NCBI GenBank assembly: GCA_016219325.1
Contig: JACRNH010000026.1
Span: forward strand, 3,098-67,097
Reading direction: 5' to 3'
From: Candidatus Collierbacteria bacterium
GTDB lineage: Bacteria > Patescibacteriota > Microgenomatia > UBA1400 > JACPES01
Length of the DNA stretch: 64,000 bases
Shown here: positions 1 through 64,000 of the stretch, piece after piece
Layout of the letters: the number at the start of each line of letters is the position of its first letter
How positions within the stretch are numbered: the stretch's first letter is position 1
Notes under the pieces: generated by a model
Seen by the model: only the letters and a program-made list of their open reading frames with translations
Databases searched by the model: none
What the model was told of the DNA's origin: nothing
Made by a program: the position numbers and the translations under genes

Positions 1-325
1 TTCTTAAAACCCATCCCACTCCGGTTACTCTGGGATCATTTTCCAATTTCCAGTCAGATTTTGTAAACTTATTTCTTAATTCTTTATACGTAGAAGCTTT
101 CCATAACAAATCGTCAGCATTTGCCACCATTGAGCGGAATTTTAAAATTTTAAATATTTTACCGTTCCGACCAACTCTTAATTGGGAAAAAAGTGCCGGT
201 CCGGAACTGCCTAATTTAATCAAAACCGGAATAATTAACCAAAGCGGTAAGAAAATAAAGGTCAATATTATTGCGACAGCAATATCCAATGCTCTTTTCC
301 CTATCCGGTAAACTGAAATTGTCAT
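1..325 (-). CDS. Initiating phosphoglycosyl transferase (bacterial sugar transferase, PglC/WbaP C-terminal-domain-like); N-terminal 108 aa only, gene continues past window start
   Basis: Reverse-strand translation from ATG at ~323-325: MTISVYRIGKRALDIAVAIILTFIFLPLWLIIPVLIKLGSSGPALFSQLRVGRNGKIFKILKFRSM...DPRVTGVGWVLR, the classic PF02397 N-terminus. Start overlaps the stop of the upstream manC-like gene. Not in the ORF track (partial). Confidence 0.7.
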   Translation of the reverse strand, partial: MTISVYRIGKRALDIAVAIILTFIFLPLWLIIPVLIKLGSSGPALFSQLRVGRNGKIFKILKFRSMVANADDLLWKASTYKELRNKFTKSDWKLENDPRVTGVGWVLR

Positions 326-1428
326 AAATATTCCGTCATCCCTTTTTCTTTTAGCCATTCGACAATGTGTTTAACCGATTGGGCTTTATTTTTAGGGACA
401 ATCAAGACTGCTTTCTTTGTTTCCACCATTATCATATCTTCCACTCCAACCGCTGCTAAAAGCTTTTTCCCTCCGCAGACAAAACAACCCTTAACATCAA
501 TTAGAATTGGTGGGATCCCCCTGGACTGATCGATCACATTTCCCGATTTGTCCTTAGTTGATAAATCGTAAACTACTTGCCAATCACCAATATCGCTCCA
601 CCCAAAATCACCAGGAACCAATAGTAAGTTGCCGGCTTTTTCGGATACTCCGTAATCAATTGATATCGCTTCCGTTTCCGCGTAAACATCTGCGGCTATC
701 ATATTTATATCTTTTCCGCCTAAAGCTGTTTTCAATTTTACTAATTGAGAATATGTTTTCGGCAAATGTTTTTTGAAAGACTCAAGAGCTGATTTTGCTG
801 TCCAGACATAGTTATTGGCGTTCCAAAAATATTTTCCTGTCGCCAAAAATTCTTTAGCCTTATCTTCTTTGGGTTTTTCGGTAAATCCAGTTACTCTATA
901 TACCGGCAAACCGTTGATATCGTTTATTTTGTCTCTTATTCTTATATACCCTAAACCGGTATGCGGAAAAGTCGGGCTGATGCCAACCGTCACCAAAAAA
1001 TCGCCGGTTAAAGCCGCGTTTGCCGCGGCCAGCATGGTCCGGCGGAATTCTTTTTCATCTTTAACCACGTGATCGGCGGCTAAATTAATAATCACCGCTT
1101 CCGGATCTATTTTCGATGCTATAATCGCGCCGACGCCCATTGCCATAGCAGTATCTTTTTTCTCCGGCTCGGCAAAAATATTTTGAGAGGGAACCGACGG
1201 TAAATCCGCTTCTACCATTGTCTTATACTTTGAGTTTGTAATTACCAAAACCCTTTCAGGAGGAATAATCGGAATAATCCGTGATAGAGTCTCCTGAAGC
1301 ATGGTTTTGTCGGAGATCAGCCGCAAAAATTGCTTGGGCTTGGCATTAGTCGACCGGGGCCACAATCTGGTTCCGCCGCCGCCGGCCAGAATTACCGCGA
1401 ATAAATGTTTGTTTGATGCTTGATCCAT
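322..1428 (-). CDS. manC: Mannose-1-phosphate guanylyltransferase (GDP-mannose pyrophosphorylase)
   Basis: N-terminal nucleotidyltransferase motif FAVILAGGGGTRLWPRS, 368 aa, typical ManC/CpsB length and architecture. Confidence 0.7.
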   Translation of the reverse strand: MDQASNKHLFAVILAGGGGTRLWPRSTNAKPKQFLRLISDKTMLQETLSRIIPIIPPERVLVITNSKYKTMVEADLPSVPSQNIFAEPEKKDTAMAMGVGAIIASKIDPEAVIINLAADHVVKDEKEFRRTMLAAANAALTGDFLVTVGISPTFPHTGLGYIRIRDKINDINGLPVYRVTGFTEKPKEDKAKEFLATGKYFWNANNYVWTAKSALESFKKHLPKTYSQLVKLKTALGGKDINMIAADVYAETEAISIDYGVSEKAGNLLLVPGDFGWSDIGDWQVVYDLSTKDKSGNVIDQSRGIPPILIDVKGCFVCGGKKLLAAVGVEDMIMVETKKAVLIVPKNKAQSVKHIVEWLKEKGMTEYL

Positions 1429-2495
1429 AACTCTTTTATTTTATCCTTAAATTCCTGTTTAAACATTTTATTAGGAAATCTTTCGCCACAAAGATTGTCG
1501 GGCAAAGCATGTTGAATAAATTTATTTATTGCTTCAACTAGCGAACCAACAGTTTGCCTGTCAAACAAAACTCCTGTTTTACCGTCTTTAATCATTTCGG
1601 CCGCGCCACTGTTTCGATAACTAATGACCGACGTACCACAACTTAAGGCCTCTACTGCCGTCAGTCCAAAGTCTTCCTCTTGAGGCATTATAACTGCTCT
1701 GGCATTCCGATAGTACTCAATTAGTTCCCGATCTGTCAAATATCCTGTGAATTTAATCGTCGATCCGGATAATTTTTTTAACTTTTTTTCTTCCGATCCG
1801 GTTCCTATCACGACCAAGGGTAATTTCAACTTATTGCAGGCCTTAATTGCCAAATCAATGTGCTTGTACGGCACCAATCTGGAAATAACCAGAAAATATT
1901 CTTTATCTGCTAAGGCCCGGCCTTGCCTTGCAAGGCCGGGCCTTTTTATGCCCAAAGACAACATCGGACGAAAAACTTCTGCCTCACGCCGATAAAACTT
2001 TAAACATCGTTTTCTTACAAGTTCGCTAATTGCCAAAATATAATCCGGCCTTTGGGCGGCTATATAATCCCAAATCCGCAATTTAGTCTGAACAATCCGC
2101 GCCGGCGGCCTGAATAATTTTGGAACTTCCCTCAAATAATCATTCGCATGACTCCATAAATATCTGGTCGGGGTTAGCAAATAACAAATATGCAATTGTC
2201 TCGGACTTGTAATTATTCCTTTAGCTGCTTCTGAAGTAATCGAAATAATTACGTCAAACTCTGAAAAATCAAACGACTCAAAGGCCAAAGGCATCAACCA
2301 GCCGAAAGATTCATGGTTGGTTTTCGCCCCCGGAATATTTTGCAGCCAAGAAGTTCTGATGTCCCAACTCTTAGCCCACGACGCTCCCTCCGGATCATAA
2401 ACACTGGTAAATACCGGCGCTTCCGGCCAAATTTCTTTGAGCGCCGTCAGCACCCTCTCCGCCCCGCCAAATTTATTTATTCTGTCGTACACCAA
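1392..2495 (-). CDS. GT4 family glycosyltransferase; carries one in-frame P1 palindrome
   Basis: N-terminal GGAERV motif, C-terminal EEDFGLTAVEALSCGTSVI (GT-B EX7E region). TTG start per ORF track. Confidence 0.7.
   Translation of the reverse strand: MVYDRINKFGGAERVLTALKEIWPEAPVFTSVYDPEGASWAKSWDIRTSWLQNIPGAKTNHESFGWLMPLAFESFDFSEFDVIISITSEAAKGIITSPRQLHICYLLTPTRYLWSHANDYLREVPKLFRPPARIVQTKLRIWDYIAAQRPDYILAISELVRKRCLKFYRREAEVFRPMLSLGIKRPGLARQGRALADKEYFLVISRLVPYKHIDLAIKACNKLKLPLVVIGTGSEEKKLKKLSGSTIKFTGYLTDRELIEYYRNARAVIMPQEEDFGLTAVEALSCGTSVISYRNSGAAEMIKDGKTGVLFDRQTVGSLVEAINKFIQHALPDNLCGERFPNKMFKQEFKDKIKELWIKHQTNIYSR
1911..1943. repeat. P1 palindrome AAGGCCCGGCCTTGC-CTT-GCAAGGCCGGGCCTT, in-frame in GT4 gene
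   Basis: Read directly; perfect 15-nt arms. Confidence 0.85.
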
Positions 2496-2506
2496 GGCGA
2501 TACGAA

Positions 2507-2534
2507 TGGTTAATGGTTAATGGTTAATGGTTAA
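2507..2534. repeat. Heptanucleotide tandem repeat (TGGTTAA)4 followed by degenerate TCA-rich repeats, intergenic, immediately upstream of GT4 gene 1392..2495 start
   Basis: Read directly. Confidence 0.8.
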
Positions 2535-2554
2535 TGATCATCGATCACCAATCA

Positions 2555-3655
2555 CTAATCATTAATTACCTTGTTATAAATTTTAAGCGTCTCTTCAGCG
2601 CACCTCTTCCAACCGAACATCTTCGCTCTTTGTTGACCAAGTTCTATCATTTTTTTTCTATATCCCTGATTATCCCTGATCTCCCCGATTTTCTCTATCA
2701 GCTCCGTCTCGTTTTTCGGATCAAAATACAATACGGCATTCCCATAAACCTCCGGCAAAGACCCAGCATTTGAACTGACTACAGGACATCCTGCCGCCAT
2801 AGCCTCCAAACCAGGCAACCCAAATCCTTCCGATTTTGACGGAAACACAAAGGCCAAAGCATTTCTGTAAAGCGCCGCCAATTCATTATCCGGAACAAAT
2901 CCGGCCAAAACAATCATATCTTTTAATCCCCTGTTTTCCACTTCTTTTCTAAACTTTTCCCAAAAAACATTTCGCGCGCATGCGACAACAAATTTAATTT
3001 CCGGGAATCGCGGCAAGATATCCAAAATAATATTTACATTTTTATGCGGATAAAGAGAACCTGTGTAAATTATATATGGCGAATCAACAAAGGCCCGGCC
3101 TTGCTGTGGCAAGGCCGGGCCTTTAAATACTTCCGATACCCCCTCATAAATCACGTTAATCTTCCCCTCCGCTTCCGGAAATCGCTCAACGATTTTCTTT
3201 TTCACCCAGTTAGACGGCACGATTATGGCTCTTGACTTTAAAACCGCGTGCCTTAAGACTAACCGGTAAAACAGATATTTCAGCCAATAAATCCAAACCG
3301 GCAAAGTAGTCGCAGTCGGCCCGACCTGCTCATGCCATAGAAGGTCATGAATAGTCACAACGAACGGTTTATTGTAAAAAAGAGGAACGTTGAAATGGGG
3401 AAAATGAACCAGATCTGGTTTTTCTAGGCGCAATATTCCGGGCATTTGAATTTGTTCTGCCAAAGTGTAATGTTTTATTTTAGGATTAATTGTGTTAACT
3501 TTGAGTTTTGAGTTTTGAGATTTGAGTTCGATATGTCGAGTTAGCATCTCGACATATCGTCCGATTCCGGCGTGTTCCAGCCCCGACAGCCTGGCATCAA
3601 TCACAATCTTTTTCATATCGCCTTTCTGATTTCCACTCCCAGTTTTACCAGCCAA
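2555..3655 (-). CDS. GT4 family glycosyltransferase; carries a P1 palindrome, a heptamer tract and a 12-bp-stem hairpin in-frame
   Basis: MKKIVIDARLSG...GIGRY N-terminus, EGFGLPGLEAMAAGCPVVSSNAGSLPEV C-terminus. Probable true start at MKKIV (~3616), overlapping the stop of the upstream GT2. Confidence 0.7.
   Translation of the reverse strand: MAGKTGSGNQKGDMKKIVIDARLSGLEHAGIGRYVEMLTRHIELKSQNSKLKVNTINPKIKHYTLAEQIQMPGILRLEKPDLVHFPHFNVPLFYNKPFVVTIHDLLWHEQVGPTATTLPVWIYWLKYLFYRLVLRHAVLKSRAIIVPSNWVKKKIVERFPEAEGKINVIYEGVSEVFKGPALPQQGRAFVDSPYIIYTGSLYPHKNVNIILDILPRFPEIKFVVACARNVFWEKFRKEVENRGLKDMIVLAGFVPDNELAALYRNALAFVFPSKSEGFGLPGLEAMAAGCPVVSSNAGSLPEVYGNAVLYFDPKNETELIEKIGEIRDNQGYRKKMIELGQQRAKMFGWKRCAEETLKIYNKVIND
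3089..3124. repeat. P1 palindrome AAAGGCCCGGCCTTGC-TGTG-GCAAGGCCGGGCCTTT, in-frame in GT4 gene
   Basis: Read directly. Confidence 0.85.
3501..3528. repeat. Heptanucleotide tandem repeat (TTGAGTT)4 in-frame near N-terminus of GT4 gene, followed by hairpin 3529-3559
   Basis: Read directly. Confidence 0.8.
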
Positions 3656-4509
3656 TTCAAAATCAACGGATATCTGCCAAAATAATGTTTCTTATAAAAT
3701 TGCCACATTGAATCCATAAACAATTTTTGGGTCTGTCTTCTCAAATCACCATCTCTACTCTGCTCCCGCCCGGATTGCTTTTTTAAATGCAAAGTTTTTA
3801 CTCCGGGATAAAAAAATATTTTAAATCCGGCTTCTTTTATCCTCAAACACCAATCAATATCTTCTCCGTACATAAAAAATCTCTCGTCCAGCAGACCTAT
3901 CTGATTAATGACTTCTGCGGGGACCATCATGAAAGCCGCGGAAATGCAATCGACCTCATGGGGAACTTTAAGGTTTTTCCAACCCTGATGATACCCTCCG
4001 AACAACCGGGTTTTGGGAAATAACTTTTCTAATCCCAGAAAATAACTCAAGGCATTCCAGGGCGTGGGAAATCCCCGGTGTGAAGCCGGATCGATCTTTC
4101 CATCCGAAGTTTGCAATAAACAGGTCGCCGCCCCGATAGATCGATCGTTCTCCATTACTTTCAAAACAGTTATCAAGACATCCGGCTCTACCAAAGTATC
4201 GGAATTCAGCAATAGGACATATCCTCCCTTTGCTTTTCGGATACCAACGTTATTACCCGCTGAGAATCCGAGATTTTTTTTATTCCTGATCAATTTAACC
4301 TCCGGGAATTCTTTCCTGACCATTTCCGCCGAACCGTCAGAAGAATTATTATCCACCACTATGACTTCCATATCCCTGCCTTCAAAACCGTTTGACTCCA
4401 AAACCGCGGATAAACATGTTTTAAGAAGTCCGGAAGTGTTGTAGTTTAAAATGATAACCGATAATTTAATTTTCATGTATCCGCCCCAATTTTTGATATA
4501 CCACGTCAA
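3613..4509 (-). CDS. GT2 family glycosyltransferase (WbbL/rhamnosyltransferase-like)
   Basis: LSVIILNYNTSGLLKTCL...VVDNNSSDGS...GFSAGNN motifs. Confidence 0.7.
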   Translation of the reverse strand: MTWYIKNWGGYMKIKLSVIILNYNTSGLLKTCLSAVLESNGFEGRDMEVIVVDNNSSDGSAEMVRKEFPEVKLIRNKKNLGFSAGNNVGIRKAKGGYVLLLNSDTLVEPDVLITVLKVMENDRSIGAATCLLQTSDGKIDPASHRGFPTPWNALSYFLGLEKLFPKTRLFGGYHQGWKNLKVPHEVDCISAAFMMVPAEVINQIGLLDERFFMYGEDIDWCLRIKEAGFKIFFYPGVKTLHLKKQSGREQSRDGDLRRQTQKLFMDSMWQFYKKHYFGRYPLILNWLVKLGVEIRKAI

Positions 4510-5665
4510 GGTCAGTAGAAATCTTTTCCCAATTAAAATTATTATCTACTAATCGCTTGCCGTTAATAGCCAGTTTTCTGGCTAATGCCGAATTATTCAA
4601 CAATTCAACCGTTGCCTGAACCAATTCTTCTTTTGAATCCCGGATTAAAGCGTTGACGCCATCTTTTGCCTTAATACCTTCAATTCCCAATGAAGTTGAG
4701 ACTACCGGCAATCCCGCCGCCATAGCTTCCAAAATCTTATATCTGGTTCCCCTGCCATTCCTGATAGGAGCCAACATGACATGGGCGCTTCCCAACGCTT
4801 CCCTGATATCGCCCACCTCTCCGATTACCTTAACCCCGGGAATCCTGTTGAGCTTCATGATCGCATCTGTCGCGTCCCGGCCGACTATTTTCAATTCGGC
4901 ATCGGGAATCTGAAGGTGAATATCCGGCCAAATTTCGTAGGCTATGTATTTGGCCGCATCCACATTTGGCAGCCATTTGTAGTTTCCCACAAACAAGACG
5001 GTCGGGGTTTTTGGCCTTTTTACCGGAGTATCTTTGAAATATTCTACGTCGATTCCGTTAGCAACAGTACTGACTTGCGCTTGCGGAACCATTCTTTTTA
5101 TCCAGTCCCTGTCTTCGGCAGACATCGTTACCAGATGATCTGCTTTTCTCCAAAATAATTTCTCCCAGAATTTAAGTTTAATCACATCTATATATAACAT
5201 CGGCCGTAAAAATGGCATCGCTGTCTGCTCTGTATAGGTTTGATAGCCCAAATACTCTATAGTTTGTTCCACTAAAAGCGTCGGGATTTCCGTCGCCGGA
5301 ATATTAGGCATGACATAAAAAGTTTCAGCGTGAATAATGTCATATTTCTCCTGATTCAATTCCTGCCTTAAAGCGTCCTTAGCTGCCTTGGATAGATAAA
5401 TACACACCAAAAAGGGATACGCCGTCAGTCCAGCCAACAATATATTCCTGATAGCCCACGGACTTTGCGTCCGCTTGAACAACATAATCTTACGGCAATA
5501 CGGCTTGAGTTTTCCGATATATTTTCTTTCATCGTCATCACGGATAAAAGAAAACAGAGAAATCTCATGTTTGTGGGCTAAATTTTTCAGCAAATTATAC
5601 GTCCGGATCTGCCCGCCGGAGTTCAACGGCCAAGGCAAATATGGAGTAAGCATCAAAATTCTCAT
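4466..5665 (-). CDS. GT4 family glycosyltransferase
   Basis: MRILMLTPYLPWPLNSGGQIR N-terminus; TRYKILEAMAAGLPVVSTSLGIEG C-terminus. Confidence 0.7.
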   Translation of the reverse strand: MRILMLTPYLPWPLNSGGQIRTYNLLKNLAHKHEISLFSFIRDDDERKYIGKLKPYCRKIMLFKRTQSPWAIRNILLAGLTAYPFLVCIYLSKAAKDALRQELNQEKYDIIHAETFYVMPNIPATEIPTLLVEQTIEYLGYQTYTEQTAMPFLRPMLYIDVIKLKFWEKLFWRKADHLVTMSAEDRDWIKRMVPQAQVSTVANGIDVEYFKDTPVKRPKTPTVLFVGNYKWLPNVDAAKYIAYEIWPDIHLQIPDAELKIVGRDATDAIMKLNRIPGVKVIGEVGDIREALGSAHVMLAPIRNGRGTRYKILEAMAAGLPVVSTSLGIEGIKAKDGVNALIRDSKEELVQATVELLNNSALARKLAINGKRLVDNNFNWEKISTDLDVVYQKLGRIHEN

Positions 5666-7137
5666 TTGCAGGCTTTGAGGTCAATAATCACATACTTATC
5701 TGTTTTTAATAAAGATTGACACTTATCCATTAATCCATTGGTTTCTTCGTCAAAATTAACCGAAATGTAATGAGTCGCCCCTTTGCTTATTTTGTCGTCT
5801 ATAGCTCCTCCCAGCGGCCAACCCAAACGATTGACCTGGAATAAAAATGCGGTATCCCCGCCATAAGGAGCGACAATTCTGGCATCCGCCGGCAGAATTT
5901 TATCCGCGGCCAATCCGGCTTCTATAATTTCCGGATGATTAATATTAAAATAATCTCTTATTTGAAACCAGCTAAACCCCAACATAAATACCGTTCCAAT
6001 CGCTAAAAAACCATAACTGGCTGATTTTGAAAAATATTCTTTTGGAATTGAAATCAAAAAATACATTCCTTTGGCCACAAAAACTGCCACTACAGGAGCC
6101 AATATCGATTGATAATAATCATGCCTGATATTGCCCGTAGCGATAATTATTAAATATGCCAAAGATCCAAAGCCCCACCAATCAAAAAACCAACCCTCTT
6201 TCTTAGAATGTTTGACTATCCAGCCTAAACCAAATAGAAACAAACCCCAATATCCTAAAATCAATCTTCCCAATCTATCCATAAACAACCATCTAAACCA
6301 AGCCGGCCTAAACCTAATCCCGTCTCCGTTAAATAACCAAGCGGAAGCCGGAATTCCTTCTGGAAATTGCTGAATCCAAAGCCTCCATAAAATAAACGGC
6401 AAAAAAGTTATTATCGCTGCCGTAAACAACCACCACCATTTCCTAAGATTAAATTGAAATTTGACAATTGACAGATAAAATAATGCCGGACCATAAATAA
6501 AAAGCCACACCGGCTTGAGCAAAACCGCCCCGATTGAAGCAGTCACTCCCACAAACCACATCAACAATCTGCCTTCAAAGATAAACCCGATCATTCCCCA
6601 ACTAGCAAGCAGTGAAAAGAACATTAATTTGGGTTCCGGCAAAACTGTCCGCGAATAATAAATATTGAAAGGTAAAAATGTCAGAACTGCCGCGGCCAAA
6701 ATCGCCGTTTGCCGTCCGTTAAACTTGTTGACTATCAAATATAAAAGCCAGATTGAACCCAATGAAAAAATGATTGAGGTCAATCTTTCAATTTTTACTA
6801 AACCTTCCAACCCACCTACTGCGTTTAACCCTCCCAACGATTGGATTATCGCAGCAACTAACCCGTTTATAAACGGTAATTCAACCATTCGCCACCCGAA
6901 AGGATTATCTTTTCCTGATGGGATAGAAGACAAATCCATATATTTCGGATGCAACAGATCTATTCCGTTTTTAACAAATTCCCTAGTCACCCCAGCTGTA
7001 TCCACTTGCCTCCACGAATGCCAATCTGCTAAAGGAAAATCAATCCGGTAAAGCCTGACAACAAATCCCAAAAGTATTATTGCTGACAATAATAAATAGT
7101 ATTTAATCTTTTTTCCCATATGCCAGAGACGCTCCAA
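5662..7137 (-). CDS. GT-C fold membrane glycosyltransferase (ArnT/PMT GT39/GT83-like)
   Basis: Polytopic membrane protein with DWHSWRQ / DE-containing first periplasmic loop typical of ArnT/PMT_2 family. Confidence 0.55.
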   Translation of the reverse strand: MERLWHMGKKIKYYLLLSAIILLGFVVRLYRIDFPLADWHSWRQVDTAGVTREFVKNGIDLLHPKYMDLSSIPSGKDNPFGWRMVELPFINGLVAAIIQSLGGLNAVGGLEGLVKIERLTSIIFSLGSIWLLYLIVNKFNGRQTAILAAAVLTFLPFNIYYSRTVLPEPKLMFFSLLASWGMIGFIFEGRLLMWFVGVTASIGAVLLKPVWLFIYGPALFYLSIVKFQFNLRKWWWLFTAAIITFLPFILWRLWIQQFPEGIPASAWLFNGDGIRFRPAWFRWLFMDRLGRLILGYWGLFLFGLGWIVKHSKKEGWFFDWWGFGSLAYLIIIATGNIRHDYYQSILAPVVAVFVAKGMYFLISIPKEYFSKSASYGFLAIGTVFMLGFSWFQIRDYFNINHPEIIEAGLAADKILPADARIVAPYGGDTAFLFQVNRLGWPLGGAIDDKISKGATHYISVNFDEETNGLMDKCQSLLKTDKYVIIDLKACK

Positions 7138-8713
7138 CTAACCCCCAAAACGCCAGCGCAACTTTACTGGCTTCAAATACATCAATGTAAAAAGCATTAA
7201 CCAGCAATCCTAAAATTCCGGCTATAACCGCGGCCAATGCGCCTTTGCCATCATAGAAATCTCTGTCTTTCAGGCTTTTCCATAATAAATATCCGGCATA
7301 AATAATTAACCCATAAAACGCAAGAAATCCCAATAGACCAGTCTCCCCCAACGCCCTAAGGTAATCGTTATCTGTTGATTCCGCTTCGGTAAAATCAGTC
7401 AGCTGAACTTTCAGCAAAGTTGAATACCCAGACCCCAACAACGGATTTTTCTTAAATCCGGCAATCGCTCTTGGCCAAAGAGCATCCAACCTGATCGCCG
7501 ACGACAATCCGTAAGTTAAAGCCGCGTCTGAATAAATTCTGGGTTTGGAAATTATCCTGACTACTCCGTTGGCGTCAGTTGAAGTAGATAGATCGGGAAC
7601 TTCATTGTAAACATCAGACGGAACCGAAGATTCCGTGGTCCCGTTTTCCCCCGTTCCGGATTGAAACCCTCCGCCTTCTGATCTAACCAATGTCGGCGGA
7701 ACATCGGTTTTATCAGCCACAAGCGCTAACTGATCGGTTAAATTAACATATCTTTGCGGGGTTTTCTGGTCCAGATGAAAAATATTGTTGGAGATATAGC
7801 CGTTAATCTTGGATAAATTAATTATTTGAGAAAATCTACCTGACAGGTCTCCGAATACCAAAAAGGTTACTGTCCCGAAAACCGTCATTATCAAAACCTT
7901 GGACAAGGTTTTTTTCCATCCCAGCGCATAGATATAAAAACAAAAAAGAGGAATTATACTTCCAACCAAAGCTAAATATGAAGTCCTGGAGGCGGTTAAA
8001 ATTAATAATGTATAGCCTAAAATAAACGAAGTCCAGCCCGATACTTTTCCCAACAACGATTTACTATAAAAAACCGCCCCCATTGTCAATGGCAATACCA
8101 ATACTAAGAATGCCGCCAAATCGTAATGGCCGGCGAAAGTGGAAGGGACTCTGGCATGCTCCGTCAAAACCAATCTCCAGCCCTTAGCGAATTCACGATT
8201 CATTGTTGAATAAACCGGCCATTGGGCGTACTTTTGGCCAAATCCGTAAACTGCCGCGGCTAAAACGACTAGCGCTAATACTTGAATTAAATTTTTAAAG
8301 TGACTCTTATTTTTAAATCCGTCATAGAACAAAAACAGCGGGAAAAAGTATTCGATTCTTCTGACCCAATGCAAGCCCCATTTCATAATATGAATGGTTT
8401 CCATCGGAATAGTTTTAACGATAAAAATCGCAGCCAAACCTGAAGCTGCCCCGATTGCCAGATATGCCGCCACTAGCCAAAATAAGGGGTTCTTAAACGG
8501 TTTTACTTTTCCTAAGATCCAAAGTACAAGGTAAATCAGGGCAAAGGCCAGGATAAAAAAGTCTTCCAGTCTGACTCTAACTATATATCCCGGTAAAATG
8601 TCAAATAAGGGAATCTTTGGGTAAAGCGGAATAAATATCGATAAAAATACCGCCAGCCAGAATAGCCAGGGCCGATTTAAAGGCTTCGAAATAATTTCTT
8701 TTATACTCGCCAT
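7103..8713 (-). CDS. O-antigen ligase/polymerase-like (Wzy_C domain) membrane protein with C-terminal extension
   Basis: Polytopic; TASRTSYLALVG resembles the conserved SRxxxLA of the Wzy_C/WaaL domain; long low-complexity periplasmic segment. The 5' end overlaps the next gene, so the true start is probably internal. Confidence 0.4.
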   Translation of the reverse strand: MASIKEIISKPLNRPWLFWLAVFLSIFIPLYPKIPLFDILPGYIVRVRLEDFFILAFALIYLVLWILGKVKPFKNPLFWLVAAYLAIGAASGLAAIFIVKTIPMETIHIMKWGLHWVRRIEYFFPLFLFYDGFKNKSHFKNLIQVLALVVLAAAVYGFGQKYAQWPVYSTMNREFAKGWRLVLTEHARVPSTFAGHYDLAAFLVLVLPLTMGAVFYSKSLLGKVSGWTSFILGYTLLILTASRTSYLALVGSIIPLFCFYIYALGWKKTLSKVLIMTVFGTVTFLVFGDLSGRFSQIINLSKINGYISNNIFHLDQKTPQRYVNLTDQLALVADKTDVPPTLVRSEGGGFQSGTGENGTTESSVPSDVYNEVPDLSTSTDANGVVRIISKPRIYSDAALTYGLSSAIRLDALWPRAIAGFKKNPLLGSGYSTLLKVQLTDFTEAESTDNDYLRALGETGLLGFLAFYGLIIYAGYLLWKSLKDRDFYDGKGALAAVIAGILGLLVNAFYIDVFEASKVALAFWGLVGASLAYGKKD

Positions 8714-9578
8714 TGCCTTTCAGTATACCAAATATCAACCACCGCGAGATCATTCCCAGTCCCAAAATAGCCTTAAGCAGAGGCATCTCCCAGCTTGGTT
8801 TATGAATTTTAAAAATGTGTTTTAATCCGTTAATCTCGCCCTGAATCCATTTTCCGCCTCCGGCTTTCCCCAAATGAACAATTGACGCCTTTGGGTTTAA
8901 CATTATATCCCAGCCCAATTTCCCGGCTCTCAAACACAATTCCACATCTTCTCCATACATAAATAGAGATTCATCAAAACCGTTTAACTTTTTCCACAGA
9001 ACATTTGAGACCCACATCGCCGTTCCGGCTACCCAGCCGGTTTTTTGCGGTCCACCGGAAAAAAAAGATTTCCGGCGCAATTGATAAGAAGGTAGAAATT
9101 GGCTAAAGACCGGTAAATCATCTAAGAACAGCGCCCAAAATGCCACCGTTGACAATTTTGGCAAATAACCACCTTGTTGTTGTATTGTTCCATCAGGATT
9201 AAGCAAATTACAACTGACAATCCCTACTTCTGGGTTATCTGATAAAAAGTTTTTCATTTCTTTAAAAGTCCCGGGGGTAACTTCCGTATCTGAATTTAAA
9301 AATAATAACCATTTGCCTGCGGCTTTCTTAGCGGCCAAATTATTTCCTTTAGCGAAGCCTAGATTAGTTTGGCTGTATAAATTCTGAATTCTGAATTCTG
9401 AATTCTGAATTCTGAAATGCTTTAGCATTTCAGCGCTCCCGTCCGTACTGGCGTTATCCAATACAATGATTTCGGCATTCAAAGAAGAGTTTTTCAAATC
9501 CTTGACAGCCGAACGTAAACAAGCCAACGTCAAGTCTTTAGTATTGTAAGAAAGGATAATAACGGATATATCTATCAT
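8601..9578 (-). CDS. GT2 family glycosyltransferase; contains in-frame (GAATTCA)5 tract
   Basis: ISVIILSYNTKDLTLACL...IVLDNASTDGS...GFAKGNN. Confidence 0.7.
   Translation of the reverse strand: MIDISVIILSYNTKDLTLACLRSAVKDLKNSSLNAEIIVLDNASTDGSAEMLKHFRIQNSEFRIQNLYSQTNLGFAKGNNLAAKKAAGKWLLFLNSDTEVTPGTFKEMKNFLSDNPEVGIVSCNLLNPDGTIQQQGGYLPKLSTVAFWALFLDDLPVFSQFLPSYQLRRKSFFSGGPQKTGWVAGTAMWVSNVLWKKLNGFDESLFMYGEDVELCLRAGKLGWDIMLNPKASIVHLGKAGGGKWIQGEINGLKHIFKIHKPSWEMPLLKAILGLGMISRWLIFGILKGNGEYKRNYFEAFKSALAILAGGIFIDIYSALPKDSLI
9380..9414. repeat. Heptanucleotide tandem repeat (AATTCTG)5 = (GAATTCA)n on gene sense strand, in-frame in GT2 gene (EFRIQNSEFRIQN)
   Basis: Read directly. Confidence 0.85.
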
Positions 9579-10174
9579 TGAAACAAACGATGGCGTCCAA
9601 GGCGGTAATGATAATCTTTTAGTTGTCTGTCGGCTATCTTTTTGGCCGGAACTCCTCCCGCAATTTCTCCTCCGGGAATATCCTTAGACACTACGGCTCC
9701 TGCTGCAATCACAACCCCGTCTCCGATATGAACTCCGGGTAAAATGACCGCCCTGGGGCCGATAAAAACATAATCACCTATCGCAACCGCCTGTTCAATT
9801 GCTCCGAAAAACTCATCATTAATGTTGTGTTCGCTATTATAAATTAAAACTTGGGAGGCAATGCTGGTATGACTGCCTATAGATAATTTTGCCCTGCCGT
9901 CAAGGAAACATCTATCACCGACAGATGTATCAACGCCGATTGAAATATTTTCCGGCTGATAGAACCTGCAACCCGTATGAATAGTAGAACCGTTGCCAAT
10001 CTTAACTCCCGCAAATCTATAAATATTATTTCTGATCGAGTGGAACGGAATCCAGCCGGAAAGCTCCAGTAAATAAATTTTAAAATCTAAAAAATAATTA
10101 TGAAATCTGATTATAATTTTCTTAGCGGCTTCTGAAATTGATAAGTCTTTACCGTATTTATCTTTCATATCCAA
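9575..10174 (-). CDS. Left-handed beta-helix (hexapeptide) O-acetyltransferase, WbbJ/LacA-like
   Basis: Repeated [LIV]G hexapeptide repeats IGDYVFIGPRAVILPGVHIGDGVVIAAGAVV. Confidence 0.7.
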   Translation of the reverse strand: MDMKDKYGKDLSISEAAKKIIIRFHNYFLDFKIYLLELSGWIPFHSIRNNIYRFAGVKIGNGSTIHTGCRFYQPENISIGVDTSVGDRCFLDGRAKLSIGSHTSIASQVLIYNSEHNINDEFFGAIEQAVAIGDYVFIGPRAVILPGVHIGDGVVIAAGAVVSKDIPGGEIAGGVPAKKIADRQLKDYHYRLGRHRLFQ

Positions 10175-10202
10175 ACTTCAATTATTTTCCTGCAAAGCAG
10201 GA

Positions 10203-11332
10203 TCAGGCTTCACCTGAAAATAATTTAAATAGTTTTATCATCTGGTTAGCCGCAATGTCCCAGCTAAATCGAACTGCTTTTATCATACCTTTTTTAATCA
10301 TACTTTGCCTTTGAATTTTATTCATAGACAAGACCTTCTCAATTTTTTGAGCCATATCTTTTATATTTATTGGATCAAACAAAATCCCGGCGTCACCCAC
10401 TACTTCAGGCATACTGGTAGTATTACTTGCCACAACCAAAGTTCCGACACTCATTGCTTCAACCGCCGGAATCCCAAACCCTTCATATAAACTTGGTAAA
10501 ACCAAAGCCTCCGCTCCGGCGTAAAGATCCGGCATATCTTCTTCCGGGACGTAACCCAGATATTTCACTTGTGAAGTTTGCGAAACTTCACCATTCAACA
10601 AAGGTTTCGCAAACTTCTCGTCAGCAAACTGCCGCCACGTTTTCCCCGCAATCATAAGACGGACATCCGGAAATCTATTTTTCACCTTTTCAAATGCTTT
10701 AATCAACCGTGGTAAATTCTTTTTCGGCTGCAGCGTCCCAACAAATAATAAATATTTTCCCGAAGTTCCTTCTTCCTTCTTCCTTCCTCCTTCTTCCTTA
10801 AATGCTTCGGAAACTCCCGGATATACTACTGTTATTTTCTCCGCCGGATAACCATACTCTTTCATTATTTCTCTCTTATTAAACTCGCTAATTGTGATAA
10901 CATGGTCCGCGCTTCTCACCGATTCTCTAGTCCAATTTACAAGCTGCCACAGCACAGCTGGTTTAAACGCTTCCGGGTATTTTAAAAACGATAAATCCAT
11001 GACGCAAACAACCCGCGGAACCGGAGACCATTTGGGAGCGTAATGTGACAGGGATAAAAACACATCCGGACGGGGCTTATGAAAATATAAATCCAGAGGC
11101 AATCTCCATCTAGTCCACAATCTCCCCGGCCCAATTACCCGATACTTCCAATACTCCGTCTCCTCCGGCAAATCAGCAACCGGTGGTCGCGACAAATAAA
11201 TCTGAAATTTTATTTCTTCCTTCTGCCCTATTCCTTTTTCCTTTTTCCTTTTGAACTGCTTTAGCAGTTCGAAGGCCCATACATTTACTCCTACCCTCTG
11301 TTTAATATTGGCTTCGTTTCCGTCAATTCCGA

Positions 11333-11339
<7 letters not shown>
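10203..11339 (-). CDS. GT4 family glycosyltransferase; two in-frame heptamer-repeat tracts
   Basis: EGFGIPAVEAMSVGTLVVASNTTSMPEV; low-complexity KEEGGRKKEEG and KRKKEKG segments encoded by TCTTCCT and TTCCTTT repeats. Confidence 0.7.
10766..10798. repeat. Imperfect heptanucleotide repeat (TCTTCCT)about4.7 in GT4 gene
   Basis: Read directly. Confidence 0.65.
11231..11251. repeat. Heptanucleotide repeat (TTCCTTT)3 in same GT4 gene
   Basis: Read directly. Confidence 0.65.
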
Positions 11340-12436
<1,097 letters not shown>

Positions 12437-12498
12437 AAATAATGAGCAATGAGTAGAAAGTAGAAAGTAATGAAACGATATTCATTACTCATTACTTC
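12437..12498. repeat. Intergenic inverted-repeat element family IG-A (AATGAGCAATGAGTAGAAAGTAGAAAGTAATGAA...TTCATTACTCATTACTTCTTACTCATTATTTTCT)
   Basis: Related copies at ~13273-13320 and ~30841-30930; stem AAGTAATGAA/TTCATTACTT. Confidence 0.7.
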
Positions 12499-13272
12499 TT
12501 ACTCATTATTTTCTATTTCCACAAAGAATATCTGTCTATAGAACGGCGGCCTTTCTAATAACATGAGCAATGGGATGAAAGGCAATAAAATCTTTCTAAA
12601 AAAAACATTTACCCAAAAATTAGAACTAATCCAACCGCGCATTAAAAACTTTCTGGTCAACATGTTTTCGTTGCCGGAAACAGTCAATTTAATCTTTCTA
12701 TCCAACCTTTTAGATGCCTTATCAATAAATGCAATTATATCAGTTTTGTCAGGCAAACCGTATTCAACCTGTTCTTTTAGAAACGTAAATTCTGTTTTAT
12801 GAGTTTTTAAATACTCATGACGCAACTCCTGGTCATGTCTTGAAGCTTCGGAACCGCAAGGAGCCCCGATAACAACGCCCGATTTTGACACTCTAATCAT
12901 CTCAAAGATAGACTTCTCCCTTACACCTGGCGATAAATGCTCTAGCATATCTGAACTAATTACCATGTCAAATGATTTGTCGGCAAAATCCAATTTTTCC
13001 GCTTTACCGACTACCCTGATTAAGTTTGGATGAAATGGAGGTTTGAATTCAACATCCACTCCTGTCACTGGCAATTTCAAATATGGAGTTATACCTAATC
13101 CCCCAGATCCGACTTCCAATATTGTAAGCTCCTTTTTTCCCTTAGCCCTTAGCCCTTGTCCTTTGACCTTTATCCACTCCACCATCGGCAAATATCTCAT
13201 TGCCAATTCCGGATGCCACCTGTACCACGGAGTGTGCTTTAATGCCAAAATTTCTTTTAACAAATTACTCAT
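12499..13272 (-). CDS. Class I SAM-dependent methyltransferase
   Basis: LEVGSGGLG glycine-rich motif I; DMVISSDMLEHL motif. Confidence 0.6.
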   Translation of the reverse strand: MSNLLKEILALKHTPWYRWHPELAMRYLPMVEWIKVKGQGLRAKGKKELTILEVGSGGLGITPYLKLPVTGVDVEFKPPFHPNLIRVVGKAEKLDFADKSFDMVISSDMLEHLSPGVREKSIFEMIRVSKSGVVIGAPCGSEASRHDQELRHEYLKTHKTEFTFLKEQVEYGLPDKTDIIAFIDKASKRLDRKIKLTVSGNENMLTRKFLMRGWISSNFWVNVFFRKILLPFIPLLMLLERPPFYRQIFFVEIENNE

Positions 13273-13320
13273 TACTCTTTACTCATTACTATTTACTCAT
13301 TATTTTCTACTCATTATCTT
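13273..13320. repeat. IG-A partial copy (TACTCATT heptamer-like repeats ...TACTCATTATTTTCTACTCATTATC)
   Basis: Read directly. Confidence 0.55.
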
Positions 13321-14734
13321 TCACCCAATGTTCAACCGTTACTCCCCGGAAATGCTGTTGATAGGTTCTGTTAAAATTCCGCGATTCCAGTAGCTGGCGG
13401 GTAGAGTCATCGGCATCAAAAATAGGTTGAGCGTATGGTATATACCAAAGAGATGGATAATAGATAATGGATGATGGATGAAGAGATGAGACATCAATTA
13501 CGCTTGATCTGCCCCGATTGTAATAATCAAACGGCGGTCTTACTGCCGGATGAATAACCACCATAGCTCCGGGTTCCCGCTTTTCTACATCAGCTACCGC
13601 CCCGGCCCAGTTTTCCCGGCGGTAAGTATCGCCGGAAACATAAACTGCCGAAGAGATCATCAACCCCAATACCATCGGTTCCAATAACCAACGCTGGCGG
13701 ATAGTCCCGGCGGCAGCCAAAATTAAAACCGGAGGCAAAATAAATAATAATCTGAAATAAGAAAAAACTGGAATAAAAATTCCGATTACCGCTCCTAGCC
13801 CCGTCGGCCAAATTATCCAACCCAATAAAATCATTAAAACCCGTTTAGACTCCTGTTTTTCAGACAACTCTTTAATTCCGCTAATTGCCAAAAACCAAAA
13901 AGCGGCACCAAGAATGACCGTCAATATAAGCAAACCTTCGGAATCCGGAAAAGGGATTCTGCCTGTCACAAATTTAATTGCTACCAACAATAAGTTTTTA
14001 ACCGATGTTTGGCTTAATTGCGCCCAAACAGGATTTCCGGCAGCAGACAGCCCTGATGCCAATTGCTTAAATAACATTGGGATCCATGGAATTACGGCCA
14101 CCAACGGCAAAATGTATTTTTTACCGGTGATAAGCAATAAGGGCAATAACAGCCAAACTAAATAATGGGAATATAATCCTACAGCGAAAAGCATTGTAAA
14201 TAAAATATAACTAATTCCTAATTTATTTTTCAGGGATTCATTTTTAATTAAAAAGTAAAAAGCGCAGGCAGTAAAAAAGGCTGCCATTGAGTACATCCTT
14301 GCTTCCTGGGAGTAATAAATCAGCAGGCCGGAAAAAGCAGCGAAAATAGCGCTGACATGCGAAGCTCTTAACGATAATCCGGAAACGCCTATAAAATCGT
14401 CTTTTTTACCTAAAATCAATTTGGAAATTTTATAAGTTAAATAAACAATTCCTATCCCAAATAAGACAGATGGGAAACGCAGCGAAATTTCCGAATCACC
14501 AAATACCTTAACCCAAAACCATAGTAATAAATGATGTGCCGGAGGATTGAAATCTCCGGCCATATAGCCAAATAACAATTGTTTTAAACTAAAAGATGTT
14601 ACCGCCCACCATTCTATCGCTTCATCTAACCACAATGATTGACTAAGTCCTACTAATCTTATCCAAAAACCAACTATCAATATTATTAACAGCCAAAACT
14701 TGTCAGATGGCGAAGATTTAAAAAATTTATGCAT
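13307..14734 (-). CDS. GT-C fold membrane glycosyltransferase (ArnT/PMT-like)
   Basis: Polytopic; LWLDEAIEWW in first loop (DE motif of GT39/83 family). Confidence 0.55.
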   Translation of the reverse strand: MHKFFKSSPSDKFWLLIILIVGFWIRLVGLSQSLWLDEAIEWWAVTSFSLKQLLFGYMAGDFNPPAHHLLLWFWVKVFGDSEISLRFPSVLFGIGIVYLTYKISKLILGKKDDFIGVSGLSLRASHVSAIFAAFSGLLIYYSQEARMYSMAAFFTACAFYFLIKNESLKNKLGISYILFTMLFAVGLYSHYLVWLLLPLLLITGKKYILPLVAVIPWIPMLFKQLASGLSAAGNPVWAQLSQTSVKNLLLVAIKFVTGRIPFPDSEGLLILTVILGAAFWFLAISGIKELSEKQESKRVLMILLGWIIWPTGLGAVIGIFIPVFSYFRLLFILPPVLILAAAGTIRQRWLLEPMVLGLMISSAVYVSGDTYRRENWAGAVADVEKREPGAMVVIHPAVRPPFDYYNRGRSSVIDVSSLHPSSIIYYPSLWYIPYAQPIFDADDSTRQLLESRNFNRTYQQHFRGVTVEHWVKDNE

Positions 14735-15615
14735 TATTTCGACGGTTTTCCCTTAAACGTAAATTCTATGACTCCAATTGTTGCTGCCGATTTAATAACC
14801 AGCAGAAACAACGGATATAATGTTAGCAAACTCAACAATCCTTCGCTAACTTTCCCTTTTCCCCTGATCGCCTTGATTACTCCTGCACCGACTGCCCACA
14901 ATGGAAATTCTTTTATCAATCCCCCCAAGATCCCGAATTTATAATTTCTTTTACCAGCCCATCTGGCCTGAATAAAAGCTTCTGACAAATTTTCCGGATT
15001 ATAATGATAAAATCTGGCTTTAGTTTCAGTAGCTTTAGTCCCAAGCTTTTCGCTTAAACTCCAATCGTCGTTATAGCCTTTATTTTCGTCAAATCCGCCA
15101 GCCCTGTCAAATTCTGTTCTTAAAATCGCCCGAAACACCGGCGCCGTTTCCGGATAATCTACCGGAATTGACCGCGGCTCATAGATGCCTTTGGCATAAT
15201 TCCAGAATCTGCTAAAACGGTTATTCCAGTTGACAACATATTCCAGTTTGGAGAAAGTTCCTTTTGATTTTCCTTCTTGAATCGGTTTAACTAAATCTGC
15301 CAAGAACGTCCGACTAAATATCATGTCCGCATCCACAAACACCAAAATATCCCCTGTCGAATGTTTTGTCCCCAAGTTCCTCGCCGCCCCCGCTCCCAAG
15401 TGCTTTTGCCTTAAAACTACCACGTCATTGCGAGGGGTGTACCGTCCGGTACGCCCCGTGGCAATCTCGACTTCTCTCTCCGTCCCATCCGTCGAACCAT
15501 CATCAACGATGATCACTTCTTTCGGCTTTAACGTCTGGCCAGCCAATGACTCCAGGCACCTGCCAATAACTTTCTCCTCGTTATAAACTGGAATTACTAC
15601 CGATATATCTTTCAT
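14734..15615 (-). CDS. GT2 family glycosyltransferase; carries P3 in-frame element
   Basis: ISVVIPVYNEEKVIGRCL...IIVDDGSTDGT...DADM. Confidence 0.65.
   Translation of the reverse strand: MKDISVVIPVYNEEKVIGRCLESLAGQTLKPKEVIIVDDGSTDGTEREVEIATGRTGRYTPRNDVVVLRQKHLGAGAARNLGTKHSTGDILVFVDADMIFSRTFLADLVKPIQEGKSKGTFSKLEYVVNWNNRFSRFWNYAKGIYEPRSIPVDYPETAPVFRAILRTEFDRAGGFDENKGYNDDWSLSEKLGTKATETKARFYHYNPENLSEAFIQARWAGKRNYKFGILGGLIKEFPLWAVGAGVIKAIRGKGKVSEGLLSLLTLYPLFLLVIKSAATIGVIEFTFKGKPSK
15424..15467. repeat. P3 element GTCATTGCGAGG-N19-CGTGGCAATCT in GT2 gene (encodes ...EIATGRTGRYTPRND)
   Basis: Shared with ~16396-16428 and ~35718-35750. Confidence 0.75.
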
Positions 15616-15683
15616 AACTTGACTCTTGACAGATACTATATATAATCACATCAATTAAAAGATTATCTCATAAAAATCCTATT

Positions 15684-16046
15684 ATGAATCCCGAACCAGA
15701 AATAAATAGTTTTGATTTGGCAAGAATAGTAATTGGCGATTCAATCCGCTCTGTTTATACTGACCCAAACTTATTAAAGGGGACAACTTTAGAAGATATT
15801 TTAGATCGACTTAATGACAAAGAGGGGGATTTAATGGTTCAAAGCGTTTTAGCAGGATATGCCGCTTCGGAACATGCAATGGTTGCTTCTGGTGAACCGA
15901 TAAATCTTGATAAACGTTTACTTGGGAAAAAATTGAATATTAGTGCTGTAAAACTTAAAGTCGAACTCAAAAAACAACTCTCTGAATTTTTAAGCCTCGA
16001 AGAAGAACCACGTCGAATTTTTCTTCAAGGACTGCTCTCTAAATAA
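15684..16046 (+). CDS. Hypothetical protein, 120 aa; only plus-strand gene inside a 20-kb minus-strand array
   Basis: ORF with ATG; no recognisable motif; acidic/charged; convergent 8-nt overlap with GT4 gene. Confidence 0.3.
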   Translation: MNPEPEINSFDLARIVIGDSIRSVYTDPNLLKGTTLEDILDRLNDKEGDLMVQSVLAGYAASEHAMVASGEPINLDKRLLGKKLNISAVKLKVELKKQLSEFLSLEEEPRRIFLQGLLSK

Positions 16047-17049
16047 TACCTTCAAACTCCTCTAAATATCTGACTGCAATCTTTTTCCAATCAAACTTTT
16101 TCGCCTGCTTTACTGGTTTATCCCTCCAATCAATCTTCGCCGCCGTTTCTAAACATCTCGCGTATTCCTCATTATCTTCCGGATTCTTAACAAAAACTCC
16201 AGAACTACCGATCATCTCTCTTCGCAAGGAATCGTCTGTCGCGACAACCGGAAGGTTACAGGCTATTGCCTCAAGATAAACCAATCCGAAAGCCTCATAA
16301 GATTCGGACGCCAAAGTAAACACATCCGCCGCCCGCAAATATTTCGCCACTTGATTGTGTGGTGTTACCAATCGCAAATACCTCTTGCTTTCACCGTCAT
16401 TGCGAGGAACAGGGCGACGCGGCAATCTCGTCAGATCGCCACGCTTCGCTCGCGATGACAAACCGTTCAACAACCGATTTCCTAATGCATCAATCTTTTT
16501 CTCCAGCGGACCCTCTCCTAGAATCAATAAGCTGCCTCTTTCCAGCTTCGCTACCGCCTTCACCACCTCCCCTACTCTTTTGTAGGAAACAAGATGAGAA
16601 ACTGTAATAAAAATCGGCCGCTCCAAATTAACGTCTGCCTGCTTGACATTCGGATTAAACTTTTCCAAATCAACTCCGTGGGGAATTTTGACAATTTTGA
16701 TGAACGGATTAACTTTTTTCGCCCATTCGTAACCTTTCTGCGAAAAAGCAATGAACAAATCCGGAAACATATATAAATTCCACCTGTCGTCCCGGCCGAT
16801 CCCGGCGTGTCCGCCCAAAACCAACTTAGTGCCTGTAAGCCATGAACAGAGACGGCAGCCGAATGCCTGCCAGTAACCGTTCAGCGGATAAATGATGTCC
16901 GGCCTCCGGCCAATTAACTGCCAGGCCGAAGTCAAAATCTCAATCTGATGTTTCCCACCCAGCCGTTGTCCTAACTCCTTTACATAATTCTCTACTCCTC
17001 TTTCAACTTTTCCCTGATAACGGCTGATAAAAACAATTTTCATTTTCAA
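16039..17049 (-). CDS. GT4 family glycosyltransferase; carries P3 in-frame element
   Basis: SESYEAFGLVYLEAIACNLPVVATDD C-terminal GT-B motif. Confidence 0.65.
   Translation of the reverse strand: MKMKIVFISRYQGKVERGVENYVKELGQRLGGKHQIEILTSAWQLIGRRPDIIYPLNGYWQAFGCRLCSWLTGTKLVLGGHAGIGRDDRWNLYMFPDLFIAFSQKGYEWAKKVNPFIKIVKIPHGVDLEKFNPNVKQADVNLERPIFITVSHLVSYKRVGEVVKAVAKLERGSLLILGEGPLEKKIDALGNRLLNGLSSRAKRGDLTRLPRRPVPRNDGESKRYLRLVTPHNQVAKYLRAADVFTLASESYEAFGLVYLEAIACNLPVVATDDSLRREMIGSSGVFVKNPEDNEEYARCLETAAKIDWRDKPVKQAKKFDWKKIAVRYLEEFEGII
16396..16428. repeat. P3 element GTCATTGCGAGG-N10-CGCGGCAATCT in GT4 gene (RLPRRPVPRND)
   Basis: Read directly. Confidence 0.75.
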
Positions 17050-17118
17050 TATTTATTTAAACAATTCATGTAGATTTAACATGCTATAGCAGAGTCAATC
17101 TACATAATTCATAATCAA

Positions 17119-19905
17119 TTATAAATTAAAATAGTGATCCTTATATTCTGCCAAATCAGCGGTATTTAGATACAACCTAAAATCCTGTTCCCGATCTATC
17201 AACTTTAATTTATCATCTTTCGGTTCATAAGGCGAAATTATGAATTTTGTAGCAGTTTGAGCCAACAGTTCAGCGCTTGGTTGTGGTTGCTGATTGAAAA
17301 CCGAATATGGAGGCAAAATCGGAAAATAATCTTTTTCCGTAAATCCTCCGGCTTTTTGTAAATAATTAACGAATCTCGTCAATTGAATCGGATTATTCCC
17401 GCCTAAAAGCGCAATCCCCATTTTTTGGGCTGTCAACCTATCCAAACAGCCTATCGCGCAATAAACCCGTGTCAAAGATCCTACCGACGCCATGGTTTGA
17501 TAAAACCTAAACGGAATATCATCTTTAATTGCTTGCCTGCGGGAAAAAATTCCACGGTCGAAATATGCGAATTCCAACAATATGGCAATCACTATTGCTC
17601 CGGCTAATAATTTAGATTTTTTTGTCAACCGACTGATTATTTGGGGAACAAATATCGCCATAGCTAATGACATGAAAATCCACGGCCTGGTAGTAATCCG
17701 CAACAGGGAAAATCCGGGGAGCAATTTAATCAAAAAATAAAACGGGGTTTTGATATTAAAGGCGACCAATGGAATAAGCCCCAACCAGACAATCCAAAAT
17801 AAGGCCCGGCCTTGCCTTAGCAAGGCCGGGCCTTTAAATACCAAATATATAACAACCAGTAAAACCGGTGTCAACCCTAAATACAAAATCTCTTCATTTT
17901 GCAATAAAGGATGGCTTCCGGCCAACGGGAAAAATAAGCTTTTAAATATTTTCATCCAACTCCAAAAAGGTAATGGCGCTTCCTGCAAATTCGCCCTGAC
18001 GGTTTGATTCCCGAATAATGCCAAAGGCAGCCAGCGGGGAATGGTTAAAATGAGTGCGGCAATCAACGTCTTAAGCATTTTAAGGCCTGGCCTTGCTGCT
18101 GTAGCAAGGCCAGGCCTTTTAAAAATAATCAAATAATATATAACTACGAACAGAATTGAATAGTACCCAATATTCAAATTATTGATAATAATCGCCGCCA
18201 ATGAAATTGCCGTCCAACCAAACCTTTTATTTTTTAATGCCCAATATAAAAACGGCAGCCAACTGGCGGCAATAACTAAACTCCAGTTCCCTTCTTCAAT
18301 ATGACTTATTATTTTCGGCGACAACACAAACATTCCCATCCCTAATAACACCAATCTCCACGATACTCCTGATTCATTCAATATTTTTTTAACTCCCCAG
18401 CCGGCTAATACCAAATGGCCAATCAGTAAAATCAAAAATCCCAATTCCAACGGCAGAAGCAATAGAATGTAATTTGGGGGATACCATAAAAAGTTTTGCG
18501 GATCTAAAAAGTATGGCATTCCGGCCATAATCCAAGGATTCCACACCGGAAATTTTCCGGCCAGCAAACTATTTTTGAAGAATAACGCGTCGGGCAAAAA
18601 CTGGGTGGTTAAATCGTTTCCGCGATAAAACAGCCGGTTAAAAATTCCCCGGCTAAAACCTTTGTCTAAAACCTCAAATTGCTTCCCACTCATTGACGAA
18701 AAATAAATTTCCGGATTATCTTTATAATTCTTTACCCGACTCAAAATCCTCTTCTGGCTCTCTGAATCAGAACCTAAATATTCTTCTGTCAATTTTTGAG
18801 AGATAATCCCTCTGGTGGTGCTCCAATGGTTTGAGTAATTAAAATTTACAAACAGAAATGACAACGACAACACGATTACTGACGCTATAACCATCGTCAT
18901 TCCGGGCCCTTCGGTCCTGAGACTTTCAGGATCTAAGGGCTTGACCCGGAATCTATTCAAGTAGATTCCAGCTTGCGCTGGGATGACACTGTTTTTTCCT
19001 AATTCAATCATCATCAAGGCAATTCCGAAAATCGCGTATGCCGCCAATAAGTGATTCTCAAATCCCGATACCGGTAAAATCCCTAAAAAATAAAACACCA
19101 TTCCTTTAATTAATTTCTGACGGAATATCAAAATTAAAAAGACAGCCGGAATTAAACTGCCAACCGTTAACCAAAACGGAAAATTTCTGATTCCTTCGGG
19201 GATAAATAACGCTCTCAATCCGTACCATTTCAGCGAAGAAATAATTCCCAATAAGTTCGTTGAAATCGTGTAATCGGCATTTGGAGAAAACGGGTTAGCT
19301 AGAAACTTGGCTCCGATCAAGAATAGACCGGCGACCAATCCGAGAACGGCCATTCTTTTCTGCTTAAACCAAATCCACCAAACAATCGGCAAAAAAACTA
19401 CAACTTCATGCGACAAAATTCCGAATAAATATAAAATGAGCCCACAAGTTTGTGCTAAAAAGGCTTGGCCTTGCTTCGCAAGGCCAAGCCTTAATAAATA
19501 AGTCGACGTCAACCCAAAACTCACCGCGATCTCTATATCAACTTGAGTCAGCCAATTTAAAACCACAAAATGAGCCGGATTCACCGCGTAAAAAAGCATT
19601 AAGTAAAAACTCTTATTTTTCAATAATTTCCACAACAAAACAATATTTATAAGATGGATAGAAAGTCCAAGCAAATGAAATCCACCGGCATCCAAACCGG
19701 ACAGTCCGCTCCCTATCCAAAAGAATAATTGTTGGCCAACTGGCCGATAAAACGCTTCTGAATGATGATCAAATATTTTTGCGAAAGGTTGTTTATAAAC
19801 ATGAGACAAAAATACCCAATCGTCTTGAGAAAAATAAGTTCCGAGCGTCGGAGCAAACACAACCGCCGCCGCAATCAAAATAATTCCCAACTGCCAAAAT
19901 TTCAT
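17119..19905 (-). CDS. Large polytopic membrane protein, YfhO-family-like (928 aa), putative polymer glycosyltransferase; three in-frame P1 palindromes
   Basis: Many TM segments; GKFPVWNPWIMAGMPYFLDPQNFLWYPPNY resembles the YfhO FPLWNP...G.P motif; N-terminal FSQDDW region. Confidence 0.45.
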   Translation of the reverse strand: MKFWQLGIILIAAAVVFAPTLGTYFSQDDWVFLSHVYKQPFAKIFDHHSEAFYRPVGQQLFFWIGSGLSGLDAGGFHLLGLSIHLINIVLLWKLLKNKSFYLMLFYAVNPAHFVVLNWLTQVDIEIAVSFGLTSTYLLRLGLAKQGQAFLAQTCGLILYLFGILSHEVVVFLPIVWWIWFKQKRMAVLGLVAGLFLIGAKFLANPFSPNADYTISTNLLGIISSLKWYGLRALFIPEGIRNFPFWLTVGSLIPAVFLILIFRQKLIKGMVFYFLGILPVSGFENHLLAAYAIFGIALMMIELGKNSVIPAQAGIYLNRFRVKPLDPESLRTEGPGMTMVIASVIVLSLSFLFVNFNYSNHWSTTRGIISQKLTEEYLGSDSESQKRILSRVKNYKDNPEIYFSSMSGKQFEVLDKGFSRGIFNRLFYRGNDLTTQFLPDALFFKNSLLAGKFPVWNPWIMAGMPYFLDPQNFLWYPPNYILLLLPLELGFLILLIGHLVLAGWGVKKILNESGVSWRLVLLGMGMFVLSPKIISHIEEGNWSLVIAASWLPFLYWALKNKRFGWTAISLAAIIINNLNIGYYSILFVVIYYLIIFKRPGLATAARPGLKMLKTLIAALILTIPRWLPLALFGNQTVRANLQEAPLPFWSWMKIFKSLFFPLAGSHPLLQNEEILYLGLTPVLLVVIYLVFKGPALLRQGRALFWIVWLGLIPLVAFNIKTPFYFLIKLLPGFSLLRITTRPWIFMSLAMAIFVPQIISRLTKKSKLLAGAIVIAILLEFAYFDRGIFSRRQAIKDDIPFRFYQTMASVGSLTRVYCAIGCLDRLTAQKMGIALLGGNNPIQLTRFVNYLQKAGGFTEKDYFPILPPYSVFNQQPQPSAELLAQTATKFIISPYEPKDDKLKLIDREQDFRLYLNTADLAEYKDHYFNL
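17800..17835. repeat. P1 palindrome (spacer CTTA), in-frame in YfhO-like gene
   Basis: Read directly. Confidence 0.85.
18081..18119. repeat. P1 variant AAGGCCTGGCCTTGC-TGCTGTA-GCAAGGCCAGGCCTT, in-frame in YfhO-like gene
   Basis: Read directly; compensatory C/T-G/A change keeps palindrome. Confidence 0.8.
19459..19493. repeat. P1 variant AAGGCTTGGCCTTGC-TTC-GCAAGGCCAAGCCTT, in-frame in YfhO-like gene
   Basis: Read directly; compensatory changes keep palindrome. Confidence 0.8.
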
Positions 19906-19963
19906 ATTTTTGATACTTCAATTATTTTCCTGCAGAGCAGGATCAGTCTTTGCCTGAAAATAA

Positions 19964-21256
19964 TTAAAAAGCTTCATCATTGGTAATAGAGTTAATATAT
20001 TCCAGTAATTTTTTCGGTTGGTAAGATCCGGGAACAAACTCCGCTTCGCTTTGATATGGAAATAAAATCGTCTGTTTAAGATTTTGCCGCTTAAAATTAT
20101 CTATCAATTTTTCCTGAAATCCCGGCAATTCTAAAAACCACGGAAATTGCGTCAGCCATGGCTTAGGAGGCAATCTATCGGATAAAACGTACGCCAGTTC
20201 CGGACCATTGACTAATAATACCGGTTGGTTTTTATCGGTCTCCATCGCCAATTTTGCCGCTACTTGATAAAATTCGGGCTCCAAAAATCGGTCAGGCTTT
20301 TGCCACTGGGCCTGAATTATCCTGAACCAGAAAAATCCCAAGTAAACTACCATTAGGCTTATTAAAATATAATTTTTATAATTTTTATAACCTTTATAAT
20401 AGTTATAAAGGCTTCCAATTTCCAACGCTAAAAAAGCGATCATTGGCTGAAAATGAAATAATCCAAATCTGGGAAAGACAAATAATCCAGACCAAAACGC
20501 CCACTGCAACGGACAATTTATGCTGAAAAATTTTCCCCACTCCCTCCTGCCTTTCAGTAATGCCCCCGCCCCTACAATTAACGCCGGGGCTAACGCCAAA
20601 GCCCAATGCCTCCACGTCGCCAAATCCAAATGCCCCGGCATCCTCGGGAAAAGCCGGAAAGTAAAATCGTAAGCCCAAAACCAATAATCGTTCAGTATTC
20701 CTCTGGACCAAAACCAAACCAGGCTCGTTCCTATTGTCACGGTGACCGCCACAACTAAACGTTTCCACTGTTTCCAAAACAAAGGGAATAACCACACCAC
20801 TGACTGTTTAACTAAAAACGCCGGAGCCAAAAACAAAGAGTTATCAAAATGAAACGCCAATAAAAGCAACGGCGCAACCGCTAAATCAAACCATAAACCA
20901 TTCCCGTCAAATAACGGCTGAAACAGCATAAAACTTATCAACGAAATAATTCCTGCCGTCTTTCCCCAGTGCTTGGCAGCTATTAAATAAATTAAGATAT
21001 CGGTAAAAATAATTATTAACCAAGTTAAAACTTTTAAATTCCAAATAGACAATCCGGTCAACCAAAACCATCCCTGTAAGATCCACATTAATCCCGGAGT
21101 CCACGGAACAATCATATCCCGGTAAAGTTCAAATCCGTTTTTCATCAAATACGGCATCAGCATCATCTCCGGCCAGACCTCAAACCGAAGTTGAGTTAAT
21201 ATCAGCAGATGGACAACGATCAAAAACGCAGCCTGTAGCATACTCCCATCCCCCAA
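19964..21256 (-). CDS. Polytopic membrane protein, hypothetical (possible GT-C/mannosyltransferase-like)
   Basis: Hydrophobic throughout; KNY 9-mer DNA repeat encodes YKGYKNYKNY. Confidence 0.35.
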   Translation of the reverse strand: MGDGSMLQAAFLIVVHLLILTQLRFEVWPEMMLMPYLMKNGFELYRDMIVPWTPGLMWILQGWFWLTGLSIWNLKVLTWLIIIFTDILIYLIAAKHWGKTAGIISLISFMLFQPLFDGNGLWFDLAVAPLLLLAFHFDNSLFLAPAFLVKQSVVWLFPLFWKQWKRLVVAVTVTIGTSLVWFWSRGILNDYWFWAYDFTFRLFPRMPGHLDLATWRHWALALAPALIVGAGALLKGRREWGKFFSINCPLQWAFWSGLFVFPRFGLFHFQPMIAFLALEIGSLYNYYKGYKNYKNYILISLMVVYLGFFWFRIIQAQWQKPDRFLEPEFYQVAAKLAMETDKNQPVLLVNGPELAYVLSDRLPPKPWLTQFPWFLELPGFQEKLIDNFKRQNLKQTILFPYQSEAEFVPGSYQPKKLLEYINSITNDEAF

Positions 21257-21849
21257 TTAAACATTTTCTTTTCCTCGACTTTTAGGCCGGCTTTTTTGAA
21301 TAACCCTTCCAAAAGTTCGACATTAAAAAATGTCAAGTGAGCTCTATTCCAAACTCTTCCTTTTCCAAATTTTTTCCAAAAAAACCAAATAACTTGAAAT
21401 AGCCAACTCCCGCTATCGATTTCTACAATTATCGATCCGCTTCCTTTAAGAATTCTTTTTAATTCTATTAATGTCCCAAATGGATCAATTACGTGTTCCA
21501 AAGTTTCCAGAATTGTAATTAAGTCCACAGACGAATTTCTCAGAGGCAGTCTATGGGCGTCTGCCTGAATAAAAACGATATTCCGGTGTATTTTCTTTCC
21601 GAAAGCCAGGGGCGGCAAATATGGGTCTATGGCGATTATTTTATTTAATTTAATTCTCTTAGACAATGAATTAACAAAACTTCCGTCAGCCGAACCGACT
21701 TCAACTAAAACATCAGCTTTCTTTCCGCCGACGGATTCCGCTACCGCTTTTAATTTCCCGCCATGCCAAATTCTCTGCAGGAAATTTGTTTTTACCCCGG
21801 ACGAAAAATAATCGGCCGGTACTTGCGACCAAATTTTAGGTAAATCCAT
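21220..21849 (-). CDS. Class I SAM-dependent methyltransferase
   Basis: LVEVGSADGSF motif I, DLITILETLEHV. Confidence 0.6.
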   Translation of the reverse strand: MDLPKIWSQVPADYFSSGVKTNFLQRIWHGGKLKAVAESVGGKKADVLVEVGSADGSFVNSLSKRIKLNKIIAIDPYLPPLAFGKKIHRNIVFIQADAHRLPLRNSSVDLITILETLEHVIDPFGTLIELKRILKGSGSIIVEIDSGSWLFQVIWFFWKKFGKGRVWNRAHLTFFNVELLEGLFKKAGLKVEEKKMFNWGMGVCYRLRF

Positions 21850-21875
21850 ATTTTGAGAATTGTATACTAAATTAT

Positions 21876-23792
21876 ATGTTGGTTACACCTGATTACGGTT
21901 TATCCGATATCTGGAATTTCAATTATCCGCTGAAAAATTTATTAAGTGAATCCTTAAAAACTGGAAAGTTTCCCCTTTGGACAGATATGATTGGAAACGG
22001 TTTCCCGATCGGGGCCGAGGGGCAAATCGGAGCCTTCAGCCCATTAAATTGGCTCATCTTTGGATTGCTGCCAATGCCGCAGGCGTTTACGGCGGCCCTT
22101 CTTTTAACATTCGTCATAACGTTTACCGGATCATATTTACTGATGAGGAAAATTGGATTGTCGAAAATCTTGAGCGCCATATCAGCGTTATTTGCCTCAT
22201 CCAATGGATATTTTATAGTCCAAATGACGCACCTTAATTTACTGCAATCTTTTTCTTTTATTCCTTGGGCCCTATTATTTACTGAAAAATTAATTTTCGA
22301 GAAAAATCTCCGGCCGGTACTGTGGCTGGGAGTCGTGCTGGCACAAATGGTTTTAGCCGGTTACCCGCAAACATTCATTAATACTTTGCTTATTTTAACT
22401 ATGTATTTAACTATCAGAAATTGGAATAAAAAAATATCTAATTTTACTAAGATAGCAGTCGCGGCTACCGTCGCAATTTTGCTGTCGGCGGTTCAAATTA
22501 TCCCTTTGCTTGAATTGGTAAAACAATCCGACAGCCTGTCTGCCGCAACCGGGCAAAGGTATATTCACCCTTTGCCGATAAAAAATCTATTGTCAATATT
22601 TTATCCTTTTATATTCGGAAATCCCTCTCGGGGAACATTTTCATATTATGGAAAGGGCTGGCCGATCTTCTGGGAAAATCTATTATACGTTGGGATTATC
22701 CCTTTCTTAGCGCTGATAGTCGGCGTAATTAAAAAAAGAATTTCCGGAACGCCAAAATATCTTGGACCTAAGAAAGCGATTGTAACCGTTTTTTTAATCA
22801 GCCTAATTCTATCCTTGGGAAAAAATACTCCGGCCGGATTGTTATTTAAACTTCCGCCGTTATCTTTTACCAGAATTGAATCCCGATTTCTGGCTTTCTC
22901 TAATATTTCACTGGGATTATTAGCCGGACTATTTTTATTAAAAATACTTTTCGGATTTTCTAAAAATTCACGGATAAAAGTTGTAATTGTAATCGCCTGT
23001 TTGCATATTTTCCAAATGGCATGGACTTTCCGCGATTATCATCTGTGGGGAAAAGATGAACAGTGGTTGAAAAAACCGGAAATAGCAGAAAAATTAAACC
23101 CTAATTCCAGAATAGTCACCATAAATCAGGAAGACTTATGGAAAAAGGCCGACTCTTATCAGGGATGGGAAGGAAAAGAAAATATGGTTCGCTACGCCGG
23201 AAAAACATTGGGGCCAAATTCAAACATGATTTTCAATATTAAACAGCTTGGCGCTTACGCTCAACAATATCCCAGACGTTTCGATATATTCAGACATTTT
23301 ATTTACGGAAACGAAACTCTGGGGAAAAATATCCGCGGCGTTTTCGGGGTAACCCATATTATCGACGCTTCATCCGGAAAAATTGAAATCGCGGAAAACC
23401 CATCGGCCATGCCGAATATTTGGACCTCAAGTCGGATTTATAAAGTAAAAGATATTGGAGAAGCGCTGGGAAGAATGTCGCAGCCGGACTTTACCTTAGG
23501 CGAAATTCTTTGGGAAAGTGAAACAGTCCCCGGCGCAAATGAAAAGATTGTGGTTTTCAACCGGAGCTGGTACCCGGGCTGGAAGGCTTACGCCAACGGG
23601 CAACAGATTAAAATTTATCCTGCCAATATCAACCAACAGGCAGTTATTGTGCCGTTTTCAATACCGCCATCTGAAATAACTTTACGGTATGACCCAATAT
23701 CATACAAAATCGGTTTCGCGATAACCTTTGCCACAATCATTGGATGGATTGTTTTATTTTTAAAGTCCACACCAAGGTCATATTATGTTTAA
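21876..23792 (+). CDS. YfhO-family-like polytopic membrane protein (638 aa)
   Basis: TGKFPLWTDMIGNGFPIGAEGQIGAFSPLNWL resembles YfhO N-terminal motif; many TM helices. Confidence 0.45.
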   Translation: MLVTPDYGLSDIWNFNYPLKNLLSESLKTGKFPLWTDMIGNGFPIGAEGQIGAFSPLNWLIFGLLPMPQAFTAALLLTFVITFTGSYLLMRKIGLSKILSAISALFASSNGYFIVQMTHLNLLQSFSFIPWALLFTEKLIFEKNLRPVLWLGVVLAQMVLAGYPQTFINTLLILTMYLTIRNWNKKISNFTKIAVAATVAILLSAVQIIPLLELVKQSDSLSAATGQRYIHPLPIKNLLSIFYPFIFGNPSRGTFSYYGKGWPIFWENLLYVGIIPFLALIVGVIKKRISGTPKYLGPKKAIVTVFLISLILSLGKNTPAGLLFKLPPLSFTRIESRFLAFSNISLGLLAGLFLLKILFGFSKNSRIKVVIVIACLHIFQMAWTFRDYHLWGKDEQWLKKPEIAEKLNPNSRIVTINQEDLWKKADSYQGWEGKENMVRYAGKTLGPNSNMIFNIKQLGAYAQQYPRRFDIFRHFIYGNETLGKNIRGVFGVTHIIDASSGKIEIAENPSAMPNIWTSSRIYKVKDIGEALGRMSQPDFTLGEILWESETVPGANEKIVVFNRSWYPGWKAYANGQQIKIYPANINQQAVIVPFSIPPSEITLRYDPISYKIGFAITFATIIGWIVLFLKSTPRSYYV

Positions 23793-25275
23793 ACATTTTT
23801 GGTCAAAAGTTATATTGACAATTATTTTTTCCCTGCTGGTTTTTCCAAATCTTGGAATCAGAACTTTATGGCAAGACGAGGCGGAAACCGCCTTAGTTGC
23901 CAGACAAATGGTCAAATCAAATAATTGGCTGCCATACGCTTATGACGACCAGGGACCGATCAATCAGGATTGGAATTATCAATTTTCAGTTAGCAAATTA
24001 TGGCGCTGGCATCCGTGGCTCCAATTTTATGTTACCATTCTGTCGTTTAAATTCTTCGGTGTTTCCGCCTTGACCGCCAGATTGCCTTTTACCTTAATCG
24101 GAATTTTATTTTTTTGGTATTGGTTGGGATTTATCGAAAAACACGGCCCGAAAAATAAACTATTCTATTTTCTGGCGGTTAGTTTAGTTTTAACTTCTGT
24201 CCCGCTTTTATTGCATATCAGGCAAGCCAGATATTATTCATTGGCATTGTTGTTTACCTTGATGGCGGTGGATGGATATTTGCTTAATCTGAAAAGGACG
24301 GTCCTCTCCAAAAGAGGGCCGTCCTTTAAATATATTCTCGGCAGCATTTTACTTTTTCACAGTTTCCTTCCCGGAGCGCTGGCTTTACAAATTTCTTTCT
24401 GGATTCATCAAATTTATCGTTTGATAAGACCCGGCCTTGCGATGCAGCAAGGCCGGGCTTTTATTCGGTTCGCCGCCACTTTCTCAACAACTCTAATCTT
24501 TACTCTCCCATGGGCCTGGTGGCTCAAAATCGGGGGCCAAAATCTAAACTTTAATTTAGAAATTATTAAACAAAATCTACACTGGCATTATGTTTACATC
24601 CATAAATTTATTTTTCCGGTTTTTCTTTTAATCCCGTTTTTATTTTCCGGAATTAGATCAAAAATTTTAAAAAACAATAATGGCTTACTATTTTTATTAA
24701 TAATCATTACCACCCTCGGGCTTTATACCATCAACCATCCATATTTTTTCCGCTATTTGGTGCCGTTAGTCCCGTTTTTCACTTACCTCGCCGCCCGGAT
24801 TATTGTTTCACTTCCTAAAAAATTGGCTATCGCTGCCACATTTATCGCCTTTTTCCCGGGTCTTAGACTTCTTCCTGACTATTTATTTGAAATTGCTCAT
24901 CCGTATATTGGAACTAATGAGCAGATAATAGCAATGCTTAATTCCGAAAAATTTTCTGGGACTAAAAGCCTGGCCGTAAATTACGACGACTTTACTTTCC
25001 GGTTTCATACTAATTTAATTGTTCATGGAGCCCAAGAATTGACAAAATTAAATACCTGCCCCGACTCTGTGATTATTTTTCCGGAGTGGGGAAATGAAGA
25101 CTTACTGGAGAATATTGCCAACGGTTGCCACTTAGAAAATTATCCGTCTGAAATTAGTTATGCAAAGCTGGCCGATGACCCAAGTCCGGTCAACCACCGT
25201 TTTACGCCTCCTCAAACCGGTTCAATTAAGATTTTTGTAAAACCTCCGGAATCTCTTGTTTATCCATCTGAATAG
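23785..25275 (+). CDS. GT-C fold membrane glycosyltransferase (ArnT/PMT-like); two in-frame palindromes
   Basis: LWQDEAETALVARQM first-loop motif; polytopic. Confidence 0.55.
   Translation: MFKHFWSKVILTIIFSLLVFPNLGIRTLWQDEAETALVARQMVKSNNWLPYAYDDQGPINQDWNYQFSVSKLWRWHPWLQFYVTILSFKFFGVSALTARLPFTLIGILFFWYWLGFIEKHGPKNKLFYFLAVSLVLTSVPLLLHIRQARYYSLALLFTLMAVDGYLLNLKRTVLSKRGPSFKYILGSILLFHSFLPGALALQISFWIHQIYRLIRPGLAMQQGRAFIRFAATFSTTLIFTLPWAWWLKIGGQNLNFNLEIIKQNLHWHYVYIHKFIFPVFLLIPFLFSGIRSKILKNNNGLLFLLIIITTLGLYTINHPYFFRYLVPLVPFFTYLAARIIVSLPKKLAIAATFIAFFPGLRLLPDYLFEIAHPYIGTNEQIIAMLNSEKFSGTKSLAVNYDDFTFRFHTNLIVHGAQELTKLNTCPDSVIIFPEWGNEDLLENIANGCHLENYPSEISYAKLADDPSPVNHRFTPPQTGSIKIFVKPPESLVYPSE
24293..24327. 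repeat. P1-related palindrome AAAGGACGGTCCTCT-CCAAA-AGAGGGCCGTCCTTT in GT-C gene
   Basis: Read directly; one mismatch between arms. Confidence 0.6.
24426..24460. repeat. P1 degenerate copy AAGACCCGGCCTTGC-GATGCA-GCAAGGCCGGGCTTT in GT-C gene
   Basis: Read directly. Confidence 0.7.
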
Positions 25276-25945
25276 ACCTCGCATCTCTTAGATTGATAAA
25301 CCATTTATGTTTTTTCAACCTATCAATTGTCGATAATTCCGATAGCCAATTTTCCGACCGTTTCAAGTGCGTCGTATGAAGATACCAGGTGTCAATAAAT
25401 TTCAACCTTTCTGGTATATCCTGAATTTTTTTGCCGCCGTACTCATACCATTCCTTCGGATACACCCCCTTAACTGTCAGTCTCGGCAAATTCCGAATTG
25501 CCCGAATATTTAAGTGGCCGCGGTAGTGGCCGATTTGATAATGCCCTTCCGACTCCGGCAAATAATGATATAAATCTCCGACAACATTCCTGGTTTTATT
25601 GACTAAAGCGATAGTTTCAGGACCGCAGGATTTCATTATCGAAATCAACTTTTCCAGATTATTTTTCGGCCAGATTTCATCTCCGTCAACCAATAAAATC
25701 CATGGCGTTTTGGTCATTCCCAACTGTTCGTTTCGTAATATAACAAGTTTTTTCCGGCTGACATTCCCTTTTTCCATAAATTCTATTCTTGAATCATTAA
25801 TGGATAAAATTTCATGAACTGTGTTATCGGTCGAGCCGGTATCCCAAACCAAAGCCCTTTTAACATCTTTAGACGCCAAAGCCGAAATTAAAACAGCTTT
25901 AATAAATCTGTCCTCGTTTTTAACGATCGTATGTAAGGTAATCAT
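25226..25945 (-). CDS. GT2-like glycosyltransferase (family 2, SpsA-like)
   Basis: ITLHTIVKNEDRFI...LVDGDE (DxD) architecture. Confidence 0.45.
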   Translation of the reverse strand: MITLHTIVKNEDRFIKAVLISALASKDVKRALVWDTGSTDNTVHEILSINDSRIEFMEKGNVSRKKLVILRNEQLGMTKTPWILLVDGDEIWPKNNLEKLISIMKSCGPETIALVNKTRNVVGDLYHYLPESEGHYQIGHYRGHLNIRAIRNLPRLTVKGVYPKEWYEYGGKKIQDIPERLKFIDTWYLHTTHLKRSENWLSELSTIDRLKKHKWFINLRDARSIQMDKQEIPEVLQKS

Positions 25946-26423
25946 TTACAACCTCCTTTAATAAATCTGCCATTACCCGGTGGCCTTTTTCGGTAAAATG
26001 ACCATCTTGCGGATAGTATAAAAAACCGGCTTCTTTTTTAGCTGCGTCTCTAAAATCCGGAACTAAGTTAACAACTTTAATGTCGTTTTTATCACCAAAT
26101 TCTACCAATAAATCGGCTGCTGTCGCCGGATATAATTTCCCTGTTTCAAATCCGTTCCTAACCCTGCCCTCGCTCCATTCGTCCTCCCCTGCCTGATGAC
26201 CATAAGGATAAGTCGTAACAACAAAATGGATCTTTTTTTTCTTCAATAAATCCTTGATTTTGATTAAATTGGCTGATATCTCTTTCCATGCTTCCGGATT
26301 AGCAGCATTCTCTTTGGATCTGGTGATATAGTGAGGATCGCTATTGAGATCGTTAACTAAAAACACTGTCGGTTCCGGCAAGTTTTTAATTTTCCTAACC
26401 AACTGTTTTGTTCTATCAGCCAC
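25920..26423 (-). pseudogene. SGNH/GDSL hydrolase, C-terminal half (block V DGHFTEKGH), out of frame with upstream N-terminal half
   Basis: Homologous to the C-terminus of the intact 436-aa SGNH protein at 38570..39880 (RYFYERDGHFNARGHGRVAEAL vs FLYYPQDGHFTEKGHRVMADLL); T8 homopolymer inside. Confidence 0.45.
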
Positions 26424-26467
26424 TACCGCATAGAGAGCGGAAGTAGATCTTAGCCAAAATTTAATTT

Positions 26468-27070
26468 TTAGTTAACCGTCGGAATAGCTACATGCGGCCG
26501 GCCCATTTGCTGCTGGAATAAAATATTTTGAAAATTCCCGTCCTTATCAATATCTTTGGCATACGCGAAATCATTTTGATAATCGCTCATATCAACATTA
26601 ACTATCACTAAATCCGGATTTAACGGCAAACCCTTATCTTTAATTATCCGATAATAAATAGCCGGGGCATAACTCATAACTCCCATGTTAACTGTCTCTA
26701 TTTTATGTCCGGTTTCCGCAGTCATTTCTTTCCCGGTTAAATACACAGCTATTTTAGCTTCCGCGACACTCTCCCCTTCTATAAATGAATCGCCAACCAC
26801 TAACACCCTAAAAACGCCTGCCGGCTTTAGCGCTTCCAAATCTTGCCCCCTAAATCCTAAGTTATTAACTTTGAATTCCACATCCCATTCCGGATATTTA
26901 GACCGGCAAACCGTATCCGGAACCAACTCGTGATGAAACTGCGGGCTCTGGCGGCGGCAAGCTCTGGTCTCAATATTCCGGTTACGGAAATTTTCCCAGC
27001 GGAAAAAAAATTCCGAAAATACTAAAAATATTAATCCCGACAAAAATGCCAAAAATACTTTTGACTTCAT
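26468..27070 (-). pseudogene. SGNH/GDSL hydrolase, N-terminal half (signal/TM anchor + GDS block I)
   Basis: VFRVLVVGDSFIEGESVAEA matches IYRILILGDSMTFGWGVEDG of the 38570..39880 paralog; ends at a stop and the downstream fragment is in another frame. Confidence 0.45.
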
Positions 27071-27073
27071 AAA

Positions 27074-28303
27074 TTAAATAGCCGCTAAAACTGTAGTAAG
27101 AGCCAATGACCCAAACAAGGCAATTGCGACTCCGACACCGCCGAAACTTACAATAGAAAATGGGACCGCTACTGCCAATACAACCAGCTGAAGAATTGAA
27201 AGCATGGCAAATTTTTTGGCGTTTGAATGGTAATAAAGCAGACGGCTCCACCAAGGAGTTGAAAATAAAAATAAAGAAAAATAGCCCATCATCCAATAGG
27301 CAAAAACAATTGATCCCTGAAAATTATTGCCGTACAAAAATTTTATCGCCCAAGGATAAACCGGAATTAATAAAAACATGGATGCCGCCAAACCGCCGGA
27401 CAAAAATAACGCTTTTTTTAAATATATTATAGATTCATTGCGGTTAGAAAAAGAAGCAAATCTCGGAGCCAGAACCCGGGAGATGGACGATGCCAACTGC
27501 TGAACCGGCATATATAACCTAAACGCAGCTTGATACCATCCGACCATCTCCAAAGAGACCATTCTGGTTAAGAAAAAAATGTCCAATCTGCTGCTGACTG
27601 ATGATGCCACAAAAGCCAAGGTCATCCATGACTGGTAAACGGTAAACTCTTTATGATTAAATTTATCACCTGCTTCAACGCTAATCAGATCTTTTACTTT
27701 CGGCAAAGCGATAATAGTTGACAATAGCAAACCAAGAATATAGCTCCATAAGGCCGATGCCAACGGTGACAATCCAATTTTCCATAAAATAAAAAATCCC
27801 AACAATCTAATAACAGACGATAGAATATCAACCGCGGAATCCAGAAAAAATTCTTTTCCGGCCTGAAGCGCGGTTTTTACAAAAGAAAAAATTGCTTTAG
27901 CCGGAATCAGCCAAACAGATATTTTAAGGGCATAAGAAATTTCAGGTTTTCCCAATACCCAGATTACCGCCGGAATAAAAATCCAAAGTAAGACGGAAAA
28001 AATAATGGAGAACAATATTTTTCTTTTTAACCCGTTTCTTAAGGCTATTGCCATCCATCCGGATTTGGAACCGAAACTGATGATGGCATTGTTTATGGCG
28101 ATGTCAAACAGATCAACCGCGGTTATGGCAACAGCTATGGCTATGCTGAAAATTCCGAAAACTGTCGGGCCTGCCTGATGGGCTAATATAAAAAAGAAGA
28201 CCGCCCCCAATACAGATGAGAGGTTATTCCCGATAAATACTATCGTCGTATCTTTAAATGTAGCGGTTCTAAAAGATTTTAATAATCCTAGTAATTTATT
28301 CAT
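27074..28303 (-). CDS. Polysaccharide biosynthesis protein / Wzx-like oligosaccharide flippase (MOP superfamily)
   Basis: 409 aa, about 12 predicted TM helices; N-terminal pattern typical of Polysacc_synt family. Confidence 0.45.
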   Translation of the reverse strand: MNKLLGLLKSFRTATFKDTTIVFIGNNLSSVLGAVFFFILAHQAGPTVFGIFSIAIAVAITAVDLFDIAINNAIISFGSKSGWMAIALRNGLKRKILFSIIFSVLLWIFIPAVIWVLGKPEISYALKISVWLIPAKAIFSFVKTALQAGKEFFLDSAVDILSSVIRLLGFFILWKIGLSPLASALWSYILGLLLSTIIALPKVKDLISVEAGDKFNHKEFTVYQSWMTLAFVASSVSSRLDIFFLTRMVSLEMVGWYQAAFRLYMPVQQLASSISRVLAPRFASFSNRNESIIYLKKALFLSGGLAASMFLLIPVYPWAIKFLYGNNFQGSIVFAYWMMGYFSLFLFSTPWWSRLLYYHSNAKKFAMLSILQLVVLAVAVPFSIVSFGGVGVAIALFGSLALTTVLAAI

Positions 28304-29768
28304 ATTTTGAAATTATCACCTCAAGGCTGGGACTAAAAACCTTAGATTCAATATCGTCCATCTTCAGTTGATTGTACTTTTTATTTTGCTCCGGAGTTAA
28401 ATCGTCCGGAGTTATGAATGTCACCAAATATCTTGGTTTCATATAGCCGGCTTTTTTATCATACAACCAGGAAAGGTCCTGATCTACAAAACTGGATTGC
28501 GGCTCTTTCCCGCTCAATAAAAATAAATATCTAACTCCATTGTAACGGCTGCAGCTAGAAATCGAATCCAAGTCAAATTCTTCGTTTCCCACATTTGATA
28601 TAGCCCAGACCACCGCCTGCCGTTTTACCGCAAGTCCCTGCGGATGATAAGACTTGGAAATTATAAATAAATTAAATCCGACTATCACCATAAGTCCCGC
28701 TACAGCTACGATTTTTCCCCACTTCTCCCAAATAAAATTGATTCCTCCGGCGGCCAAAAGTATCACTACCGGATACAAAACAGCCAAATAAAAATCATAT
28801 AAATTCCCGCCCCTTGATCTGAAAATAAAGATTCCAACAATCCCTGACAGAATCAATATCCGCAATATTGAATTTTCCGGAGTGGGAAGTTTACGAAACT
28901 TCCCGCTGAAAAATGGGATTGACAACAGAAATATCGTCAATCCAATCGCCCACCAGGGTTGATTGTTAACCCTGCCGTCGGCAATCTCCCGACACCAGGA
29001 ATAAAACTTCAATAAATTTCCGTTCAAATTGGTAATCGGAAATAATAACCGGCTTAAGCCTTGAGGTATAAACAACAGCGTATTTATATCCGGAACGCCA
29101 ACCGGCGGGTTAACTCCCTGCATAAACTTCCCTAAATTGGCTCCCGGATGGCGGAATTCAAAAAACACCAGGGGCAAAAGGGAAATTGCCAAAATCCCGA
29201 CCGCCGCTAGAATTCCTTTCCATTGCCGTCTAAAATTTAGCACCGCCGCAACTCCTACCGCCATGAATAGAGGCAAAACCGTCAAATCTGCCTGCCAAGC
29301 TAAAGCTAGAACTGATCCCAAAATTATCCACCACCAAATGGGAAGTTTACGAAACTTCCCATTTTTCAAAATATGGATGAGGCATAAAATTACCAGCAGA
29401 GACAATATCGGATCCAAAACCAGCGGCCACCAATGACGATCGCTCATTACCGCCATAAAACTCGTCGCCCACAGCAAAGCCGCTATCAACCCTATCCGCT
29501 CGCTAAATAAAGTTTTTCCCACCAGCCACATCAGCCAAATTGTTCCGGTTCCGAAGATCGCCGCGGTTATCCCCCAACCAATCGGATCAAGATGAGAGAA
29601 CCATAACGGAATTGACGAAAGATAATAAAATGCCGGACCGAGATGAAATCCAAACGGGGTTCCGCCGCCGATCAGAAAAGGCTTTCCTGTGGATACAAAT
29701 TCTCTTAGTTTCCAGACAATTACTTCCTCGTCGAATTCAAAATGAAACCAAGAATTTAGACTTACCAA
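28296..29768 (-). CDS. Polytopic membrane protein, hypothetical (possible GT-C); two in-frame P2 palindromes encoding GKFRKLP
   Basis: Hydrophobic; no soluble domain recognised. Confidence 0.35.
   Translation of the reverse strand: MVSLNSWFHFEFDEEVIVWKLREFVSTGKPFLIGGGTPFGFHLGPAFYYLSSIPLWFSHLDPIGWGITAAIFGTGTIWLMWLVGKTLFSERIGLIAALLWATSFMAVMSDRHWWPLVLDPILSLLVILCLIHILKNGKFRKLPIWWWIILGSVLALAWQADLTVLPLFMAVGVAAVLNFRRQWKGILAAVGILAISLLPLVFFEFRHPGANLGKFMQGVNPPVGVPDINTLLFIPQGLSRLLFPITNLNGNLLKFYSWCREIADGRVNNQPWWAIGLTIFLLSIPFFSGKFRKLPTPENSILRILILSGIVGIFIFRSRGGNLYDFYLAVLYPVVILLAAGGINFIWEKWGKIVAVAGLMVIVGFNLFIISKSYHPQGLAVKRQAVVWAISNVGNEEFDLDSISSCSRYNGVRYLFLLSGKEPQSSFVDQDLSWLYDKKAGYMKPRYLVTFITPDDLTPEQNKKYNQLKMDDIESKVFSPSLEVIISKYE
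28884..28904. repeat. P2 palindrome GGGAAGTTTACGAAACTTCCC (encodes GKFRKLP)
   Basis: Identical 21-mer also at ~29340-29360 in same gene. Confidence 0.85.
29340..29360. repeat. P2 palindrome GGGAAGTTTACGAAACTTCCC, second copy
   Basis: Read directly. Confidence 0.85.
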
Positions 29769-29821
29769 TCGTAGGCTTAAACCCGCCAGCAGAATTATTA
29801 ATAGAGAAAATCTATATTTTG

Positions 29822-29932
29822 TCAGGATTGTTATCTTGTTATCTTGCTAACTTGATATATTGCTAAAGATAGTTAAAGTCGCAACTGATAAGACTTCAGG
29901 ATAACAAGATAACAAGCTAGCAAGCTAACAAT
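29822..29932. repeat. Intergenic hairpin element IG-B (TGTTATCTTGTTATC ... GATAACAAGATAACA, 15-bp perfect stem, about 60-nt loop, TTCAGGAT direct repeats)
   Basis: Related copy at ~36712-36780. Confidence 0.65.
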
Positions 29933-29936
29933 CAAA

Positions 29937-30308
29937 TTATGTTGAACTTTTGGCTATCATCAGTATTCCCACGATAATCACAACTAAGCCGCTCCATCTC
30001 AATAGCGGAATATCTTCATGCAAAACAAATTTAGACAGAAGAATCGTCACGATATAAGCGAAAGCCACCATCGGATAAGCAAAGGACAATTTTTCCCGGG
30101 ATAAAACTACCAGCCATAAGAAAACATTAACTCCAAAAAATGCCAAACCTCCGATAACATACCTATTAGAAAATGTTTTCAAAATGATATTAATTAAACC
30201 GTCGGAAAACTTTAGTTCCCCCACTTGGGTCATCCCGATTTTTAATATCATTTGGCCGATGGCCGCGGCTGTCACCGGAATTAATATTGAAATAATGCGA
30301 TTAAACAT
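29937..30308 (-). CDS. SMR/DMT-superfamily small membrane protein, ArnE/ArnF-like (EamA-like)
   Basis: 123 aa, 4 TM, within aminosugar-lipid module. Confidence 0.45.
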   Translation of the reverse strand: MFNRIISILIPVTAAAIGQMILKIGMTQVGELKFSDGLINIILKTFSNRYVIGGLAFFGVNVFLWLVVLSREKLSFAYPMVAFAYIVTILLSKFVLHEDIPLLRWSGLVVIIVGILMIAKSST

Positions 30309-30840
30309 ATGTAAGTTTTTTCTTAATTTCTGCCGGAACGCCGGCCGCCAACACTTTCTCCGGAATATTTTTCGTAACCACGGTTCCGGCTCCGACCATT
30401 GTTTCTTTGCCTATTGTAACTCCTGACAGCACTGTAGCGTTAGCCCCAATAAAAACTCCTGTTCCGATAACGGTTTTCTCAACTCTTTTAGGATAATGCT
30501 TAATTAAAGGATGATCGGAGAATCCCACTGATAAATGGCTTAAAATTATGACCCCGGGGGAAACCGCGGCATGGTCTCCAATCTCTACTCTTCCGGCTAA
30601 ATCAATTATTGATCCCGGGCCCAAAAATACTTTACTGCCAAGAGTTAGTCCCGGCAATCCGGTCCTGTCAAGATTCATAAAATTAACCTTATCGATAACC
30701 GCCGACCAGGGGATATTGGCTCCGAATAATTTCATCCACAAAACCCGCAGAGGCGACCAGGGCAGCAGACGAAAAACCATATCCCAAAGACCAAAAATAA
30801 AGTACTTCAGTAATCGTCTTAATCCAATTTCTGTCAACAT
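30301..30840 (-). CDS. Hexapeptide-repeat (LbH) acetyltransferase
   Basis: VIGTGVFIGANATVLSGVTIGKETMVGAGTVV hexapeptide repeats. Confidence 0.65.
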   Translation of the reverse strand: MLTEIGLRRLLKYFIFGLWDMVFRLLPWSPLRVLWMKLFGANIPWSAVIDKVNFMNLDRTGLPGLTLGSKVFLGPGSIIDLAGRVEIGDHAAVSPGVIILSHLSVGFSDHPLIKHYPKRVEKTVIGTGVFIGANATVLSGVTIGKETMVGAGTVVTKNIPEKVLAAGVPAEIKKKLTYV

Positions 30841-30930
30841 TTATGTAATGAGCAATGAACAGAAAACAGAAAACAATGAAAATCATTATTCATTGCTTTC
30901 TACTCATTATTTTCTGCTCATTGTTTTCTG
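30841..30930. repeat. IG-A element copy (TAATGAGCAATGAACAGAAAACAGAAAACAATGAAAA...TCATTGCTTTCTACTCATTATTTTCTGCTCATTGTTTTCTG)
   Basis: Read directly; supplies the last 8 codons and stop of gene 30907..32508. Confidence 0.7.
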
Positions 30931-32508
30931 ACTAAACAATTCTACTCCAAATCTCCATAAAAACCATCCGCTGCTGATTATCCCTAAACTAATTATCCCC
31001 GGTAAAAAGGGAGTTTTGAAAAACCATGGCTTATATTGGCTGGCCCGCAGGAAAAAAGTTTGAAAATTAGTTATGCTGCCAAAATATGATTCTGACACAA
31101 ACCATAAGGAGAACCAGTTAAAAACTGTCATTAAAACGACCAGAGATAAACCAATAGCTCTACGGAAACGAACCGGAGACAAAACCAACAGTCCAACCAA
31201 TAAAATGGCCATATGCTCTGTTAAATTAGGGAAAAAATATCTTCCCTGAATTCCGAACGAAAAACCCTTGCTTCTCCAGAACAATAAATTCCAAGCGTAA
31301 ATACCCAATGTATAAATCAAGCTGCTGCCGATTAGCCAAGCAAACGGCTTTAAATTGGCGACAATTTTTATTTTCTTAAAACCGGTTATCAATCCGATTA
31401 AAAAAAGTCCCGTGATAATTTTTATAACCCGATAAACCCAAAGGGGCAATGTCAAAGACAGCCAGCGGTAAACCCCCCAATACCACGGTAATACTTGGCG
31501 GTAAAAATCAACTGCCGATATTTTAATATAGTCGATTAAAAATGGTTGAGAATTCAAACCAATAGTGTCTTCAACTTCGGGAATGAACATATTGGCCAGT
31601 AACGGCTGCGGAATAATATTCCTAAGAGCCGTCCTGTTTATTATTCCGATGAAAATAACCGCGGCTATCGCCAACAGAACTACGGCTGATATTAATTTCG
31701 GAACAAGTTTGTTCTTCCGGCCGGTAATTACTTTCAGCCAGAGAAATAATGAAATTATTATCAAAAAAACTCCTTGAGTTTTCGTCAACAAAAGAGCAGC
31801 CAAAGCCAAAATCAGGGCTATCAGGTTTTTCCAGGTCGGGCGAAGATCGGCTTTTAACAAAAAAAGCATCGACAGGGGATAAATAAAATTCATCAAAGAG
31901 TCGCTGGTAACGCCGCTGCCTGTAAACATCCGCATCGGCTGAAACACCGCCATAGCGGCTAAAACGTAAGCATAGAAAATCTGTTTAAATAATATTTTCC
32001 CGATATTAAAGACCACAACCCCTAATCCTACGGACAATAAAACCGTCGCCGCTCTGGACAAAAACACTCTGGAAACCAAATCAAGGCTCCAGAATTGCTT
32101 GTTTATGGCTGATATATATAAATAGTATAAAGGCGGATAACCTGTAGCTTCATTAATTGAAAGAATGCTTCTTGATTCTGCCGGCATCGCAATCATTTCT
32201 TTTTCGTACAGTCCGTAAACAGAATTGGCGTACTCAATATTATATTCAGGATGATATGTAAACTTATTATTTCCCCGCTCATCTCTAAAAACTCCCAGAT
32301 ATTTTTCCGATAAAACAATATCAGCTGATGTTGAATACCCTGATTGAGGACGGTTTCTCAACGCCGCAAAATCCTGGGCTTGGGCAAAATGAGCCTGCTC
32401 ATCAGGGGTTTGCCAAAGGGGAATCATTGCTGCCCAGCTGATTCCGGCGAAAAAAACCGCGGTTGAAAAAATTATTAAAAGTTTGGAGGCTTTCTGTTGA
32501 AATTCCAT
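30907..32508 (-). CDS. GT-C fold membrane glycosyltransferase (ArnT/DUF2142-like)
   Basis: PLWQTPDEQAHF loop motif; polytopic. Confidence 0.5.
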   Translation of the reverse strand: MEFQQKASKLLIIFSTAVFFAGISWAAMIPLWQTPDEQAHFAQAQDFAALRNRPQSGYSTSADIVLSEKYLGVFRDERGNNKFTYHPEYNIEYANSVYGLYEKEMIAMPAESRSILSINEATGYPPLYYLYISAINKQFWSLDLVSRVFLSRAATVLLSVGLGVVVFNIGKILFKQIFYAYVLAAMAVFQPMRMFTGSGVTSDSLMNFIYPLSMLFLLKADLRPTWKNLIALILALAALLLTKTQGVFLIIISLFLWLKVITGRKNKLVPKLISAVVLLAIAAVIFIGIINRTALRNIIPQPLLANMFIPEVEDTIGLNSQPFLIDYIKISAVDFYRQVLPWYWGVYRWLSLTLPLWVYRVIKIITGLFLIGLITGFKKIKIVANLKPFAWLIGSSLIYTLGIYAWNLLFWRSKGFSFGIQGRYFFPNLTEHMAILLVGLLVLSPVRFRRAIGLSLVVLMTVFNWFSLWFVSESYFGSITNFQTFFLRASQYKPWFFKTPFLPGIISLGIISSGWFLWRFGVELFSQKTMSRK

Positions 32509-33197
32509 AATTCCTTAAGATAAATTAACGTATCCGGGATAAGTTTAACCGTCGAGGTTTTGTCGTAACGCCTGATAAAAACTACCGGAATTTCAGTAAT
32601 TCTCAATTTAGCCCTTGAGGCTTTGACCATTATTTCGGTATCCCAAAACCATCCCGGACTGTAACACTTTCTAACAACAGGCAATATTTTATCCCTATCA
32701 AAGAACTTATATCCCGCTTCGGTATCTTTAAAAATTTCACCTAAAACTAAATTCCGAACACTGCCATACCCCTTGCTGGCAAACCACCTCGGCAGGCTTT
32801 TTAAAGTAAAATCGTAAATTCTCCATCCGGATGCAACATCAAATCCAGAATTTATTTCCGAAATAAACCTTGGAATATATTCCGGCGGAATTTCGCAATC
32901 GATATCAATATATCCGACTACTTTCCCCTGCGACTTTTCTATTCCTTCAGAAACAGACCTGCCCCGTCCCGAATTTTTATCATGAAAATACACAGACAAA
33001 TGTTTCCTGGGATTTTTTTTAATATATGATCTAATCAAGTTAGAAGTCCTATCAGTTGAGGCGTCTTCAATAAAAATAATCTCCCAGCTGAAACTACTGC
33101 CATCAAGAACATTAATTATTCTGTTCACGCTTTGATTAAAATGCTCGCTTTCGTTAAAACAAGGCAAAACCAAGCTAAAATCAAATTGATAAGCCAT
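32475..33197 (-). CDS. GT2 polyprenyl-phosphate sugar transferase (ArnC/DPM1/GtrB-like)
   Basis: FSLVLPCFNESEH...IFIEDASTD...GRGRS; size and motifs of Und-P glycosyltransferases. Confidence 0.6.
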   Translation of the reverse strand: MAYQFDFSLVLPCFNESEHFNQSVNRIINVLDGSSFSWEIIFIEDASTDRTSNLIRSYIKKNPRKHLSVYFHDKNSGRGRSVSEGIEKSQGKVVGYIDIDCEIPPEYIPRFISEINSGFDVASGWRIYDFTLKSLPRWFASKGYGSVRNLVLGEIFKDTEAGYKFFDRDKILPVVRKCYSPGWFWDTEIMVKASRAKLRITEIPVVFIRRYDKTSTVKLIPDTLIYLKELWNFNRKPPNF

Positions 33198-33221
33198 AAA
33201 GTGATATTATCATAGCAATAT

Positions 33222-33300
33222 CATTGGGACATGGGAACATTGGAACATGGGAACAAATGCTCTAATGCTCAAATGTTCAAATGTTCAAATGCTCTCATGA
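33222..33300. promoter_or_regulatory. 5' leader repeat element IG-C (CATTGGGACATGGGAACATTGGAACATGGGAACAAATGCTCTAATGCTCAAATGTTCAAATGTTCAAATGCTC) directly upstream of aminotransferase start
   Basis: Second copy upstream of RmlD-like gene at ~47372-47435, same orientation relative to downstream gene. Confidence 0.5.
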
Positions 33301-34502
33301 ATTCAATCAATCTTCCCGCTATTGAAGGAGGAAAACCGGTCAGGAAAGATTTTTTGGTTTTTGGCCGGCCAATGATTCTTAAAGAAGAAATTGATGAAGT
33401 TCTGGAGACCTTACGTTCCGGCTGGTGGGGAACCGGACCCAAAACCAAATTCTTCGAAAAAGAATTCGCCAAATATGCCCATGCCAAATACGCATTAGCG
33501 TTGTCTTCATGCACGGCAGCCACAGAACTGGCTCTTGATATTTTGGAAATTGGCACCGGCGACGAAGTCATTACAACTCCTCTGACATTCGTTTCTACTG
33601 CCAATGTAGTCCTCCACCGTGGCGCAACAGTCAAATTTGCCGATGTTGATCCAAACACCTGGAATATTGATCCAAAATTTATCGGAAAAACCATTACCAA
33701 AAAAACAAAAGCCGTAATTCCTGTCCACCTTCATGGACGGCCGGCAGATATGGATGCGATTACTAAAATTGCCAAGGATCACAAACTCTATGTTATTGAA
33801 GACGCTGCCCACGCGGCCGAAGCCTGGTATCACGGAAAAAAAATTGGCAGTATCAGCGACTTTACCGCCTTTTCTTTTTACGCCACCAAAAATGTGGCTA
33901 CCGGCGAAGGCGGAATGTTGACGACCAACAATAAACAATGGTTTGAAACCGCCGCGATCCGGGCTCTTCACGGCCTATCCGCCGACGCCTGGAACCGATA
34001 CTCTGCTTATGGATTTAAACCTTATGAAGCCGTTTATCCCGGATACAAAATAAATATGACCGATATCCAGGCGTCTTTAGGCTTACCTCAACTAAGGTCA
34101 ATTGAAAAAAGCTCTAAAGTCAGAACAAGAATCTGGCAGGAATATCAAAAAGCTTTTTCTAAAATAGAAAGTTTGATAATTCCGGCCACTGACGAAGCAA
34201 ACACTGTTCATGCCCGCCATTTATACGCTTTGGTATTAAAACCAGAAATGTTTAAAGTTGACAGAAACAGATTTGTCGCCGCTCTTCAGGAAGAAGGCAT
34301 TGGTTGCGGAGTTCATTTCATTCCGGTTCATCTGCACGAATATTACAGAAAAACTTTCGGATATAAGCTTGGTGATTTTCCGGAATCGGAAAAAATCGGA
34401 CTGAATATTTTCTCCTTACCTATTTATCCTACAATGAATAAAAATGACGTTAGTGACGTCATCAATGCAATCCAAAAATTGGTAGACTATTACAGAAAAT
34501 GA
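33231..34502 (+). CDS. DegT/DnrJ/EryC1/StrS PLP-dependent sugar aminotransferase (ArnB/PglE-like); true start probably MNSINLPAIEGG (~33298)
   Basis: IEGGKPV, LALSSCTAATELAL, FSFYATKNVATGEGG (PLP-lysine region). Confidence 0.75.
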   Translation: MGTLEHGNKCSNAQMFKCSNALMNSINLPAIEGGKPVRKDFLVFGRPMILKEEIDEVLETLRSGWWGTGPKTKFFEKEFAKYAHAKYALALSSCTAATELALDILEIGTGDEVITTPLTFVSTANVVLHRGATVKFADVDPNTWNIDPKFIGKTITKKTKAVIPVHLHGRPADMDAITKIAKDHKLYVIEDAAHAAEAWYHGKKIGSISDFTAFSFYATKNVATGEGGMLTTNNKQWFETAAIRALHGLSADAWNRYSAYGFKPYEAVYPGYKINMTDIQASLGLPQLRSIEKSSKVRTRIWQEYQKAFSKIESLIIPATDEANTVHARHLYALVLKPEMFKVDRNRFVAALQEEGIGCGVHFIPVHLHEYYRKTFGYKLGDFPESEKIGLNIFSLPIYPTMNKNDVSDVINAIQKLVDYYRK

Positions 34503-35470
34503 AAACTTATCTTATTACCGGAGGAAGCGGCTTTATCGGGAGTTTCATTTGCGAAAAATTGTTAGCTGAAAATAACCACATTATTTGTGTTGATAATTTC
34601 ATTACCGGCCAACGTAAAAATATTGAACATTTATTATCAAATCCCAATTTCACCCTGATCGAAGCCGATGTTTCAAAACCGGATTGGATTGAATCAACGC
34701 TCAACGTTCAACGCACAACGCTCAATTTCATCCTCCACCTCGCCTCCCCTGCCGGCCCCAACCCTAAAAGCCCCAAAAGTTATCATGCTCTCCCTGTAGA
34801 AACTTATTTGGTTAACTCTATCGGGACTCATTACCTTTTGGAACTTGCCAAAAAACACAATGCTGTTTTTCTGTTTGCCTCAACCAGCGAAGTTTATGGC
34901 GACCCCGAGGTCCATCCCCAACCGGAAACCTACTGGGGACATGTAAATCCCATCGGCCCCAGAGCAATTTACGACGAAAGCAAACGCTTTGGCGAAGCGA
35001 TTTGCGCCGCCTGGAGCCGCAAATTTGGCCTCCAAACCCGAATCGCCAGAATTTTTAATACCTATGGCCCAAGAATGAATCCTGATGACGGCAGAGCTAT
35101 CCCGCTTTTTATCCAATCATCCATCAACCATCAACCATTAACCATTCATGGTGACGGACATCAAACCCGCAGTTTCTGCTACGTTGATGACCAAGTTGAA
35201 GGACTGCTAAAACTTCTGCGCTCCGATCTAAATGCCGATCCGGTCAACATCGGCAACCCCGTCGAACTGACAATTAAAGAACTTGCGGACACAATTATCC
35301 GGCTAACAGGCTCAAAATCCACAGTTCAATATAATAAACTGCCGGAAGACGACCCCGAACGCCGCCGTCCGGATATTTCAAAAGCAAAAAAGCTTCTCGA
35401 CTGGGAACCGAAGGTTGGACTGGAAGAAGGACTGAAAAAAACTATTGAATATTTCCGAGGAGCTAATTAG
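34499..35470 (+). CDS. UDP-glucuronate decarboxylase (UXS/ArnA-decarboxylase-like SDR); carries an in-frame heptamer-repeat insertion
   Basis: ITGGSGFIGS, YDESKR, RIFNTYGPRMNPDDGRAIPLFIQ (UXS signature). Confidence 0.7.
   Translation: MKTYLITGGSGFIGSFICEKLLAENNHIICVDNFITGQRKNIEHLLSNPNFTLIEADVSKPDWIESTLNVQRTTLNFILHLASPAGPNPKSPKSYHALPVETYLVNSIGTHYLLELAKKHNAVFLFASTSEVYGDPEVHPQPETYWGHVNPIGPRAIYDESKRFGEAICAAWSRKFGLQTRIARIFNTYGPRMNPDDGRAIPLFIQSSINHQPLTIHGDGHQTRSFCYVDDQVEGLLKLLRSDLNADPVNIGNPVELTIKELADTIIRLTGSKSTVQYNKLPEDDPERRRPDISKAKKLLDWEPKVGLEEGLKKTIEYFRGAN
34694..34724. repeat. Heptanucleotide repeat (TCAACGY)4 in-frame in UXS gene
   Basis: Read directly. Confidence 0.7.
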
Positions 35471-35540
35471 TCGTTTATTACAGAGAATTATTCAATTTCT
35501 GTTACTAACAACTAACAACTAATTACTAATAACTATTTTA

Positions 35541-36479
35541 TTGACTGGCTGCGCCGGATTTATCGGATCTAACCTACTTGATCGTCTCCTCGCTGATGGT
35601 TATCGTGTCATCGGCGTTGACGACTTTAATGATTATTATTCTCCGATTCAAAAACGCTCCAATATCGCTCGCCACCTAAACGATAACAATTTTACCCTGA
35701 TTAAATCAGATATCAGTAGATTGCCACGTCGCTACGCTCCTCGCAATGACGAAACAATTAACATCGTCATTCACTTAGCAGCGAGGGCAGGAGTACGAGC
35801 GTCTATTAAAGAGCCGCTTTTATATCAGAAAGTCAACGTCGGCGGAACATTAAAAATGCTGGAGTTGGCGAAAGAATTAAAAGTTAAGCATTTTATTTTT
35901 GGCTCAAGTTCCAGCGTTTACGGAAACAATACTCCTGTCCCGTTTCGCGAAGACGCTGCTTGCGATCAGCCGATTTCTCCCTATGCCGCTACCAAAAGAT
36001 CGGGCGAATTATTATGTTTTGCTTATTCTCATTTATATAAAATTCCCACAACTGTTTTAAGATTCTTTACCGTATATGGTCCGCGGAACCGCCCGGATAT
36101 GGCAGCATTTAAATTCATGGACTCTATTGCAAATGAAAAACCGGTTGACTTCTACGGTCAAGACACCAGCCGGGATTATACATATGTTGATGACATTGTT
36201 AACGGCATTCTGGCTGCTATCAATTTCATTCCCGATAATTTTGATATTTTTAATTTAGGAAATTCTTCGCCAACAAAATTATCTGAATTTATAAATACAA
36301 TTGAAGAAGTTGTTGGTAAAAAAGCTATTTTGGTTAAAAAAGAACTTCCTCAAGGCGACGTTCAAACAACTTTTGCAGACATTTCAAAAGCGGAAAAAAT
36401 TCTGAAATGGAAACCAAAGGTTAATCTTAAAACCGGAATCGAAGAACTTTGGAAATGGTATAAAATGGCAGATAGATAG
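35541..36479 (+). CDS. NAD-dependent sugar epimerase/dehydratase (GalE/WbpP family); carries P3 in-frame element
   Basis: TGCAGFIGSNL Rossmann motif, YAATK catalytic YxxxK. Confidence 0.7.
   Translation: MTGCAGFIGSNLLDRLLADGYRVIGVDDFNDYYSPIQKRSNIARHLNDNNFTLIKSDISRLPRRYAPRNDETINIVIHLAARAGVRASIKEPLLYQKVNVGGTLKMLELAKELKVKHFIFGSSSSVYGNNTPVPFREDAACDQPISPYAATKRSGELLCFAYSHLYKIPTTVLRFFTVYGPRNRPDMAAFKFMDSIANEKPVDFYGQDTSRDYTYVDDIVNGILAAINFIPDNFDIFNLGNSSPTKLSEFINTIEEVVGKKAILVKKELPQGDVQTTFADISKAEKILKWKPKVNLKTGIEELWKWYKMADR
35718..35750. repeat. P3 element (opposite DNA strand, same sense orientation) AGATTGCCACG-N10-CCTCGCAATGAC in epimerase gene (RLPRRYAPRND)
   Basis: Read directly. Confidence 0.75.
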
Positions 36480-36485
36480 GTTATA

Positions 36486-36707
36486 ATGCAATCTATGAAT
36501 TTGATTTGGCAACCTATCAAAACTCTTCTGATAAAAATTGGCCGGATTCAGACAATGATAATAATGTCTTTATTTTATTATCTTATCTTAGGCCCGATGG
36601 CAATTCTATATCGAATATTTAACCGCCAAAAACCATCAGGACAAACTTATTGGATAAAAAAAGAACCGATTAAAGATATGGATTTATATCTAACTAGACA
36701 ATTTTAA
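36486..36707 (+). CDS. SxtJ-like small membrane protein (C-terminal YW...RQF motif), possibly N-terminally short
   Basis: Ends ...YWIKKEPIKDMDLYLTRQF, matching remembered SxtJ family C-terminus; genomic association with carbamoyltransferase. Confidence 0.35.
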   Translation: MQSMNLIWQPIKTLLIKIGRIQTMIIMSLFYYLILGPMAILYRIFNRQKPSGQTYWIKKEPIKDMDLYLTRQF

Positions 36708-36711
36708 AAGC

Positions 36712-36780
36712 TAGCTATCTTGCTAGCTTGCTATCTTGCTAAACTGGAAAACAAGATAACAAGATAACAAGATAACAAAA
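36712..36780. repeat. IG-B related element (GCTAGCTATCTTGCTAGCTTGCTATCTTGCTA...AACAAGATAACAAGATAACAAGATAACAA)
   Basis: Read directly. Confidence 0.6.
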
Positions 36781-36785
36781 TAAAT

Positions 36786-38573
36786 TTGTATATTCTCGGC
36801 CTTTCTTGCTTCTACCACGACTCTGCCGCCGCTTTAATCAAAGACGGTAAGGTCATCGCCGCTGCTCACGAAGAAAGATTTACCAGAATAAGACATGATG
36901 AAAATTTCCCGGAGGAAGCTGTTGAATTTTGTTTAAATTTCGCTAAGATTGCTCCGAAAGATCTAACCGCTGTCGCTTTTTACGATAAACCCTTTTTAAA
37001 ATTTGAGAGATTGCTGACCACCTATTTTGAGACCTGGCCCAAAGGCGTATTTTCCTGGGCTAAAGCCATGCCGGTCTGGCTGTCTAAAAAACTCTGGATT
37101 AAATCCCTGATTCAGGAAAAGTTGGATGGGTACTCCGGAAAAATTTATTTCCCCGAACATCATTTATCTCATGCCGCCAGCGCATTTCTGGTTTCTCCTT
37201 TTGAAAAAGCTGCGATTCTAACTATCGATGGTGTCGGTGAATGGGCTACGGCCACTAAGAGTATTGGAGACGGAACCAATATCACTCTGACACATCAAAT
37301 TGATTTTCCCCATTCTTTGGGACTTCTGTATTCCGCATTCACTTATTACACCGGATTTAAAGTGAATTCCGCCGAATACAAAGTTATGGGATTGGCGCCT
37401 TACGGAAAACCCATATACGCCAAACTAATATTGGACAACTTAATTGATGTTAAGCCGGACGGCAGTTTTAAAATGAATATGAAATATTTTGCCTATCCTT
37501 ACGGTTTAACCATGACAAACAATTTATTCTGCCAATTATTCAATCATCAACCTGCTCAAAAAGGCCAGAAACCGGCTGAATTTGAAATGGATATCGCTGC
37601 TTCAATTCAGGCAGTCACCGATGAAATTATGCTGCGCCTCACCCGGTCTTTATATCAGGAGACGAAATTAACAAATCTTTGCATGGCAGGAGGCGTTGCC
37701 TTAAACTGCGTTTCAAACGGGAAAATATTAAAGGATGGGAAATTTAAGAGTTTATTCATCCAACCGGCAGCTGGAGACGCCGGCGGAGCATTGGGGGCGG
37801 CGGAGGCCGTATACTACGGCCTAAATTCAGAATTCAGAATTCAGAATTCAGAATTTAAACGTTGGGCTTTCGGCTCCGCTCTGCTCGGTCCGGAATATTC
37901 CGACACCGAAATAAAGATATTGCTTGATAAAAATAAACTAAAATATAAAAAACTCTCTCAAAAACAATTGACAAAAACAACCGCAAGCCTGATCAGTGAT
38001 CAAAAGGTAGTCGGCTGGTTTCAGGGACGAATGGAATGGGGGCCAAGGGCTTTAGGAGCCAGATCTATTTTAGCTGACGCCAGAAATCCGGAAAATCAAA
38101 AACGGGTAAATCTGGCGATTAAATTCCGGGAAAGCTTCAGGCCGTTTGCTCCGGTGGTGATGGAAGATAAAATGGGAAATTGGTTTGACGCTACCTGGAC
38201 AGATCCCTATATGATCACGGTTTGCCAAGTAAAAAACGGTAATAAAGTTCTAACCACCCGAGATAACAGCCAAATACCGGCGGTAACGCATCTTGACGGT
38301 TCGGCAAGAATTCAAACTGTGAACCGGAAACAAAATCCCCTTTACTACGATGTCATCCATGAATTTTATAAAAAAACCGGCGTTCCGGTACTTATCAACA
38401 CCAGCTTTAACCGCCGCGGCGAACCGATTGTCTGCGCCCCCCAAAACGCCCTTGATTGTTTCTTAGGCACCAACATCGACAATCTTGCCATCGGCTCATT
38501 TTTACTTGACAAAAAAAACATGCCTGAAAACTTAATTAACACTGCCAAAGCCCAAATATTCGCCCCTGATTAG
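36786..38573 (+). CDS. Carbamoyltransferase, NodU/CmcH family; contains in-frame (GAATTCA)4-5 tract
   Basis: YILGLSCFYHDSAAALIKDGKVIAAAHEERFTRIRHD N-terminus (Kae1/HypF-like), about 595 aa. Confidence 0.8.
   Translation: MYILGLSCFYHDSAAALIKDGKVIAAAHEERFTRIRHDENFPEEAVEFCLNFAKIAPKDLTAVAFYDKPFLKFERLLTTYFETWPKGVFSWAKAMPVWLSKKLWIKSLIQEKLDGYSGKIYFPEHHLSHAASAFLVSPFEKAAILTIDGVGEWATATKSIGDGTNITLTHQIDFPHSLGLLYSAFTYYTGFKVNSAEYKVMGLAPYGKPIYAKLILDNLIDVKPDGSFKMNMKYFAYPYGLTMTNNLFCQLFNHQPAQKGQKPAEFEMDIAASIQAVTDEIMLRLTRSLYQETKLTNLCMAGGVALNCVSNGKILKDGKFKSLFIQPAAGDAGGALGAAEAVYYGLNSEFRIQNSEFKRWAFGSALLGPEYSDTEIKILLDKNKLKYKKLSQKQLTKTTASLISDQKVVGWFQGRMEWGPRALGARSILADARNPENQKRVNLAIKFRESFRPFAPVVMEDKMGNWFDATWTDPYMITVCQVKNGNKVLTTRDNSQIPAVTHLDGSARIQTVNRKQNPLYYDVIHEFYKKTGVPVLINTSFNRRGEPIVCAPQNALDCFLGTNIDNLAIGSFLLDKKNMPENLINTAKAQIFAPD
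37824..37856. repeat. Heptanucleotide tandem repeat (AATTCAG)4.7 = same (GAATTCA)n, in-frame in carbamoyltransferase gene (SEFRIQNSEF)
   Basis: Read directly; reverse complement of the 9380 tract; same orientation relative to host gene. Confidence 0.85.
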
Positions 38574-39880
38574 AACTTCAGGATACCCTGAATTTTGAGA
38601 TCTTGAATTTGCTGATTTTTAGTCTCTATCCCCAATAATTTATTGCCGATTAAATACTCAAACAAAGCTTCTGCCACCCGACCATGACCCCGGGCATTAA
38701 AATGGCCGTCCCTTTCATAAAAATACCGCTCTGTTTTTTTATCAGATAACACCGACAAGACGTCAAGATAGCGGATTTTTTCCTGTTCAAAAAAATCGCG
38801 GAATTCTTTCTGTGGTACGGCAGAGGCCAATTTAACCTCTTTTTTTTCACCAGTTAATCCTGAGTAACGCGACACCTCCTGCGGATCAGGCATTATTAAA
38901 ACTAGTAACTTATTACCCGATTTATCAACCGCGCGGTTCATGCCGCCAAAAACAAATTTTAATTTCCGCTTAGATTCCAATAAAATTTCATTGCACTTAT
39001 CCTCATCAACACAGTCTTTACTCTTTTCCTGCGTTACTTTAGGAACGCTGGTATCAATATTTAATATTTTTTTGAGGCGGTCAACAGCGGTTGGAGAATA
39101 TTTTTCCAAGGCTGTCATCAAAAGTATCGCTAAATGAGAATTACGAAGACCGGGAATTGCGAACTTCCATTCTGTCGGCCGGCTCTTGGCTAATCTACCG
39201 TATTTAATAACGGTATCCGGAAGCCGAACAACTGTCGGCATCCCGTCCTTATCCGTCTCTACCCAATCCGTATTGGCCATATCGCTGAAATCGTTATATG
39301 GAAACAACGATGTTATAACCATGTCAGGTTGAAATTTTTTTCCGAAGCTATTGTAATAAGCGTAAAAACCGTCCGGACCATACCCGCCGAGAAAACCGCC
39401 ATTGGCAACTTCGAATTTAATATTTTGATTAGTAGTTTTAGAAAATATATTTAGATTGCGTTCAAGTACTGCAGAAAAAGTCTCCCCGTCTTCCACCCCC
39501 CAACCGAAGGTCATTGAATCGCCTAAAATTAAAATCCGGTAAATCCCGACCGGTTTGGATTCAGAAACGTTTTCAGTATCGCGGAAACCGGCATTATTGG
39601 TATGAACAATGTTTTTAAATTCCCGGGTGTATCCAAGATGGACTGTATTTAAATTAGGCGAAAGCGTGAAAGGAGCTACTTGGCTGGATCGAAAAATTGA
39701 CAAGCCCTCTTTCAAAGTTTCGGCGAAAGTCGGTTGGGGATTGATATGTCTGACAATAAATTCGCCGGCGGCGACAGATATTAATATTGAAATACATACT
39801 GAAACTATCGCGAAAATAATCGTTAATTTCAGGAGACGATAACGTTCGTTTTTATTAGCAGCCGAAAGACTTGACATCAT
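38570..39880 (-). CDS. Membrane-anchored SGNH/GDSL hydrolase (putative glycan O-acyl esterase/transferase)
   Basis: N-terminal TM, ILILGDSMTFG block I, DGHFNARGHGRVAEAL block V. Confidence 0.6.
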   Translation of the reverse strand: MMSSLSAANKNERYRLLKLTIIFAIVSVCISILISVAAGEFIVRHINPQPTFAETLKEGLSIFRSSQVAPFTLSPNLNTVHLGYTREFKNIVHTNNAGFRDTENVSESKPVGIYRILILGDSMTFGWGVEDGETFSAVLERNLNIFSKTTNQNIKFEVANGGFLGGYGPDGFYAYYNSFGKKFQPDMVITSLFPYNDFSDMANTDWVETDKDGMPTVVRLPDTVIKYGRLAKSRPTEWKFAIPGLRNSHLAILLMTALEKYSPTAVDRLKKILNIDTSVPKVTQEKSKDCVDEDKCNEILLESKRKLKFVFGGMNRAVDKSGNKLLVLIMPDPQEVSRYSGLTGEKKEVKLASAVPQKEFRDFFEQEKIRYLDVLSVLSDKKTERYFYERDGHFNARGHGRVAEALFEYLIGNKLLGIETKNQQIQDLKIQGILKF

Positions 39881-39905
39881 TTATTTATTAATCATAATAA
39901 CATTC

Positions 39906-40088
39906 ATGCTTCCGTTCATCAAGAATATCCAGAGGCGTCTTTCGATATTCGGAGAGCTGTGGGAATATCTGAAAGTTAATAAAAAATGGTGGCTCGGACC
40001 GCCGATTATAATTCTACTAATTTTAGGATTATTGCTGGTATTAACCGAGGGCTCTGTGGTGGCCCCGTTTATTTATACTTTGTTCTAA
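39906..40088 (+). CDS. DUF5989/SxtK-like small membrane protein
   Basis: ELWEYLKVNKKWWLGPPIIILLILGLLLVLTEGSVVAPFIYTLF matches the remembered DUF5989 consensus that co-occurs with NodU-type carbamoyltransferases. Confidence 0.5.
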   Translation: MLPFIKNIQRRLSIFGELWEYLKVNKKWWLGPPIIILLILGLLLVLTEGSVVAPFIYTLF

Positions 40089-41218
40089 AATTGTTGAACA
40101 AAAATATTCCGTTGCTATTCCTGGCAGTATTATTAATTGCAAACTTAGAGGCTTTATTGCTTCTCCGTCATAAATCACCGTTTATATCAGATAGTTTCTT
40201 TTACCGGCATATGGTTTATCGGTATCTTGGGGATGATTACGATCAAGCCAGAAACAGAGCGATTGAGACTTTGCCTGCTAAATTAGATCAAATATCCTCA
40301 AATTTTTTCTACAATGATTCCAACTACCGCAAGGCGCTTAAACATTTTACCAAGCGCCCGTTCTACCCATGGTTAGTCGGCATAATCTACCGTTTTACAA
40401 ACCAAGAATATTTATCTTTTTTACTCCCGCAGCTATTGGCTTTAAATATTGTTTTGATTGCTTCAATTTATCTTTTCCGCCAAGGCCTAACTGATGCCGG
40501 AGCAATAATTTCGACAGCCCTGCTTGCCGCCTTTCCGCCCTTGATTGAGTGGACAACCTATTTTACCGGAGACGTTATCGGGGCCGGTTTTTGGCTGTTG
40601 CAAATCGCTTTACTTTTCAAACTGATCCAAAAACCAAAAGCAGAAAATACCAAAATTATTTTTATGGCGGTTTTAATACTGTCTTTATTAAACCGGGAAC
40701 AGAGCTTGTTGATGAACCTGATTGTTCCGATTCTTTATTTGAGTATAAAAAACCGACCGGCTAAGAGAATATTGGCAACCATATGGAAGCTTACTGTTTT
40801 AATTTCAATGATTTATCTGTCTGTTTTAAAGTTGACCAGACAATACACCATTCTCGACACCATTTCATATTTGAGGAACAATTATGGCTTATCTGAAAAT
40901 GTCTACACATTCAGCCAAAACATTCCGTTCATCCTGCAATCAATTATCTATGCCCATCAATCTTTTTTAATTGATTTGACCCATCACCGCTGGTGGCTGG
41001 CAATCGCCCTAACCGGAATTATCGGCGCGGTTTTCACTATGAAGCGGCCAAAAATAATCGATGCCGTCATGTTGGCGTCGGCCGTCGGCTCATACGCGGC
41101 TATTTTCATTTACCCGTCTTTTAGTTACAAATACTTTTTCCCTGTAGTAATTTCTTTAATCTATTTCTCAATAAAATTAATCAGATATAATCATAGTTAC
41201 CGTGATATTCCATATTAA
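39986..41218 (+). CDS. Polytopic membrane protein, hypothetical; real start likely internal (~40085, LNKNIPLLFLAVLL)
   Basis: About 9-11 TM helices; ORF-track start overlaps DUF5989 gene. Confidence 0.35.
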   Translation: MVARTADYNSTNFRIIAGINRGLCGGPVYLYFVLKLLNKNIPLLFLAVLLIANLEALLLLRHKSPFISDSFFYRHMVYRYLGDDYDQARNRAIETLPAKLDQISSNFFYNDSNYRKALKHFTKRPFYPWLVGIIYRFTNQEYLSFLLPQLLALNIVLIASIYLFRQGLTDAGAIISTALLAAFPPLIEWTTYFTGDVIGAGFWLLQIALLFKLIQKPKAENTKIIFMAVLILSLLNREQSLLMNLIVPILYLSIKNRPAKRILATIWKLTVLISMIYLSVLKLTRQYTILDTISYLRNNYGLSENVYTFSQNIPFILQSIIYAHQSFLIDLTHHRWWLAIALTGIIGAVFTMKRPKIIDAVMLASAVGSYAAIFIYPSFSYKYFFPVVISLIYFSIKLIRYNHSYRDIPY

Positions 41219-41984
41219 AGAACTCTACAAATACCGTGAATTGTTGTGGGTTCTGACCGCCAGAGAACTTAAAGTCCGTTACAAACAAACCTCCTTAGGA
41301 GTTCTTTGGGCGATTATTCAACCTCTTTCACTAATGCTTATTTTTACGATGGTTTTCAGTTACTTTACTAAAATAAATTCCGAGGGACTCCCTTACCCGA
41401 TTTTCAGCTACACCGCTCTTTTGCCGTGGACTTTCTTCCAAACCGCGGTTCAATTTGGCTCAATGAGCGTCGTCAATAACTCCGGCCTAATCACCAAAGT
41501 CTGGTTCCCGCGGGAAATTCTACCCCTGTCTTCCCTGCTGGCCGCTTTAGTTGATTTTCTAATCGCCGGAACATTGCTTATCGGTCTAATGATATTTTAC
41601 GGCACCGCTATTACCCCAAACATCTTCTGGCTATTGCTGCTTATCCCGCTCCAAATGGTGATTACCGCCGGAATTAATCTTCTTCTGGCCGCCTTGGTGG
41701 TGATGTTTCGCGATTTAAAGTTCGTGATTCCCTTGGGACTCCAAATATTATTTTATGCCACTCCGATAATTTACTCCATCAACATTATCCCCGACCGATT
41801 TGTTAAACTGGTTCTGGCCAATCCGCTCACCGGTTTGGTCGACAGTTACCGTAAAATTCTTCTCCAGGGTCAACCGCCAAATTTCTATTACCTTTCTTCC
41901 AGTTTGGTTACCGGACTGGCGCTATTGATATCGGGATACTGGTTTTACAAGCGGGTAGATAAAAGATTTGCGGATATCATTTGA
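41202..41984 (+). CDS. ABC-2 type transporter permease (Wzm/TagG/KpsM-like polysaccharide exporter)
   Basis: ELLWVLTARELKVRYKQTSLGVLWAIIQPL N-terminal signature, 6 TM. Confidence 0.7.
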   Translation: MIFHIKELYKYRELLWVLTARELKVRYKQTSLGVLWAIIQPLSLMLIFTMVFSYFTKINSEGLPYPIFSYTALLPWTFFQTAVQFGSMSVVNNSGLITKVWFPREILPLSSLLAALVDFLIAGTLLIGLMIFYGTAITPNIFWLLLLIPLQMVITAGINLLLAALVVMFRDLKFVIPLGLQILFYATPIIYSINIIPDRFVKLVLANPLTGLVDSYRKILLQGQPPNFYYLSSSLVTGLALLISGYWFYKRVDKRFADII

Positions 41985-42032
41985 AGAGAGGGCCAAAATT
42001 AAGGACGCGGTAAATTTACTAAAAATCCCGAT

Positions 42033-42296
42033 TTAATTAATTTGTTTTCCTTCTAATAAGAAAGGGACGTTTTTCTCGAACCCGAACATTTTTTTAAATT
42101 TAGAGACTATATTAAGTTCTTCGGGGAATACTCCGATAATCTCCAAGCCGATCGGCACGCCTTGTTTATCTTTAACAATTACGTCATTAGAGTAAGTAGA
42201 ATTCACTTCTTCAGACACAAAAGCTCTGGCAGGACTACCCCACCAAATATTCATGGTATTTCCAACCGGATCGAGTAATACTTTCATTTTGGCCAT
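42033..42296 (-). CDS. DUF2283-family putative antitoxin
   Basis: MKVLLDPVGNTMNIW...DKQGVPIGLEII resembles DUF2283 (YDPEADALYI...DGRLVGIEIL). Confidence 0.45.
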   Translation of the reverse strand: MAKMKVLLDPVGNTMNIWWGSPARAFVSEEVNSTYSNDVIVKDKQGVPIGLEIIGVFPEELNIVSKFKKMFGFEKNVPFLLEGKQIN

Positions 42297-42613
42297 AGTT
42301 TTTCTCCTTTATCAATCACTTTTTTCGTCTGATAAACCGTCACCACAAATCCACTACCGTTCAGATGCTTTGCCACTACTATGAGTATATCACCGTCCAT
42401 TTGTTTGCGGTAAAGCGCGATTGTCTCATCTTTCACGCTTCTAAATGCGCTATCTGGTTTTTGCAGGGCCTGCCCGACTTCCCGAACACCATATTTTAAT
42501 TCTTGATGTTTTTCCGTTTTTATTTTTTCCCAATATTGTTTTGACGTTCGGATTCTTTTTCCGAATACATCGATAACTTCAAAGAGCTGATCGGCAGAAA
42601 CAATATTTTTCAT
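42284..42613 (-). CDS. DUF4258-family putative toxin
   Basis: H..L..G.REV..AL and C-terminal ...VVTVYQ (DUF4258-like VITVY end); overlaps downstream DUF2283 gene by 13 nt. Confidence 0.45.
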   Translation of the reverse strand: MKNIVSADQLFEVIDVFGKRIRTSKQYWEKIKTEKHQELKYGVREVGQALQKPDSAFRSVKDETIALYRKQMDGDILIVVAKHLNGSGFVVTVYQTKKVIDKGEKLWPK

Positions 42614-42672
42614 TAATCAGGATTATCCTTTCGCATATGATTCTACAATAAATGTAATGTTACAATGTTTCA

Positions 42673-43455
42673 ATGGTTAATTCTGTTATAAATTTCCACC
42701 ACGTCTCCAAACAATATGTCAAGCAGCGCTTACGCTATGGAATGTTATCTGAGACCATTGGCCGATTGTTCATCAACGACCATTCCGGCAAAGCCGGATC
42801 CCGCTCTGCGGGACAACAATCAACCATTAACCATAATGTTATTAAGGCCCTCGACAACGTTAGTTTTGACATTAATAAAGGTGAGGCTTTAGGAATAATC
42901 GGCCCCAACGGCGCCGGCAAAAGCACAATTTTAAAATTAATTTCCAAAGTTACCGTTCCCGACTCCGGCCAAGTCACCGCAAACGGAAAGATCGGGGCTC
43001 TGATTGAGTTAGGCGCCGGCCTGCATCCGGAATTAACCGGCCGGGAAAATATATTTTTATACGGAGCGATTTTAGGGATGAAAAAACAGGAAGTCGAAGC
43101 CAAATTTGAAGACATCGTCGCCTTTGCCGAAATTAAAGAATTATTGGATATGCCCATCAAACGCTATTCATCCGGGATGTACGCCCGCTTGGGGTTTGCC
43201 GTCGCCGTCCAAATGGAACCGGATATCTTGCTGATTGACGAAGTCCTGGCCGTCGGCGACGAAAGTTTTCAAAAAAAGTGCTTTGCCAAAATGAAGCAAG
43301 CAAAAAACAAAGGCATCACTGTCGTTTTTGTCTCCCATAACCTCGATTGGATCAAGTTAATCTGCGACCGAGTTCTCTTAATCCAGCACGGCAAAATTAT
43401 TGCCGACCGCTCGCCCTGGCGCGCGATTTCCGCCTATCACTCCATATCATCATGA
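42673..43455 (+). CDS. ABC transporter ATP-binding protein (Wzt/TagH-like, no C-terminal carbohydrate-binding domain); carries P4 in-frame element
   Basis: Walker A GPNGAGKST, signature YSSGM, Walker B LLIDEVLAVGD, H-loop SHN. Confidence 0.8.
   Translation: MVNSVINFHHVSKQYVKQRLRYGMLSETIGRLFINDHSGKAGSRSAGQQSTINHNVIKALDNVSFDINKGEALGIIGPNGAGKSTILKLISKVTVPDSGQVTANGKIGALIELGAGLHPELTGRENIFLYGAILGMKKQEVEAKFEDIVAFAEIKELLDMPIKRYSSGMYARLGFAVAVQMEPDILLIDEVLAVGDESFQKKCFAKMKQAKNKGITVVFVSHNLDWIKLICDRVLLIQHGKIIADRSPWRAISAYHSISS
42786..42817. repeat. P4 palindrome CGGCAAAGCCGGATCCCGCTCTGCGGGACAAC in ABC ATPase gene (KAGSRSAG)
   Basis: Read directly. Confidence 0.7.
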
Positions 43456-43703
43456 CTCAAAAACGCCGAATTCTATTTCTGGTAATCTTAATTATTATCG
43501 CCGCCGCCATTAACGCGATCAAAACTCAAAACAGAGTATCTCAAAAAGAATTTACGACCCAAGTTCTCGACCAATACATTAAATATTACTGCCCCAACGC
43601 CGGAACTTGCTCCCGGGAAAAAGCTCTGTCAAGTCTCCGCAGTGACTGGCCGCAACTGTACTCACGGGGCTTCTCTATTCTTGAAAACAATGAAACGCAA
43701 TAA
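43453..43703 (+). CDS. Small hypothetical membrane-anchored protein (about 83 aa)
   Basis: ATG at ~43453 (MTQKRRILFLVILIIIAAAINAIK...), in-frame continuation of an upstream spurious ORF. Confidence 0.3.
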
Positions 43704-44868
43704 ATGGCTCTACCTTTGGCTGTTACTAGTCGGAATTATCTACCTGGCGCCTTGGTGGAGAAGCGTATATTTCCTCTGGGATGACATAGAGTTTTTGATT
43801 CTCTTAAAGTTCCATCTATGGAATACCCTACTTTTGTCTCATGAATATCAATTTTTCCCTATATTCCAGATTTTCTATTGGATAGAAATTCAATTATTCG
43901 GAGTCAACCCGTCTCTTTTTTTTCTCGTTTCAGTCGTCCTTCACATTGTCAATATTTTTCTTGCCTCAAGCCTTACTTTCCGACTAACGAAGAGTGAATT
44001 TTCCTCTGTGCTTGCAGCAATCCTGGTTAGCTTTAACAAATCCTTTTTCGAAATCATCTTTTGGCCTACTCTCCAATCTAATCTTCTCTTAACCACATCT
44101 TCTTTATTTGCTGTTTATCTCTTTTTAAAATCAAAAAATCAATACAATAACTACGATGCATTAAAATTATTTTTGATTATTCTAATCGGTAATTTCCTGT
44201 TTGGTTTCGGTATTGCGGTAGGTTTTATCTTCACTTTTACCGCTCTGATATTTTTTAATCCGGGAAAAGGAAGAAGCGTTCTTTCTTTCCTGACGGCGGC
44301 GGCAAGTATCATTGGAGTTATCGCTATCATATCTTTTTCAACCGCCGAACTTCGCCAAGAAGGAAAAATGCCTGAGTTGTCTTTCCGGCAACTTTCGCAA
44401 ATTGTTTATTTCACCGCCGTCGGCCCGTCGGAAGGAATCATTAGCCGTTTCTTTCTCCCCGGATTCGTCCCAAACATTTACAGCCTTCCCAACATATTGA
44501 TCATGATTCTAATTCCGGGAATACTCGTTATCTTTACCGGATTTCTGGTATATCGATTCTTCAAAAAAAAGTCATGGAAAAAATCATTATATCCGCTTTT
44601 TATGTTTTACTCTCTCACTGTTGCGCCATACGCCATCGCTGCGCTGGCCAGATCGGCAAATGGAGCGTATAAAGCGCTGGCCGACCGCTATGTCTACTAT
44701 CCGTTGTTCTTTTTTGTCTTGGCGCTTATTTACAGCTTATTTCTGTTTCAAAAACTACTCGGGATAAAACAAAGGCTATTTCACATATTGACGGTAGGAA
44801 TGACGATTATTATCGTTGTCGGGCATCTCGTTGCCATGAATTTTAAAGTTAATCTTCTCTTCTTATAA
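43642..44868 (+). CDS. Polytopic membrane protein, hypothetical (real start likely MKRNKWLYLW ~43693)
   Basis: About 10 TM, no soluble domain. Confidence 0.35.
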   Translation: MTGRNCTHGASLFLKTMKRNKWLYLWLLLVGIIYLAPWWRSVYFLWDDIEFLILLKFHLWNTLLLSHEYQFFPIFQIFYWIEIQLFGVNPSLFFLVSVVLHIVNIFLASSLTFRLTKSEFSSVLAAILVSFNKSFFEIIFWPTLQSNLLLTTSSLFAVYLFLKSKNQYNNYDALKLFLIILIGNFLFGFGIAVGFIFTFTALIFFNPGKGRSVLSFLTAAASIIGVIAIISFSTAELRQEGKMPELSFRQLSQIVYFTAVGPSEGIISRFFLPGFVPNIYSLPNILIMILIPGILVIFTGFLVYRFFKKKSWKKSLYPLFMFYSLTVAPYAIAALARSANGAYKALADRYVYYPLFFFVLALIYSLFLFQKLLGIKQRLFHILTVGMTIIIVVGHLVAMNFKVNLLFL

Positions 44869-44873
44869 CTTGT

Positions 44874-46490
44874 ATGAAAACCAATAAATATACAACTCAC
44901 AGAATGCTTTCTGGAATGTGGACGACATTAACCGTTGTGTTTCTAACAATATTCACTATCGGTATGCTAAAAAACCTCGGAAACATTGCATTCTGGCAAG
45001 ATGAAGGCGAAACGATGCAGTATGCCAGGACTATCCTCAAATACGGATATCCTTCTGTCTTTGACGGCAGAAGTTTCATTCTTCTCGATACCGGAGATAC
45101 ACAGTACGATCCAAAATATTACTTCAAGTATTGGACACCTTATCTACAATCGTACGTGGCTGCCATTCCCCTGTTATTTAATCACGGCATCGCCGACACT
45201 TTCTTGATTCGTCTGCCGTTTGCCCTCTTTGCCATCGTCGGCGCCTGGGGGTCCTGGATGGTTTTTTACCGTCTCGGTTATCCAAAGTTTGCTCTATTTC
45301 TCTACAGTACTCTTCTGGCCACCTCTGTCCAGCTCTACCTCTACTGGCGCCAAGCCCGCCACTACGCCCTCCAATTTCCATTGGCGCTGGGACTTGTTTA
45401 TTCTTATCTAAATTTAGGCAAAAGAAAATGGAACATACTATTTATAGTGTCCGGTTTTTTGTTTTATCACGCCTACTACCCCGGCTTCATCGCGTTTTAC
45501 GTTGCGATAACCATCCATGCCATAATCAGAAAATACCTTGACGTTAAATATTCCCTGAAACCTCTTTTCTCCTGTACGTTTATGCTTTTTGTTCTCAATT
45601 TCCCGGCTTACTTTCTTCTCCATCACTATGCCCAACGCCCCAGTAGCAATCCTTTATTCGCCTTTACTGATTACTTACTCGAATTAAACTATTTCGCCTA
45701 CTTTAAAATCACGGCGCTCTCGTTAATAATTGTCATTTTATATTTCCTCAAGTCCGAAAAACTAACCAACTTCAAACAAATATTGAACAGCTTATTATGT
45801 TCTCATAAATATTCACTCATTCTCTTCTTGCTTATTGTAGGTATCGTTCCTTCCATATCATCTTTTGGAGTTCAAAACCCACGTTACATTAGTATAGTTT
45901 TTCCTTTCGCCTTTCTTCTTGCCGGGACATCTTGGAAAAAACTCGTTGAACTTATTTCCATTAAACTTTCAATTTCTAATGTCGGCGGGAAGATAATCGG
46001 CCTCATAATTTTTTTCCTCTTGGTCAATATTTCCCATCCAGGATTTCCGTCACAGATAAAACAATTTTATGGCGAACTCAATAATGTTTATATCGGTCCG
46101 GTTACCGGCATCGTAAATACCATAACCGGTGTCGAAAAACCGCAACAACGAATTAACGCCGCGTCTTCTCTTCGCCCCGATCTTCTCATCGCCACTAATT
46201 TCGAAAACGCCGCCCTCTACGGTTACATGAACAATCAATTATTAAGCTATTTCGGACCCGCAGACAAATACAAATACGGCATCCGCCTCCCCGACTGGGT
46301 GATTATCAGAAAAGATTGGGGACAGGAAGAATACTTGCGGTCTTTTCTGGAAAAAGGCAATTACGAAAAAATCAAAACAGACTATTGCGATCTGCCATAC
46401 GAAAACGTCTATCTCGTCAGAACCCACAATTTCAAAACTGTCATCGATTGTCCCGACTCTAAACTAACTCTTTACAAACTAATTAAATGA
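44874..46490 (+). CDS. GT-C fold membrane glycosyltransferase (ArnT/PMT-like)
   Basis: FWQDEGETMQYAR first-loop motif, polytopic, 538 aa. Confidence 0.55.
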   Translation: MKTNKYTTHRMLSGMWTTLTVVFLTIFTIGMLKNLGNIAFWQDEGETMQYARTILKYGYPSVFDGRSFILLDTGDTQYDPKYYFKYWTPYLQSYVAAIPLLFNHGIADTFLIRLPFALFAIVGAWGSWMVFYRLGYPKFALFLYSTLLATSVQLYLYWRQARHYALQFPLALGLVYSYLNLGKRKWNILFIVSGFLFYHAYYPGFIAFYVAITIHAIIRKYLDVKYSLKPLFSCTFMLFVLNFPAYFLLHHYAQRPSSNPLFAFTDYLLELNYFAYFKITALSLIIVILYFLKSEKLTNFKQILNSLLCSHKYSLILFLLIVGIVPSISSFGVQNPRYISIVFPFAFLLAGTSWKKLVELISIKLSISNVGGKIIGLIIFFLLVNISHPGFPSQIKQFYGELNNVYIGPVTGIVNTITGVEKPQQRINAASSLRPDLLIATNFENAALYGYMNNQLLSYFGPADKYKYGIRLPDWVIIRKDWGQEEYLRSFLEKGNYEKIKTDYCDLPYENVYLVRTHNFKTVIDCPDSKLTLYKLIK

Positions 46491-47396
46491 CAGTTGCCGC
46501 TTCATTTCCAAAATCGCTTCGGAAAATGTCCGCATCGAAACATCAAGCCCCGCTTTAAGTTTTTCATTTGATAATCCGGACCAACGTGGATACGGACGAA
46601 AAGAAGTAGCCAAATATACCGATAAATTTATCGGTATAATCAATTTTGAGTTAAATCCAAAAACTCTGACTATCTCTGTAGCCGCCTGAAACGGCGATAA
46701 TGTACTTGATCCTACAACATGAAAAATTCCTGAGGGTTTGCGTTGAATAATGGTCTCGAGCGCTCCGGATATATCGTCAATATAAGTCAGGGTAAATAAC
46801 GTATCAGAGAACATTTTAAGAGTTTCTCCTTTAGAAAATTTATCCAATAACTTCCGGACGAAATCTTTTTTGTTTTCAAATTTCGTCCGAAATGGGTAGG
46901 CAATTCTAATAATCGTAAATTTGCATCCGGAATCAATTACCGCTTGCTCCCCCAACCATTTTGTCCGACCATACCAATTAATCGGATTCGGTTTATCTGT
47001 TTCTGTATAGAGTACGTTCTCCTTCCCGTCAAACACCGCGTCTGTAGAAACGTAAATTAAGTGTTTGCCTGTTTTAGCGCAAACACTGGCGATATTTCTT
47101 GTCCCCTCCACATTTATCTGATAGCATAATGCCTTTTTATCGTTTTTTTGTTTTTCCGCCTCATCTAAATCCGTAAAAGCTGCAAAGTGAATCACTACTT
47201 CTGAATCGTCTTTTATAATCGCGTTTTCTAAACTTTTTTTATCGGAAATGTTTACCCCGTTAGATCTGCTTAAATTTGTCCAATCAAAAACATCTGCGGT
47301 CAATTCCTTGACTCTTGACCCTACTAGTCCGGTTAACCCCGTTCCAATCACTTTAGTTTTATCGTTCATCATTTGGTCATTGGAACATTTGAACAT
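46479..47396 (-). CDS. dTDP-4-dehydrorhamnose reductase-like (RmlD family SDR)
   Basis: VIGTGLTGLVGSRV, YGRTK catalytic motif, about 290 aa core; ORF-track N-terminus reads through upstream leader repeat. Confidence 0.6.
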   Translation of the reverse strand: MFKCSNDQMMNDKTKVIGTGLTGLVGSRVKELTADVFDWTNLSRSNGVNISDKKSLENAIIKDDSEVVIHFAAFTDLDEAEKQKNDKKALCYQINVEGTRNIASVCAKTGKHLIYVSTDAVFDGKENVLYTETDKPNPINWYGRTKWLGEQAVIDSGCKFTIIRIAYPFRTKFENKKDFVRKLLDKFSKGETLKMFSDTLFTLTYIDDISGALETIIQRKPSGIFHVVGSSTLSPFQAATEIVRVFGFNSKLIIPINLSVYLATSFRPYPRWSGLSNEKLKAGLDVSMRTFSEAILEMKRQLSFN

Positions 47397-47435
47397 TGGA
47401 ACATATGCTTTAATGTTTAAATGCTCCCATGATCT
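47372..47435. promoter_or_regulatory. IG-C leader repeat copy upstream of minus-strand RmlD-like gene
   Basis: TCATTGGAACATTTGAACATTGGAACATATGCTTTAATGTTTAAATGCTCCCATGA. Confidence 0.5.
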
Positions 47436-47441
47436 CTTGTT

Positions 47442-50306
47442 CTAATGTTTTCTCGCCACCGTTAATAAAATCGGCGAGGCTTTCAACCAGTATAAAACAA
47501 TTGAAAGAGGGAAAGTGAAAATTAAAAGAGAGAGTAAAACAGCCGAAACCAAAATCGCCGAAACCGGCCCATTATTGGTTAAAGCCACAAAATTAAGCCG
47601 CGGCGAAATTAGGTACATAATACTTTGAGCCAGTCCGACCGGAATATATTCCGGCGCGTACAATTGCCGCTGTTCAATCACCTCAAAACCGACCTCTCCC
47701 AACAGATGCGCCAATCCTTTAGGGGTAAAATGAGTCAAGTGCCGGGGAGTATCCAGATGAAACCATTTTGACCCGAATATTAGTCTTTCGGAATTTGCGT
47801 AATTCGGACACTCAATAATTAATATTCCTTTTTTCTTCAACGACTTAAAAATCTTTGCCAAAGCCAGAGCTGGATTAGAAACGTGTTCCAGGCTCTCCCA
47901 AAATGTCGCTATGTCAAAAGTTGCCGAACTTATTTTTACTTTCTCTATTCCTCCGATCAATATATTATTATTCTTAGCGCCGGAAAACGAAGTTTCAATC
48001 CCGGTATAGTTGAATTCCGGCAAAAAGGATCCGGTTGAACCGTCCCCACAGCCAATATCCAATAATTTCCCGGATTTTTTATACTGGCGAATGATGTTAA
48101 GCCGCCTAAACTGAAGTAAATTATAAATAAGTGATTTTACCGGAAAATAATAAGTCTTTGGATAGTATTTAGATAAATCTTTAGGCGCGGGAACTGTAAA
48201 TCCATTTTGGCAAATGGTACAAAAAAACACGGAAAATTGTTCCCCGCTGACGCCATCTTTTACTACGTTTTCAAATCTGGTTAATTTTTGACCGCATTTC
48301 GGACAAGGCGCCGGCTGAATCAACAAGAAAGGCCCCCGCTGGAATCTAAAGAACTTCGCCGCCAAATACTGCCACAATGTCTTAAATGTTCCCAGAGCGT
48401 AAATCGTACTCCGGAACAAGTTAGCCGTATGCATCGCCGGATGGTATCGGCAGGAAATCGGGACTTCGGCGACTTTGAAATCCCAATAAACCGCTTGGGT
48501 GATAATGTCAAAACTAAATAAATAATCGTCGGAATTTTGCCGCCAAGGAACGCTCTCCAATAATTTTCTGGTGTACATCCTGAAACCCGAATGAAATTCC
48601 GACAGCTCCAACCCCAAAACTAACTCGTCAATAAACGACATCGCCCGATTGGCGATAAACTTTACCAACGGCATTTTATTTTTCAACGCTGTTTTTGGAA
48701 AAATAAATCTGGAACCCAGCGCGAAATCATATCCTTCGTTTACCTTTTCCACGAATTTCGGCAGAGCCGACGGATCGTATTGGTCATCCGGATGATATTC
48801 AATAATTACGTCCGCTCCGGCTTCCAAAGCTTTAGTCAAACATACTTTAAGATTTCCCCCGTACCCCAAATTCAATTCGTTTCTAAAAACTGTAATCGGC
48901 AGTTTTTTGGCGACCTGGTAAGTATCGTCCCGGCTGCTGTCATCTACCAAAATCACTTCGTCAACATATTTTTTAGGAATCTTCCGGTATGAATCGACTA
49001 AAGTTTTAGTAGCATTGTAAGCCGGCATTACCAATATTACTTTTTCCGTTTTCCTGCGTGGCACCAGTCTGGAAACCACTTTGACATCCGGCACCGGAAT
49101 AATAAACTTTCCTCCGTTTTCCAGATATTTGAATTGCTTTTCCATTATTTCCTCGGCAAAATTCCATGCCAAAATCACTGCAAAATCCGGTTGAACGTTA
49201 TTTATTGCTTCTTCCGGGGCTATCGGAATGTGGCTTCCCGGCGCCAACAGTCCCTGTTTATACGGAGTGGAATCAACGATAAAGTCCATCACCTCACCGT
49301 CAATTCCGCAATAATTCAATAAAATATTTCCCCTGGCCGACGCTCCGTATCCCACCACCGATTTTCTTTTTGACTTTATCTCCAGTATTTTTTTTCTCAA
49401 CCTTTCCCCCAACCGCGCCACCTCTTCCCCAAATTTCAGGTACGTTTCCGGCCGATTTATCCCGAAACTCTCTTCTAACTTTAATAAATCGCCAATAGCC
49501 GCCGTTCTTATATAATCGGCCCTATCTTTAGCGATAGTAATTCTCAATGCCCCGCCGTCAATCGCCGTCCGCCGGATATCAACTATAAATAATCCCTTTT
49601 TATCCAACAGGTATTTGATGGCCGCCGCCGAAAAATATGACAAGTGCTCATGATAAATTGTGTCAAAATATTTCTTCTCCACTAAATCCAAAAGATAGGG
49701 AAATTCACACACGAATAGGCCGTTTTTGGACAACAGCGTTTTTACTCCGGAAAATAACCCGTGCAAATCCTCAATGTGGGCGACTACGTTGGTGGCGGTA
49801 ATATAATCGGCATTTCCGTATTTTTTAACAATTTTGGCTGCGGTAGCAGGCGAAAAATACGCTGCCAAAGTTTCAACCCCTTTCAGCTCGGCCACTTTTG
49901 CCAAATTTTCCGCCGGATCAACCCCCAAAGTTCTGACTCCTAATTTCTTAAATTCAACCAGCAAACTCCCATCGTTGCTGCCGATATCCACCGCTAATTT
50001 GTTCTTTTTCACCGGCAGTTTCCGGATCATTTCCTGCGCTATCTGGAAAAAATTATCCAATCTGGTTTTTGACGCCGACGGGATATAAACATAATTCCTA
50101 AACATCAGCTCCGGATCAACGATATCCAGCAGTTGAACCAAAGTGCATCTGGGGCAAAATCCGACTCTAAGCGGAAATTTTTTTTCGGTTTTTTTCTCTT
50201 GTTTGGACTTCAAAAACGCGTTTGGCAGAGGCATTTCACCCAAATCAAGAAATTCCACCAGCTCCTTTGAGCCGCAAATCCGGCACCGCTCCACCATCTT
50301 CGTCAT
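47442..50306 (-). CDS. Three-domain fusion: NDP-hexose C-methyltransferase (TylCIII-like, Zn-ribbon + Methyltransf_13/14) - GT2 glycosyltransferase - class I SAM methyltransferase with Zn ribbon and C-terminal TM
   Basis: N-term CRICGSK...CPRC then MTase; middle VILVMPAYNATKTL...ILVDDSSRDDT...GSRF (DPM1-like GT2); C-term CPKCGQ...CTICQ then LLDIGCGDGS motif I; 954 aa. Confidence 0.6.
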   Translation of the reverse strand: MTKMVERCRICGSKELVEFLDLGEMPLPNAFLKSKQEKKTEKKFPLRVGFCPRCTLVQLLDIVDPELMFRNYVYIPSASKTRLDNFFQIAQEMIRKLPVKKNKLAVDIGSNDGSLLVEFKKLGVRTLGVDPAENLAKVAELKGVETLAAYFSPATAAKIVKKYGNADYITATNVVAHIEDLHGLFSGVKTLLSKNGLFVCEFPYLLDLVEKKYFDTIYHEHLSYFSAAAIKYLLDKKGLFIVDIRRTAIDGGALRITIAKDRADYIRTAAIGDLLKLEESFGINRPETYLKFGEEVARLGERLRKKILEIKSKRKSVVGYGASARGNILLNYCGIDGEVMDFIVDSTPYKQGLLAPGSHIPIAPEEAINNVQPDFAVILAWNFAEEIMEKQFKYLENGGKFIIPVPDVKVVSRLVPRRKTEKVILVMPAYNATKTLVDSYRKIPKKYVDEVILVDDSSRDDTYQVAKKLPITVFRNELNLGYGGNLKVCLTKALEAGADVIIEYHPDDQYDPSALPKFVEKVNEGYDFALGSRFIFPKTALKNKMPLVKFIANRAMSFIDELVLGLELSEFHSGFRMYTRKLLESVPWRQNSDDYLFSFDIITQAVYWDFKVAEVPISCRYHPAMHTANLFRSTIYALGTFKTLWQYLAAKFFRFQRGPFLLIQPAPCPKCGQKLTRFENVVKDGVSGEQFSVFFCTICQNGFTVPAPKDLSKYYPKTYYFPVKSLIYNLLQFRRLNIIRQYKKSGKLLDIGCGDGSTGSFLPEFNYTGIETSFSGAKNNNILIGGIEKVKISSATFDIATFWESLEHVSNPALALAKIFKSLKKKGILIIECPNYANSERLIFGSKWFHLDTPRHLTHFTPKGLAHLLGEVGFEVIEQRQLYAPEYIPVGLAQSIMYLISPRLNFVALTNNGPVSAILVSAVLLSLLIFTFPLSIVLYWLKASPILLTVARKH

Positions 50307-50396
50307 AGCTAGTGATTATACATACTCAAAATAAATGTTGTACAATCGGAACTTATGACTATTCTCTTAACCGGCGGCACCGGTTTCATAAACCTT

Positions 50397-51269
50397 TCAG
50401 GGTATCATTTTCAGACCATTGATGATAATCTCAACAAAATGTTCGCCAAAAGTTTTTATGGTATTTTCCGATTCGATGAACGGAACCAAATCCCGTTGAA
50501 CATCTCGCGGGTTAATTTTTTTTACCTTTTCCGCCACCCGGTCGATTACATCTTTTTTCTCACTGATTTTCAGCGCCGCTAATATTCTTTCCCACCGGGG
50601 AACCAGTTGTCCCTGTCTTTTTTGCGCCAGTTCAATCAGCCAAACTAAATCAAACAAGTCACGCCCCTTAAATGATATTTCTTGGTCCCGGCCGCGGAAG
50701 AAATCCCGTCCCAAAAAAGCAATAATTTTATTGGCAAACATTGTCGGCAAATCGTAAGCATTGACAAAAAATGTAAACTCCCGCGTAAAAATAGGGTGAA
50801 CCTCCGTTTGATAAAAACCGATATCTTCCTTGGCAAAATCGCACCGCACAAATAGTTGTTGCCGGTCGGCGGCGCTTTTAACCATTCCGACTTCGTTTAG
50901 GATTCGTGGAAATTTTATAAAAACAGTTCGGCTGTTATTTGCTAATTTTGTTTCCACGCTTTTATACTGCAAGTTTCCGGCGAAATAATTTTTAATTTTG
51001 GCGGAAAATTTTTCGATTTGGAATTTTCCCACGAAATCAAAATCTATGTCCTCTGATAACCGCGGCAAACCATATACTTTTCGCAGGCAAGTCCCGCCGG
51101 TGAAAATCAGCCGTTTAAAGTCGGAATCGCTATAAACAAAATGCAGCAGGTAATCCTGAATCGCCTCTTTCACCCGGCTAAAAATAAAAGGTTTATTCCG
51201 GCCGCGCTCCGCTTCGATCGTGTTTTTAATCACATCGACAATCATAGCTTCCTTTCTTTTTTTAACCAA
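50397..51269 (-). CDS. abiEii: AbiEii/AbiGii-family nucleotidyltransferase toxin (type IV TA/abortive infection)
   Basis: RLIFTGGTCLRKVYGLPRLSEDIDFDF (GGTxL...R.SxDIDF) hallmark. Confidence 0.65.
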   Translation of the reverse strand: MVKKRKEAMIVDVIKNTIEAERGRNKPFIFSRVKEAIQDYLLHFVYSDSDFKRLIFTGGTCLRKVYGLPRLSEDIDFDFVGKFQIEKFSAKIKNYFAGNLQYKSVETKLANNSRTVFIKFPRILNEVGMVKSAADRQQLFVRCDFAKEDIGFYQTEVHPIFTREFTFFVNAYDLPTMFANKIIAFLGRDFFRGRDQEISFKGRDLFDLVWLIELAQKRQGQLVPRWERILAALKISEKKDVIDRVAEKVKKINPRDVQRDLVPFIESENTIKTFGEHFVEIIINGLKMIP

Positions 51270-51916
51270 GCCGCTATTTTTTCCATCTTCGGCGAACCGG
51301 ACTTGGCCGCCAACTTGGAAAAATCGGCCTTTGCCTGTTTGCCCAAAGCGCCCCAGTTAATCCTGCCTTCTTTTAACACATATTTCCGCGTGCCTTCGTC
51401 GGAGACAAACTTTTTCAGGTATAGGAAATCAAACAAGGCCTTGTACGGATAAGCCATCTTTATTATCAAACCGGTATCTCCAAAAACCAATAGCTGATAT
51501 CCGCCGTAAAGTTCTCTCTTTATGTTCCGGTAAATAAATGTTGCTTTTGGGGAAGTATAGACGCGGGGAGACTTCAGCGTTACCGACGTCAAGCTAAAAA
51601 CAGACTCGGGAATAATATTGTATTTAGACAAAACATACTCCAAGGATACGTAAGAAGGCAAACGCAACACGTTGGCAAGATACATCCAGTATAATTCCGA
51701 TTGCTCCGGGTTGCCGGTCATCGTGTCTTGGTAGTGCGAAGACACATAAAATCCTTTCTTCAAAGGGGTTATCAGTTTCTCTTTCGTCAACTTTTTAATC
51801 CAATAATTCAAATCTTCGCCCTCTTTCCCCAAAGCCAAACCCAGGTTCTGCTTGGTAAAATATGGCAGTTGTTTAACCGTGGTAATTAAACGGATAAGTT
51901 GCATGTCATTCCACAA
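51242..51916 (-). CDS. abiEi: AbiEi-family antitoxin/transcriptional regulator
   Basis: About 220 aa, immediately upstream and overlapping AbiEii by 28 nt, N-terminal wHTH-like segment. Confidence 0.5.
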   Translation of the reverse strand: MWNDMQLIRLITTVKQLPYFTKQNLGLALGKEGEDLNYWIKKLTKEKLITPLKKGFYVSSHYQDTMTGNPEQSELYWMYLANVLRLPSYVSLEYVLSKYNIIPESVFSLTSVTLKSPRVYTSPKATFIYRNIKRELYGGYQLLVFGDTGLIIKMAYPYKALFDFLYLKKFVSDEGTRKYVLKEGRINWGALGKQAKADFSKLAAKSGSPKMEKIAAWLKKERKL

Positions 51917-52007
51917 TTAGTAAAATATATTACTAATTGTAGAACAAACTCTATATTTGTCAAGCCGCAACTTTTAGTATACCATCACCAGGTGGTACAA
52001 TCACCGC

Positions 52008-52994
52008 GTGAATAACCTTAATCGTTGCACTATTCTTCTCACCGGCGGAACCGGCTCATTCGGCAAAGCGTTTATTTCATTCTTGTTGTCTCAAGAAAAA
52101 TTTAGCGGCACAATCAGGGTTTTCTCCCGAGGGGAATACGAACAATATAAATTACAACAGCAGTATCTTAGTGATCCCAGGATTCGTTTCTTAATCGGAG
52201 ATGTCCGGGATAAAAATCGTCTCTATCGGGCAACGCAAGGAACCGATGTTATCATTCACGCCGCCGCTCTCAAGCACGTTACCATTGCTGAATATAACCC
52301 ATTCGAAGTGGTAAAAACCAATATTATCGGCTCTCAAAATATAGTTGAAGTGGCTATTGATACCAAAGTTAAAAAAGTAATCCTAATTAGTTCCGATAAA
52401 GCAGTTTATCCCATCAGCCTTTATGGAGCTACTAAATTAGCTGCAGAAAGAATATTTATTCAAGGAAATGTATACGCCGGCACCCAAAAAACCATTTTCG
52501 CGGTGGCCCGGTTTGGAAATTTCATGGGCAGCCGGGGAAGCGTTCTTCCATTATTCTCAAAACAAAGTCATTCGGGAATTTTATCGCTTACCCATCCCGA
52601 TATGACTCGTTTTTGGATAACACCTTCTCAAGCAGCCGCCTTCGTTTTATTGTCATTATCAAAAATGAAGGGCGGAGAAATATTTATTCCAAAATCTCCA
52701 ACTATCAAAATTATAGATCTCGCCAAAGCCATCGCTCCTAAAGCAAAGCATAAATTCACCGGAATTCGCCAAGGTGAAAAACTACATGAGGAGCTTATGA
52801 CAGAACAAGAGCTGGAGTCAAGCGAAACGTTTAACAATTACTATGTTATTCATCCAACAACTGAAGGAAAACTTACCCAACCAACAGAAAAAAAAAGAGA
52901 GAAACGGTTGCTATATCGCAGTGACAGTAATCAATGGCAACTTGATCTGAAAGGAATCAAGAACCTTCTAAAGCTTTCCATATCTCCCGGCTAA
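52008..52994 (+). CDS. UDP-N-acetylglucosamine 4,6-dehydratase (PseB/LegB/CapD short form)
   Basis: ILLTGGTGSFGKAFI, DVRD, VIIHAAALKHV, TNIIG. Confidence 0.7.
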   Translation: MNNLNRCTILLTGGTGSFGKAFISFLLSQEKFSGTIRVFSRGEYEQYKLQQQYLSDPRIRFLIGDVRDKNRLYRATQGTDVIIHAAALKHVTIAEYNPFEVVKTNIIGSQNIVEVAIDTKVKKVILISSDKAVYPISLYGATKLAAERIFIQGNVYAGTQKTIFAVARFGNFMGSRGSVLPLFSKQSHSGILSLTHPDMTRFWITPSQAAAFVLLSLSKMKGGEIFIPKSPTIKIIDLAKAIAPKAKHKFTGIRQGEKLHEELMTEQELESSETFNNYYVIHPTTEGKLTQPTEKKREKRLLYRSDSNQWQLDLKGIKNLLKLSISPG

Positions 52995-54066
52995 TATAGG
53001 TAACATCCTGCTTATTCAAACCAATATAAAACGGCAACGCCAGAGTTTGAGATGCCATCAGTTCGGCAACGGGAAAATCTCCCTTTTTATAGCCGAACAT
53101 TTTTCTCATAAAAGGCTGAAGGTGGATCACCGGAAGATACGGCTTCGTTTGTATTCCCTTTTTTGCCAATTTATTCATCACCCGATCTCTAACTCCGTTG
53201 GTAATCCGGATAACATAGACAAATAACGACAATGATCCCTGGGAATTAGTGCTTGGCATGACAATAGTCTTATTGCCATGCAAATTTTCGTTGTACCAAT
53301 TAGCAATCTTTCTCTTTTCTGCGATCATCCAATCAATTTTTTTTAGTTGGGTCATCCCCAAAGATGCGCTCATTTCATCCATCCGATAGTTGTATCCCAA
53401 TCTTTCGTGAATTAGCCAATCTCCATTAACATTTCTCCCCTGATTTCGCATACTCTTGCATAGATTATAAATTTTTTCCGAATCGGTCACTATCATTCCC
53501 CCTTCGCCTGTTGTCATTTGCTTATTTGGATAAAATGCATAAACTCCTACGTCTCCTATCGTCCCCGAATACTTTTCGTTATATTTCGAACCAAAACTTT
53601 CAGCGGCATCTTCAATAATCAATAGTTTATGTTTATTTGCAATTTTTAAAATTTCTCCCATATTTACCGGCTGACCAAAGACATGAACTGCCACTATTGC
53701 CTTAGTCTTTTTTGTAATTTTAGCCTCGATCAGTTTAGGATTGATATTAAAAGTCAAACTTTCAATATCCGCAAAAACCGGTTTCACTTTCTCATACAAT
53801 AAACAATTTGATGATGCTACAAACGAAAAAGGCGTAGTAATAACTTCATCACCCTCCCCCAGGCTTAACGCCCGCACAGCCAGATGAAGTCCGCAGGTTC
53901 CATTCGAAACCGCACAGGCGTACTTTGCTCCGGTATAAACAGAAATATCTTTTTCAAACTGCAAATATTTCGGCCCCAACGAAAGCTGACCGGAATTTAA
54001 CACCGCTAAAACTCCTTTTTTATCTTCGGCATCAATAAATGGTTTAGCCAGCGGATAAGTTTTCAT
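52957..54066 (-). CDS. DegT-family aminotransferase (PseC/LegC-like)
   Basis: CAVSNGTCGLHLAVRAL, EVITTPFSFVASSN, FAFYPNKQMTTGEGG. Confidence 0.7.
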   Translation of the reverse strand: MKTYPLAKPFIDAEDKKGVLAVLNSGQLSLGPKYLQFEKDISVYTGAKYACAVSNGTCGLHLAVRALSLGEGDEVITTPFSFVASSNCLLYEKVKPVFADIESLTFNINPKLIEAKITKKTKAIVAVHVFGQPVNMGEILKIANKHKLLIIEDAAESFGSKYNEKYSGTIGDVGVYAFYPNKQMTTGEGGMIVTDSEKIYNLCKSMRNQGRNVNGDWLIHERLGYNYRMDEMSASLGMTQLKKIDWMIAEKRKIANWYNENLHGNKTIVMPSTNSQGSLSLFVYVIRITNGVRDRVMNKLAKKGIQTKPYLPVIHLQPFMRKMFGYKKGDFPVAELMASQTLALPFYIGLNKQDVTYISREIWKALEGS

Positions 54067-54850
54067 TTTTTACCCTCCTCATCAGAAATTCCGCAAACTC
54101 AAAATCCAGATTAGTATCAATATCAACTGAACGTTCTTCCGGCATAACGTAAACCCTTGTTTTTCGCTCAAACAAATCTTTCTCCCCAAAAATCTCTCGT
54201 TTCCACATTGCGTAAATACTTCCATTCTGTAAATAAACTTTAGGCGCATCCTGTCTCCTCGTCACCAATTTCGTCGTCCTTTTAGACAAAGTGGCATAAC
54301 CCCTACTATCCACCTCATACATATTGAAGTATGGATTATTGTTGGATTCAGAAACCGAAAAGACGGATTCTGTGTTAGGAATATTCACTAACGTTTTCAC
54401 CGCTGCTTCGATATCTTTCACTATCCTTAACGGACCCGTGGGACTTAAATTAACCACAATATCGTACTGTTCTTTCCAATAATTTTCCGCTTTCCGCACC
54501 GCGTGAATAACGGCCGGAATTACTGAAATTTCATCCGTCGCTAGCTCTTTAGGACGCAAAAAGGGGGGGTTAACTCCGCATTTTTCCGCGACTGATTTTA
54601 TTTCTCCATCGTCTGTCGACACCACAATTCTATCCGCCCAGTCAAACTTTTTCGCTTGCTCAATAGTATAAGTTATTAATGGTTTACCATTTAATAAGCG
54701 AATATTTTTCCCGGGAACGCCTTTTGAGCCACCCCGAGCGCAAATTACCACAATAATAGAATAGCTTTTATACATTTGGTCTTTACTACGGTAGTATTTT
54801 ACCAGTATAATCGAAAATATGAAGGGATTAAAACAAACTTTTGAAATCAC
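54044..54850 (-). CDS. CMP-nonulosonic acid synthetase (acylneuraminate cytidylyltransferase NeuA/PseF/LegF family); contains G7/C7 homopolymer
   Basis: IIVVICARGGSKGVPGKN hallmark; true start likely MYKSYSIIVV. Confidence 0.7.
   Translation of the reverse strand: MISKVCFNPFIFSIILVKYYRSKDQMYKSYSIIVVICARGGSKGVPGKNIRLLNGKPLITYTIEQAKKFDWADRIVVSTDDGEIKSVAEKCGVNPPFLRPKELATDEISVIPAVIHAVRKAENYWKEQYDIVVNLSPTGPLRIVKDIEAAVKTLVNIPNTESVFSVSESNNNPYFNMYEVDSRGYATLSKRTTKLVTRRQDAPKVYLQNGSIYAMWKREIFGEKDLFERKTRVYVMPEERSVDIDTNLDFEFAEFLMRRVKNENLSAG
54563..54569. repeat. G7 (C7 on gene sense strand) homopolymer inside CMP-NulO synthetase gene
   Basis: Read directly; longest G/C homopolymer noticed in this AT-rich window. 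Confidence 0.8.
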
Positions 54851-55967
54851 ACCGGGAAGAAAAGTGGGGAAAAATCATCCGGTCTACTTAGTCGCCGAAG
54901 TCGGAGTTAATCATAACTGGCAGATTAAACCAAACCTGAAATTAGCCAAGGAATTAATTATGCTGGCTAAAAATACCGGTTTCGACGCAGTTAAATTCCA
55001 AACTTGGGTCACCGGCTTAATTTGCCGCCCGGAAGCCAAAAAGGCCGAATACCAAAAAACTAACACTGCTGGAGGTGTCAAACAGACCCAATACCAAATG
55101 ATTGCTAAATTGGAACTGCCGTTTTGGACATTTTTGGAATTAAAAACCTATGCCGATTCGCTGGGAATTACTTTTGTTTCTACTGCCGATGAACCGTTTA
55201 GTTTAGAATTTCTGGATAAATATATAGGCGTACCATTTTTTAAAATTGGTTCCGGGGAACTGGATAATCCACAAATGCATTGCGAAGTGGGTAAAAGAAA
55301 AAAACCGGTAATGTGGTCCACCGGCATGGGGACAATGGCTGAAGTAATGGCGACAAGGAACAACTTACTCAAAGCCGGTTGCGATCGGCAAATCATTTAC
55401 CAGTGCACTTCCAACTATCCGGCGGACAACAAAAACGCAAACCTTAACGCTATGCTGTCAATTCGTAAAAAAACCGGCGGATTAGTTGGACTATCCGACC
55501 ACACCACAGATAATCTAGTCTCCGAAACAGCCGCGGCCTTAGGAGCCGTGGCTATCGAACGGCATATCACCATTGACAAAAACTTACCAGGTCCGGATCA
55601 TCGAGCGTCTTTGGATCCCAAAGAGTGTCAAGATTTTGTTCGTCGAGCCAGACATCCCCGATCTGTAACCGAATTAAAAAAAGAATATGGAGAAAAAACT
55701 ATTAAAAGTATTTTGGGATCAGCCGAAAAAAAACCGGTTCCGGAAGAATCGGAAGTAATGGCCGTCGTCAGAAAATCCGCCACGAGCGGAGCCAAAGGAA
55801 TTCCGGCCGGAACAAAATTAACCGAAAAATCTCTGCCAGAATGGGTATATTTAATGCGGCCGCAAAACGGAGAAATTAAAGCCGACCAGTACTTTGAACT
55901 CTTAAGCAAAACGATAAACGCCGATATCCCCCCTTTCACTCCCCTAAAGCAAACTATGTTACGGTAA
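54819..55967 (+). CDS. Nonulosonic acid synthase (NeuB/PseI/LegI) with C-terminal SAF domain
   Basis: VAEVGVNHNWQ (AExGxNHNG motif), about 380 aa. Confidence 0.75.
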   Translation: MKGLKQTFEITPGRKVGKNHPVYLVAEVGVNHNWQIKPNLKLAKELIMLAKNTGFDAVKFQTWVTGLICRPEAKKAEYQKTNTAGGVKQTQYQMIAKLELPFWTFLELKTYADSLGITFVSTADEPFSLEFLDKYIGVPFFKIGSGELDNPQMHCEVGKRKKPVMWSTGMGTMAEVMATRNNLLKAGCDRQIIYQCTSNYPADNKNANLNAMLSIRKKTGGLVGLSDHTTDNLVSETAAALGAVAIERHITIDKNLPGPDHRASLDPKECQDFVRRARHPRSVTELKKEYGEKTIKSILGSAEKKPVPEESEVMAVVRKSATSGAKGIPAGTKLTEKSLPEWVYLMRPQNGEIKADQYFELLSKTINADIPPFTPLKQTMLR

Positions 55968-55996
55968 TTTTACAACCGGCATGCTAGAATAAAGCC

Positions 55997-57127
55997 ATGC
56001 TACAATCCAAAATAAAGGTTATTTATTTCACAGGTTCTTGGTCCGATTACGCTTTAATGGTACCAATTTTAGAAACGCTAAAACTGGAAAAAATGGTAGA
56101 ACTAGGCTTAGTTGTTACCCATATGCATCTGGACGAACGCTTTGGTCTAACCGTCAAACAAATCTTTGAAAAAGGATTTAAAATCATTGGAAAAATCAAA
56201 ACCGAAATCGTTGAATCCCAAATCGGAATGCTATCAGAGTATCAAGTCATAATTAAAGAACTCCCTCCAATCCTTCTAAGATATCGGCCCAACTACGTGT
56301 TAATCCAAGGCGACCGAATCGAAAGCGCCGCGGCCGCCATGACAGCTTACTTGTTAAGAATTCCAATCATCCATATCGGCGGCGGCTGTATTACCGGTTC
56401 TTTAGACAACGATTTCAGAAACATTATCACCGACCTCGCCGACTGGCACTTTCCACCTACTAAAACTGACGCCAAACGAATTGTCAGTAATGGAAAACCT
56501 AAAAACAGTGTCTTTGCGATTGGAGAACCGGGAATCGACTCGGCTGTAAAAACCAAACTTTTACCTAAAAAAAACTTATGGAAAAAATTCAACCTGGACT
56601 CGAATCAAAAACTACTTTTAGTCATTTTTCATCCCGACACAGGTGAAAAAAGAATTGGTCCCGCAGAACAAATTCAACCCCTATTAACCGTCTTAAGCGG
56701 CATTCGCCACCAAATTTTCCAGATTAATCCTAACGCTGATACCGGAGGTATTGTAATGCGTCGGCTGATCGTTAAATCATCTGGGGAAAAAAGTAATTGG
56801 CAAGTAATAAACAACCTGCCTCATCAACAATTATTGACTTTCTTTAAATACGCGGATGCAATTATTGGCAATTCCAGCGCCGCAATTGTTGAAGCTCCCA
56901 GTTTTAAACTTCCGGTAATAAACATCGGACGGCGCCAAAAGGGTAGACAGATGGCTAAGAATATTTTATCGGTCACTTACGACTCTAAACAAATCTCCCG
57001 CGCTCTGAAAACCGCCCTAAGTCAAGATTTTAAACAAATCCTTCACAACTGCAAAAATCTTTATGGAGACGGTAACGCGGCTGATAGATTTATCAAAATT
57101 TTCAAAAACAAAATTTTAAAGATATGA
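55997..57127 (+). CDS. UDP-GlcNAc 2-epimerase (hydrolysing), NeuC/LegG-like
   Basis: IPIIHIGGGCITGSLDNDFRNIITDLADWHF matches NeuC HIEGGE...D...RH region. Confidence 0.6.
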   Translation: MLQSKIKVIYFTGSWSDYALMVPILETLKLEKMVELGLVVTHMHLDERFGLTVKQIFEKGFKIIGKIKTEIVESQIGMLSEYQVIIKELPPILLRYRPNYVLIQGDRIESAAAAMTAYLLRIPIIHIGGGCITGSLDNDFRNIITDLADWHFPPTKTDAKRIVSNGKPKNSVFAIGEPGIDSAVKTKLLPKKNLWKKFNLDSNQKLLLVIFHPDTGEKRIGPAEQIQPLLTVLSGIRHQIFQINPNADTGGIVMRRLIVKSSGEKSNWQVINNLPHQQLLTFFKYADAIIGNSSAAIVEAPSFKLPVINIGRRQKGRQMAKNILSVTYDSKQISRALKTALSQDFKQILHNCKNLYGDGNAADRFIKIFKNKILKI

Positions 57128-58194
57128 TTGGCGGCAACCTATCGTTAGAACCTATCTCTCTAAAAAAGGTAAATCAAAATCTGTTTCCTGAAAATAAAAC
57201 TTTTTGGCTGCAATGCGGACGCGGCGGATTGACTTTAATTATTAAATTACTAGGCTTAAATCCAAAAGATGAAGTTTTGCTGCCTAGTTACCACTGTCAA
57301 GAAATCGTTAAACCTTTTTTACATAATGGAATTAAATGTATTTACTATCCTGTAGGCAAAAATTTACAAATTCGGCTCGCCGATATTGCGCTTAAAGTCA
57401 ATCCCCAAACCAAGCTTATTGTCATCATCCCTTATGCTGGTTGGCTCCAAAAAGAAACACGTCTTATCGAATCCTGGTGTCAACAAAAGAAAATTCCCTT
57501 GTTGAAAGATAACGTGCCGTTGGTACCGGAAATCGTCAAATCTCAACCAAATACGTTTCAGCTTTACAGTTTCCGAAAATATGCCGGGGTCCCTAGCGGT
57601 GCGGCGATGGTGCTGCCAAGAGAGTTCAACAAAGAAAATTATTTAGACATACATTTTTCACATCCAAAACTATTTCCCGAGTTGCTTCAAACGCTCGCGC
57701 TTCTCCTGAGAAGTTTTAGTCATCTTTTTCATTCAGATTTCGCTTGGGCAATTTCCTACAAACTATATCACTTAGGTGAAACTCTCTTCGACGACAAAGT
57801 CAGACACATCTCAATCTTATCTTATCATTGGGTGAAACGGATTAAATGGGATACAATCATTCGGAAACGAAGAGAAAATGCCAACTTTATGCAACAAAAA
57901 CTCATCCATCTAAAAAAAATTACCTTGTTGAATTTACCTTCTCCCAAACGAGCGACTCCCCTATTGTTTCCGATTGTCTCGTCTAAAGCCGCGCGCGTAA
58001 AAGATCTTATTAGAAGTGAAGGAATTTTTGCCACTCAATTGTGGCCTTTTCCCGAAAATCTTAGCCCCTCAAAAAATCCTGATTCCTACTGGCTCACCAA
58101 CAATCTTTTGTATCTGAATATAGATCAGCGTTATGGTAAAAAGGAAATGGACTATCAGATAAAAACATTAGCAAGGGGCGTCCGCCATGATTGA
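57124..58194 (+). CDS. Divergent DegT-fold (PLP aminotransferase-like) protein
   Basis: CGRGGLTLIIKLLGLNPKDEVLLPSYHCQE and YSFRKYAGVPSGAAMV resemble DegT small-domain and Lys regions but diverge. Confidence 0.35.
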   Translation: MIGGNLSLEPISLKKVNQNLFPENKTFWLQCGRGGLTLIIKLLGLNPKDEVLLPSYHCQEIVKPFLHNGIKCIYYPVGKNLQIRLADIALKVNPQTKLIVIIPYAGWLQKETRLIESWCQQKKIPLLKDNVPLVPEIVKSQPNTFQLYSFRKYAGVPSGAAMVLPREFNKENYLDIHFSHPKLFPELLQTLALLLRSFSHLFHSDFAWAISYKLYHLGETLFDDKVRHISILSYHWVKRIKWDTIIRKRRENANFMQQKLIHLKKITLLNLPSPKRATPLLFPIVSSKAARVKDLIRSEGIFATQLWPFPENLSPSKNPDSYWLTNNLLYLNIDQRYGKKEMDYQIKTLARGVRHD

Positions 58195-59131
58195 TATTTA
58201 TTATCTTAAAGAATACGGAAAAATTTTGGCTGAATATGAAAAAGCCGATTTCGAACTTTTCAAATATCAAAAGGGTCCGCATTCAGTCGTCTACCCTATC
58301 CTAAAAAGGAAAATTGATAGTAAATGGTGCGATATAACCTCACCTTACGGCTACTCCGGTCCCTTCGCCAACTTCCAAGATAAAAAGTTTTATCTGGAAT
58401 TTCGCCAAGCTTTTAATCTCTATTGCCAAAAAAATAATATCATCAGCGAATTTATTCGTTTTCATCCGCTGCTTAAAAATCACTTAACTGCCAAAGGTGT
58501 AATCCCACTAATAAAAAGAGGCGAAACAATCTGGATTGACTTATCAAAGTCTGAAAAGCAACTTTTTGGCGACTTCAGAAAAGGACATCGTAATATTATT
58601 CGAAAATCTCAAAATAATAATGTCTTAGTGAAACTGGAATCACCGCAGAAAATCAATCAATTCTATCGTTTATACATTGACACTATGAAAAGAAAAAAAT
58701 CTAAAGACTATTATTTATTCTCCGAAAAGTTCTTTAAAGATCACTTTAATAGATTAAACAATAATATCTTTTGGCTGGGAGCCCATTATCAAGATAAACT
58801 TATTGCCGGAGCCATATTTTTAAAATCGGATGATTTTCTCCATTACCATTTCGCCGGAAGTGACAGTCAATATTTAAGTTTAAGTCCGGGAACCTTGATA
58901 CTTTGGGAAGCAATTAAAATCGGCAAAGAACTTGGTCTTCGCAAATTTCATCTAGGTGGTGGAATTGATGATAAATTATTTTTTTACAAATCGGGATTTT
59001 CGGACAACCGTGCTGATTTTTATACCGGAGAAGTAATCCACAACCAAAAAACATATAACTATTTACTATCCCAAAAAAGCGACATAACTAATGAACATTA
59101 CTTCCCCTTATACAGACAACCAAAATTATGA
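58187..59131 (+). CDS. FemAB/BioF2-like GNAT-fold acyl/aminoacyl-transferase
   Basis: About 314 aa, HYHFAGSDSQYLSLSPGTLILWEAIK typical of Acetyltransf_6/FemAB family. Confidence 0.45.
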   Translation: MIDIYYLKEYGKILAEYEKADFELFKYQKGPHSVVYPILKRKIDSKWCDITSPYGYSGPFANFQDKKFYLEFRQAFNLYCQKNNIISEFIRFHPLLKNHLTAKGVIPLIKRGETIWIDLSKSEKQLFGDFRKGHRNIIRKSQNNNVLVKLESPQKINQFYRLYIDTMKRKKSKDYYLFSEKFFKDHFNRLNNNIFWLGAHYQDKLIAGAIFLKSDDFLHYHFAGSDSQYLSLSPGTLILWEAIKIGKELGLRKFHLGGGIDDKLFFYKSGFSDNRADFYTGEVIHNQKTYNYLLSQKSDITNEHYFPLYRQPKL

Positions 59132-61020
59132 AATTAAAACATCTTTTTTTCGTGACTTCAATGAATGAGTCCAAACAAAGTTTGTTACAGATTGACAAAC
59201 TGGATAAGCAAAATGTCAAAATAGAAATTATTTCTTCTGATCCGACTACAAATATCTTCTCGAAGAAACTAAATATTAAATTCTCGGACATCGGAAACTA
59301 TTATCCTGCTTCCCGGCGCGTCAAAACAGCCAAAAATCACTTAAATATGTTGATGGAAAAATGGAATTCTGACCCCCGGTTACATAAAAATCTTCTATAC
59401 AAAAGTCAATTCCGGCTCAACCGCCTGATTGGATATTCTTTAGACCTGTTTCTGGCCGAAATCCTACATAGCCTAATGACCGCTGAAGAAATAATTAAGA
59501 AAACAAAACCAGATGTAATTCATATTTCTCCGCGATGGCTGGAGTCTCCATTTAGACGCTATCAATCGGAGAAACTAAACCTAGAGAACATTGCCCTTTA
59601 TCAATTGGCCAAGAAGCGCCGCTTGCGAGTCATGAACTTCAGAATTCCGCTTTCACAAACAATGTTCGCTTATACAATAAACTTTTTGGTCGCATTAACT
59701 TGGCAATTACTTCGCGCCTCATATCATCAATTATTTCACCCGGCATCGCCTATTAAATCCAATAAATTAATCATCATGGCTAATTACTACCAATTGGAAA
59801 ACTTTATCCCGGCAATAAAGAAATTAAAAAAACAGAACCGCAGCCTCGCTGTTATCGGGAAGATCTCTCCCGAGCAAACAAAAAAATTAGCAAATCTCAT
59901 TCCAACATTTATATCTTTGGAAACACTGGAAAAACAAAAAAAAACCTTATGGCAAACACGGCTTATTAACACAGTCGCATTTAACCTTAAATTAATAATT
60001 TCATATTCTCATTTGAAACATTTCTTTGATCTGGAGAATCAAAAATATTGGCAATTTTTGTTCCCCAAATTTCTTTATTACTTTATGGCTGAATTCCCCC
60101 TTCTTACGGATTATCTCGACGGCGCCAACCATCTCTTCAAACAGGGAAAATTATTGGTAACTCCGGCTACGGCCGACAATGTTAGCCAAACCATTGCCAT
60201 GGCGGCTAAATCCACGGAAACAACTGTGCTGGAATTTCAGCATGGAATCATCTTGAATGAAGATGACGACCACTCTTTTAGAAATAACGATTATTTCGCG
60301 GTTTGGGGAGAAAAAACGCGTTCAATTATCGCCAAAAGTCAAAACCCGGAAAAAATTCCGATTACCGGATATCCGCTTTTTGACCGCTACCGATATCCAC
60401 ATTCGTCAATTATTTCCAAATCATCTCTAAGACAAAAATTACATATATCTCATCATAAAACAAAAGTTCTTTTAATCCTTTCCGTATTTCCCTCCGGCGC
60501 CACCAGATTATATCCAAACAAATCCCCATATCAATTTATGACGATGATATTCAATACCCTGCTGGCATCGGGCGAAGACTGGAAAGTGATATTCCGCCCT
60601 CATCCTTCGGTTGACGCATCATGGATTATCTCCTTAGCTAAGGATATGAAAATTGATCTTTTCTACGATCATCGGGAGCTTAAACTTGAAGAGGCGATTG
60701 CCGCCAGTGATGTTATTATTTCTAATCCTTCTACAACCACGATAGAAAGCATGTTCCAGCAAAAGCCAATTCTTTTATATGACTTTCCGGGCATGAATGG
60801 CGCCTATAATTATTCCAATTGGTTTATTATTTCTTCCGGCGCCACAGCGATGTTCAAATCTCAAACGGAATTAAAAAAATTGATAGAAAAGTCTCTTTAT
60901 GATAAACTATTTAGGAATACGATGTTTGCCCGGCAAAAAATCTTTCTAAAAGAATACTGTTCTGCGTTCTCTAAGCCGGCCACCGACAAAGCGCGATCAC
61001 TGATTGCTAAACTTAGTTAA
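59128..61020 (+). CDS. Putative GT-B nonulosonic-acid (sialyl-like) transferase, 630 aa
   Basis: C-terminal half has FRPHPS (HP motif) and SNPSTTTIES region reminiscent of bacterial GT-B sialyltransferase/capsule glycerophosphotransferase folds; location next to NulO cassette. Confidence 0.3.
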   Translation: MKLKHLFFVTSMNESKQSLLQIDKLDKQNVKIEIISSDPTTNIFSKKLNIKFSDIGNYYPASRRVKTAKNHLNMLMEKWNSDPRLHKNLLYKSQFRLNRLIGYSLDLFLAEILHSLMTAEEIIKKTKPDVIHISPRWLESPFRRYQSEKLNLENIALYQLAKKRRLRVMNFRIPLSQTMFAYTINFLVALTWQLLRASYHQLFHPASPIKSNKLIIMANYYQLENFIPAIKKLKKQNRSLAVIGKISPEQTKKLANLIPTFISLETLEKQKKTLWQTRLINTVAFNLKLIISYSHLKHFFDLENQKYWQFLFPKFLYYFMAEFPLLTDYLDGANHLFKQGKLLVTPATADNVSQTIAMAAKSTETTVLEFQHGIILNEDDDHSFRNNDYFAVWGEKTRSIIAKSQNPEKIPITGYPLFDRYRYPHSSIISKSSLRQKLHISHHKTKVLLILSVFPSGATRLYPNKSPYQFMTMIFNTLLASGEDWKVIFRPHPSVDASWIISLAKDMKIDLFYDHRELKLEEAIAASDVIISNPSTTTIESMFQQKPILLYDFPGMNGAYNYSNWFIISSGATAMFKSQTELKKLIEKSLYDKLFRNTMFARQKIFLKEYCSAFSKPATDKARSLIAKLS

Positions 61021-62568
61021 TCAAATACAGGGTAATAGTTCAAAAATATAACCCCTCTCGTCTGTCCATAACAAGCAATAACTATTCAAAACGTGCCTTT
61101 TAAGCTCTTTCTCGTTCTTAAATGTTTCTAGATCGGTTACTACCAGATATCTATAGTTTTTGGCCATTAATTCCGTCAGTTGAACTTCGGGCGATTTATT
61201 AATCCAATTGTCACCACTGGATAAATATTTATACTCTGCCAGATCTCTTTTTGTCATTTGCGCCGGTAAAAAATTGATCGGTATAGTCCAACGATCCAAA
61301 TAAAAACCGTGTAGAGGTGGGCTTACATTGCTTATCAACACCAATGAATCATCTTTGGGGACGAGTCCTTTTACTTCATTTATAAGTAGTGACTGTTTAT
61401 CCAATTCCAACGCTAGCTTTGGTTGAACAAATAGATAACTACGCCAACTGATCAAAATCAATAGAAAAAATACTGTTGGATAACGCCACCAACGATTGTT
61501 TAAATTAAGAGTAATCTTATATATAGAGTAAGAAATTCCTAAAGTTACCGGCGGCAATAAACTAGTGAAGTAATATTCTTGTAAACTATTGCCGGACATT
61601 ATTACCAACATTAGTCCAACAGACAAACCCCAGCTTAATATTAAACTACTGTAAATTTTGGCTTTTGTGCTTTTTTTTCTAAAATCAATAATCAAATAAA
61701 AAAGAGATAAAAGAAACAACAAAACTCCTATATTTGTCGCAGTAGCTACAACTAAATTGTCCAATAATCCCTTCCAAAATAAATAATCCCTAGAATAAAT
61801 TAAAAATATTGATAATAAATAATCTTTCCTCCATACTGCGTCAAAACTGCTTGGAGTCGTCGCTCTAACCGGAGAAATAACCATGAACCACCAAATATAC
61901 AAACTAAAAATTGTGATCATAGCCAATGTTAGAAAAGTCACCCAAATATACTTACTTTGGTTTTTTCGATTTATTAAAACCGCCACCGCCATCGGCGCCA
62001 ACAAATAAACATTGGTTAATTTCATCAGCACGCTTCCTACTGATAAAATTGACGATAAAACAACGTTCCTCGCCTTACTATTCTTTAAATATCTAACCCA
62101 GAGCACAAAAGCCCACACCATCATTGTGATCATCGGATATTCCGGCTGGATCGACCTCGACTGAATAATCGACAGCGGTAACACCGCCAAGAGCGCCACC
62201 GGTAGTAAACGGGATAACTTATCGCTAAAAAACAACGATTGAAATTTATAAATGGCAATTGATAACAACGGATAAAAAGCGATGATCCCCAACCTGGCCA
62301 AACTAGTGGAAAATTCCCCGGCCAATTTCATCAGTTGGGCGATACCCCACCACAACAGCGGAAACTCCTGAAGCAAATACCCAGGGCGAGCGAAATTGTG
62401 AACCACTGGCCGAAGAAATGTTGTTTCGTTTAGATAAAAACTTCTGATTATATCTAAATCCATTACCTGCCTAGTGGGAAACCATTCCACCGGAGGTTGA
62501 TGTAAATTGACTAGACGAATTGCAACCCCAAAAATAATTATTAGTAAAAGAAATAATTTTTCTCTCAT
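61021..62568 (-). CDS. Polytopic membrane protein, probable GT-C family glycosyltransferase
   Basis: 515 aa, about 12 TM, no soluble domain. Confidence 0.35.
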   Translation of the reverse strand: MREKLFLLLIIIFGVAIRLVNLHQPPVEWFPTRQVMDLDIIRSFYLNETTFLRPVVHNFARPGYLLQEFPLLWWGIAQLMKLAGEFSTSLARLGIIAFYPLLSIAIYKFQSLFFSDKLSRLLPVALLAVLPLSIIQSRSIQPEYPMITMMVWAFVLWVRYLKNSKARNVVLSSILSVGSVLMKLTNVYLLAPMAVAVLINRKNQSKYIWVTFLTLAMITIFSLYIWWFMVISPVRATTPSSFDAVWRKDYLLSIFLIYSRDYLFWKGLLDNLVVATATNIGVLLFLLSLFYLIIDFRKKSTKAKIYSSLILSWGLSVGLMLVIMSGNSLQEYYFTSLLPPVTLGISYSIYKITLNLNNRWWRYPTVFFLLILISWRSYLFVQPKLALELDKQSLLINEVKGLVPKDDSLVLISNVSPPLHGFYLDRWTIPINFLPAQMTKRDLAEYKYLSSGDNWINKSPEVQLTELMAKNYRYLVVTDLETFKNEKELKRHVLNSYCLLWTDERGYIFELLPCI

Positions 62569-62569
62569 A

Positions 62570-63469
62570 TTAGATCTTACGAGTTGCTACAACTATTTCA
62601 TCCTGAAAATCAGTCACACTGGCAATTCTGGTTAATTGGGCTACAACAGTGGCTAGTGCTTGCTGTTTTATCTCATCGCCATGATTAGTGGTAACTTTTA
62701 ATCGTTGTCTGACATTTGATACATCCACAATATCTACCCCTTCACACCACAAAACCTTAAAATCGTTTTTTCCAAGCAGTTTAGAAAGAGATTGTCTGTC
62801 GTAATGAAAAAGATGGCCGAAAGCATTATCAGTCTGAAACAATTCTTCCAATGGCATTGATAAAATTCCTCCCGAAATTCTTGCCAGAAAATATGCAATC
62901 CTGGAGATCAATCCCTTTTGATTTGGAACCGACAGCACTAAATATCCATTTCGCTTAATTTTTGTTGTTACTAGACGGATAATTTTGTGTGGATCGGAAA
63001 AATGCTCAAATACATTCCACAAAGTTACCATGTCAAATTTTCCTTTAACTTTGCCCAACTGCTCGGCTCCAAACCAGTAGATCAGATACGATTTGTTAAT
63101 CTTGTCTTTCATGAAAGGAGATGGCTCCATTCCCACTGTTATCGCGGTACTGAATTTTCTCTTTACTTCATCCAGAAACCAGCCGGCAGCGCAGCCAATA
63201 TCCAACACAGATATTCCATTTTTAAACAGTTCTTTATGCTTTTCAACAAATTGTTTGTGAGATTTCTTACGAAACATCCGGTAATATTTAAGCCATTGAT
63301 CAACCTGATAGGAATCAAAAAAATCCTTGTTAGGATTATGAAAATTAGGTTTAGCAAAAACTACGCCACAATGACTGCAATTGTATAAATTTGTCACCGA
63401 TAGTTTAATCGGTTGATCATCAATAAAATTACATTTACAAATTGGACAAAAGTTTTTATCTTTTTCCAT
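62570..63469 (-). CDS. Class I SAM-dependent methyltransferase with N-terminal Zn-ribbon
   Basis: CPICKC...CSHCG; VLDIGCAAGWF motif I. Confidence 0.55.
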   Translation of the reverse strand: MEKDKNFCPICKCNFIDDQPIKLSVTNLYNCSHCGVVFAKPNFHNPNKDFFDSYQVDQWLKYYRMFRKKSHKQFVEKHKELFKNGISVLDIGCAAGWFLDEVKRKFSTAITVGMEPSPFMKDKINKSYLIYWFGAEQLGKVKGKFDMVTLWNVFEHFSDPHKIIRLVTTKIKRNGYLVLSVPNQKGLISRIAYFLARISGGILSMPLEELFQTDNAFGHLFHYDRQSLSKLLGKNDFKVLWCEGVDIVDVSNVRQRLKVTTNHGDEIKQQALATVVAQLTRIASVTDFQDEIVVATRKI

Positions 63470-63485
63470 AAGAATTCCTCAAACA

Positions 63486-63998
63486 CTAACGCGATTTTCT
63501 AAAATTAGTCAATAGAAGCGCAACTTCGTCACCGATTTTCAAAATCTTCCAGGAAATCCAAAACAATATTAAGCTGCTCGTAGTCTGAAACACCAAAGCC
63601 AAATGTTCATATTTAATCCAAGGCGCCACTAATTCACGCAAAGCCGGCCTTTCGGGCGCCGCAACGTACCAATTACGCAATAATCCCCATTGCACCGGCC
63701 AAGTATAAACATACCCCAACAGCAACATTAAACTGAAAATCCAAATCCATCTTGAACTCCAATTTCTTTTCACCAAAACATAGACCAATACCGGAACGAT
63801 TAGAACAAACCTGTGAATCAAATTCGCCGGATTGGCGATAAACATTGCCGCCAGCGATGCCATGATTATCTCCGCGTAATCCAATCCCGTTTTTATTTTT
63901 CGCCTGGAAGCAATCCATATGATGTATAAATAAAGAATTCCTCCGGCAAAAATTGATAACCACATTAAGATCACGTCCGGCCGTAAATTAAATTCCAA
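63486..63998 (-). CDS. Membrane protein, hypothetical (may extend past window end)
   Basis: Hydrophobic ORF, 170 aa. Confidence 0.3.
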   Translation of the reverse strand: MEFNLRPDVILMWLSIFAGGILYLYIIWIASRRKIKTGLDYAEIIMASLAAMFIANPANLIHRFVLIVPVLVYVLVKRNWSSRWIWIFSLMLLLGYVYTWPVQWGLLRNWYVAAPERPALRELVAPWIKYEHLALVFQTTSSLILFWISWKILKIGDEVALLLTNFRKSR

Positions 63999-64000
63999 TT

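Follow-up and report, generated by a model that had tools for sequence, protein, structure and literature searches.

Ultra-short GC-rich palindromes dispersed within genes of Collierbacteria-type CPR bacteria

What are near-perfect, GC-rich palindromes doing inside protein-coding genes of a bacterium with a tiny, tightly packed genome? The stretch of DNA analysed here (the window, 64 kb) belongs to a Candidatus Collierbacteria MAG, a groundwater CPR bacterium, and holds seven such palindromes with stems of 15 to 17 bp and spacers of 3 to 6 nt. The repeat content of CPR genomes is almost unstudied. A first-pass annotation of this DNA had called the host possibly CPR-like, which is borne out by the 100% identity of its 928-aa protein to the Collierbacteria protein HZB78_06005. 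The host genes of the palindromes are as follows.

1392..2495, minus strand, GT4#1, a glycosyltransferase of 367 aa (Pfam Glycos_transf_1, 8.9e-33)
2555..3655, minus strand, GT4#2, a glycosyltransferase of 366 aa (Pfam Glycos_transf_1, 7.8e-33, and Glyco_transf_4)
17119..19905, minus strand, a multi-pass membrane protein of 928 aa, no Pfam family
23785..25275, plus strand, a multi-pass membrane protein of 496 aa, no Pfam family

Pfam agrees with the first-pass identification of the two GT4 enzymes but assigns no family to either membrane protein, which had been described as YfhO-like (928 aa) and GT-C (496 aa); a weak YfhO match was obtained only in a half-length homologue. All seven palindromes were located, at most 1 nt from where they had first been placed.

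1912-1944, P1 copy: perfect arms of 15 bp, spacer of 3 (CTT), core CCCGG/CCGGG; read in frame as RPGLARQGRAL, aa 185-195 of GT4#1; RNA fold -32 kcal/mol, z -4.8; CM 51 bits
3089-3124, P1 copy: perfect arms of 16 bp, spacer of 4 (TGTG), core CCCGG; read in frame as KGPALPQQGRAF, aa 178-189 of GT4#2; fold -36.6 kcal/mol; CM 52.6 bits
17801-17834, P1 copy: arms of 15, spacer of 4 (CTTA), core CCCGG; read as KGPALLRQGRAL, aa 691-702 of the 928-aa membrane protein (site 3)
18082-18118, P1 copy: arms of 16, spacer of 5 (ACAGC, sense strand), core CCTGG/CCAGG; read as KRPGLATAARPGLK, aa 596-609 of the 928-aa membrane protein (site 2)
19460-19492, P1 variant: arms of 15, spacer of 3, doubly compensated core CTTGG/CCAAG; read as LRLGLAKQGQAF, aa 138-149 of the 928-aa membrane protein (site 1)
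24293-24327, superfamily member of another subtype: arms of 15 nt with one mismatch, core ACGGT/GCCGT; read as KRTVLSKRGPSF, aa 170-181 of the 496-aa membrane protein; CM 37.6 bits
24426-24461, P1 copy, partly degraded: 11 perfect pairs and an imperfect outer stem with G·T and A·C pairs; read as IRPGLAMQQGRAF, aa 214-226 of the 496-aa membrane protein; CM 35.7 bits

The compensatory variants reported earlier were confirmed, T/A at 18082 as well as CTTGG/CCAAG at 19460, and the hairpin folds range from -26 to -37 kcal/mol, with z of -4.8 to -7.2. Half-sites number 24 in the window, compared with 2.45 expected, a count that 0 of 100 shuffles attained, and AAGGN5CCTT occurs 10 times where 1.5 are expected, always within elements. 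A covariance model run over the 64 kb with filters off recovered no copy beyond the seven. Window positions 1-9407 are reproduced with 100% identity in an independent Logan assembly, which rules out the assembler as the origin of the palindromes.

The copies occupy flexible loop or linker positions and are translated as passenger peptides. Each of the seven lies in a long ORF with its frame intact, as first proposed; the peptides are 11-14 aa long rather than the 11-13 aa given originally. The view that the host tolerates the segment as an in-frame loop is supported by the AlphaFold model of GT4#1 (mean pLDDT 88.9), in which the only segment below 50 is aa 183-196; the P1 peptide (aa 185-195) coincides with this sole low-confidence loop. 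The 3089-3124 copy occupies the equivalent interdomain linker position in the adjacent GT4#2, its left arm being read in a different frame from that of the 1912-1944 copy. Many GT4 paralogues have an element at their interdomain linker, the three hairpin peptides of the 928-aa protein are located between hydrophobic stretches, and alignment to solved LeuRS structures places a LeuRS copy in a loop. In several cases the element stands in place of a loop of similar length and is not added to one.

P1 belongs to a superfamily, of which it is the most frequent subtype, with the consensus A-AGG-N5-CCT-T(GC)-spacer-(GC)A-AGG-N5'-CCT-T and a core of 31-37 nt. The first-pass annotation had tied its reading to enrichment of the motif elsewhere, and about 180 distinct copies were found in groundwater CPR contigs (~1 Mb). 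The same arms occur at 9 places across 185,579 species genomes, and the viral contigs searched contained no match to the P1 arm, leaving a phage origin without support. Genes are neither preferred nor avoided by the elements: an ORF of at least 100 aa spans 165 of 182 copies (91%), compared with 91.9% of random 34-nt windows. The 101 non-redundant host ORFs match 117 Pfam families, with GT4 in 17, and other hosts include class I aaRS, LeuRS, PheT, pseudouridine synthases, deaminases, and FemAB. What had been taken for a family local to a glycan island is thus a single subtype within a superfamily whose host genes are many and unrelated (those for LeuRS, PheT, and pseudouridine synthases among them). 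Core lengths fall into all three classes modulo 3 (69/74/14), with no fixed element length, and all frames of the arms are free of stop codons. The ACGGT core of the 24293-24327 copy is also present at unrelated sites in L132 and L138, and one of 78 neighbour distances is below 100 nt.

It is extremely improbable that the element is a conserved protein motif, (K/R)xPGLA..QGRA(F/L), under selection on its amino acids. GT4#1 orthologues of 58-78% identity do have KRPGL..GQAL-like peptides at the equivalent position, but the superfamily is read in three frames (87/72/23 copies) that yield three peptide types (RPGLA..QGQAL, KGPAL..QGRAL, and KARPC..ARPGL). This usage over about 180 copies contradicts the single motif (K/R)xPGLAxxQGRA(F/L) described at first and upholds the companion claim that identity resides in the nucleic acid and not in the peptide. 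Orthologues moreover alter the peptide (RSDL..GRTL, RSHL..GETL, RTVL..GPSL) while arm complementarity is retained, and the segment is predicted to be disordered. Distant GT4 homologues lack it, and the site 1 segment (19460) is cleanly missing from homologues P0127, P0128, P0129, and P0131, in agreement with the lineage-specific segment that had been proposed. Hardly credible, too, is the notion that intergenic terminators or REPs have been caught in wrongly fused ORFs, or that the elements arose in assembly. The hairpins are GC-rich with A/T-rich flanks, and some are terminator-like (the 17801-17834 copy was so scored on the minus strand), but Pfam domains lie on both halves of the GT4 enzymes with one frame running through the element, homologues align on both sides of it, and AlphaFold is confident on both sides. 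REP tags are absent and dimers rare, and elements were recovered in assemblies from several studies and assemblers.

Arm complementarity is kept over long divergence, at the level of both the family and the orthologues. Perfect hairpins account for 166 of 214 GC-rich hairpins, and among 32 non-P1 frames the N5 cores are fully complementary in 31; this unbiased frame count was used because the covariation count from alignment A3 is circular for the N5 columns, its rows having been picked for complementarity. Across 35 orthologous pairs the arms are 87.5% identical and the flanks 79%, and each of 57 arm differences is mirrored in the partner arm (57/57). Sense-strand mismatches have no wobble bias (25 A·C versus 22 G·T), which argues against selection at the mRNA level, and exact spacer inversions occur between relatives whose flanks are 98% and 91% identical. 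Spacer inversion is known to mark template switching from one inverted-repeat arm to the other, and template-switched hairpins share with P1 arm homogenisation and compensation that looks like a single step (PMC8604942, PMC8794818). The earlier statement that selection preserves the stem therefore holds for the perfect stems but not for selection as their cause: given the lack of G·U bias and the spacer inversions, DNA-level arm homogenisation fits at least as well, and these observations together with the perfect stems and mirrored changes point to maintenance of the DNA and not to selection on peptide or mRNA. Template switching explains upkeep at one locus, but not the same 15-nt arm at about 180 unrelated loci.

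Selection on a nucleic-acid structure, be it an mRNA hairpin or cruciform that pauses or terminates uncoupled transcription, an RNase site, or an AAGG-N5-CCTT site for a dimeric protein, is nevertheless a rival to be weighed, although in our judgement an unlikely one. It would accommodate stems that stay perfect, and arm changes that are mirrored, at orthologous sites over deep divergence, the high stability of the folds, the repeated use of the GT4 linker, and the invariant AAGG/CCTT boxes around a free but co-varying 5-nt core. The flank consensus is likewise symmetric (T at -7 and -5, A at +5 and +7), with a non-random signal that fades by about 8 nt on either side. Runs of T (3 or more T among the 4 nt downstream, sense strand) follow 37 of 157 copies (24%), for example the 19460-19492 variant, which has TTTTT directly after it on the sense strand. 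An apparent avoidance of sense-strand T-runs (37 versus 87) barely exceeds the general A-over-T bias of coding strands and was not used. Against a selected structure stand the wobble counts, the functionally unrelated hosts with a coding fraction equal to random expectation, and close relatives that lose the hairpin or swap it for heptamer arrays or unrelated repeats with the ORF visibly unaffected. A terminator test, suggested by the first-pass annotation, found a terminator-like tail in only a minority of copies. There are no lone AAGGN5CCTT sites outside the elements, which argues against single protein-binding or restriction-like sites, and Rfam 15 at the gathering score returned no match in the window and only tRNAs at nine loci.

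Many sites are old, being common to homologues down to about 61% identity, and their occupants differ. In the same linker, GT4#1 orthologues either lack an element or contain a heptamer array or another N5 subtype, with five different cores at this site and perfect arms in all, while at the GT4#2 site L133 and L135 have an 84-nt GTCATTGCGAG...CTCGCAATGAC element in place of the hairpin. The 17801-17834 site has an identical copy in L139, a spacer 3 nt longer in L096, and an (LGK/LGR)n repeat in other homologues. A perfect hairpin of 15-16 bp is kept at the 18082-18118 site to 61% identity, with cores AGTAT, ACGGT, and TCTAA, and has decayed in a 50%-identity homologue; at the 19460-19492 site the L096 orthologue reads CCTGG/CCAGG. 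Orthologues of the 24426-24461 copy in L082, L124, and L022 have perfect stems and different spacers, the L082 spacer being nearer to that of the window inverted than direct, and at the 24293-24327 site L022 has a TCTGA hairpin, L082 and L124 a TTACA one. Loop sites alternate among N5 subtypes, heptamer arrays, and longer palindromic elements without following the gene tree: on the GT4 tree, which is a quick neighbour-joining tree that recombination may itself affect, TCCGA and an AACGTT repeat each appear three times, and an EEG heptamer array turns up in four separate places. Such a patchy distribution of linker types requires some replacement process and, together with the presence of the same cores at unrelated loci, weakens gradual evolution in place as the sole source of core variants.

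Hairpins and heptamer arrays could be exchangeable linker cassettes, offering short homology for recombination or hypermutable switching in the manner of contingency loci and so reshuffling or diversifying the domains and loops of membrane proteins and surface-glycan enzymes. The scatter on the GT4 tree is consistent with this, as is the adjacent GT4 pair, in which the elements share a domain boundary and the frame of the right arm. All seven window copies lie within the glycan-gene part (P about 0.001 under random placement), and the heptamer arrays share sites with the hairpins and would shift the frame on gain or loss of a unit. However, many hosts are housekeeping genes in which diversification would make no sense, the 31-37 bp on offer come close to, or fall short of, the least homology that RecA-dependent exchange usually needs, and the tree carries the limits given above. 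We therefore consider such cassettes very unlikely.

The reading we prefer, and consider probable by a modest measure, is that of non-autonomous, dispersed palindromic DNA that persists in permissive loops of Collierbacteria-type CPR genes. The elements are DNA-level repeats without a gene of their own. Intramolecular template switching or arm-to-arm conversion at replication may keep the arms complementary, and the same process would also flip the spacer; neither the peptide nor an mRNA hairpin need then be under selection. The family would spread by some trans-acting or recombinational route, displacing other small repeats at permissive sites. Several observations count against this reading of dispersed DNA. 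There is no fixed length, no direct repeat flanks the elements at any offset, where a MITE would have a target-site duplication, and no mobilising enzyme was found, the last being a weak negative from a tblastn search of ~1 Mb of flanks with an approximate IS200 TnpA query (best E 0.53). Hairpins that stay perfect to 61% identity also suit a selected function. Only one clean filled versus empty pair is present among close relatives (L031 versus L020, a 30-nt difference), the empty site of which already has AAGGTT, and in several cases a loop is replaced rather than lengthened. The symmetric flank consensus and the linker types scattered over the gene tree, with the replacement process they call for, weigh on the same side. 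Unpaired arms, 18 of 368, are all centres of other short hairpins or degraded partners and bound no IS, which argues against abutted IS ends or a parent IS of the MITE kind. The insertion proposed at the outset is accordingly in frame, as claimed, but it is not a simple one, given the missing target-site duplication, the variable length, the old sites, and the alternating fillers.

A more far-reaching account, which we think distinctly unlikely, makes the elements more than passive selfish repeats: CPR bacteria would have an undescribed system that recognises structure and not sequence, and that installs, exchanges, and maintains ultra-short hairpin cassettes at fixed loop-coding hot-spots, with heptamer arrays as alternative fillers. 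If such a system exists, what fills a linker or loop would change without regard to the rest of the gene, providing a new way to diversify or regulate enzymes, above all those of cell-surface synthesis.

Among known systems, the Rickettsia palindromic elements (RPEs; PMC10969869, PMC3733652) behave as the first-pass annotation supposed: like P1 they are dispersed, lie in frame in unrelated ORFs, are read as an extra peptide in regions compatible with the fold, and encode no transposase. The likeness in behaviour holds, but membership in an RPE family does not. RPEs are about 100-150 bp long (PMC10969869), compared with a P1 core of 31-37 nt, and each RPE family has one conserved peptide whereas P1 uses three frames. 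RPE copies are diverged, while the P1 superfamily keeps perfect stems of 15-17 bp with mirrored changes, and the hosts are Rickettsia in one case and a CPR bacterium in the other; P1 is set apart from RPE sequences by length and boxes. REPs are also GC-rich palindromes of 20-40 bp in many copies, some of them intragenic and encoding loops or linkers, and a non-autonomous mobile origin has been proposed for them too; they include RPE-4 and RPE-6 of R. conorii and those of Opitutus terrae (PMC3733652), and REPINs (PMC3116915). REPs, however, have an unpaired GTAG/CGTC tag, which occurs within 8 nt of the P1 core in 1 (GTAG) and 0 (CGTC) of 180 copies, with ~7 expected by chance, so P1 was not placed among them. 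Their stems are 5-13 bp, versus 15-17 bp in P1, and they are mainly extragenic, downstream of genes, and often dimeric, whereas P1 is 91% intragenic and single. REPs are also associated with a RAYT (Y1 HUH transposase) gene, of which the TnpA search gave no sign in the ~1 Mb of flanks, again as a weak negative. The expectation of a different sequence family is borne out by the unrelatedness to REP tags and the absence of an Rfam match. P1 belongs to neither the RPE nor the REP family and is a new, much smaller counterpart of the RPEs.

Perfect, translated inverted repeats whose stem is kept alongside a coding function are also found in the mitochondria of Nematomorpha (PMC6649704) and the organelles of Volvox (PMC2670323). 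Those of Nematomorpha encode conserved protein in both arms, reach 284 bp, and are locus-specific, whereas P1 is a dispersed family in disordered loops. PARCELs (PMC2996958) resemble P1 as palindromic coding repeats readable on either strand in small-genome microbes. They are longer, however, and stand in tandem within genes, where they make up repeat proteins; P1 elements are single short hairpins in otherwise ordinary enzymes. Intrinsic terminators have a hairpin, but P1 lies inside ORFs and has a T-tract in a minority of copies. In filamentous cyanobacteria, Elhai et al. 2008 reportedly described mobile hairpin repeats of 21-27 nt (SDR) alongside heptameric STRR arrays, said to be far below MITE size and mostly intergenic. 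These resemble P1 in that tiny hairpins co-occur with heptamer arrays; phylum and sequences differ. Our literature search found no account of this palindrome family in CPR.

P1 thus presents a dispersed repeat of ~33 bp that is almost wholly intragenic, essential genes included, and remains a perfect hairpin over long evolutionary time. It extends the 'selfish DNA inside proteins' of Rickettsia to a distant lineage at one quarter the size. The mirrored arms, spacer flips, and many orthologous sites form a natural data set in which selection acting on the structure could be told apart from palindrome self-correction by template switching. That hairpins and heptamer arrays take turns at shared sites points to a process of turnover. 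Annotators and protein modellers may note that K/R-P-G-rich loops of 11-14 residues in CPR proteins may be DNA passengers.

Elements were also seen on contigs of MAGs labelled Gammaproteobacteria, Saganbacteria, Jorgensenbacteria, and Saccharibacteria, three of them short (3-7 kb) and two longer (18-25 kb); these labels were not relied on for a spread across phyla. The possibility of an RNA gene or known RNA motif was discarded, as Rfam was empty and the short-ORF or intergenic copies checked lie outside rRNA and other RNA genes. Some of the short-ORF or intergenic copies are near tRNAs.

The seven palindromes described in the first-pass annotation were all recovered at their reported places in the window, each in frame within a long open reading frame (ORF). 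They belong to P1, a family of short GC-rich palindromes in which two arms surround a spacer and each arm has a 5-nt centre (the core, N5).

P1 copies in the window and their host genes
1912-1944, arm AAGGCC-N-GGCCTTGC, in GT4#1 (glycosyltransferase, 1392-2495, minus strand)
3089-3124, arm AAGGCC-N-GGCCTTGC, in GT4#2 (glycosyltransferase, 2555-3655, minus strand)
17801-17834, arm AAGGCC-N-GGCCTTGC, in the 928-aa membrane protein (17119-19905, minus strand)
18082-18118, arm AAGGCC-N-GGCCTTGC, in the 928-aa membrane protein
19460-19492, arm AAGGCC-N-GGCCTTGC, in the 928-aa membrane protein
24426-24461, arm AAGGCC-N-GGCCTTGC, in the 496-aa membrane protein (23785-25275, plus strand)
24293-24327, diverged seventh relative of the ACGGT subtype, in the 496-aa membrane protein

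Two of the four hosts are GT4 glycosyltransferases (Pfam E about 1e-32); the membrane proteins, with three and two copies, received no family from Pfam. Because 'hypothetical protein HZB78_06005 [Candidatus Collierbacteria bacterium]' matches the 928-aa protein at 100% identity, and GT4#1 shares 68% identity with a protein from a different Collierbacteria MAG and 75% with a 'Patescibacteria group' protein, the initial guess of a CPR host was right. The P1 half-site occurs 24 times in the window versus 2.45 expected, a count reached by no shuffle, and the arms have a G+C content of 60-73% versus about 40% for the window. Folded as RNA, the seven copies form very stable hairpins whichever strand is read (-26 to -37 kcal/mol, z -4.8 to -7.2). 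A covariance model trained on 51 family members and run across the whole window with filters off matched exactly the seven known places and no further copy. Window positions 1-9407 are 100% identical in an independent Logan assembly, so an assembler artefact does not account for the palindromes.

P1 is a large family and not a local oddity. When representative genomes covering 185,579 species were scanned, the exact pattern was present at 9 places, in Collierbacteria, Daviesbacteria, and MAGs labelled as other phyla; these labels are not relied on, several of those contigs being short. It also occurs in at least 120 stretches of JGI metagenome contigs, while the same scan of viral contigs gave no match. 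Roughly 930 kb of collected sequence contains 148 strict matches. Relaxing just the arm centre brought out a superfamily built on the frame A-AGG-N5-CCT-T ... A-AGG-N5'-CCT-T, including the cores CCTGG (70), CCCGG (61), CCAGG (34), TTACA (9), TCCGA/TCGGA (5), TCTCA/TGAGA (4), AGTCT/AGACT (4), and ACGGT/ACCGT (3), plus many singletons. In an unbiased pairing test of every bare-frame occurrence with a core other than CCNGG, 31 of 32 had perfectly complementary cores, so N5 varies while its pairing is preserved. Identical cores turn up again at unrelated loci.

In the family as a whole, the 5' arm has a strong excess of pyrimidines over purines at its centre (C 50 vs G 1; T 55 vs A 23), and since this bias reads alike on both strands of the palindrome, it is an asymmetry intrinsic to the family. 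Relatives of the arm are also found in intergenic DNA of related CPR loci (metagenome contigs, L-numbered), for example AAAAAGGCC-N-GGCCTTTTT and GCCACAAAAGGCC-N-GGCCTTTTGTGGC, which resemble bidirectional terminators (L105 3775-3804; L121 8434-8463 and 9205-9234; L063 1736; lone arms in L023, L034, L105, and L121). Several of these adjoin tRNA genes, and the P1 arm may be derived from such intergenic terminator-like hairpins. Inspection of the lone arms ruled them out as IS ends.

An ORF of at least 100 aa spans 165 of 182 distinct copies (91%), compared with 91.9% of random 34-nt windows of the same DNA, indicating that the elements are neither excluded from nor attracted to genes. Intragenic copies preserve the reading frame. 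Three frames are used (87, 72, and 23 copies), with the peptides RPGLA..QG(R/Q)AL, KG(P/L/Q)AL..QG.AL, or KARPC..ARPGL, and the arms, read directly from the sequence, are stop-free in all frames. The 101 non-redundant host ORFs matched 117 Pfam families; GT4 enzymes form the largest group (17), and others include class I aminoacyl-tRNA synthetases, PheT, pseudouridine synthases, deaminases, FemAB, methyltransferases, and UDP-GlcNAc epimerase. With hosts this diverse, the glycan-island context noted at first is incidental. The suspected loop location is supported in two hosts. In an AlphaFold model of GT4#1 based on 60 homologues (mean pLDDT 88.9), the sole segment below 50, aa 183-196, is the palindrome peptide, which lies between two Rossmann domains, and in one LeuRS host the element corresponds to a short loop when compared with solved LeuRS structures. 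Palindrome peptides of the membrane-protein hosts lie between hydrophobic stretches.

Comparison of host proteins with their homologues agrees with the proposed lineage specificity: in distant GT4 homologues the linker is short, variable, and free of the element, and the site at 19460 in the 928-aa protein is cleanly empty in four homologues. At 18082 in the same protein, a perfect 15-16 bp hairpin is present in homologues down to 61% identity, with cores that differ per homologue (CCTGG, AGTAT, ACGGT, and TCTAA), and at 50% identity merely a decayed remnant is seen. At the third site (17801), some homologues have an (LGK/LGR)n repeat in place of the hairpin. The GT4#1 linker has five cores in five orthologues (CCCGG, CCTGG, TCCGA, TCTCA, and ACGGT), all with perfectly matched partner arms. 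Among non-identical orthologous comparisons, both relatives have the hairpin in 78, and this is not so in 20. In 35 orthologous pairs, arms are 87.5% identical versus 79% for flanks, and every arm difference (57/57) is mirrored in the partner arm. The perfection of the stems is therefore not due to youth, and some process maintains arm complementarity.

Selection on DNA or RNA structure could maintain such stems, as the first-pass annotation had concluded from compensatory changes in the arms. Selection on an mRNA hairpin would lead imperfect copies to prefer G·U over A·C on the sense strand, and no such wobble bias was found in them (A·C 25, G·T 22). Between the close relatives L033 and L040 (flanks 98% identical), and likewise between L043 and L027 (91%), the spacer is exactly inverted and the flanks are unchanged, and the spacer at window 24426 is nearer to that of L082 when inverted than when direct. 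In published work, template switching between inverted-repeat arms is recognised by arm homogenisation and spacer inversion (PMC8604942); the process can produce perfect hairpins and preserve them, with compensatory changes that seem to arise in a single step (PMC8794818). Given the lack of a G·U bias, the spacer inversions, and the match of arm homogenisation to template switching, we infer that a strand-symmetric process acting on DNA would maintain the stems. Selection on the stem is thus unproven, and DNA-level self-correction is probably the better explanation.

No target-site duplication flanks the elements. Their core lengths span all three classes modulo 3 (69, 74, and 14); no fixed unit is pasted in, and the frame must therefore be kept by selection among events. 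The flank consensus is symmetric, with T at -7 (72%), T at -5 (71%), A at -1 (97%), and the mirror image downstream. Relatives gave a single clean filled-versus-empty pair, with a length difference of 30 nt and with AAGGTT already present at the empty site; at other sites the element takes the place of a loop of similar length. A crude search of about 1 Mb of flanking sequence gave no match to an IS200-type transposase. When GT4#1 orthologues are placed on a neighbour-joining tree with the linker masked, linker types are patchy (TCCGA three times, TCTCA twice, an EEG heptamer array in four separate places, and an AACGTT-rich repeat three times), and sister sequences carry differing types. Together with the recurring cores, this patchiness indicates that linker content turns over by replacement and not by gradual change alone. 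Frequently, a hairpin in one relative corresponds to a heptanucleotide tandem array in another. The window's carbamoyltransferase has (TTCAGAA)4 where L011 and L012 have P1; L133 and the third GT4 of the window both have (GAAGGAA)n, L110 has (CCCTCTT)4, L031 and L074 have (GATGATG)n, and L103 has (CCTTCGT)4. Further sites hold a longer GTCAT...ATGAC palindromic element. The loop-coding positions with hairpins are general hot-spots for small repeats.

In about 180 copies (L001-L135 and the window), the outer flanks are mirrored, with T at -7 and -5 and A at +5 and +7. Flank complementarity in individual copies is not beyond chance, and pairing at positions 2 to 4 of both flanks falls below expectation. 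The flank consensus may reflect a target preference or belong to the element as its outermost part.

The suggested likeness to Rickettsia palindromic elements (RPEs) holds for behaviour and not for family membership. RPEs are dispersed palindromes translated as additional peptide (PMC10969869), and P1 is likewise dispersed and read through; however, RPEs are about 150 bp with one conserved peptide each, whereas P1 is shorter and read in three frames, and membership is rejected on length and peptide conservation. P1 also resembles the minority of REPs (short GC-rich palindromes) situated inside genes (PMC3733652), but REPs are marked by GTAG or CGTC tags, their stems measure 5-13 bp, and most of them lie outside genes, and P1 is excluded on all three counts; its copies lack the tags, and dimers are rare. 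Organelle coding palindromes (PMC6649704) and palindromic amphipathic repeat coding elements (PARCELs; PMC2996958) are looser analogues. We found no account of the P1 family in CPR in the literature searched. The original observation is confirmed and considerably extended. The stems stay perfect and co-vary even where orthologous sites are old, and hairpins and heptamer arrays replace one another in a cassette-like way.

The gene of the 928-aa protein also contains a composite palindrome about 95 nt long (18895-18990, minus strand), GTCATCCCAGCG...CCCGGAATGAC, which is translated in frame as VIPAQAGIYLNRFRVKPLDPESLRTEGPGMT. It is missing in four homologues, two others have a different '...LGFARNDT' element, and it is a second, longer, more RPE-like family. 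In the GT4#2 linker of L133 and L135, an 84-nt palindromic GTCATTGCGAGGAGC...GCTCGCAATGAC replaces the P1 copy of window 3089-3124. Two more perfect inverted repeats lie inside GT4 genes at 10573-10617, where relative L108 has a P1 copy, and 3529-3559; one repeat has arms of 14 nt around a spacer of 17 nt, and the other forms a stem of 12 bp with a loop of 7 nt. The window has about 22 heptanucleotide arrays in 64 kb, with 3-5.6 copies each and many within ORFs, where one unit gained or lost would shift the frame.

Heptanucleotide arrays in the window (part list)
2505-2536
9380-9416
10766-10799
11214-11252
11736-11767
13452-13481
34694-34725
35116-35145
37824-37855

Orthologous positions of window arrays hold P1-type hairpins in relatives, and the (GAAGGAA)n array is common to linkers of different GT4 genes. 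Octamer tandem arrays occupy intergenic gaps (29828-29866 with 29900-29931; 33222-33299; 36709-36783; 47370-47404), including (TTGTTATC)x4.4 opposite its reverse complement (GATAACAA)x4, and may be arrays of regulatory sites.

Follow-up and report, generated by a model that had tools for sequence, protein, structure and literature searches.

The 64-kb stretch of DNA analysed here (the window) is a surface-glycan locus of an uncultured groundwater bacterium, Candidatus Collierbacteria. Two of its genes carry tandem repeats of the heptanucleotide GAATTCA. The first tract (9380..9416, minus strand; 37 nt, 5.3 copies) lies in a GT2-family glycosyltransferase gene of 325 aa (8601..9578, minus strand; Pfam PF00535, E 1.1e-22), whose product is a 100% match to P0139, a Ca. 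Collierbacteria protein. The second (37824..37855, plus strand; 32 nt, 4.6 copies) lies in an O-carbamoyltransferase gene of the NodU/TobZ/GdmN type (36786..38573, plus strand; 595 aa; Pfam PF02543 and PF16861), whose product matches P0001 of Ca. Collierbacteria at 100% and is homologous to the solved O-carbamoyltransferases NovN, GdmN and TobZ (PDB homologues 9s2t, 7vyj and 3ven). Both ORFs are intact and both tracts are perfect at period 7 in TRF. GAATTCAGAATTCA occurs five times in the window, always within the two tracts (9385-9412, minus strand; 37830-37850, plus strand), and never in 100 dinucleotide-preserving shuffles of the sequence. Thus, the in-frame heptamer tracts that the original prediction placed in two genes are real, their hosts are surface-glycan genes, and each unit does contain an EcoRI site; GAATTC is not avoided across the window (30 observed versus 29 expected).

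The peptide SEFRIQNSEF, claimed for both genes, is indeed encoded in the carbamoyltransferase (NSEFRIQNSEF, aa 347-357), but the GT2 tract reads FRIQNSEFRIQN(L) (aa 55-67), leaving FRIQNSEF as the common part. Both tracts close with a degenerate terminal unit, GAATTTA, and have the same unit and 3’-end phase. In the carbamoyltransferase, the tract falls in the linker joining the two domains (Pfam domains 3-339 and 400-576), while in an AlphaFold2 model of the GT2 protein the segment forms the end of a helix (48-58), a loop (59-62) and a strand (63-69), with a pLDDT of about 92. The two tracts also have the same orientation relative to their genes, as had been pointed out, but this is uninformative: the reverse orientation, (TGAATTC)n, contains TGA, and since an array of at least 3 copies is read in all three frames, an ORF can accommodate just one of the two orientations. 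The shared orientation and the common peptide are therefore forced.

A one-unit change shifts the frame, as predicted. If one or two units are gained or lost, translation stops prematurely, at 66-77 aa in the GT2 protein and at 352-380 aa in the carbamoyltransferase, so that phase variation is possible, while a change of three units preserves the frame at either tract. No out-of-frame allele was found at the hotspot among full-length sequences of the GT2 (about 30) and the carbamoyltransferase (about 30) at ≥73% identity, 90%-cluster members included, all of which are assembly consensus sequences in which minority length variants are invisible. Fragmentary homologues break away from the hotspot, lie at the end of a contig, or stem from a long-read contig full of errors. 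Two related contigs, L209 (4 units) and L220 (3 units), differ by one GAATTCA unit at one locus, with 1/25 mismatch in the upstream flank and a full match downstream.

At orthologous positions, the array is kept and its unit changes. The GT2 site carries (TTCAGAA)5.3 in the window, (TTCAGAA)4.3-4.6 in L088, (TTCGCAA)4.6-4.9 in L089-92 (ranges for L088 and L089-92 combine a by-eye and a TRF count) and (CTCGAAA)4-4.4 in L094; the carbamoyltransferase site carries (AATTCAG)4.6 in the window, (AATTCGA)4.7 in L093 and (ATCAACC)4.4 in L081. Copy number is nearly constant (4.0-5.3). Over the same columns, identity within the array is 1.00 in every genome versus 0.57-0.71 across genomes, and GT4, methyltransferase and epimerase sites behave likewise. 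Arrays are therefore homogenised much faster than point mutation diverges them, i.e. they are genuinely unstable sequences, and their occurrence at exactly the same site, perfect in each genome with a differing unit, indicates that they are inherited and continually homogenised. In alignments, the GT2 segment from F to NxGF spans 16 aa in 11 homologues (56% to 84% identity to the window protein) versus 9 aa in a more distant, insert-free homologue, and in the carbamoyltransferase the linker exceeds that of the 578-aa homologue P0036 by 7 aa. Compared with distant homologues, each tract thus contributes about 7 extra residues (21 nt, three units). A comparison with orthologues lacking the tract had been suggested, but every orthologue examined is occupied at the same site, and the homologue without the insert is a more distant one. 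The tract sites are old and indel-tolerant, namely the GT2 helix-2/strand-3 junction and the carbamoyltransferase linker from the Kae1-like to the YrdC-like domain. Judged from these sequence comparisons, the arrays are old simple-sequence repeats that preserve the frame (+7 aa) and undergo concerted evolution. In relatives, perfect 34-nt palindromes occupy the very same hotspots. Other small elements insert at or into arrays.

The window holds 20 period-7 arrays with many different units, 12 in frame in nine genes and eight in short spacers; 18 of these had been overlooked. On the minus strand, the GT4 gene 11333..12436 carries a perfect (GGAGTCA)4.6 in frame (11736..11767; SGVRSQESGVR, aa 224-234), a third hotspot at which orthologues carry (CATCAAC)4.0 and (TCAACGC)4.4. 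A second GT4 gene (10203..11339) contains two in-frame arrays, (AAGGAAG)4.9 (10766..10799; aa 181-192), where orthologues have 34-nt palindromes, and, near the N-terminus, (AAAAGGA)/(GAAGGAA) (11214..11252; aa 30-42), where the L094 orthologue has (AAGGGCT)4.9. Also in frame on this strand are (AACTCAA)4.1 in the GT4 gene 2555..3655 (3500..3528; aa 43-52), (GTCAATT)3.1 in the PMT_2 membrane glycosyltransferase gene 5662..7137 (6452..6473), (AAGGGCT)2.7 in the methyltransferase gene 12499..13272 (13139..13157; a perfect (AAGGACG)4.6 in the L089 orthologue) and a degenerate (ATCCATC)4.3 in the PMT_2 gene 13307..14734 (13452..13481; (CCTTATC)3.4 in L094). The weakest array of the set, a short (AGTTATG)2.1 in ORF 26468..27070 (26668..26682, minus strand), could be due to chance. 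On the plus strand, the epimerase/dehydratase gene 34499..35470 carries (TCAACGC)4.6 in frame (34694..34725; aa 66-76). Five orthologues have GCCCTTA (two of them), ATCATTC, the 8-mer CATCAACG or a degenerate array (L086) at this site, in a segment of nearly equal length in the window gene and all five. The same gene contains a degenerate (ATCAACC)4.3 (35116..35145; SSINHQPLTI), which is kept in orthologues and is therefore an old, decaying array. The spacers hold a perfect (AATGGTT)4.6 plus (ATCACTA)3.3 between two co-directional GT4 genes (2505..2566), an inverted pair, (AGTAGAA)2.6 and (TCATTAC)3.9, with a hairpin fold z of -5.7 (12452..12508), (ATTACTC)n of period 7/14 and of the same unit family as at 12482-12508 (13264..13321), inverted arrays of (AACAGAA)2.6 and period-14 TCATTGTTTTCTGC with a hairpin fold z of -5.0 (30858..30930), and (ACTAACA)4.6 between two epimerase genes (35504..35535).

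Period-7 arrays are about 30 times denser in the window than in control loci, which are non-CPR loci of the same gene family. The 64-kb window has 12 perfect arrays of at least 2.5 copies, and 21.8 kb from another Collierbacteria genome has 5, versus 7 in 1.18 Mb of controls. In 207 kb of Collierbacteria-like loci, TRF reported 74 arrays (35.7 per 100 kb; 5.8 per 100 kb in controls), and period-7 arrays there have a median of 4.3 copies, the longest reaching 8.4. Eight of the 20 window arrays sit in the 4.2% lying outside ORFs (binomial p 8e-7), a density about 15 times higher in the intergenic ~4%, and all 20 lie within 1-38 kb, none within 38-64 kb (p 3e-5). Elsewhere, at least 120 metagenome contigs (GC 0.31-0.69) contain (TTCAGAA)3.3, and (GAATTCA)n arrays are found in frame in LepA, ArgRS, a histidine kinase, GH97 and a Chloroflexota xanthine-dehydrogenase-family gene, the housekeeping-gene hosts belonging to other phyla. 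Viral contigs carry GAATTCA arrays (9 contigs) at about the same frequency as those of a same-composition control unit (5) or ATCAACC (17).

Several known systems invite comparison. A heptanucleotide contingency locus, (AAGACTC)n, exists in neuO of E. coli K1 (CUS-3 prophage), which encodes a capsule O-acetyltransferase; its repeats (3-53, mode 20) lie at the 5’ end, the frame is lost in 42/64 genomes (66%), and a few percent of a culture consists of variants with one unit more or less. The tracts described here resemble it in having a 7-nt unit within the CDS of a surface-glycan-modifying enzyme, a 7-residue periodic peptide, and a full-length protein only when the frame is kept (in neuO, when the repeat number is divisible by 3). 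They differ in that they have 4-5 repeats, one lies mid-gene, no out-of-frame allele is seen in about 60 homologues, and many other arrays occur in the genome. Campylobacter, Haemophilus and Neisseria phasomes also have several SSR-bearing genes within one surface-glycan biosynthesis locus. Their tracts are homopolymers or have 2-5-nt units, long enough for high-rate switching, and their repeat number, unlike that of the tracts here, demonstrably varies from strain to strain and within a strain. Rickettsia palindromic elements (RPEs) and other in-frame ‘selfish’ inserts are, like the arrays here, short repetitive DNA tolerated in conserved genes, including housekeeping ones, at surface-exposed positions. 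RPEs are 100-150 nt long with a conserved family sequence, whereas the arrays here are 30-nt tandem repeats without a family consensus; the palindromes at array hotspots in relatives add to the likeness.

Heptamer units had been called unusual, but they are not rare among long bacterial SSRs: prokaryotic LSSRs are dominated by heptanucleotides, according to the summaries of Mrazek et al. 2007 in PMC4679880 and PMC4692102, and polymerase slippage with a 7-nt step has been proposed. As with the LSSRs, period 7 is over-represented here relative to all other unit lengths, loci and units are many, and the distribution among lineages is scattered. The genomes in which LSSRs were described are large and often GC-rich (Burkholderia, Xanthomonas, cyanobacteria, actinobacteria), unlike that of the small-genome CPR host here, and a unit length that is not a multiple of three was reported to be less likely within genes, whereas 12 of the 20 arrays here are in frame in genes, at conserved hotspots. 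GGGNATC repeats of Xanthomonas and Nostoc (Rehm et al. 2015) and cyanobacterial STRR heptamers are likewise enriched between co-directional ORFs, with one unit at many loci per genome, but form a single G-rich unit family; since diverse, mostly not G-rich units show an equal preference for about 4 copies here (median 4.3), a G4 explanation cannot be general. TAACTGA repeats of marine Beggiatoaceae, cyanobacteria and Bacteroidetes (MacGregor 2015) are also 2-6-copy heptamer arrays of one unit in scattered bacteria, with a gene-relative orientation dictated by stop codons and no evident transfer mechanism. They differ in comprising a single unit, almost always intergenic and just upstream of start codons, with a proposed role in translational regulation.

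We consider it probable that a lineage-wide population of short heptanucleotide SSRs (typically 4-5 copies, about 30 nt) pervades Collierbacteria-type genomes and that the two tracts are ordinary representatives of it, not purpose-built switches. They look like unstable mini-repeats tolerated in flexible protein segments. Arrays would be homogenised by replication slippage or out-of-register template switching; within genes only frame-keeping net lengths would survive, and purging of arrays elsewhere in ORFs would account for the higher intergenic density. The identical unit in two genes might best be explained by related ancestral units, with which AATTCGA at the sister genome’s carbamoyltransferase site would fit, and occasional exchange among arrays may contribute. 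Some observations count against this explanation. Homogenising a 7-nt array inside an ORF needs out-of-frame intermediates, 21-nt steps or length-neutral conversion. The positional skew is not predicted by a uniform genome-wide mutational habit. The GT2 arrays of the window and L088 match at every position over 28 nt despite flanks of only 53% identity, which, together with the unit, phase and GAATTTA end common to the two window tracts, hints at exchange or convergence beyond simple vertical descent. Lastly, nine array-bearing genes in one glycan locus resemble the multi-SSR glycan loci of Campylobacter or Haemophilus. In-frame arrays in nine genes of a 38-kb glycan locus, hosted by surface-glycan enzymes, would also suit selected slipped-strand on/off switches in the GT2, the carbamoyltransferase and seven other array-bearing glycan genes, as would a unit length that is not a multiple of 3, the truncation of both proteins by one or two units, the active slippage implied by perfect, rapidly homogenised arrays, the neuO precedent in another glycan-modifying enzyme, and the L209/L220 pair exactly one unit apart. 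We nevertheless judge such dedicated contingency loci unlikely. The tracts are two of 20 arrays from a lineage-wide class rather than the distinctive pair of switches envisaged in the original prediction; they have 4-5 copies, with no period-7 array above 8.4 in 207 kb versus 3-53 in neuO, and, according to Lin and Kussell (2011), SSR indel variability climbs steeply with SSR length. All of the approximately 60 full-length homologues are in frame, versus 66% OFF for neuO, and copy number at orthologous sites barely varies. In the carbamoyltransferase, the tract lies in the middle of the gene (aa 347 of 595), away from the 5’ end, equal-sized arrays are plentiful in spacers, and (GAATTCA)n is in frame in the essential ArgRS and LepA of other bacteria. 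A switch function is an unproven candidate.

Copying of a tract from gene to gene, or seeding of both by a mobile (GAATTCA)n cassette, is also judged unlikely. It could proceed by ectopic template switching, gene conversion between arrays or a small non-autonomous element, and some non-independence of the two tracts is plausible: besides their common unit, phase and GAATTTA end, composition weighting gives an expectation of 0.077 same-unit pairs for the 12 in-ORF arrays. One unit commonly recurs within a genome (in L094, 7.6 kb separate two GAATTCA-type arrays, and L081 has three ATCAACC-type arrays within 4 kb), 4 of the 9 viral contigs having any (GAATTCA)n array have two or more, and the AT-rich array, where it lies in a GC-rich contig, is sharply bounded by AATT...AATT (66/124 arrays end in CAGAATT, 76/124 start with (G)AATTCA). 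The L088 match despite diverged flanks and the insertion of other small elements at or into arrays point the same way. Against copying, no flank similarity beyond a few bases, target-site duplication or empty orthologous site was found, and the occupation of the same position in all orthologues examined is consistent with vertical inheritance. The sister carbamoyltransferase unit is only two bases different, and GT2-site units follow YTCNNAA, the pattern to which conserved F/L and I codons would limit them, so that the exact coincidence of units is not very improbable. GAATTCA is also no commoner than control heptamers in viral contigs, and arrays of 30 nt are at or under the usual length requirement for homologous recombination. 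GAATTC being a common cloning site, concatemers of an EcoRI-containing linker or adapter, or another assembly or sequencing artefact, might be suspected. This is very improbable given two in-frame tracts in intact conserved ORFs, orthologous arrays in independent assemblies (NCBI, JGI, ENA, Logan) and an encoded segment modelled confidently as regular secondary structure.

Since one-unit slips truncate both proteins, the tracts must presumably yield null alleles of the GT2 and the carbamoyltransferase occasionally. If out-of-frame intermediates dominate homogenisation, OFF alleles arise regularly, which is the definition of a contingency locus, and a contingency function, if true, would mean surface-glycan diversity against phages or hosts. 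At 4-5 copies, null alleles probably arise at a low rate, as a side effect of a mutational habit of the whole genome and not as the output of a tuned switch. Collierbacteria is a lineage rich in heptanucleotide SSRs, within an already known kind of repeats.

We identified two perfect period-7 arrays of the unit GAATTCA with Tandem Repeats Finder (TRF), one of 5.3 copies (37 nt) at 9380-9416 and one of 4.6 copies (32 nt) at 37824-37855. According to Pfam, both lie in intact ORFs: the former in a GT2 glycosyltransferase gene (8601..9578, minus strand), at residue 55 of 325, and the latter in a two-domain O-carbamoyltransferase gene (36786..38573, plus strand), at residue 347 of 595. The carbamoyltransferase is homologous to the solved NovN, GdmN and TobZ enzymes, and both proteins are 100% identical to NCBI proteins named Candidatus Collierbacteria (CPR/Patescibacteria), which are encoded on a 107-kb contig. 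All five occurrences of the 14-mer GAATTCAGAATTCA in the window fall inside these two places, and 100 dinucleotide-preserving shuffles of the window contained none. Thus, the original prediction that the same heptamer tract lies in frame in both genes is confirmed, as is the frameshift expected upon gain or loss of a unit: in simulations, adding or removing one or two units cuts the GT2 protein to 66-77 residues and the carbamoyltransferase to 352-380 residues. A change of three units in either tract keeps the frame.

The peptide SEFRIQNSEF, which the original prediction had assigned to both genes, is exact for the carbamoyltransferase but not for GT2, the tract peptides being LNSEFRIQNSEFKRW and HFRIQNSEFRIQNLY, respectively. 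The common orientation and common peptide were indeed seen but are uninformative: all three frames of (GAATTCA)n are stop-free and yield the peptide EFRIQNS, while the reverse complement (TGAATTC)n contains TGA, so that an array of at least three copies fits an ORF in one orientation only and with one cyclic peptide. An EFRIQNS-type peptide is common to all metagenomic in-ORF (GAATTCA)n among the matches listed. Avoidance of EcoRI-type restriction was rejected, since GAATTC occurs 30 times in the window outside the arrays against 29 expected. Due to the palindromic core of the unit, both tracts fold as single-strand hairpins (z -4.0 and -5.0); hairpins were nevertheless rejected as a common denominator of the arrays because (GGAGTCA)n and several others have no fold.

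The two GAATTCA tracts are no special pair, as the window contains 20 period-7 arrays (TRF) made of many different units. When perfect runs of at least 2.5 copies are counted, period 7 contributes 12 and every other period between 5 and 16 contributes zero to three. Twelve of the 20 arrays are in frame, spread over nine genes (three GT4, the GT2, two PMT_2, a methyltransferase, an epimerase with two arrays, and the carbamoyltransferase). The other eight lie in short intergenic spacers, which make up 4.2% of the window and carry arrays at about 15 times the density of the ORFs (binomial p 8e-7). The window is a single surface-glycan locus with GT2, GT4, Wzy, flippase, PMT_2 and ABC-2 export genes, and also encodes a NeuB-type nonulosonic-acid pathway together with methyl-, acetyl- and carbamoyl-transferases. 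Rfam gave no matches within it, and no transposase was seen among its annotated ORFs.

Other features of the window were recorded in the same analysis. All 20 arrays are located in the first 38 kb (1-38000) and none in 38001-64000 (binomial p 3e-5), although glycan genes are encoded in both parts; the distal part may have been acquired more recently, since GC falls to 0.35-0.37 at 58-62 kb. Every 2-kb bin has a negative GC skew whatever the gene orientation (about -0.01 to -0.29), which agrees with the continuous strand asymmetry published for Collierbacteria genomes (PMC7143001). The glycan locus also includes an ORF for an AbiEii-type nucleotidyltransferase toxin (50397-51269, minus strand; PF08843, E 1e-24), after which comes an unannotated ORF of 224 residues (51242-51916, minus strand); the two may constitute a type IV toxin-antitoxin pair.

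Alignments of close homologues of the carbamoyltransferase (A1) and of the GT2 protein (A2) place both tracts in segments that are hypervariable in sequence, yet occupied in all relatives. At the GT2 site, the window has (TTCAGAA)5.3, a cyclic phase of GAATTCA, and so does locus L088 with 4.3-4.6 copies although its protein is only 55% identical; loci L089-92 have (TTCGCAA)4.6-4.9 (these and L088 assessed by eye and TRF) and L094 has (CTCGAAA)4-4.4. At the carbamoyltransferase site, (AATTCAG)4.6 in the window corresponds to (AATTCGA)4.7 in L093, (ATCAACC)4.4 in L081, a 14-nt repeat in L082, and perfect palindromes of ~34 nt in L001, L083 and L085. Three more sites behave in this way: residues 224-234 of GT4, with units GGAGTCA, CATCAAC or TCAACGC; residues 66-76 of the epimerase, with five units in six genomes at nearly constant segment length; and residues 39-45 of the methyltransferase, where the window carries AAGGGCT, L089 AAGGACG and L094 a degenerate palindrome. 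Orthologous tract sites hold 4.0-5.3 copies. Identity between positions i and i+7 within an array is 1.00 in every genome, whereas identity between genomes over the same columns is 0.57-0.71. Arrays that are homogeneous within genomes and divergent between them, at a fixed position, bear the signature of concerted evolution; they have been inherited, and their homogenisation outpaces the build-up of point mutations. Homogenisation is probably achieved by slippage or by out-of-register template switching. Independent insertions into a permissive loop are disfavoured, as the constant segment length and the presence of an array in all orthologues point to inheritance and homogenisation.

The proteins themselves suggest why these positions carry arrays. 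The segment between the conserved F and NxGF of GT2 is 16 residues long in 11 homologues (56% to 84% identity to the window protein) and 9 residues long in P0156, a more distant homologue without the insert; relative to P0156, the insert is therefore 7 residues or 21 nt, i.e. three units. In the AlphaFold2 model of GT2 (mean pLDDT 86.5), the tract forms the end of helix 48-58, loop 59-62 and strand 63-69, with a pLDDT of ~92. In the carbamoyltransferase, the Pfam N- and C-domains (residues 3-339 and 400-576) flank the tract, which makes the linker 7 residues longer than that of P0036, a homologue of 578 residues. Four in-ORF arrays are preceded by a helix ending in ...(A/H/Q)F, which in the GT4 and GT2 folds we take to be the junction with a variable loop. 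Insert sizes and loop or linker positions thus suggest that arrays survive where about seven extra residues are tolerated. In the epimerase orthologue of L085 (555-1505), an in-frame period-8 array, (CATCAACG)4.5, encoding HQRINASTHQRI, sits where other genomes have heptamer arrays (34694-34725 in the window).

Repeats of other kinds were observed in these loci. Perfect 34-nt palindromes of the form AAGG...CCTT, e.g. AAGGCCTGGCCTTGCCGCGGCAAGGCCAGGCCTT, occur in frame at heptamer-array hotspots in the carbamoyltransferase linker of L085 (within 2799-4547), in L001 (10001-11779), in L083 (1236-3035) and in the GT4 gene of L089 (2469-3638); their sequence differs from genome to genome and each is perfect. 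Intergenic hairpins with inverted tandem arrays of period 7 or 8 as arms are found in the window at 12438-12512, 29820-29940, 30844-30934, 33215-33300 and 36700-36790, for example (TTGTTATC)4.4...(GATAACAA)4; another, (AGCTTGCT)4...(AACAAGAT)4.2, is positioned immediately before the carbamoyltransferase start. Folded as single strands of DNA, these hairpins have z values of -4.1 to -5.7, and they match no Rfam family. The spacer upstream of the carbamoyltransferase in L081 and L001 also has inverted period-7 arrays, of other sequence. GC-rich double-hairpin elements of ~40 nt are located within heptamer arrays at 42781-42820 in the window, at 16215-16285 in L094 and at the N-terminus of the L089 GT4. 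The window element, in an ABC_tran gene (42673..43455), interrupts a (CATCAAC)n array that is unbroken in L085 (8986-9016), and in L094 and L089 a homologous element, TGCCC.CAGA.GCTACGC...GTTGCAGGC.GGC, stands between two half arrays. Finally, a 75-nt in-frame insert with an inverted repeat (GLSSRAKRGDLTRLPRRPVPRNDGE; 16390-16464) in the GT4 gene 16039..17049, missing from the L094 orthologue, resembles a REP-like element that is translated along with the gene, in frame.

The period-7 excess extends to the loci of relatives (L001, L081-L086 and L088-L094), which are syntenic with the window and were sampled at glycan loci only. These were compared to 78 control loci (1.18 Mb) from other phyla containing the same carbamoyltransferase family. 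TRF detected 74 period-7 arrays in 207 kb of Collierbacteria-like loci, i.e. 35.7 per 100 kb, versus 5.8 per 100 kb in the controls, where period 7 is not the top period; for perfect period-7 arrays, the density is ~30 times that of the controls. Over the 207 kb, arrays have a median of 4.3 copies and a maximum of 8.4, with 4.x copies in 36 of the 74. Canonical units numbered 36 for 58 arrays, ATCAACC accounting for seven. The single Chisholmbacteria locus (L002) has no arrays. Four of the seven perfect period-7 arrays in the entire control set were found in one locus of Latescibacterota (L011, 3374-10663), whose arrays include (TTCGTCC)5.3 and (CAGGGGT)4.4; this is probably another heptamer-rich lineage.

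When metagenome contigs were scanned for exact matches to (TTCAGAA)3.3, at least 120 contigs were returned, with GC from 0.31 to 0.69. Among the matches listed, (GAATTCA)n lengths peak at 25-27 and 32-33 nt, 66 of 124 arrays finish with CAGAATT and 76 of 124 start with (G)AATTCA, so that AATT...AATT boundaries are favoured, whereas ATCAACC arrays have no preferred boundary; the contigs among these matches are rich in heptamer arrays overall, with 233 other period-7 arrays in 685 kb. (GAATTCA)n was found in frame in LepA, arginyl-tRNA synthetase, a histidine kinase, GH97, an acyl-CoA synthetase and a xanthine-dehydrogenase-family gene of Chloroflexota. GAATTCA arrays were found in 9 viral contigs, those of a control unit of the same composition in 5 and those of ATCAACC in 17, and on these similar frequencies we rejected the idea that the GAATTCA unit is special or favoured globally. 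Short heptamer arrays are widespread whatever their unit, and they reach essential genes, for which ON/OFF switching would be pointless.

Heptamer units had been described as unusual in the original prediction, a view contradicted by Mrazek 2007 (as summarised in PMC4679880 and PMC4692102), according to whom heptanucleotides dominate the long simple sequence repeats (SSRs) of many prokaryotes and polymerase slippage may proceed in steps of 7 nt. Heptameric repeats lacked a detailed literature according to Rehm et al. 2015, who studied Xanthomonas and Nostoc, and MacGregor 2015 reported TAACTGA arrays from scattered lineages, their orientation being set by stop codons and no transfer mechanism being evident. 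Collierbacteria arrays share with these LSSR/STRR repeats the period-7 excess, the many loci, the ~four copies and the recurrence of the same unit (the window and L094 have two GAATTCA arrays each). Such repeats are mostly intergenic; in the window, arrays are denser in spacers, yet 12 of the 20 are in frame in ORFs. The ~4-copy preference, ascribed to G-quadruplexes in Xanthomonas and Nostoc, holds in Collierbacteria for units that are not G-rich, unlike the repeats of those genera, and is probably a consequence of how heptamer arrays in general mutate. Neither heptamer-rich CPR genomes nor (GAATTCA)n arrays were described in any paper that we found.

We then asked how the two tracts are best explained. 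The original prediction saw in them candidate slipped-strand phase-variation switches, and part of this stands: a unit length not divisible by 3 inside both ORFs makes them frameshift-prone, with truncation upon a one- or two-unit change, and both hosts, a GT2 glycosyltransferase and an O-carbamoyltransferase within a GT/Wzy/flippase/PMT/NeuB/ABC-2 locus, act on surface glycans. Concerted evolution also shows that the arrays are unstable on evolutionary time, and unit number is polymorphic in this class of arrays, contigs L209 and L220 differing by exactly one GAATTCA unit, with a single mismatch in 25 bases of the upstream flank and none in the downstream flank. Within the lineage, L089 and L091, 97.6% identical and from different samples, differ in tandem repeats of the GT4 gene (L089 2469-3638) by in-frame losses of 9 and 18 nt (one and two 9-nt units), a direct strain-level polymorphism in repeat number. 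However, each tract has only 4-5 copies, that of the carbamoyltransferase is mid-gene, and spacer arrays are of the same size as genic ones. No OFF allele was found among ~30 GT2 and ~30 carbamoyltransferase full-length homologues, all in frame at the hotspot, in a set of consensus assemblies at 73% identity or more that includes members of 90% clusters and from which near-identical strains of the window species are absent. Short cluster members were rejected as OFF alleles: they are contig-end fragments, a gene split elsewhere, or products of L087, a long-read contig with most of its genes in fragments, and none is broken at the tract. In contrast, neuO, the E. coli K1 capsule O-acetyltransferase gene and the benchmark for heptanucleotide switches, has 3-53 repeats and is out of frame in 42 of 64 genomes, and in culture a few percent of cells carry one unit more or fewer. 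These observations do not show a tuned switch; low-rate phase switching at the two tracts seems unlikely to us.

It is possible that exchange or copying between arrays gave both genes one unit. Drawing units from the window's own heptamer composition (stop-free classes only), 0.077 same-unit pairs are expected among the 12 in-ORF arrays, and both tracts terminate in the same degenerate unit, GAATTTA, which is suggestive of the two not being independent of each other. One unit often recurs within a genome, as with the two GAATTCA-type arrays of L094 and three ATCAACC-type arrays within 4 kb of L081; four of the nine viral contigs with (GAATTCA)n carry at least two arrays; and the array of the window matches that of L088 over 28 nt without a difference, while their flanks are only 53% identical. 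On the other hand, the carbamoyltransferase unit of the sister genome, AATTCGA, is only two bases different, and GT2-site units all fit YTCNNAA, as expected if conserved F/L and I end codons constrain the homogenised unit. As to the copy-paste or mobile microsatellite originally proposed, the shared unit keeps its suggestive value, but no flank homology beyond the array, no target-site duplication and no empty site were found at the orthologous sites examined, all of which hold an array or a palindrome. A more far-reaching and rather improbable reading is that arrays and 34-nt palindromes arise from one lineage-specific template-switching process, a "self-templating rewrite" diversifying glycan enzymes. 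Such a process would overwrite ~30-nt segments in glycan-enzyme loops and spacers, and would let arrays swap units within a genome.

The explanation that we favour, and consider likely, is that the tracts belong to a lineage-wide set of heptanucleotide SSRs that slippage keeps homogeneous and that are tolerated in frame where indels are permitted, null alleles being only a by-product. The same tract would then be found in two genes because of a genome-wide habit combined with the stop-codon constraint. Should this ordinary SSR reading be right, the value of the finding would be mainly cautionary and descriptive, and Collierbacteria would join the heptamer-rich Nostoc, Xanthomonas, Burkholderia and Beggiatoaceae. 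In-frame arrays stay perfect at fixed protein sites though the genomes differ by up to 45% in protein, and their persistence provides a clean natural example of concerted evolution within coding sequence. Two aspects go slightly beyond the literature that we found, the ~4 copies of units that are not G-rich and the in-frame arrays evolving in concert at fixed sites. If the rewrite process were real, mobile or convertible microsatellites would serve as a cell-surface diversifier or switchboard of a CPR bacterium. And should switching occur in even a minority of the nine glycan genes with arrays, this would be the first candidate phasome from a lineage of uncultivated episymbionts.

Follow-up and report, generated by a model that had tools for sequence, protein, structure and literature searches.

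How did one short palindrome come to lie, in frame, within genes for three different enzymes of a single Candidatus Collierbacteria genome? In the 64,000-nucleotide stretch of DNA analyzed here (the window), the ends GTCATTGCGAGG…GGCAATCT occur three times, at 15424-15467 (copy A), 16396-16428 (copy B) and 35718-35750 (copy C), exactly where the first-pass annotation had placed them. The pattern CATTGCGAG-N8-38-GCAATC finds these three matches in the window and none in 100 dinucleotide-preserving shuffles. All copies sit inside long open reading frames (ORFs), and Pfam agrees with the hosts first proposed, namely, a GT2 gene (14734..15615, minus strand, 293 aa; Glycos_transf_2, E 2.7e-33), a GT4-type gene (16039..17049, minus strand, 336 aa; Glycos_transf_1/Glyco_trans_1_4) and an NAD-dependent sugar epimerase/dehydratase gene (35541..36479, plus strand, 312 aa as listed; Epimerase/GDP_Man_Dehyd). 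The sense strand of each bears the reverse complement, AGATTGCC…CGCAATGAC, so that the element has the same orientation relative to all three genes, as had been reported. We show that a selfish repeat that normally lies between genes has invaded coding sequence in this bacterium, and we propose that this repeat, P3, is probably a variant of the Ssn-related hairpin repeats (SRM/NTS) of Chenal et al. 2025.

P3 reads, in order, (Y)GTC, the outer stem ATTGC, GA, a variable inner hairpin (often the mini-hairpin GCGNAGC), GYG, the outer stem GCAAT and CT(C), and its predicted folds consist of the outer stem plus the inner hairpin. The boundaries are sharp, with a pyrimidine at position −1 in 118 of 135 copies and C at position +1 in 85 of 135, and flanks that are random further out; elements measure 25 to 55 nt across copies. 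The center is a hairpin maintained through compensatory changes: inner arms complement their own partners at 3.38 of 5 positions versus 1.41 of 5 with arms from other copies, and variants of the outer stem are likewise compensated (ATCGC/GCGAT and ATTCC/GGAAT). Copy A (plus strand, 44 nt, GTCATTGCGAGGGGTGTACCGTCCGGTACGCCCCGTGGCAATCT), whose forward (GTCAT…) strand coincides with the GT2 template strand, combines the ATTGC/GCAAT stem with a 10-bp inner hairpin and folds as DNA at −12.2 kcal/mol (z −3.3). Copy C (minus strand, 33 nt, GTCATTGCGAGGAGCGTAGCGACGTGGCAATCT) has the center GCGTAGC, and copy B (plus strand, 33 nt, GTCATTGCGAGGAACAGGGCGACGCGGCAATCT) has a degenerate center that has lost its folding, which means that at least some window copies are relics. 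Translation gives EIATGRTGRYTPRND for A, RLPRRPVPRND for B and RLPRRYAPRND for C. The common peptide R(L/I)…PRND described earlier thus holds at its PRND end, which closes all three peptides, whereas the R(L/I) start is confined to B and C; in copy A, which is 44 nt long, translation enters the element in a different frame from the other two.

Two further features of the window had escaped the earlier description. One is a fourth, diverged copy, B' (16433..16459, minus strand, GTCATCGCGAGCGAAGCGTGGCGATCT), which abuts copy B in the GT4 gene, carries the compensated stem ATCGC/GCGAT and is translated as (L)SSRAKRGDL; B and B' form an inverted doublet that reads, on the GT4 sense strand, forward copy, short spacer, reverse copy. 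The other is a sister inverted doublet at 18896-18988, in frame in a 928-aa ORF with no Pfam match (17119..19905, minus strand), an ORF that also holds three copies of another palindrome family. This doublet pairs a sister element with an ATTCC/GGAAT stem and a nested small palindrome (18896..18953, plus strand) with a canonical SRM match (18961..18988, minus strand, TGTCATCCCAGCGCAAGCTGGAATCTAC) that is translated as VIPAQAGIY. All six P3 and sister elements of the window therefore lie in genes and in frame.

Among aligned Collierbacteria orthologues, the same codon positions are found empty, fully occupied, half occupied or with only a remnant. At the GT4 site, most orthologues are empty (LLGP|KRY; for instance, L210, L121 and L122), and the insert, whole or partly deleted, is limited to a subset of Collierbacteria: the window has the full doublet, L209 has only a forward copy identical to B' and is missing a 33-nt stretch bordered on both sides by TGAC, and L211 retains just CGCAATGAC. 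At the epimerase site, L203 is empty, L204 has a full doublet and L205 keeps 15 nt, while the window gene, whose copy C matches the reverse half of the L204 doublet exactly, lacks 75 nt, that is, a doublet insertion followed by a 75-nt deletion. The GT2 site is filled in L121 at the same position with another center, and the copy is kept in at least 7 orthologues. Every state preserves the reading frame and is free of stop codons (75-nt, 42-nt and 9-nt states; 32-, 33- and 44-nt elements). The orthologous DNA shows elements that went in as inverted doublets and have since decayed through short deletions. The insertions are old, as they are common to orthologues at 70 to 80% identity, and ancestral to none of the three enzyme families, since distant orthologues of the GT2, GT4 and epimerase families are without the PRND segment, whose ancestral presence would have refuted the first-pass interpretation. 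For the GT2 and epimerase sites, a simple insertion was rejected because orthologues hold native segments of nearly equal length, the net change being only +2 to +6 aa; at the epimerase, DNA comparison shows that one deletion took native codons along with half a doublet, and at GT2 a similar loss may be read from length alone. No consistent target-site duplication was found when filled and empty sites were compared at GT4 and the epimerase or in the flanks of 135 copies, and a possible ACGGT repeat at the GT4 site was discarded as a candidate, because L209 does not retain it and nothing corresponds to it at the epimerase site.

P3 is not private to Collierbacteria. With a strict pattern and species-representative genomes, the same ends were found in at least 120 loci (at least 137 copies), in phyla that include Planctomycetota, Chloroflexota, Bacillota, Bacteroidota, Pseudomonadota and Patescibacteria. 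Counting the 3 window copies, 113 of 140 copies have no spanning ORF (one reaching at least 40 aa beyond the copy on each side), so they are mostly intergenic. Inverted doublets are frequent outside the window as well (L204, L012, L028, L054, L074 and L077), and one of them is in frame in the YchF gene of a Daviesbacteria genome (L077); a second Daviesbacteria locus (L083) has an in-frame copy by the ORF-spanning call alone. The preference of the first-pass annotation for shared mobile DNA over a shared protein motif is borne out by this mostly intergenic distribution, by the empty site in most GT4 orthologues and by the lack of the segment in distant orthologues of all three families, and its account is amended in three respects, in that the insertions are old, native codons were lost at the epimerase and the family is not lineage specific.

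What kind of repeat is P3? Ssn is a small single-domain GIY-YIG nuclease, encoded by a gene of ∼94 aa, that recognizes SRM/NTS, which are short oriented DNA hairpins, as single-stranded DNA (Chenal et al. 2025, Nat Commun 16:2388, PMC11893778). It cleaves single-stranded DNA only, on one strand and just upstream of the hairpin; the NTS sequence is CGTCATTCCCGCGMAVGCGGGAATCYRG, the genes are arranged as SRM-ssnA-SRM, and those authors put forward an IS-like origin of SRMs only as a hypothesis (PMC11893778). P3 shares with SRM/NTS (i) an oriented (C/T)GTCAT 5′ tag (matching the SRM tag HGTCWY as CGTCAT in copies A to C and as TGTCAT in B') followed by a hairpin of 20 to 50 nt and an …ATCY tail; (ii) a hairpin conserved in structure rather than sequence, copy B excepted; (iii) many copies over many phyla; and (iv) in other genomes, a repeat-gene-inverted repeat arrangement around a single-domain GIY-YIG gene. 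It differs in its two-tier stem (outer ATTGC/GCAAT, internal loop GA/GYG and variable inner hairpin) and, here, in that the copies lie inside genes, in frame, with no cognate ssn found near them. The published search pattern, HGTCWYN(0-2)YYVSBRHN(0-5)WNVSBRGN(0-2)RNCYNB (PMC11893778), matched the NTS control but 0 of 4 window P3 copies and 0 of 135 copies elsewhere, and its sole match in the window is 18961-18988. P3 is for this reason proposed as a separate variant among the Ssn/SRM repeats, and its membership rests on architecture together with gene association. The literature search that led to Chenal et al. 2025 was made with the sister-family sequence GTCATTCCCGC; the P3 core sequence retrieved unrelated primers only from full-text literature, nothing relevant turned up for GIY-YIG combined with palindromes or RAYT, or for COG2827/YhbQ, and no follow-up to Chenal et al. 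2025 was found in the literature. That paper itself cites Nunvar 2010 and Ton-Hoang 2012 on REP elements (PMC11893778).

Our analysis of gene neighborhoods supplies the second pillar. All-against-all ORF clustering of the 120 P3 loci showed the GIY-YIG gene to be the sole recurrent neighbor touching the element. A GIY-YIG gene of ∼95 aa with a nearby P3 copy is present in 4 of the 120 loci, with the copy roughly 50 to 60 nt upstream in three of them (L013, L085 and L108) and copies on both sides in the fourth (L025); together with a metagenome locus whose GIY-YIG gene is bracketed by exact P3-type copies (L187), both-side bracketing is seen in two loci. CPR genomes are among those with P3-type copies beside ssn-like genes. 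The nuclease proteins match Pfam PF01541 (E 1e-15 to 1e-16), and those associated with P3 are probably of the cd10448 type, judging from their size, their 52 to 68% identity to proteins encoded between canonical NTS-type repeats and a weak match to PDB 1zg2, a UPF0213 protein. Among 80 metagenome loci retrieved with these proteins, a forward GTCAT hairpin lies within 200 nt upstream of the GIY-YIG gene in 47 of 78 and a reverse one within 220 nt downstream in 61 of 80, compared with ∼3% expected per interval of this kind from a background of 0.33 GTCAT hairpins per kb. We do not present the GIY-YIG association as a new discovery, as it rediscovers the Ssn/SRM system (Chenal et al. 2025). A search for ssn-like genes in the window, in ∼9 kb of further sequence from its 107-kb contig and in 38 kb of two related syntenic Collierbacteria loci gave none.

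We propose that the spread of P3 relied on a cognate Ssn nuclease, present or past, and that the likely route would be cleavage of exposed single strands by the nuclease and then copy-repair. GIY-YIG nucleases act on DNA by hydrolysis, and we know of no strand joining or transfer by such a nuclease alone. This leaves room for a rather unlikely but still appreciable alternative, that P3 was moved by other machinery, such as a REP/RAYT-type Y1 transposase, a transposase acting on the GTCAT…ATGAC doublet ends, or replication slippage/template switching, and that ssn merely uses or targets the hairpins, by homing into doublets or by using them as regulatory or terminator hairpins. Besides the hydrolytic chemistry, the missing ssn near the window copies would fit this alternative, as would the position of the GIY-YIG gene, which occupies the doublet spacer as a homing nuclease inserted in its own target would. 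Against it, Pfam finds no transposase in the four host ORFs, in 27 ORFs from the interval of about 20 to 52 kb or in the annotated genes of assemblies overlapping part of the remaining window, and an IS200/IS605-like Y1 (HUH) transposase is likewise absent from these scanned ORFs and annotated assemblies; nor do the 120 loci offer any other recurrent neighbor in contact with the element. REP and REPIN elements, which reportedly belong with RAYT transposases, do resemble P3 in being short imperfect palindromes with a conserved head, present as singles and inverted doublets, and in an enzyme gene bracketed by repeats that it recognizes as single-stranded hairpins. Yet the RAYT enzyme is an HUH/Y1 transposase, whereas that of P3 is a hydrolytic GIY-YIG nuclease; the heads differ (GTCAT in P3 and GT[AG]G in REP); and REPs, by definition, lie outside genes. 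Like the ends of MITEs, the doublet ends GTCAT…ATGAC are inverted repeats, but the fixed-length target-site duplication typical of cut-and-paste MITEs was not seen.

Could selection instead have acted on the protein, favoring a surface loop ending in PRND that arose by convergence or exchange and serves all three enzymes, with the palindrome merely incidental? That the three window copies all read in frame into a hydrophilic …PRND end, and that the GT2 copy has been retained in so many orthologues, could be taken that way. Nevertheless, we consider this very improbable, because the same DNA is mostly noncoding elsewhere, the copies that are spanned by ORFs use all six frames, the centers covary as DNA hairpins and not as peptides, and orthologues fare well when empty, halved or reduced to a 3-codon remnant. 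Nor does the uniform frame and orientation in the window count as a sign of peptide selection: there are only three independent sites, 5 of 6 frames are open and coding copies elsewhere are divided 13 forward versus 14 reverse; moreover, a TGA in the conserved end blocks one of the two usable reverse-strand frames, so that few frames were available anyway. In the structural model of the GT4 protein (mean pLDDT 92), confidence drops to 53 to 58 across the insert (residues about 196 to 222), which is placed between a helix (183-194) and a strand (224-227). This low-confidence loop in a confident model indicates that the insert is tolerated as an extra protein loop.

An action at the RNA level, in which the segment would be excised from the mRNA, bypassed by the ribosome or used as a structured mRNA signal, seems just as improbable. 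Mobile GC clusters, double-hairpin elements and byps are fungal mitochondrial elements, and in a yeast mitochondrion the ribosome reportedly bypasses the byps, which are GC-rich palindromes. These elements share with P3 GC-rich mini-palindromes in AT-rich genomes, invasion of coding sequence and nesting; they differ in being organellar, in their unrelated sequence and in that some are bypassed instead of translated. Although such a precedent exists in one mitochondrial system and copy A would form a stable mRNA hairpin, the frame is kept and stops are absent in every copy and orthologous state, neither of which a skipped segment would require. Rfam 15 gave no match in the whole window at gathering thresholds and, with the cutoff relaxed to E 10 around the copies, only chance-level matches, and Ssn is inactive on RNA (PMC11893778). 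Least probable of all is an assembly or binning artifact (collapsed repeats or chimeric joins in genes), for although the source is metagenome assembled and assemblers may be misled by palindromes, L208, assembled independently from the same run, matches window 12485-18930 (6.4 kb, covering A, B and B') at 100% identity, and orthologues from unrelated samples have the element at the same codon positions.

Two other kinds of palindromic element share traits with P3. Rickettsia palindromic elements (RPEs) are said to be palindromes that lie in frame in unrelated genes of a small genome and whose translation products are tolerated at the protein surface, and in this they resemble P3; they are, however, about 100 to 150 bp long compared with 32 to 44 nt, so that P3 is at most a functional analogue, and their sequence is described as unrelated. 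The small dispersed repeats of heterocystous cyanobacteria, reportedly 21 to 27 nt long, also resemble P3 as very short palindromes with nested insertions, some within genes, but occur in a single lineage only, and no nuclease has been described in association with them. We envisage that an ancestor of this Collierbacteria subclade acquired inverted doublets within genes of its surface-glycan cluster. In a genome that is ∼95% coding, the survivors would be only those copies that were in frame, stop free and in tolerant surface segments; these would have been translated into hydrophilic loop peptides and then eroded via deletions between short direct repeats. Rickettsia is also listed as an SRM-rich genus by Chenal et al., who do not equate SRMs with RPEs (PMC11893778).

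The Ssn/SRM system is a recent description (2025), and our results bear on how its repeats multiply and what role they have outside Neisseria. P3 would be a very widespread subtype that the published SRM pattern does not see, so that censuses based on this pattern undercount SRMs. Sites that are empty, full, halved or reduced to a remnant, compared codon by codon, provide direct evidence of doublet insertion and decay by short deletions. An unlikely further reading is that in these ultra-small bacteria Ssn-type hairpins are more than relics and are kept in coding sequence as DNA-level marks, where an Ssn nuclease would cut incoming or exposed single strands in the surface-glycan cluster and thereby set the limits of its recombination; if true, this would mirror the NTS clusters around Neisseria surface-protein genes, here within reading frames, and the doublets would also be the first example in which filled and empty sites at base level reveal movement of SRM repeats. 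In predicted proteins, …PRND, SLRG…, VIAR… and …LAMT are signatures of this DNA element and not protein motifs. Finally, in a 95%-coding genome of the candidate phyla radiation, the repeats appear to live inside enzymes as tolerated loops, much as the palindromic elements of Rickettsia do.

Three copies of P3, a short imperfect-palindrome hairpin repeat, lie where the first-pass annotation placed them and with the ends it described, as a re-reading of the sequence confirmed: copy A (15424-15467, + strand), copy B (16396-16428, +) and copy C (35718-35750, −). Each sits inside a long open reading frame (ORF), and Pfam identifies the hosts, as claimed, as a family 2 glycosyltransferase (GT2; 14734-15615, −), a GT4-type glycosyltransferase (16039-17049, −) and an NAD-dependent sugar epimerase/dehydratase (35541-36479, +). 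The pattern CATTGCGAG-N8-38-GCAATC has three matches in the window, compared to none in 100 dinucleotide-preserving shuffles, and on the sense strand of the host gene all three copies read AGATTGCC…CGCAATGAC. Of the shared peptide proposed earlier, the PRND ending holds for A, B and C and the common start does not, with EIAT… in A versus RLPRR… in B and C; because copy A is 44 nt long, it is read in another frame than the other two. Peptides encoded by in-frame elements include RLPRRYAPRND, EIATGRTGRYTPRND and SSRAKRGDLTRLPRRPVPRND. We also found a fourth copy, B' (16433-16459, −; GTCATCGCGAGCGAAGCGTGGCGATCT), absent from the first-pass annotation, which adjoins B to form an inverted doublet and whose outer stem carries a compensated change from ATTGC/GCAAT to ATCGC/GCGAT. 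Window positions 12485-18930 are identical in an assembly made independently from the same run, and the copies are therefore no artefact of a single assembler.

The window (G+C ∼40%; ∼95% coding) is one large envelope-glycan gene cluster, comprising glycosyltransferases, PMT-like membrane proteins, sugar-modifying enzymes, a flippase and an ABC exporter. No transposase was found in Pfam scans of the four repeat-bearing host ORFs and of 27 ORFs between ∼20 and 52 kb, or among the annotated genes of assemblies overlapping part of the rest. Within the cluster there is also an AbiEii-type nucleotidyltransferase toxin gene (50397-51269, −; PF08843, E 1.3e-24), adjoined by an unassigned 224-aa ORF.

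Comparison with orthologous loci from other genomes and metagenomes (L-numbers) shows, codon by codon, that the insertions are polymorphic and decay by deletion. At the GT4 site, most orthologues, including L210, L121 and L122, read LLG(P/A)|(K/R/H)RY and are empty, compared to which the window carries 75 additional bases with the doublet; in L209 the forward copy alone remains, with the same sequence as B', and the 33 bases missing there are bounded by TGAC on both sides; in L211 only CGCAATGAC is left, read as RND. These states line up cleanly as insertion and subsequent decay. The epimerase site is empty in L203 (LTIKQF|NNETID) and holds a full doublet in L204, whose reverse half equals window copy C base for base. 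Compared to L204, the window gene is missing 75 bases that take in native codons, the forward copy and the spacer, and because of this loss its protein is only 2 residues longer than its empty relatives; in L205, 15 bases are left. In the same epimerase loop, the orthologue proteins P0005, P0021, P0028, P0032 and others carry different repeat-derived peptides (SAKGRSASGG, LNAQRSTL, PSSF…), and several palindrome families thus land recurrently in this one part of the protein surface. The GT2 site is probably a hot spot: EIA…PRND occurs at the same place in at least seven orthologues of 75 to 79% identity, identical flanks in L121 enclose a 32-nt element whose centre differs, and L122 (∼10050-10160) has a palindrome of the TTCCGGCRRAGCCGGATCCCGCTYTGCGGGA family instead of P3. 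At the P3 site, native GT2 orthologues carry a stretch about equally long. By the orthologue comparison, the PRND segment is not an ancestral feature of the GT2, GT4 or epimerase family, and the earlier proposal that the three in-frame copies are mobile DNA is supported by these filled and empty sites and by the pan-bacterial distribution of the repeat.

The reading frame is intact in every observed state of the three sites, in the window and in the orthologues. If the insert were bypassed, or removed at the RNA level, there would be no need to conserve the frame, yet the frame is always kept; the simplest reading is that the insert is translated and tolerated. AlphaFold models the GT4 protein with a mean pLDDT of 92, confident except for the insert (pLDDT 53 to 58), which forms a loop joining helix 183-194 to strand 224-227. 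A TGA within the conserved end closes one reverse frame of P3; read in the PRND frame, the peptide is charged. Beyond these hosts, the GTPase YchF of a Candidatus Daviesbacteria (L077, 1487-2686) contains an in-frame P3 doublet (SLRDHEVAKQS…EIATGSLSPRND), and a further Daviesbacteria locus (L083) has an in-frame copy according to an ORF-spanning prediction. The L077 YchF also bears a second repeat-like segment, STNSGQAP. This in-frame residence in enzymes of CPR bacteria parallels that of the Rickettsia palindromic elements.

P3 is not private to the Collierbacteria lineage. Scanning one genome per species with GTCATTGCGAGG-N5-35-GGCAATCT yielded at least 137 copies at at least 120 loci, and the matches listed span Planctomycetota, Chloroflexota, Bacillota, Bacteroidota, Pseudomonadota, Armatimonadota, Atribacterota, Patescibacteria and other phyla. 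The common plan is (Y)GTC, ATTGC, GA, a variable hairpin, GYG, GCAAT and CT(C). Among the matches listed, 118 of 135 copies have a pyrimidine at position −1 and 85 of them have C at position +1 (85 of the 135); flanks beyond ±1 are random, and the boundaries are therefore sharp. The total length is 25 to 55 nt, and the centre varies in sequence and length without three-base periodicity while remaining self-complementary, its own arms pairing at 3.38 of 5 positions compared to 1.41 with the arms of other copies (same matches). Folding gives an outer stem and an inner hairpin, and a frequent short form has a GCGNAGC mini-hairpin between tandem G·A mismatches. Beyond the window, P3 lies mostly outside genes: an ORF with at least 40 aa on both sides is absent over 113 of 140 copies (matches listed, including three window copies), and the possibly coding copies among the 140 use all six frames. 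Many occur as inverted doublets, in which a short spacer separates a forward from a reverse copy. Rfam has no family for P3, as searched with the whole window and the surroundings of the copies. Bases 3' of P3 are also shared within lineages (…GGCAATCTcccggtac… or …GGCAATCTcaaacgttcgat…), as in L013, L004 and L112 (Oscillospiraceae) and in L001, L054 and L074 (Planctomycetota); local subfamilies may therefore reach further 3' than the pan-bacterial core.

Clustering of ORFs at the 120 loci among the matches listed revealed only one small protein family directly touching P3. Its members have ∼95 residues and, in Pfam, a GIY-YIG catalytic domain and no other; a P3 copy lies ∼50 to 60 nt upstream of the gene in L013, L085 and L108. 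In 80 metagenome loci retrieved with these proteins as queries, the GIY-YIG gene is preceded by a forward GTCAT hairpin no more than 200 nt upstream in 47 of 78 and followed by a reverse one no more than 220 nt downstream in 61 of 80, compared to ∼3% expected per interval of that size from the background of 0.33 hairpins per kb in those loci. The stems vary by locus (ATTCC, ATCCT, ATGCT, ATTCT and, in L187, the exact P3 ATTGC), whereas the (T)GTCAT…ATGAC(A) ends stay constant. In Candidatus Falkowbacteria, also of the CPR (L025, ∼2485-3080), a GIY-YIG gene resembling ssn, the gene of the single-domain nuclease Ssn, lies between forward and reverse P3-type copies and is split by another palindromic insert of ∼170 nt with inverted ends GAGATGGTTACAAAACTATTT… and internal stop codons; the nuclease gene is thus itself a target of another small palindrome.

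A literature text match to GTCATTCCCGC, from a sister element with another stem, led to the work of Chenal et al. (2025, PMC11893778). They described the neisserial NTS, CGTCATTCCCGCGMAVGCGGGAATCYRG, which extends the older dRS3 repeat, and generalised it to Ssn-related motifs (SRM), hairpins of 20 to 50 nt. SsnA, a 94-residue single-domain GIY-YIG nuclease (CDD cd10448) encoded in the arrangement SRM-ssnA-SRM, binds the hairpin only as single-stranded DNA and on one strand only, cuts just upstream of it and limits the integration of transforming DNA (PMC11893778). The authors remarked on a likeness to REP/RAYT and insertion sequences, left the mechanism of spread open and made no mention of CPR bacteria (PMC11893778). 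The association of GIY-YIG gene and hairpin was already known from that study, and its finding in P3 loci is therefore a rediscovery. Like SRM, P3 has an oriented tag, a hairpin, a tail and the gene association; unlike canonical SRM, it has a two-tier stem with a GA/GYG internal loop, because of which it misses the published degenerate pattern (0 of 4 window copies and 0 of 135 elsewhere among the matches listed, with the NTS control matching). We therefore file P3 as a variant and not as a canonical SRM: it is an undescribed, very widespread subtype of the kind reported in 2025. The only window match to the published pattern, a canonical SRM at 18961-18988 (−), is paired as a doublet with an ATTCC-stem copy at 18896-18953 (+), both in frame in a 928-residue ORF.

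Several further palindrome families occur inside window ORFs. Copies of GGCCCGGCCTTGC-N-GCAAGGCCGGGCC, probably family P1 of the first-pass annotation, lie at 1914-1942, 3092-3121, 17803-17832, 18084-18116, 19462-19490 and ∼24425-24460, all inside ORFs and three of them in the 928-aa ORF (17119-19905). The TTCCGGCRRAGCCGGATCCCGCTYTGCGGGA family is found inside two ORFs (11876-11915, 42778-42817). The inner hairpin of its copy at the L122 GT2 site is nearly that of window copy A (GTACCAGACGGTAC versus GTACCGGACGGTAC), which suggests, from sequence likeness, nested or exchanged hairpin modules. Unlike these families, a 55-nt repeat of two small hairpins, CCTGCAAAGCAGG and AGGCTTCACCT, lies outside ORFs (10175-10229, 19915-19969; 91% identical). 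Short, mostly intergenic tandem arrays of 7- to 8-nt units (GGAACATT, GATAACAA, TTACTCA, AATTCTG) lie at 33213-33312, 47361-47452; 29827-29950, 36711-36797; 12437-12526, 13248-13334; and 9375-9416, 37824-37860, some recurring at distant sites in either orientation.

We propose that an Ssn variant of its own recognises P3 and that the doublet is the copied unit: the nuclease would cut where single strands are exposed, and repair templated by another copy would follow. To our knowledge, strand joining by a GIY-YIG nuclease itself has not been described. No ssn gene was found in the ∼73 kb read of this genome or in 38 kb of two relatives, and the window copies may be relics. With 95% of the genome coding, the copies that survive would be those filtered for an open frame and a tolerant position. 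The locus provides the first base-level empty and filled sites found for the SRM-type repeat class, of which the published pattern misses a large part.
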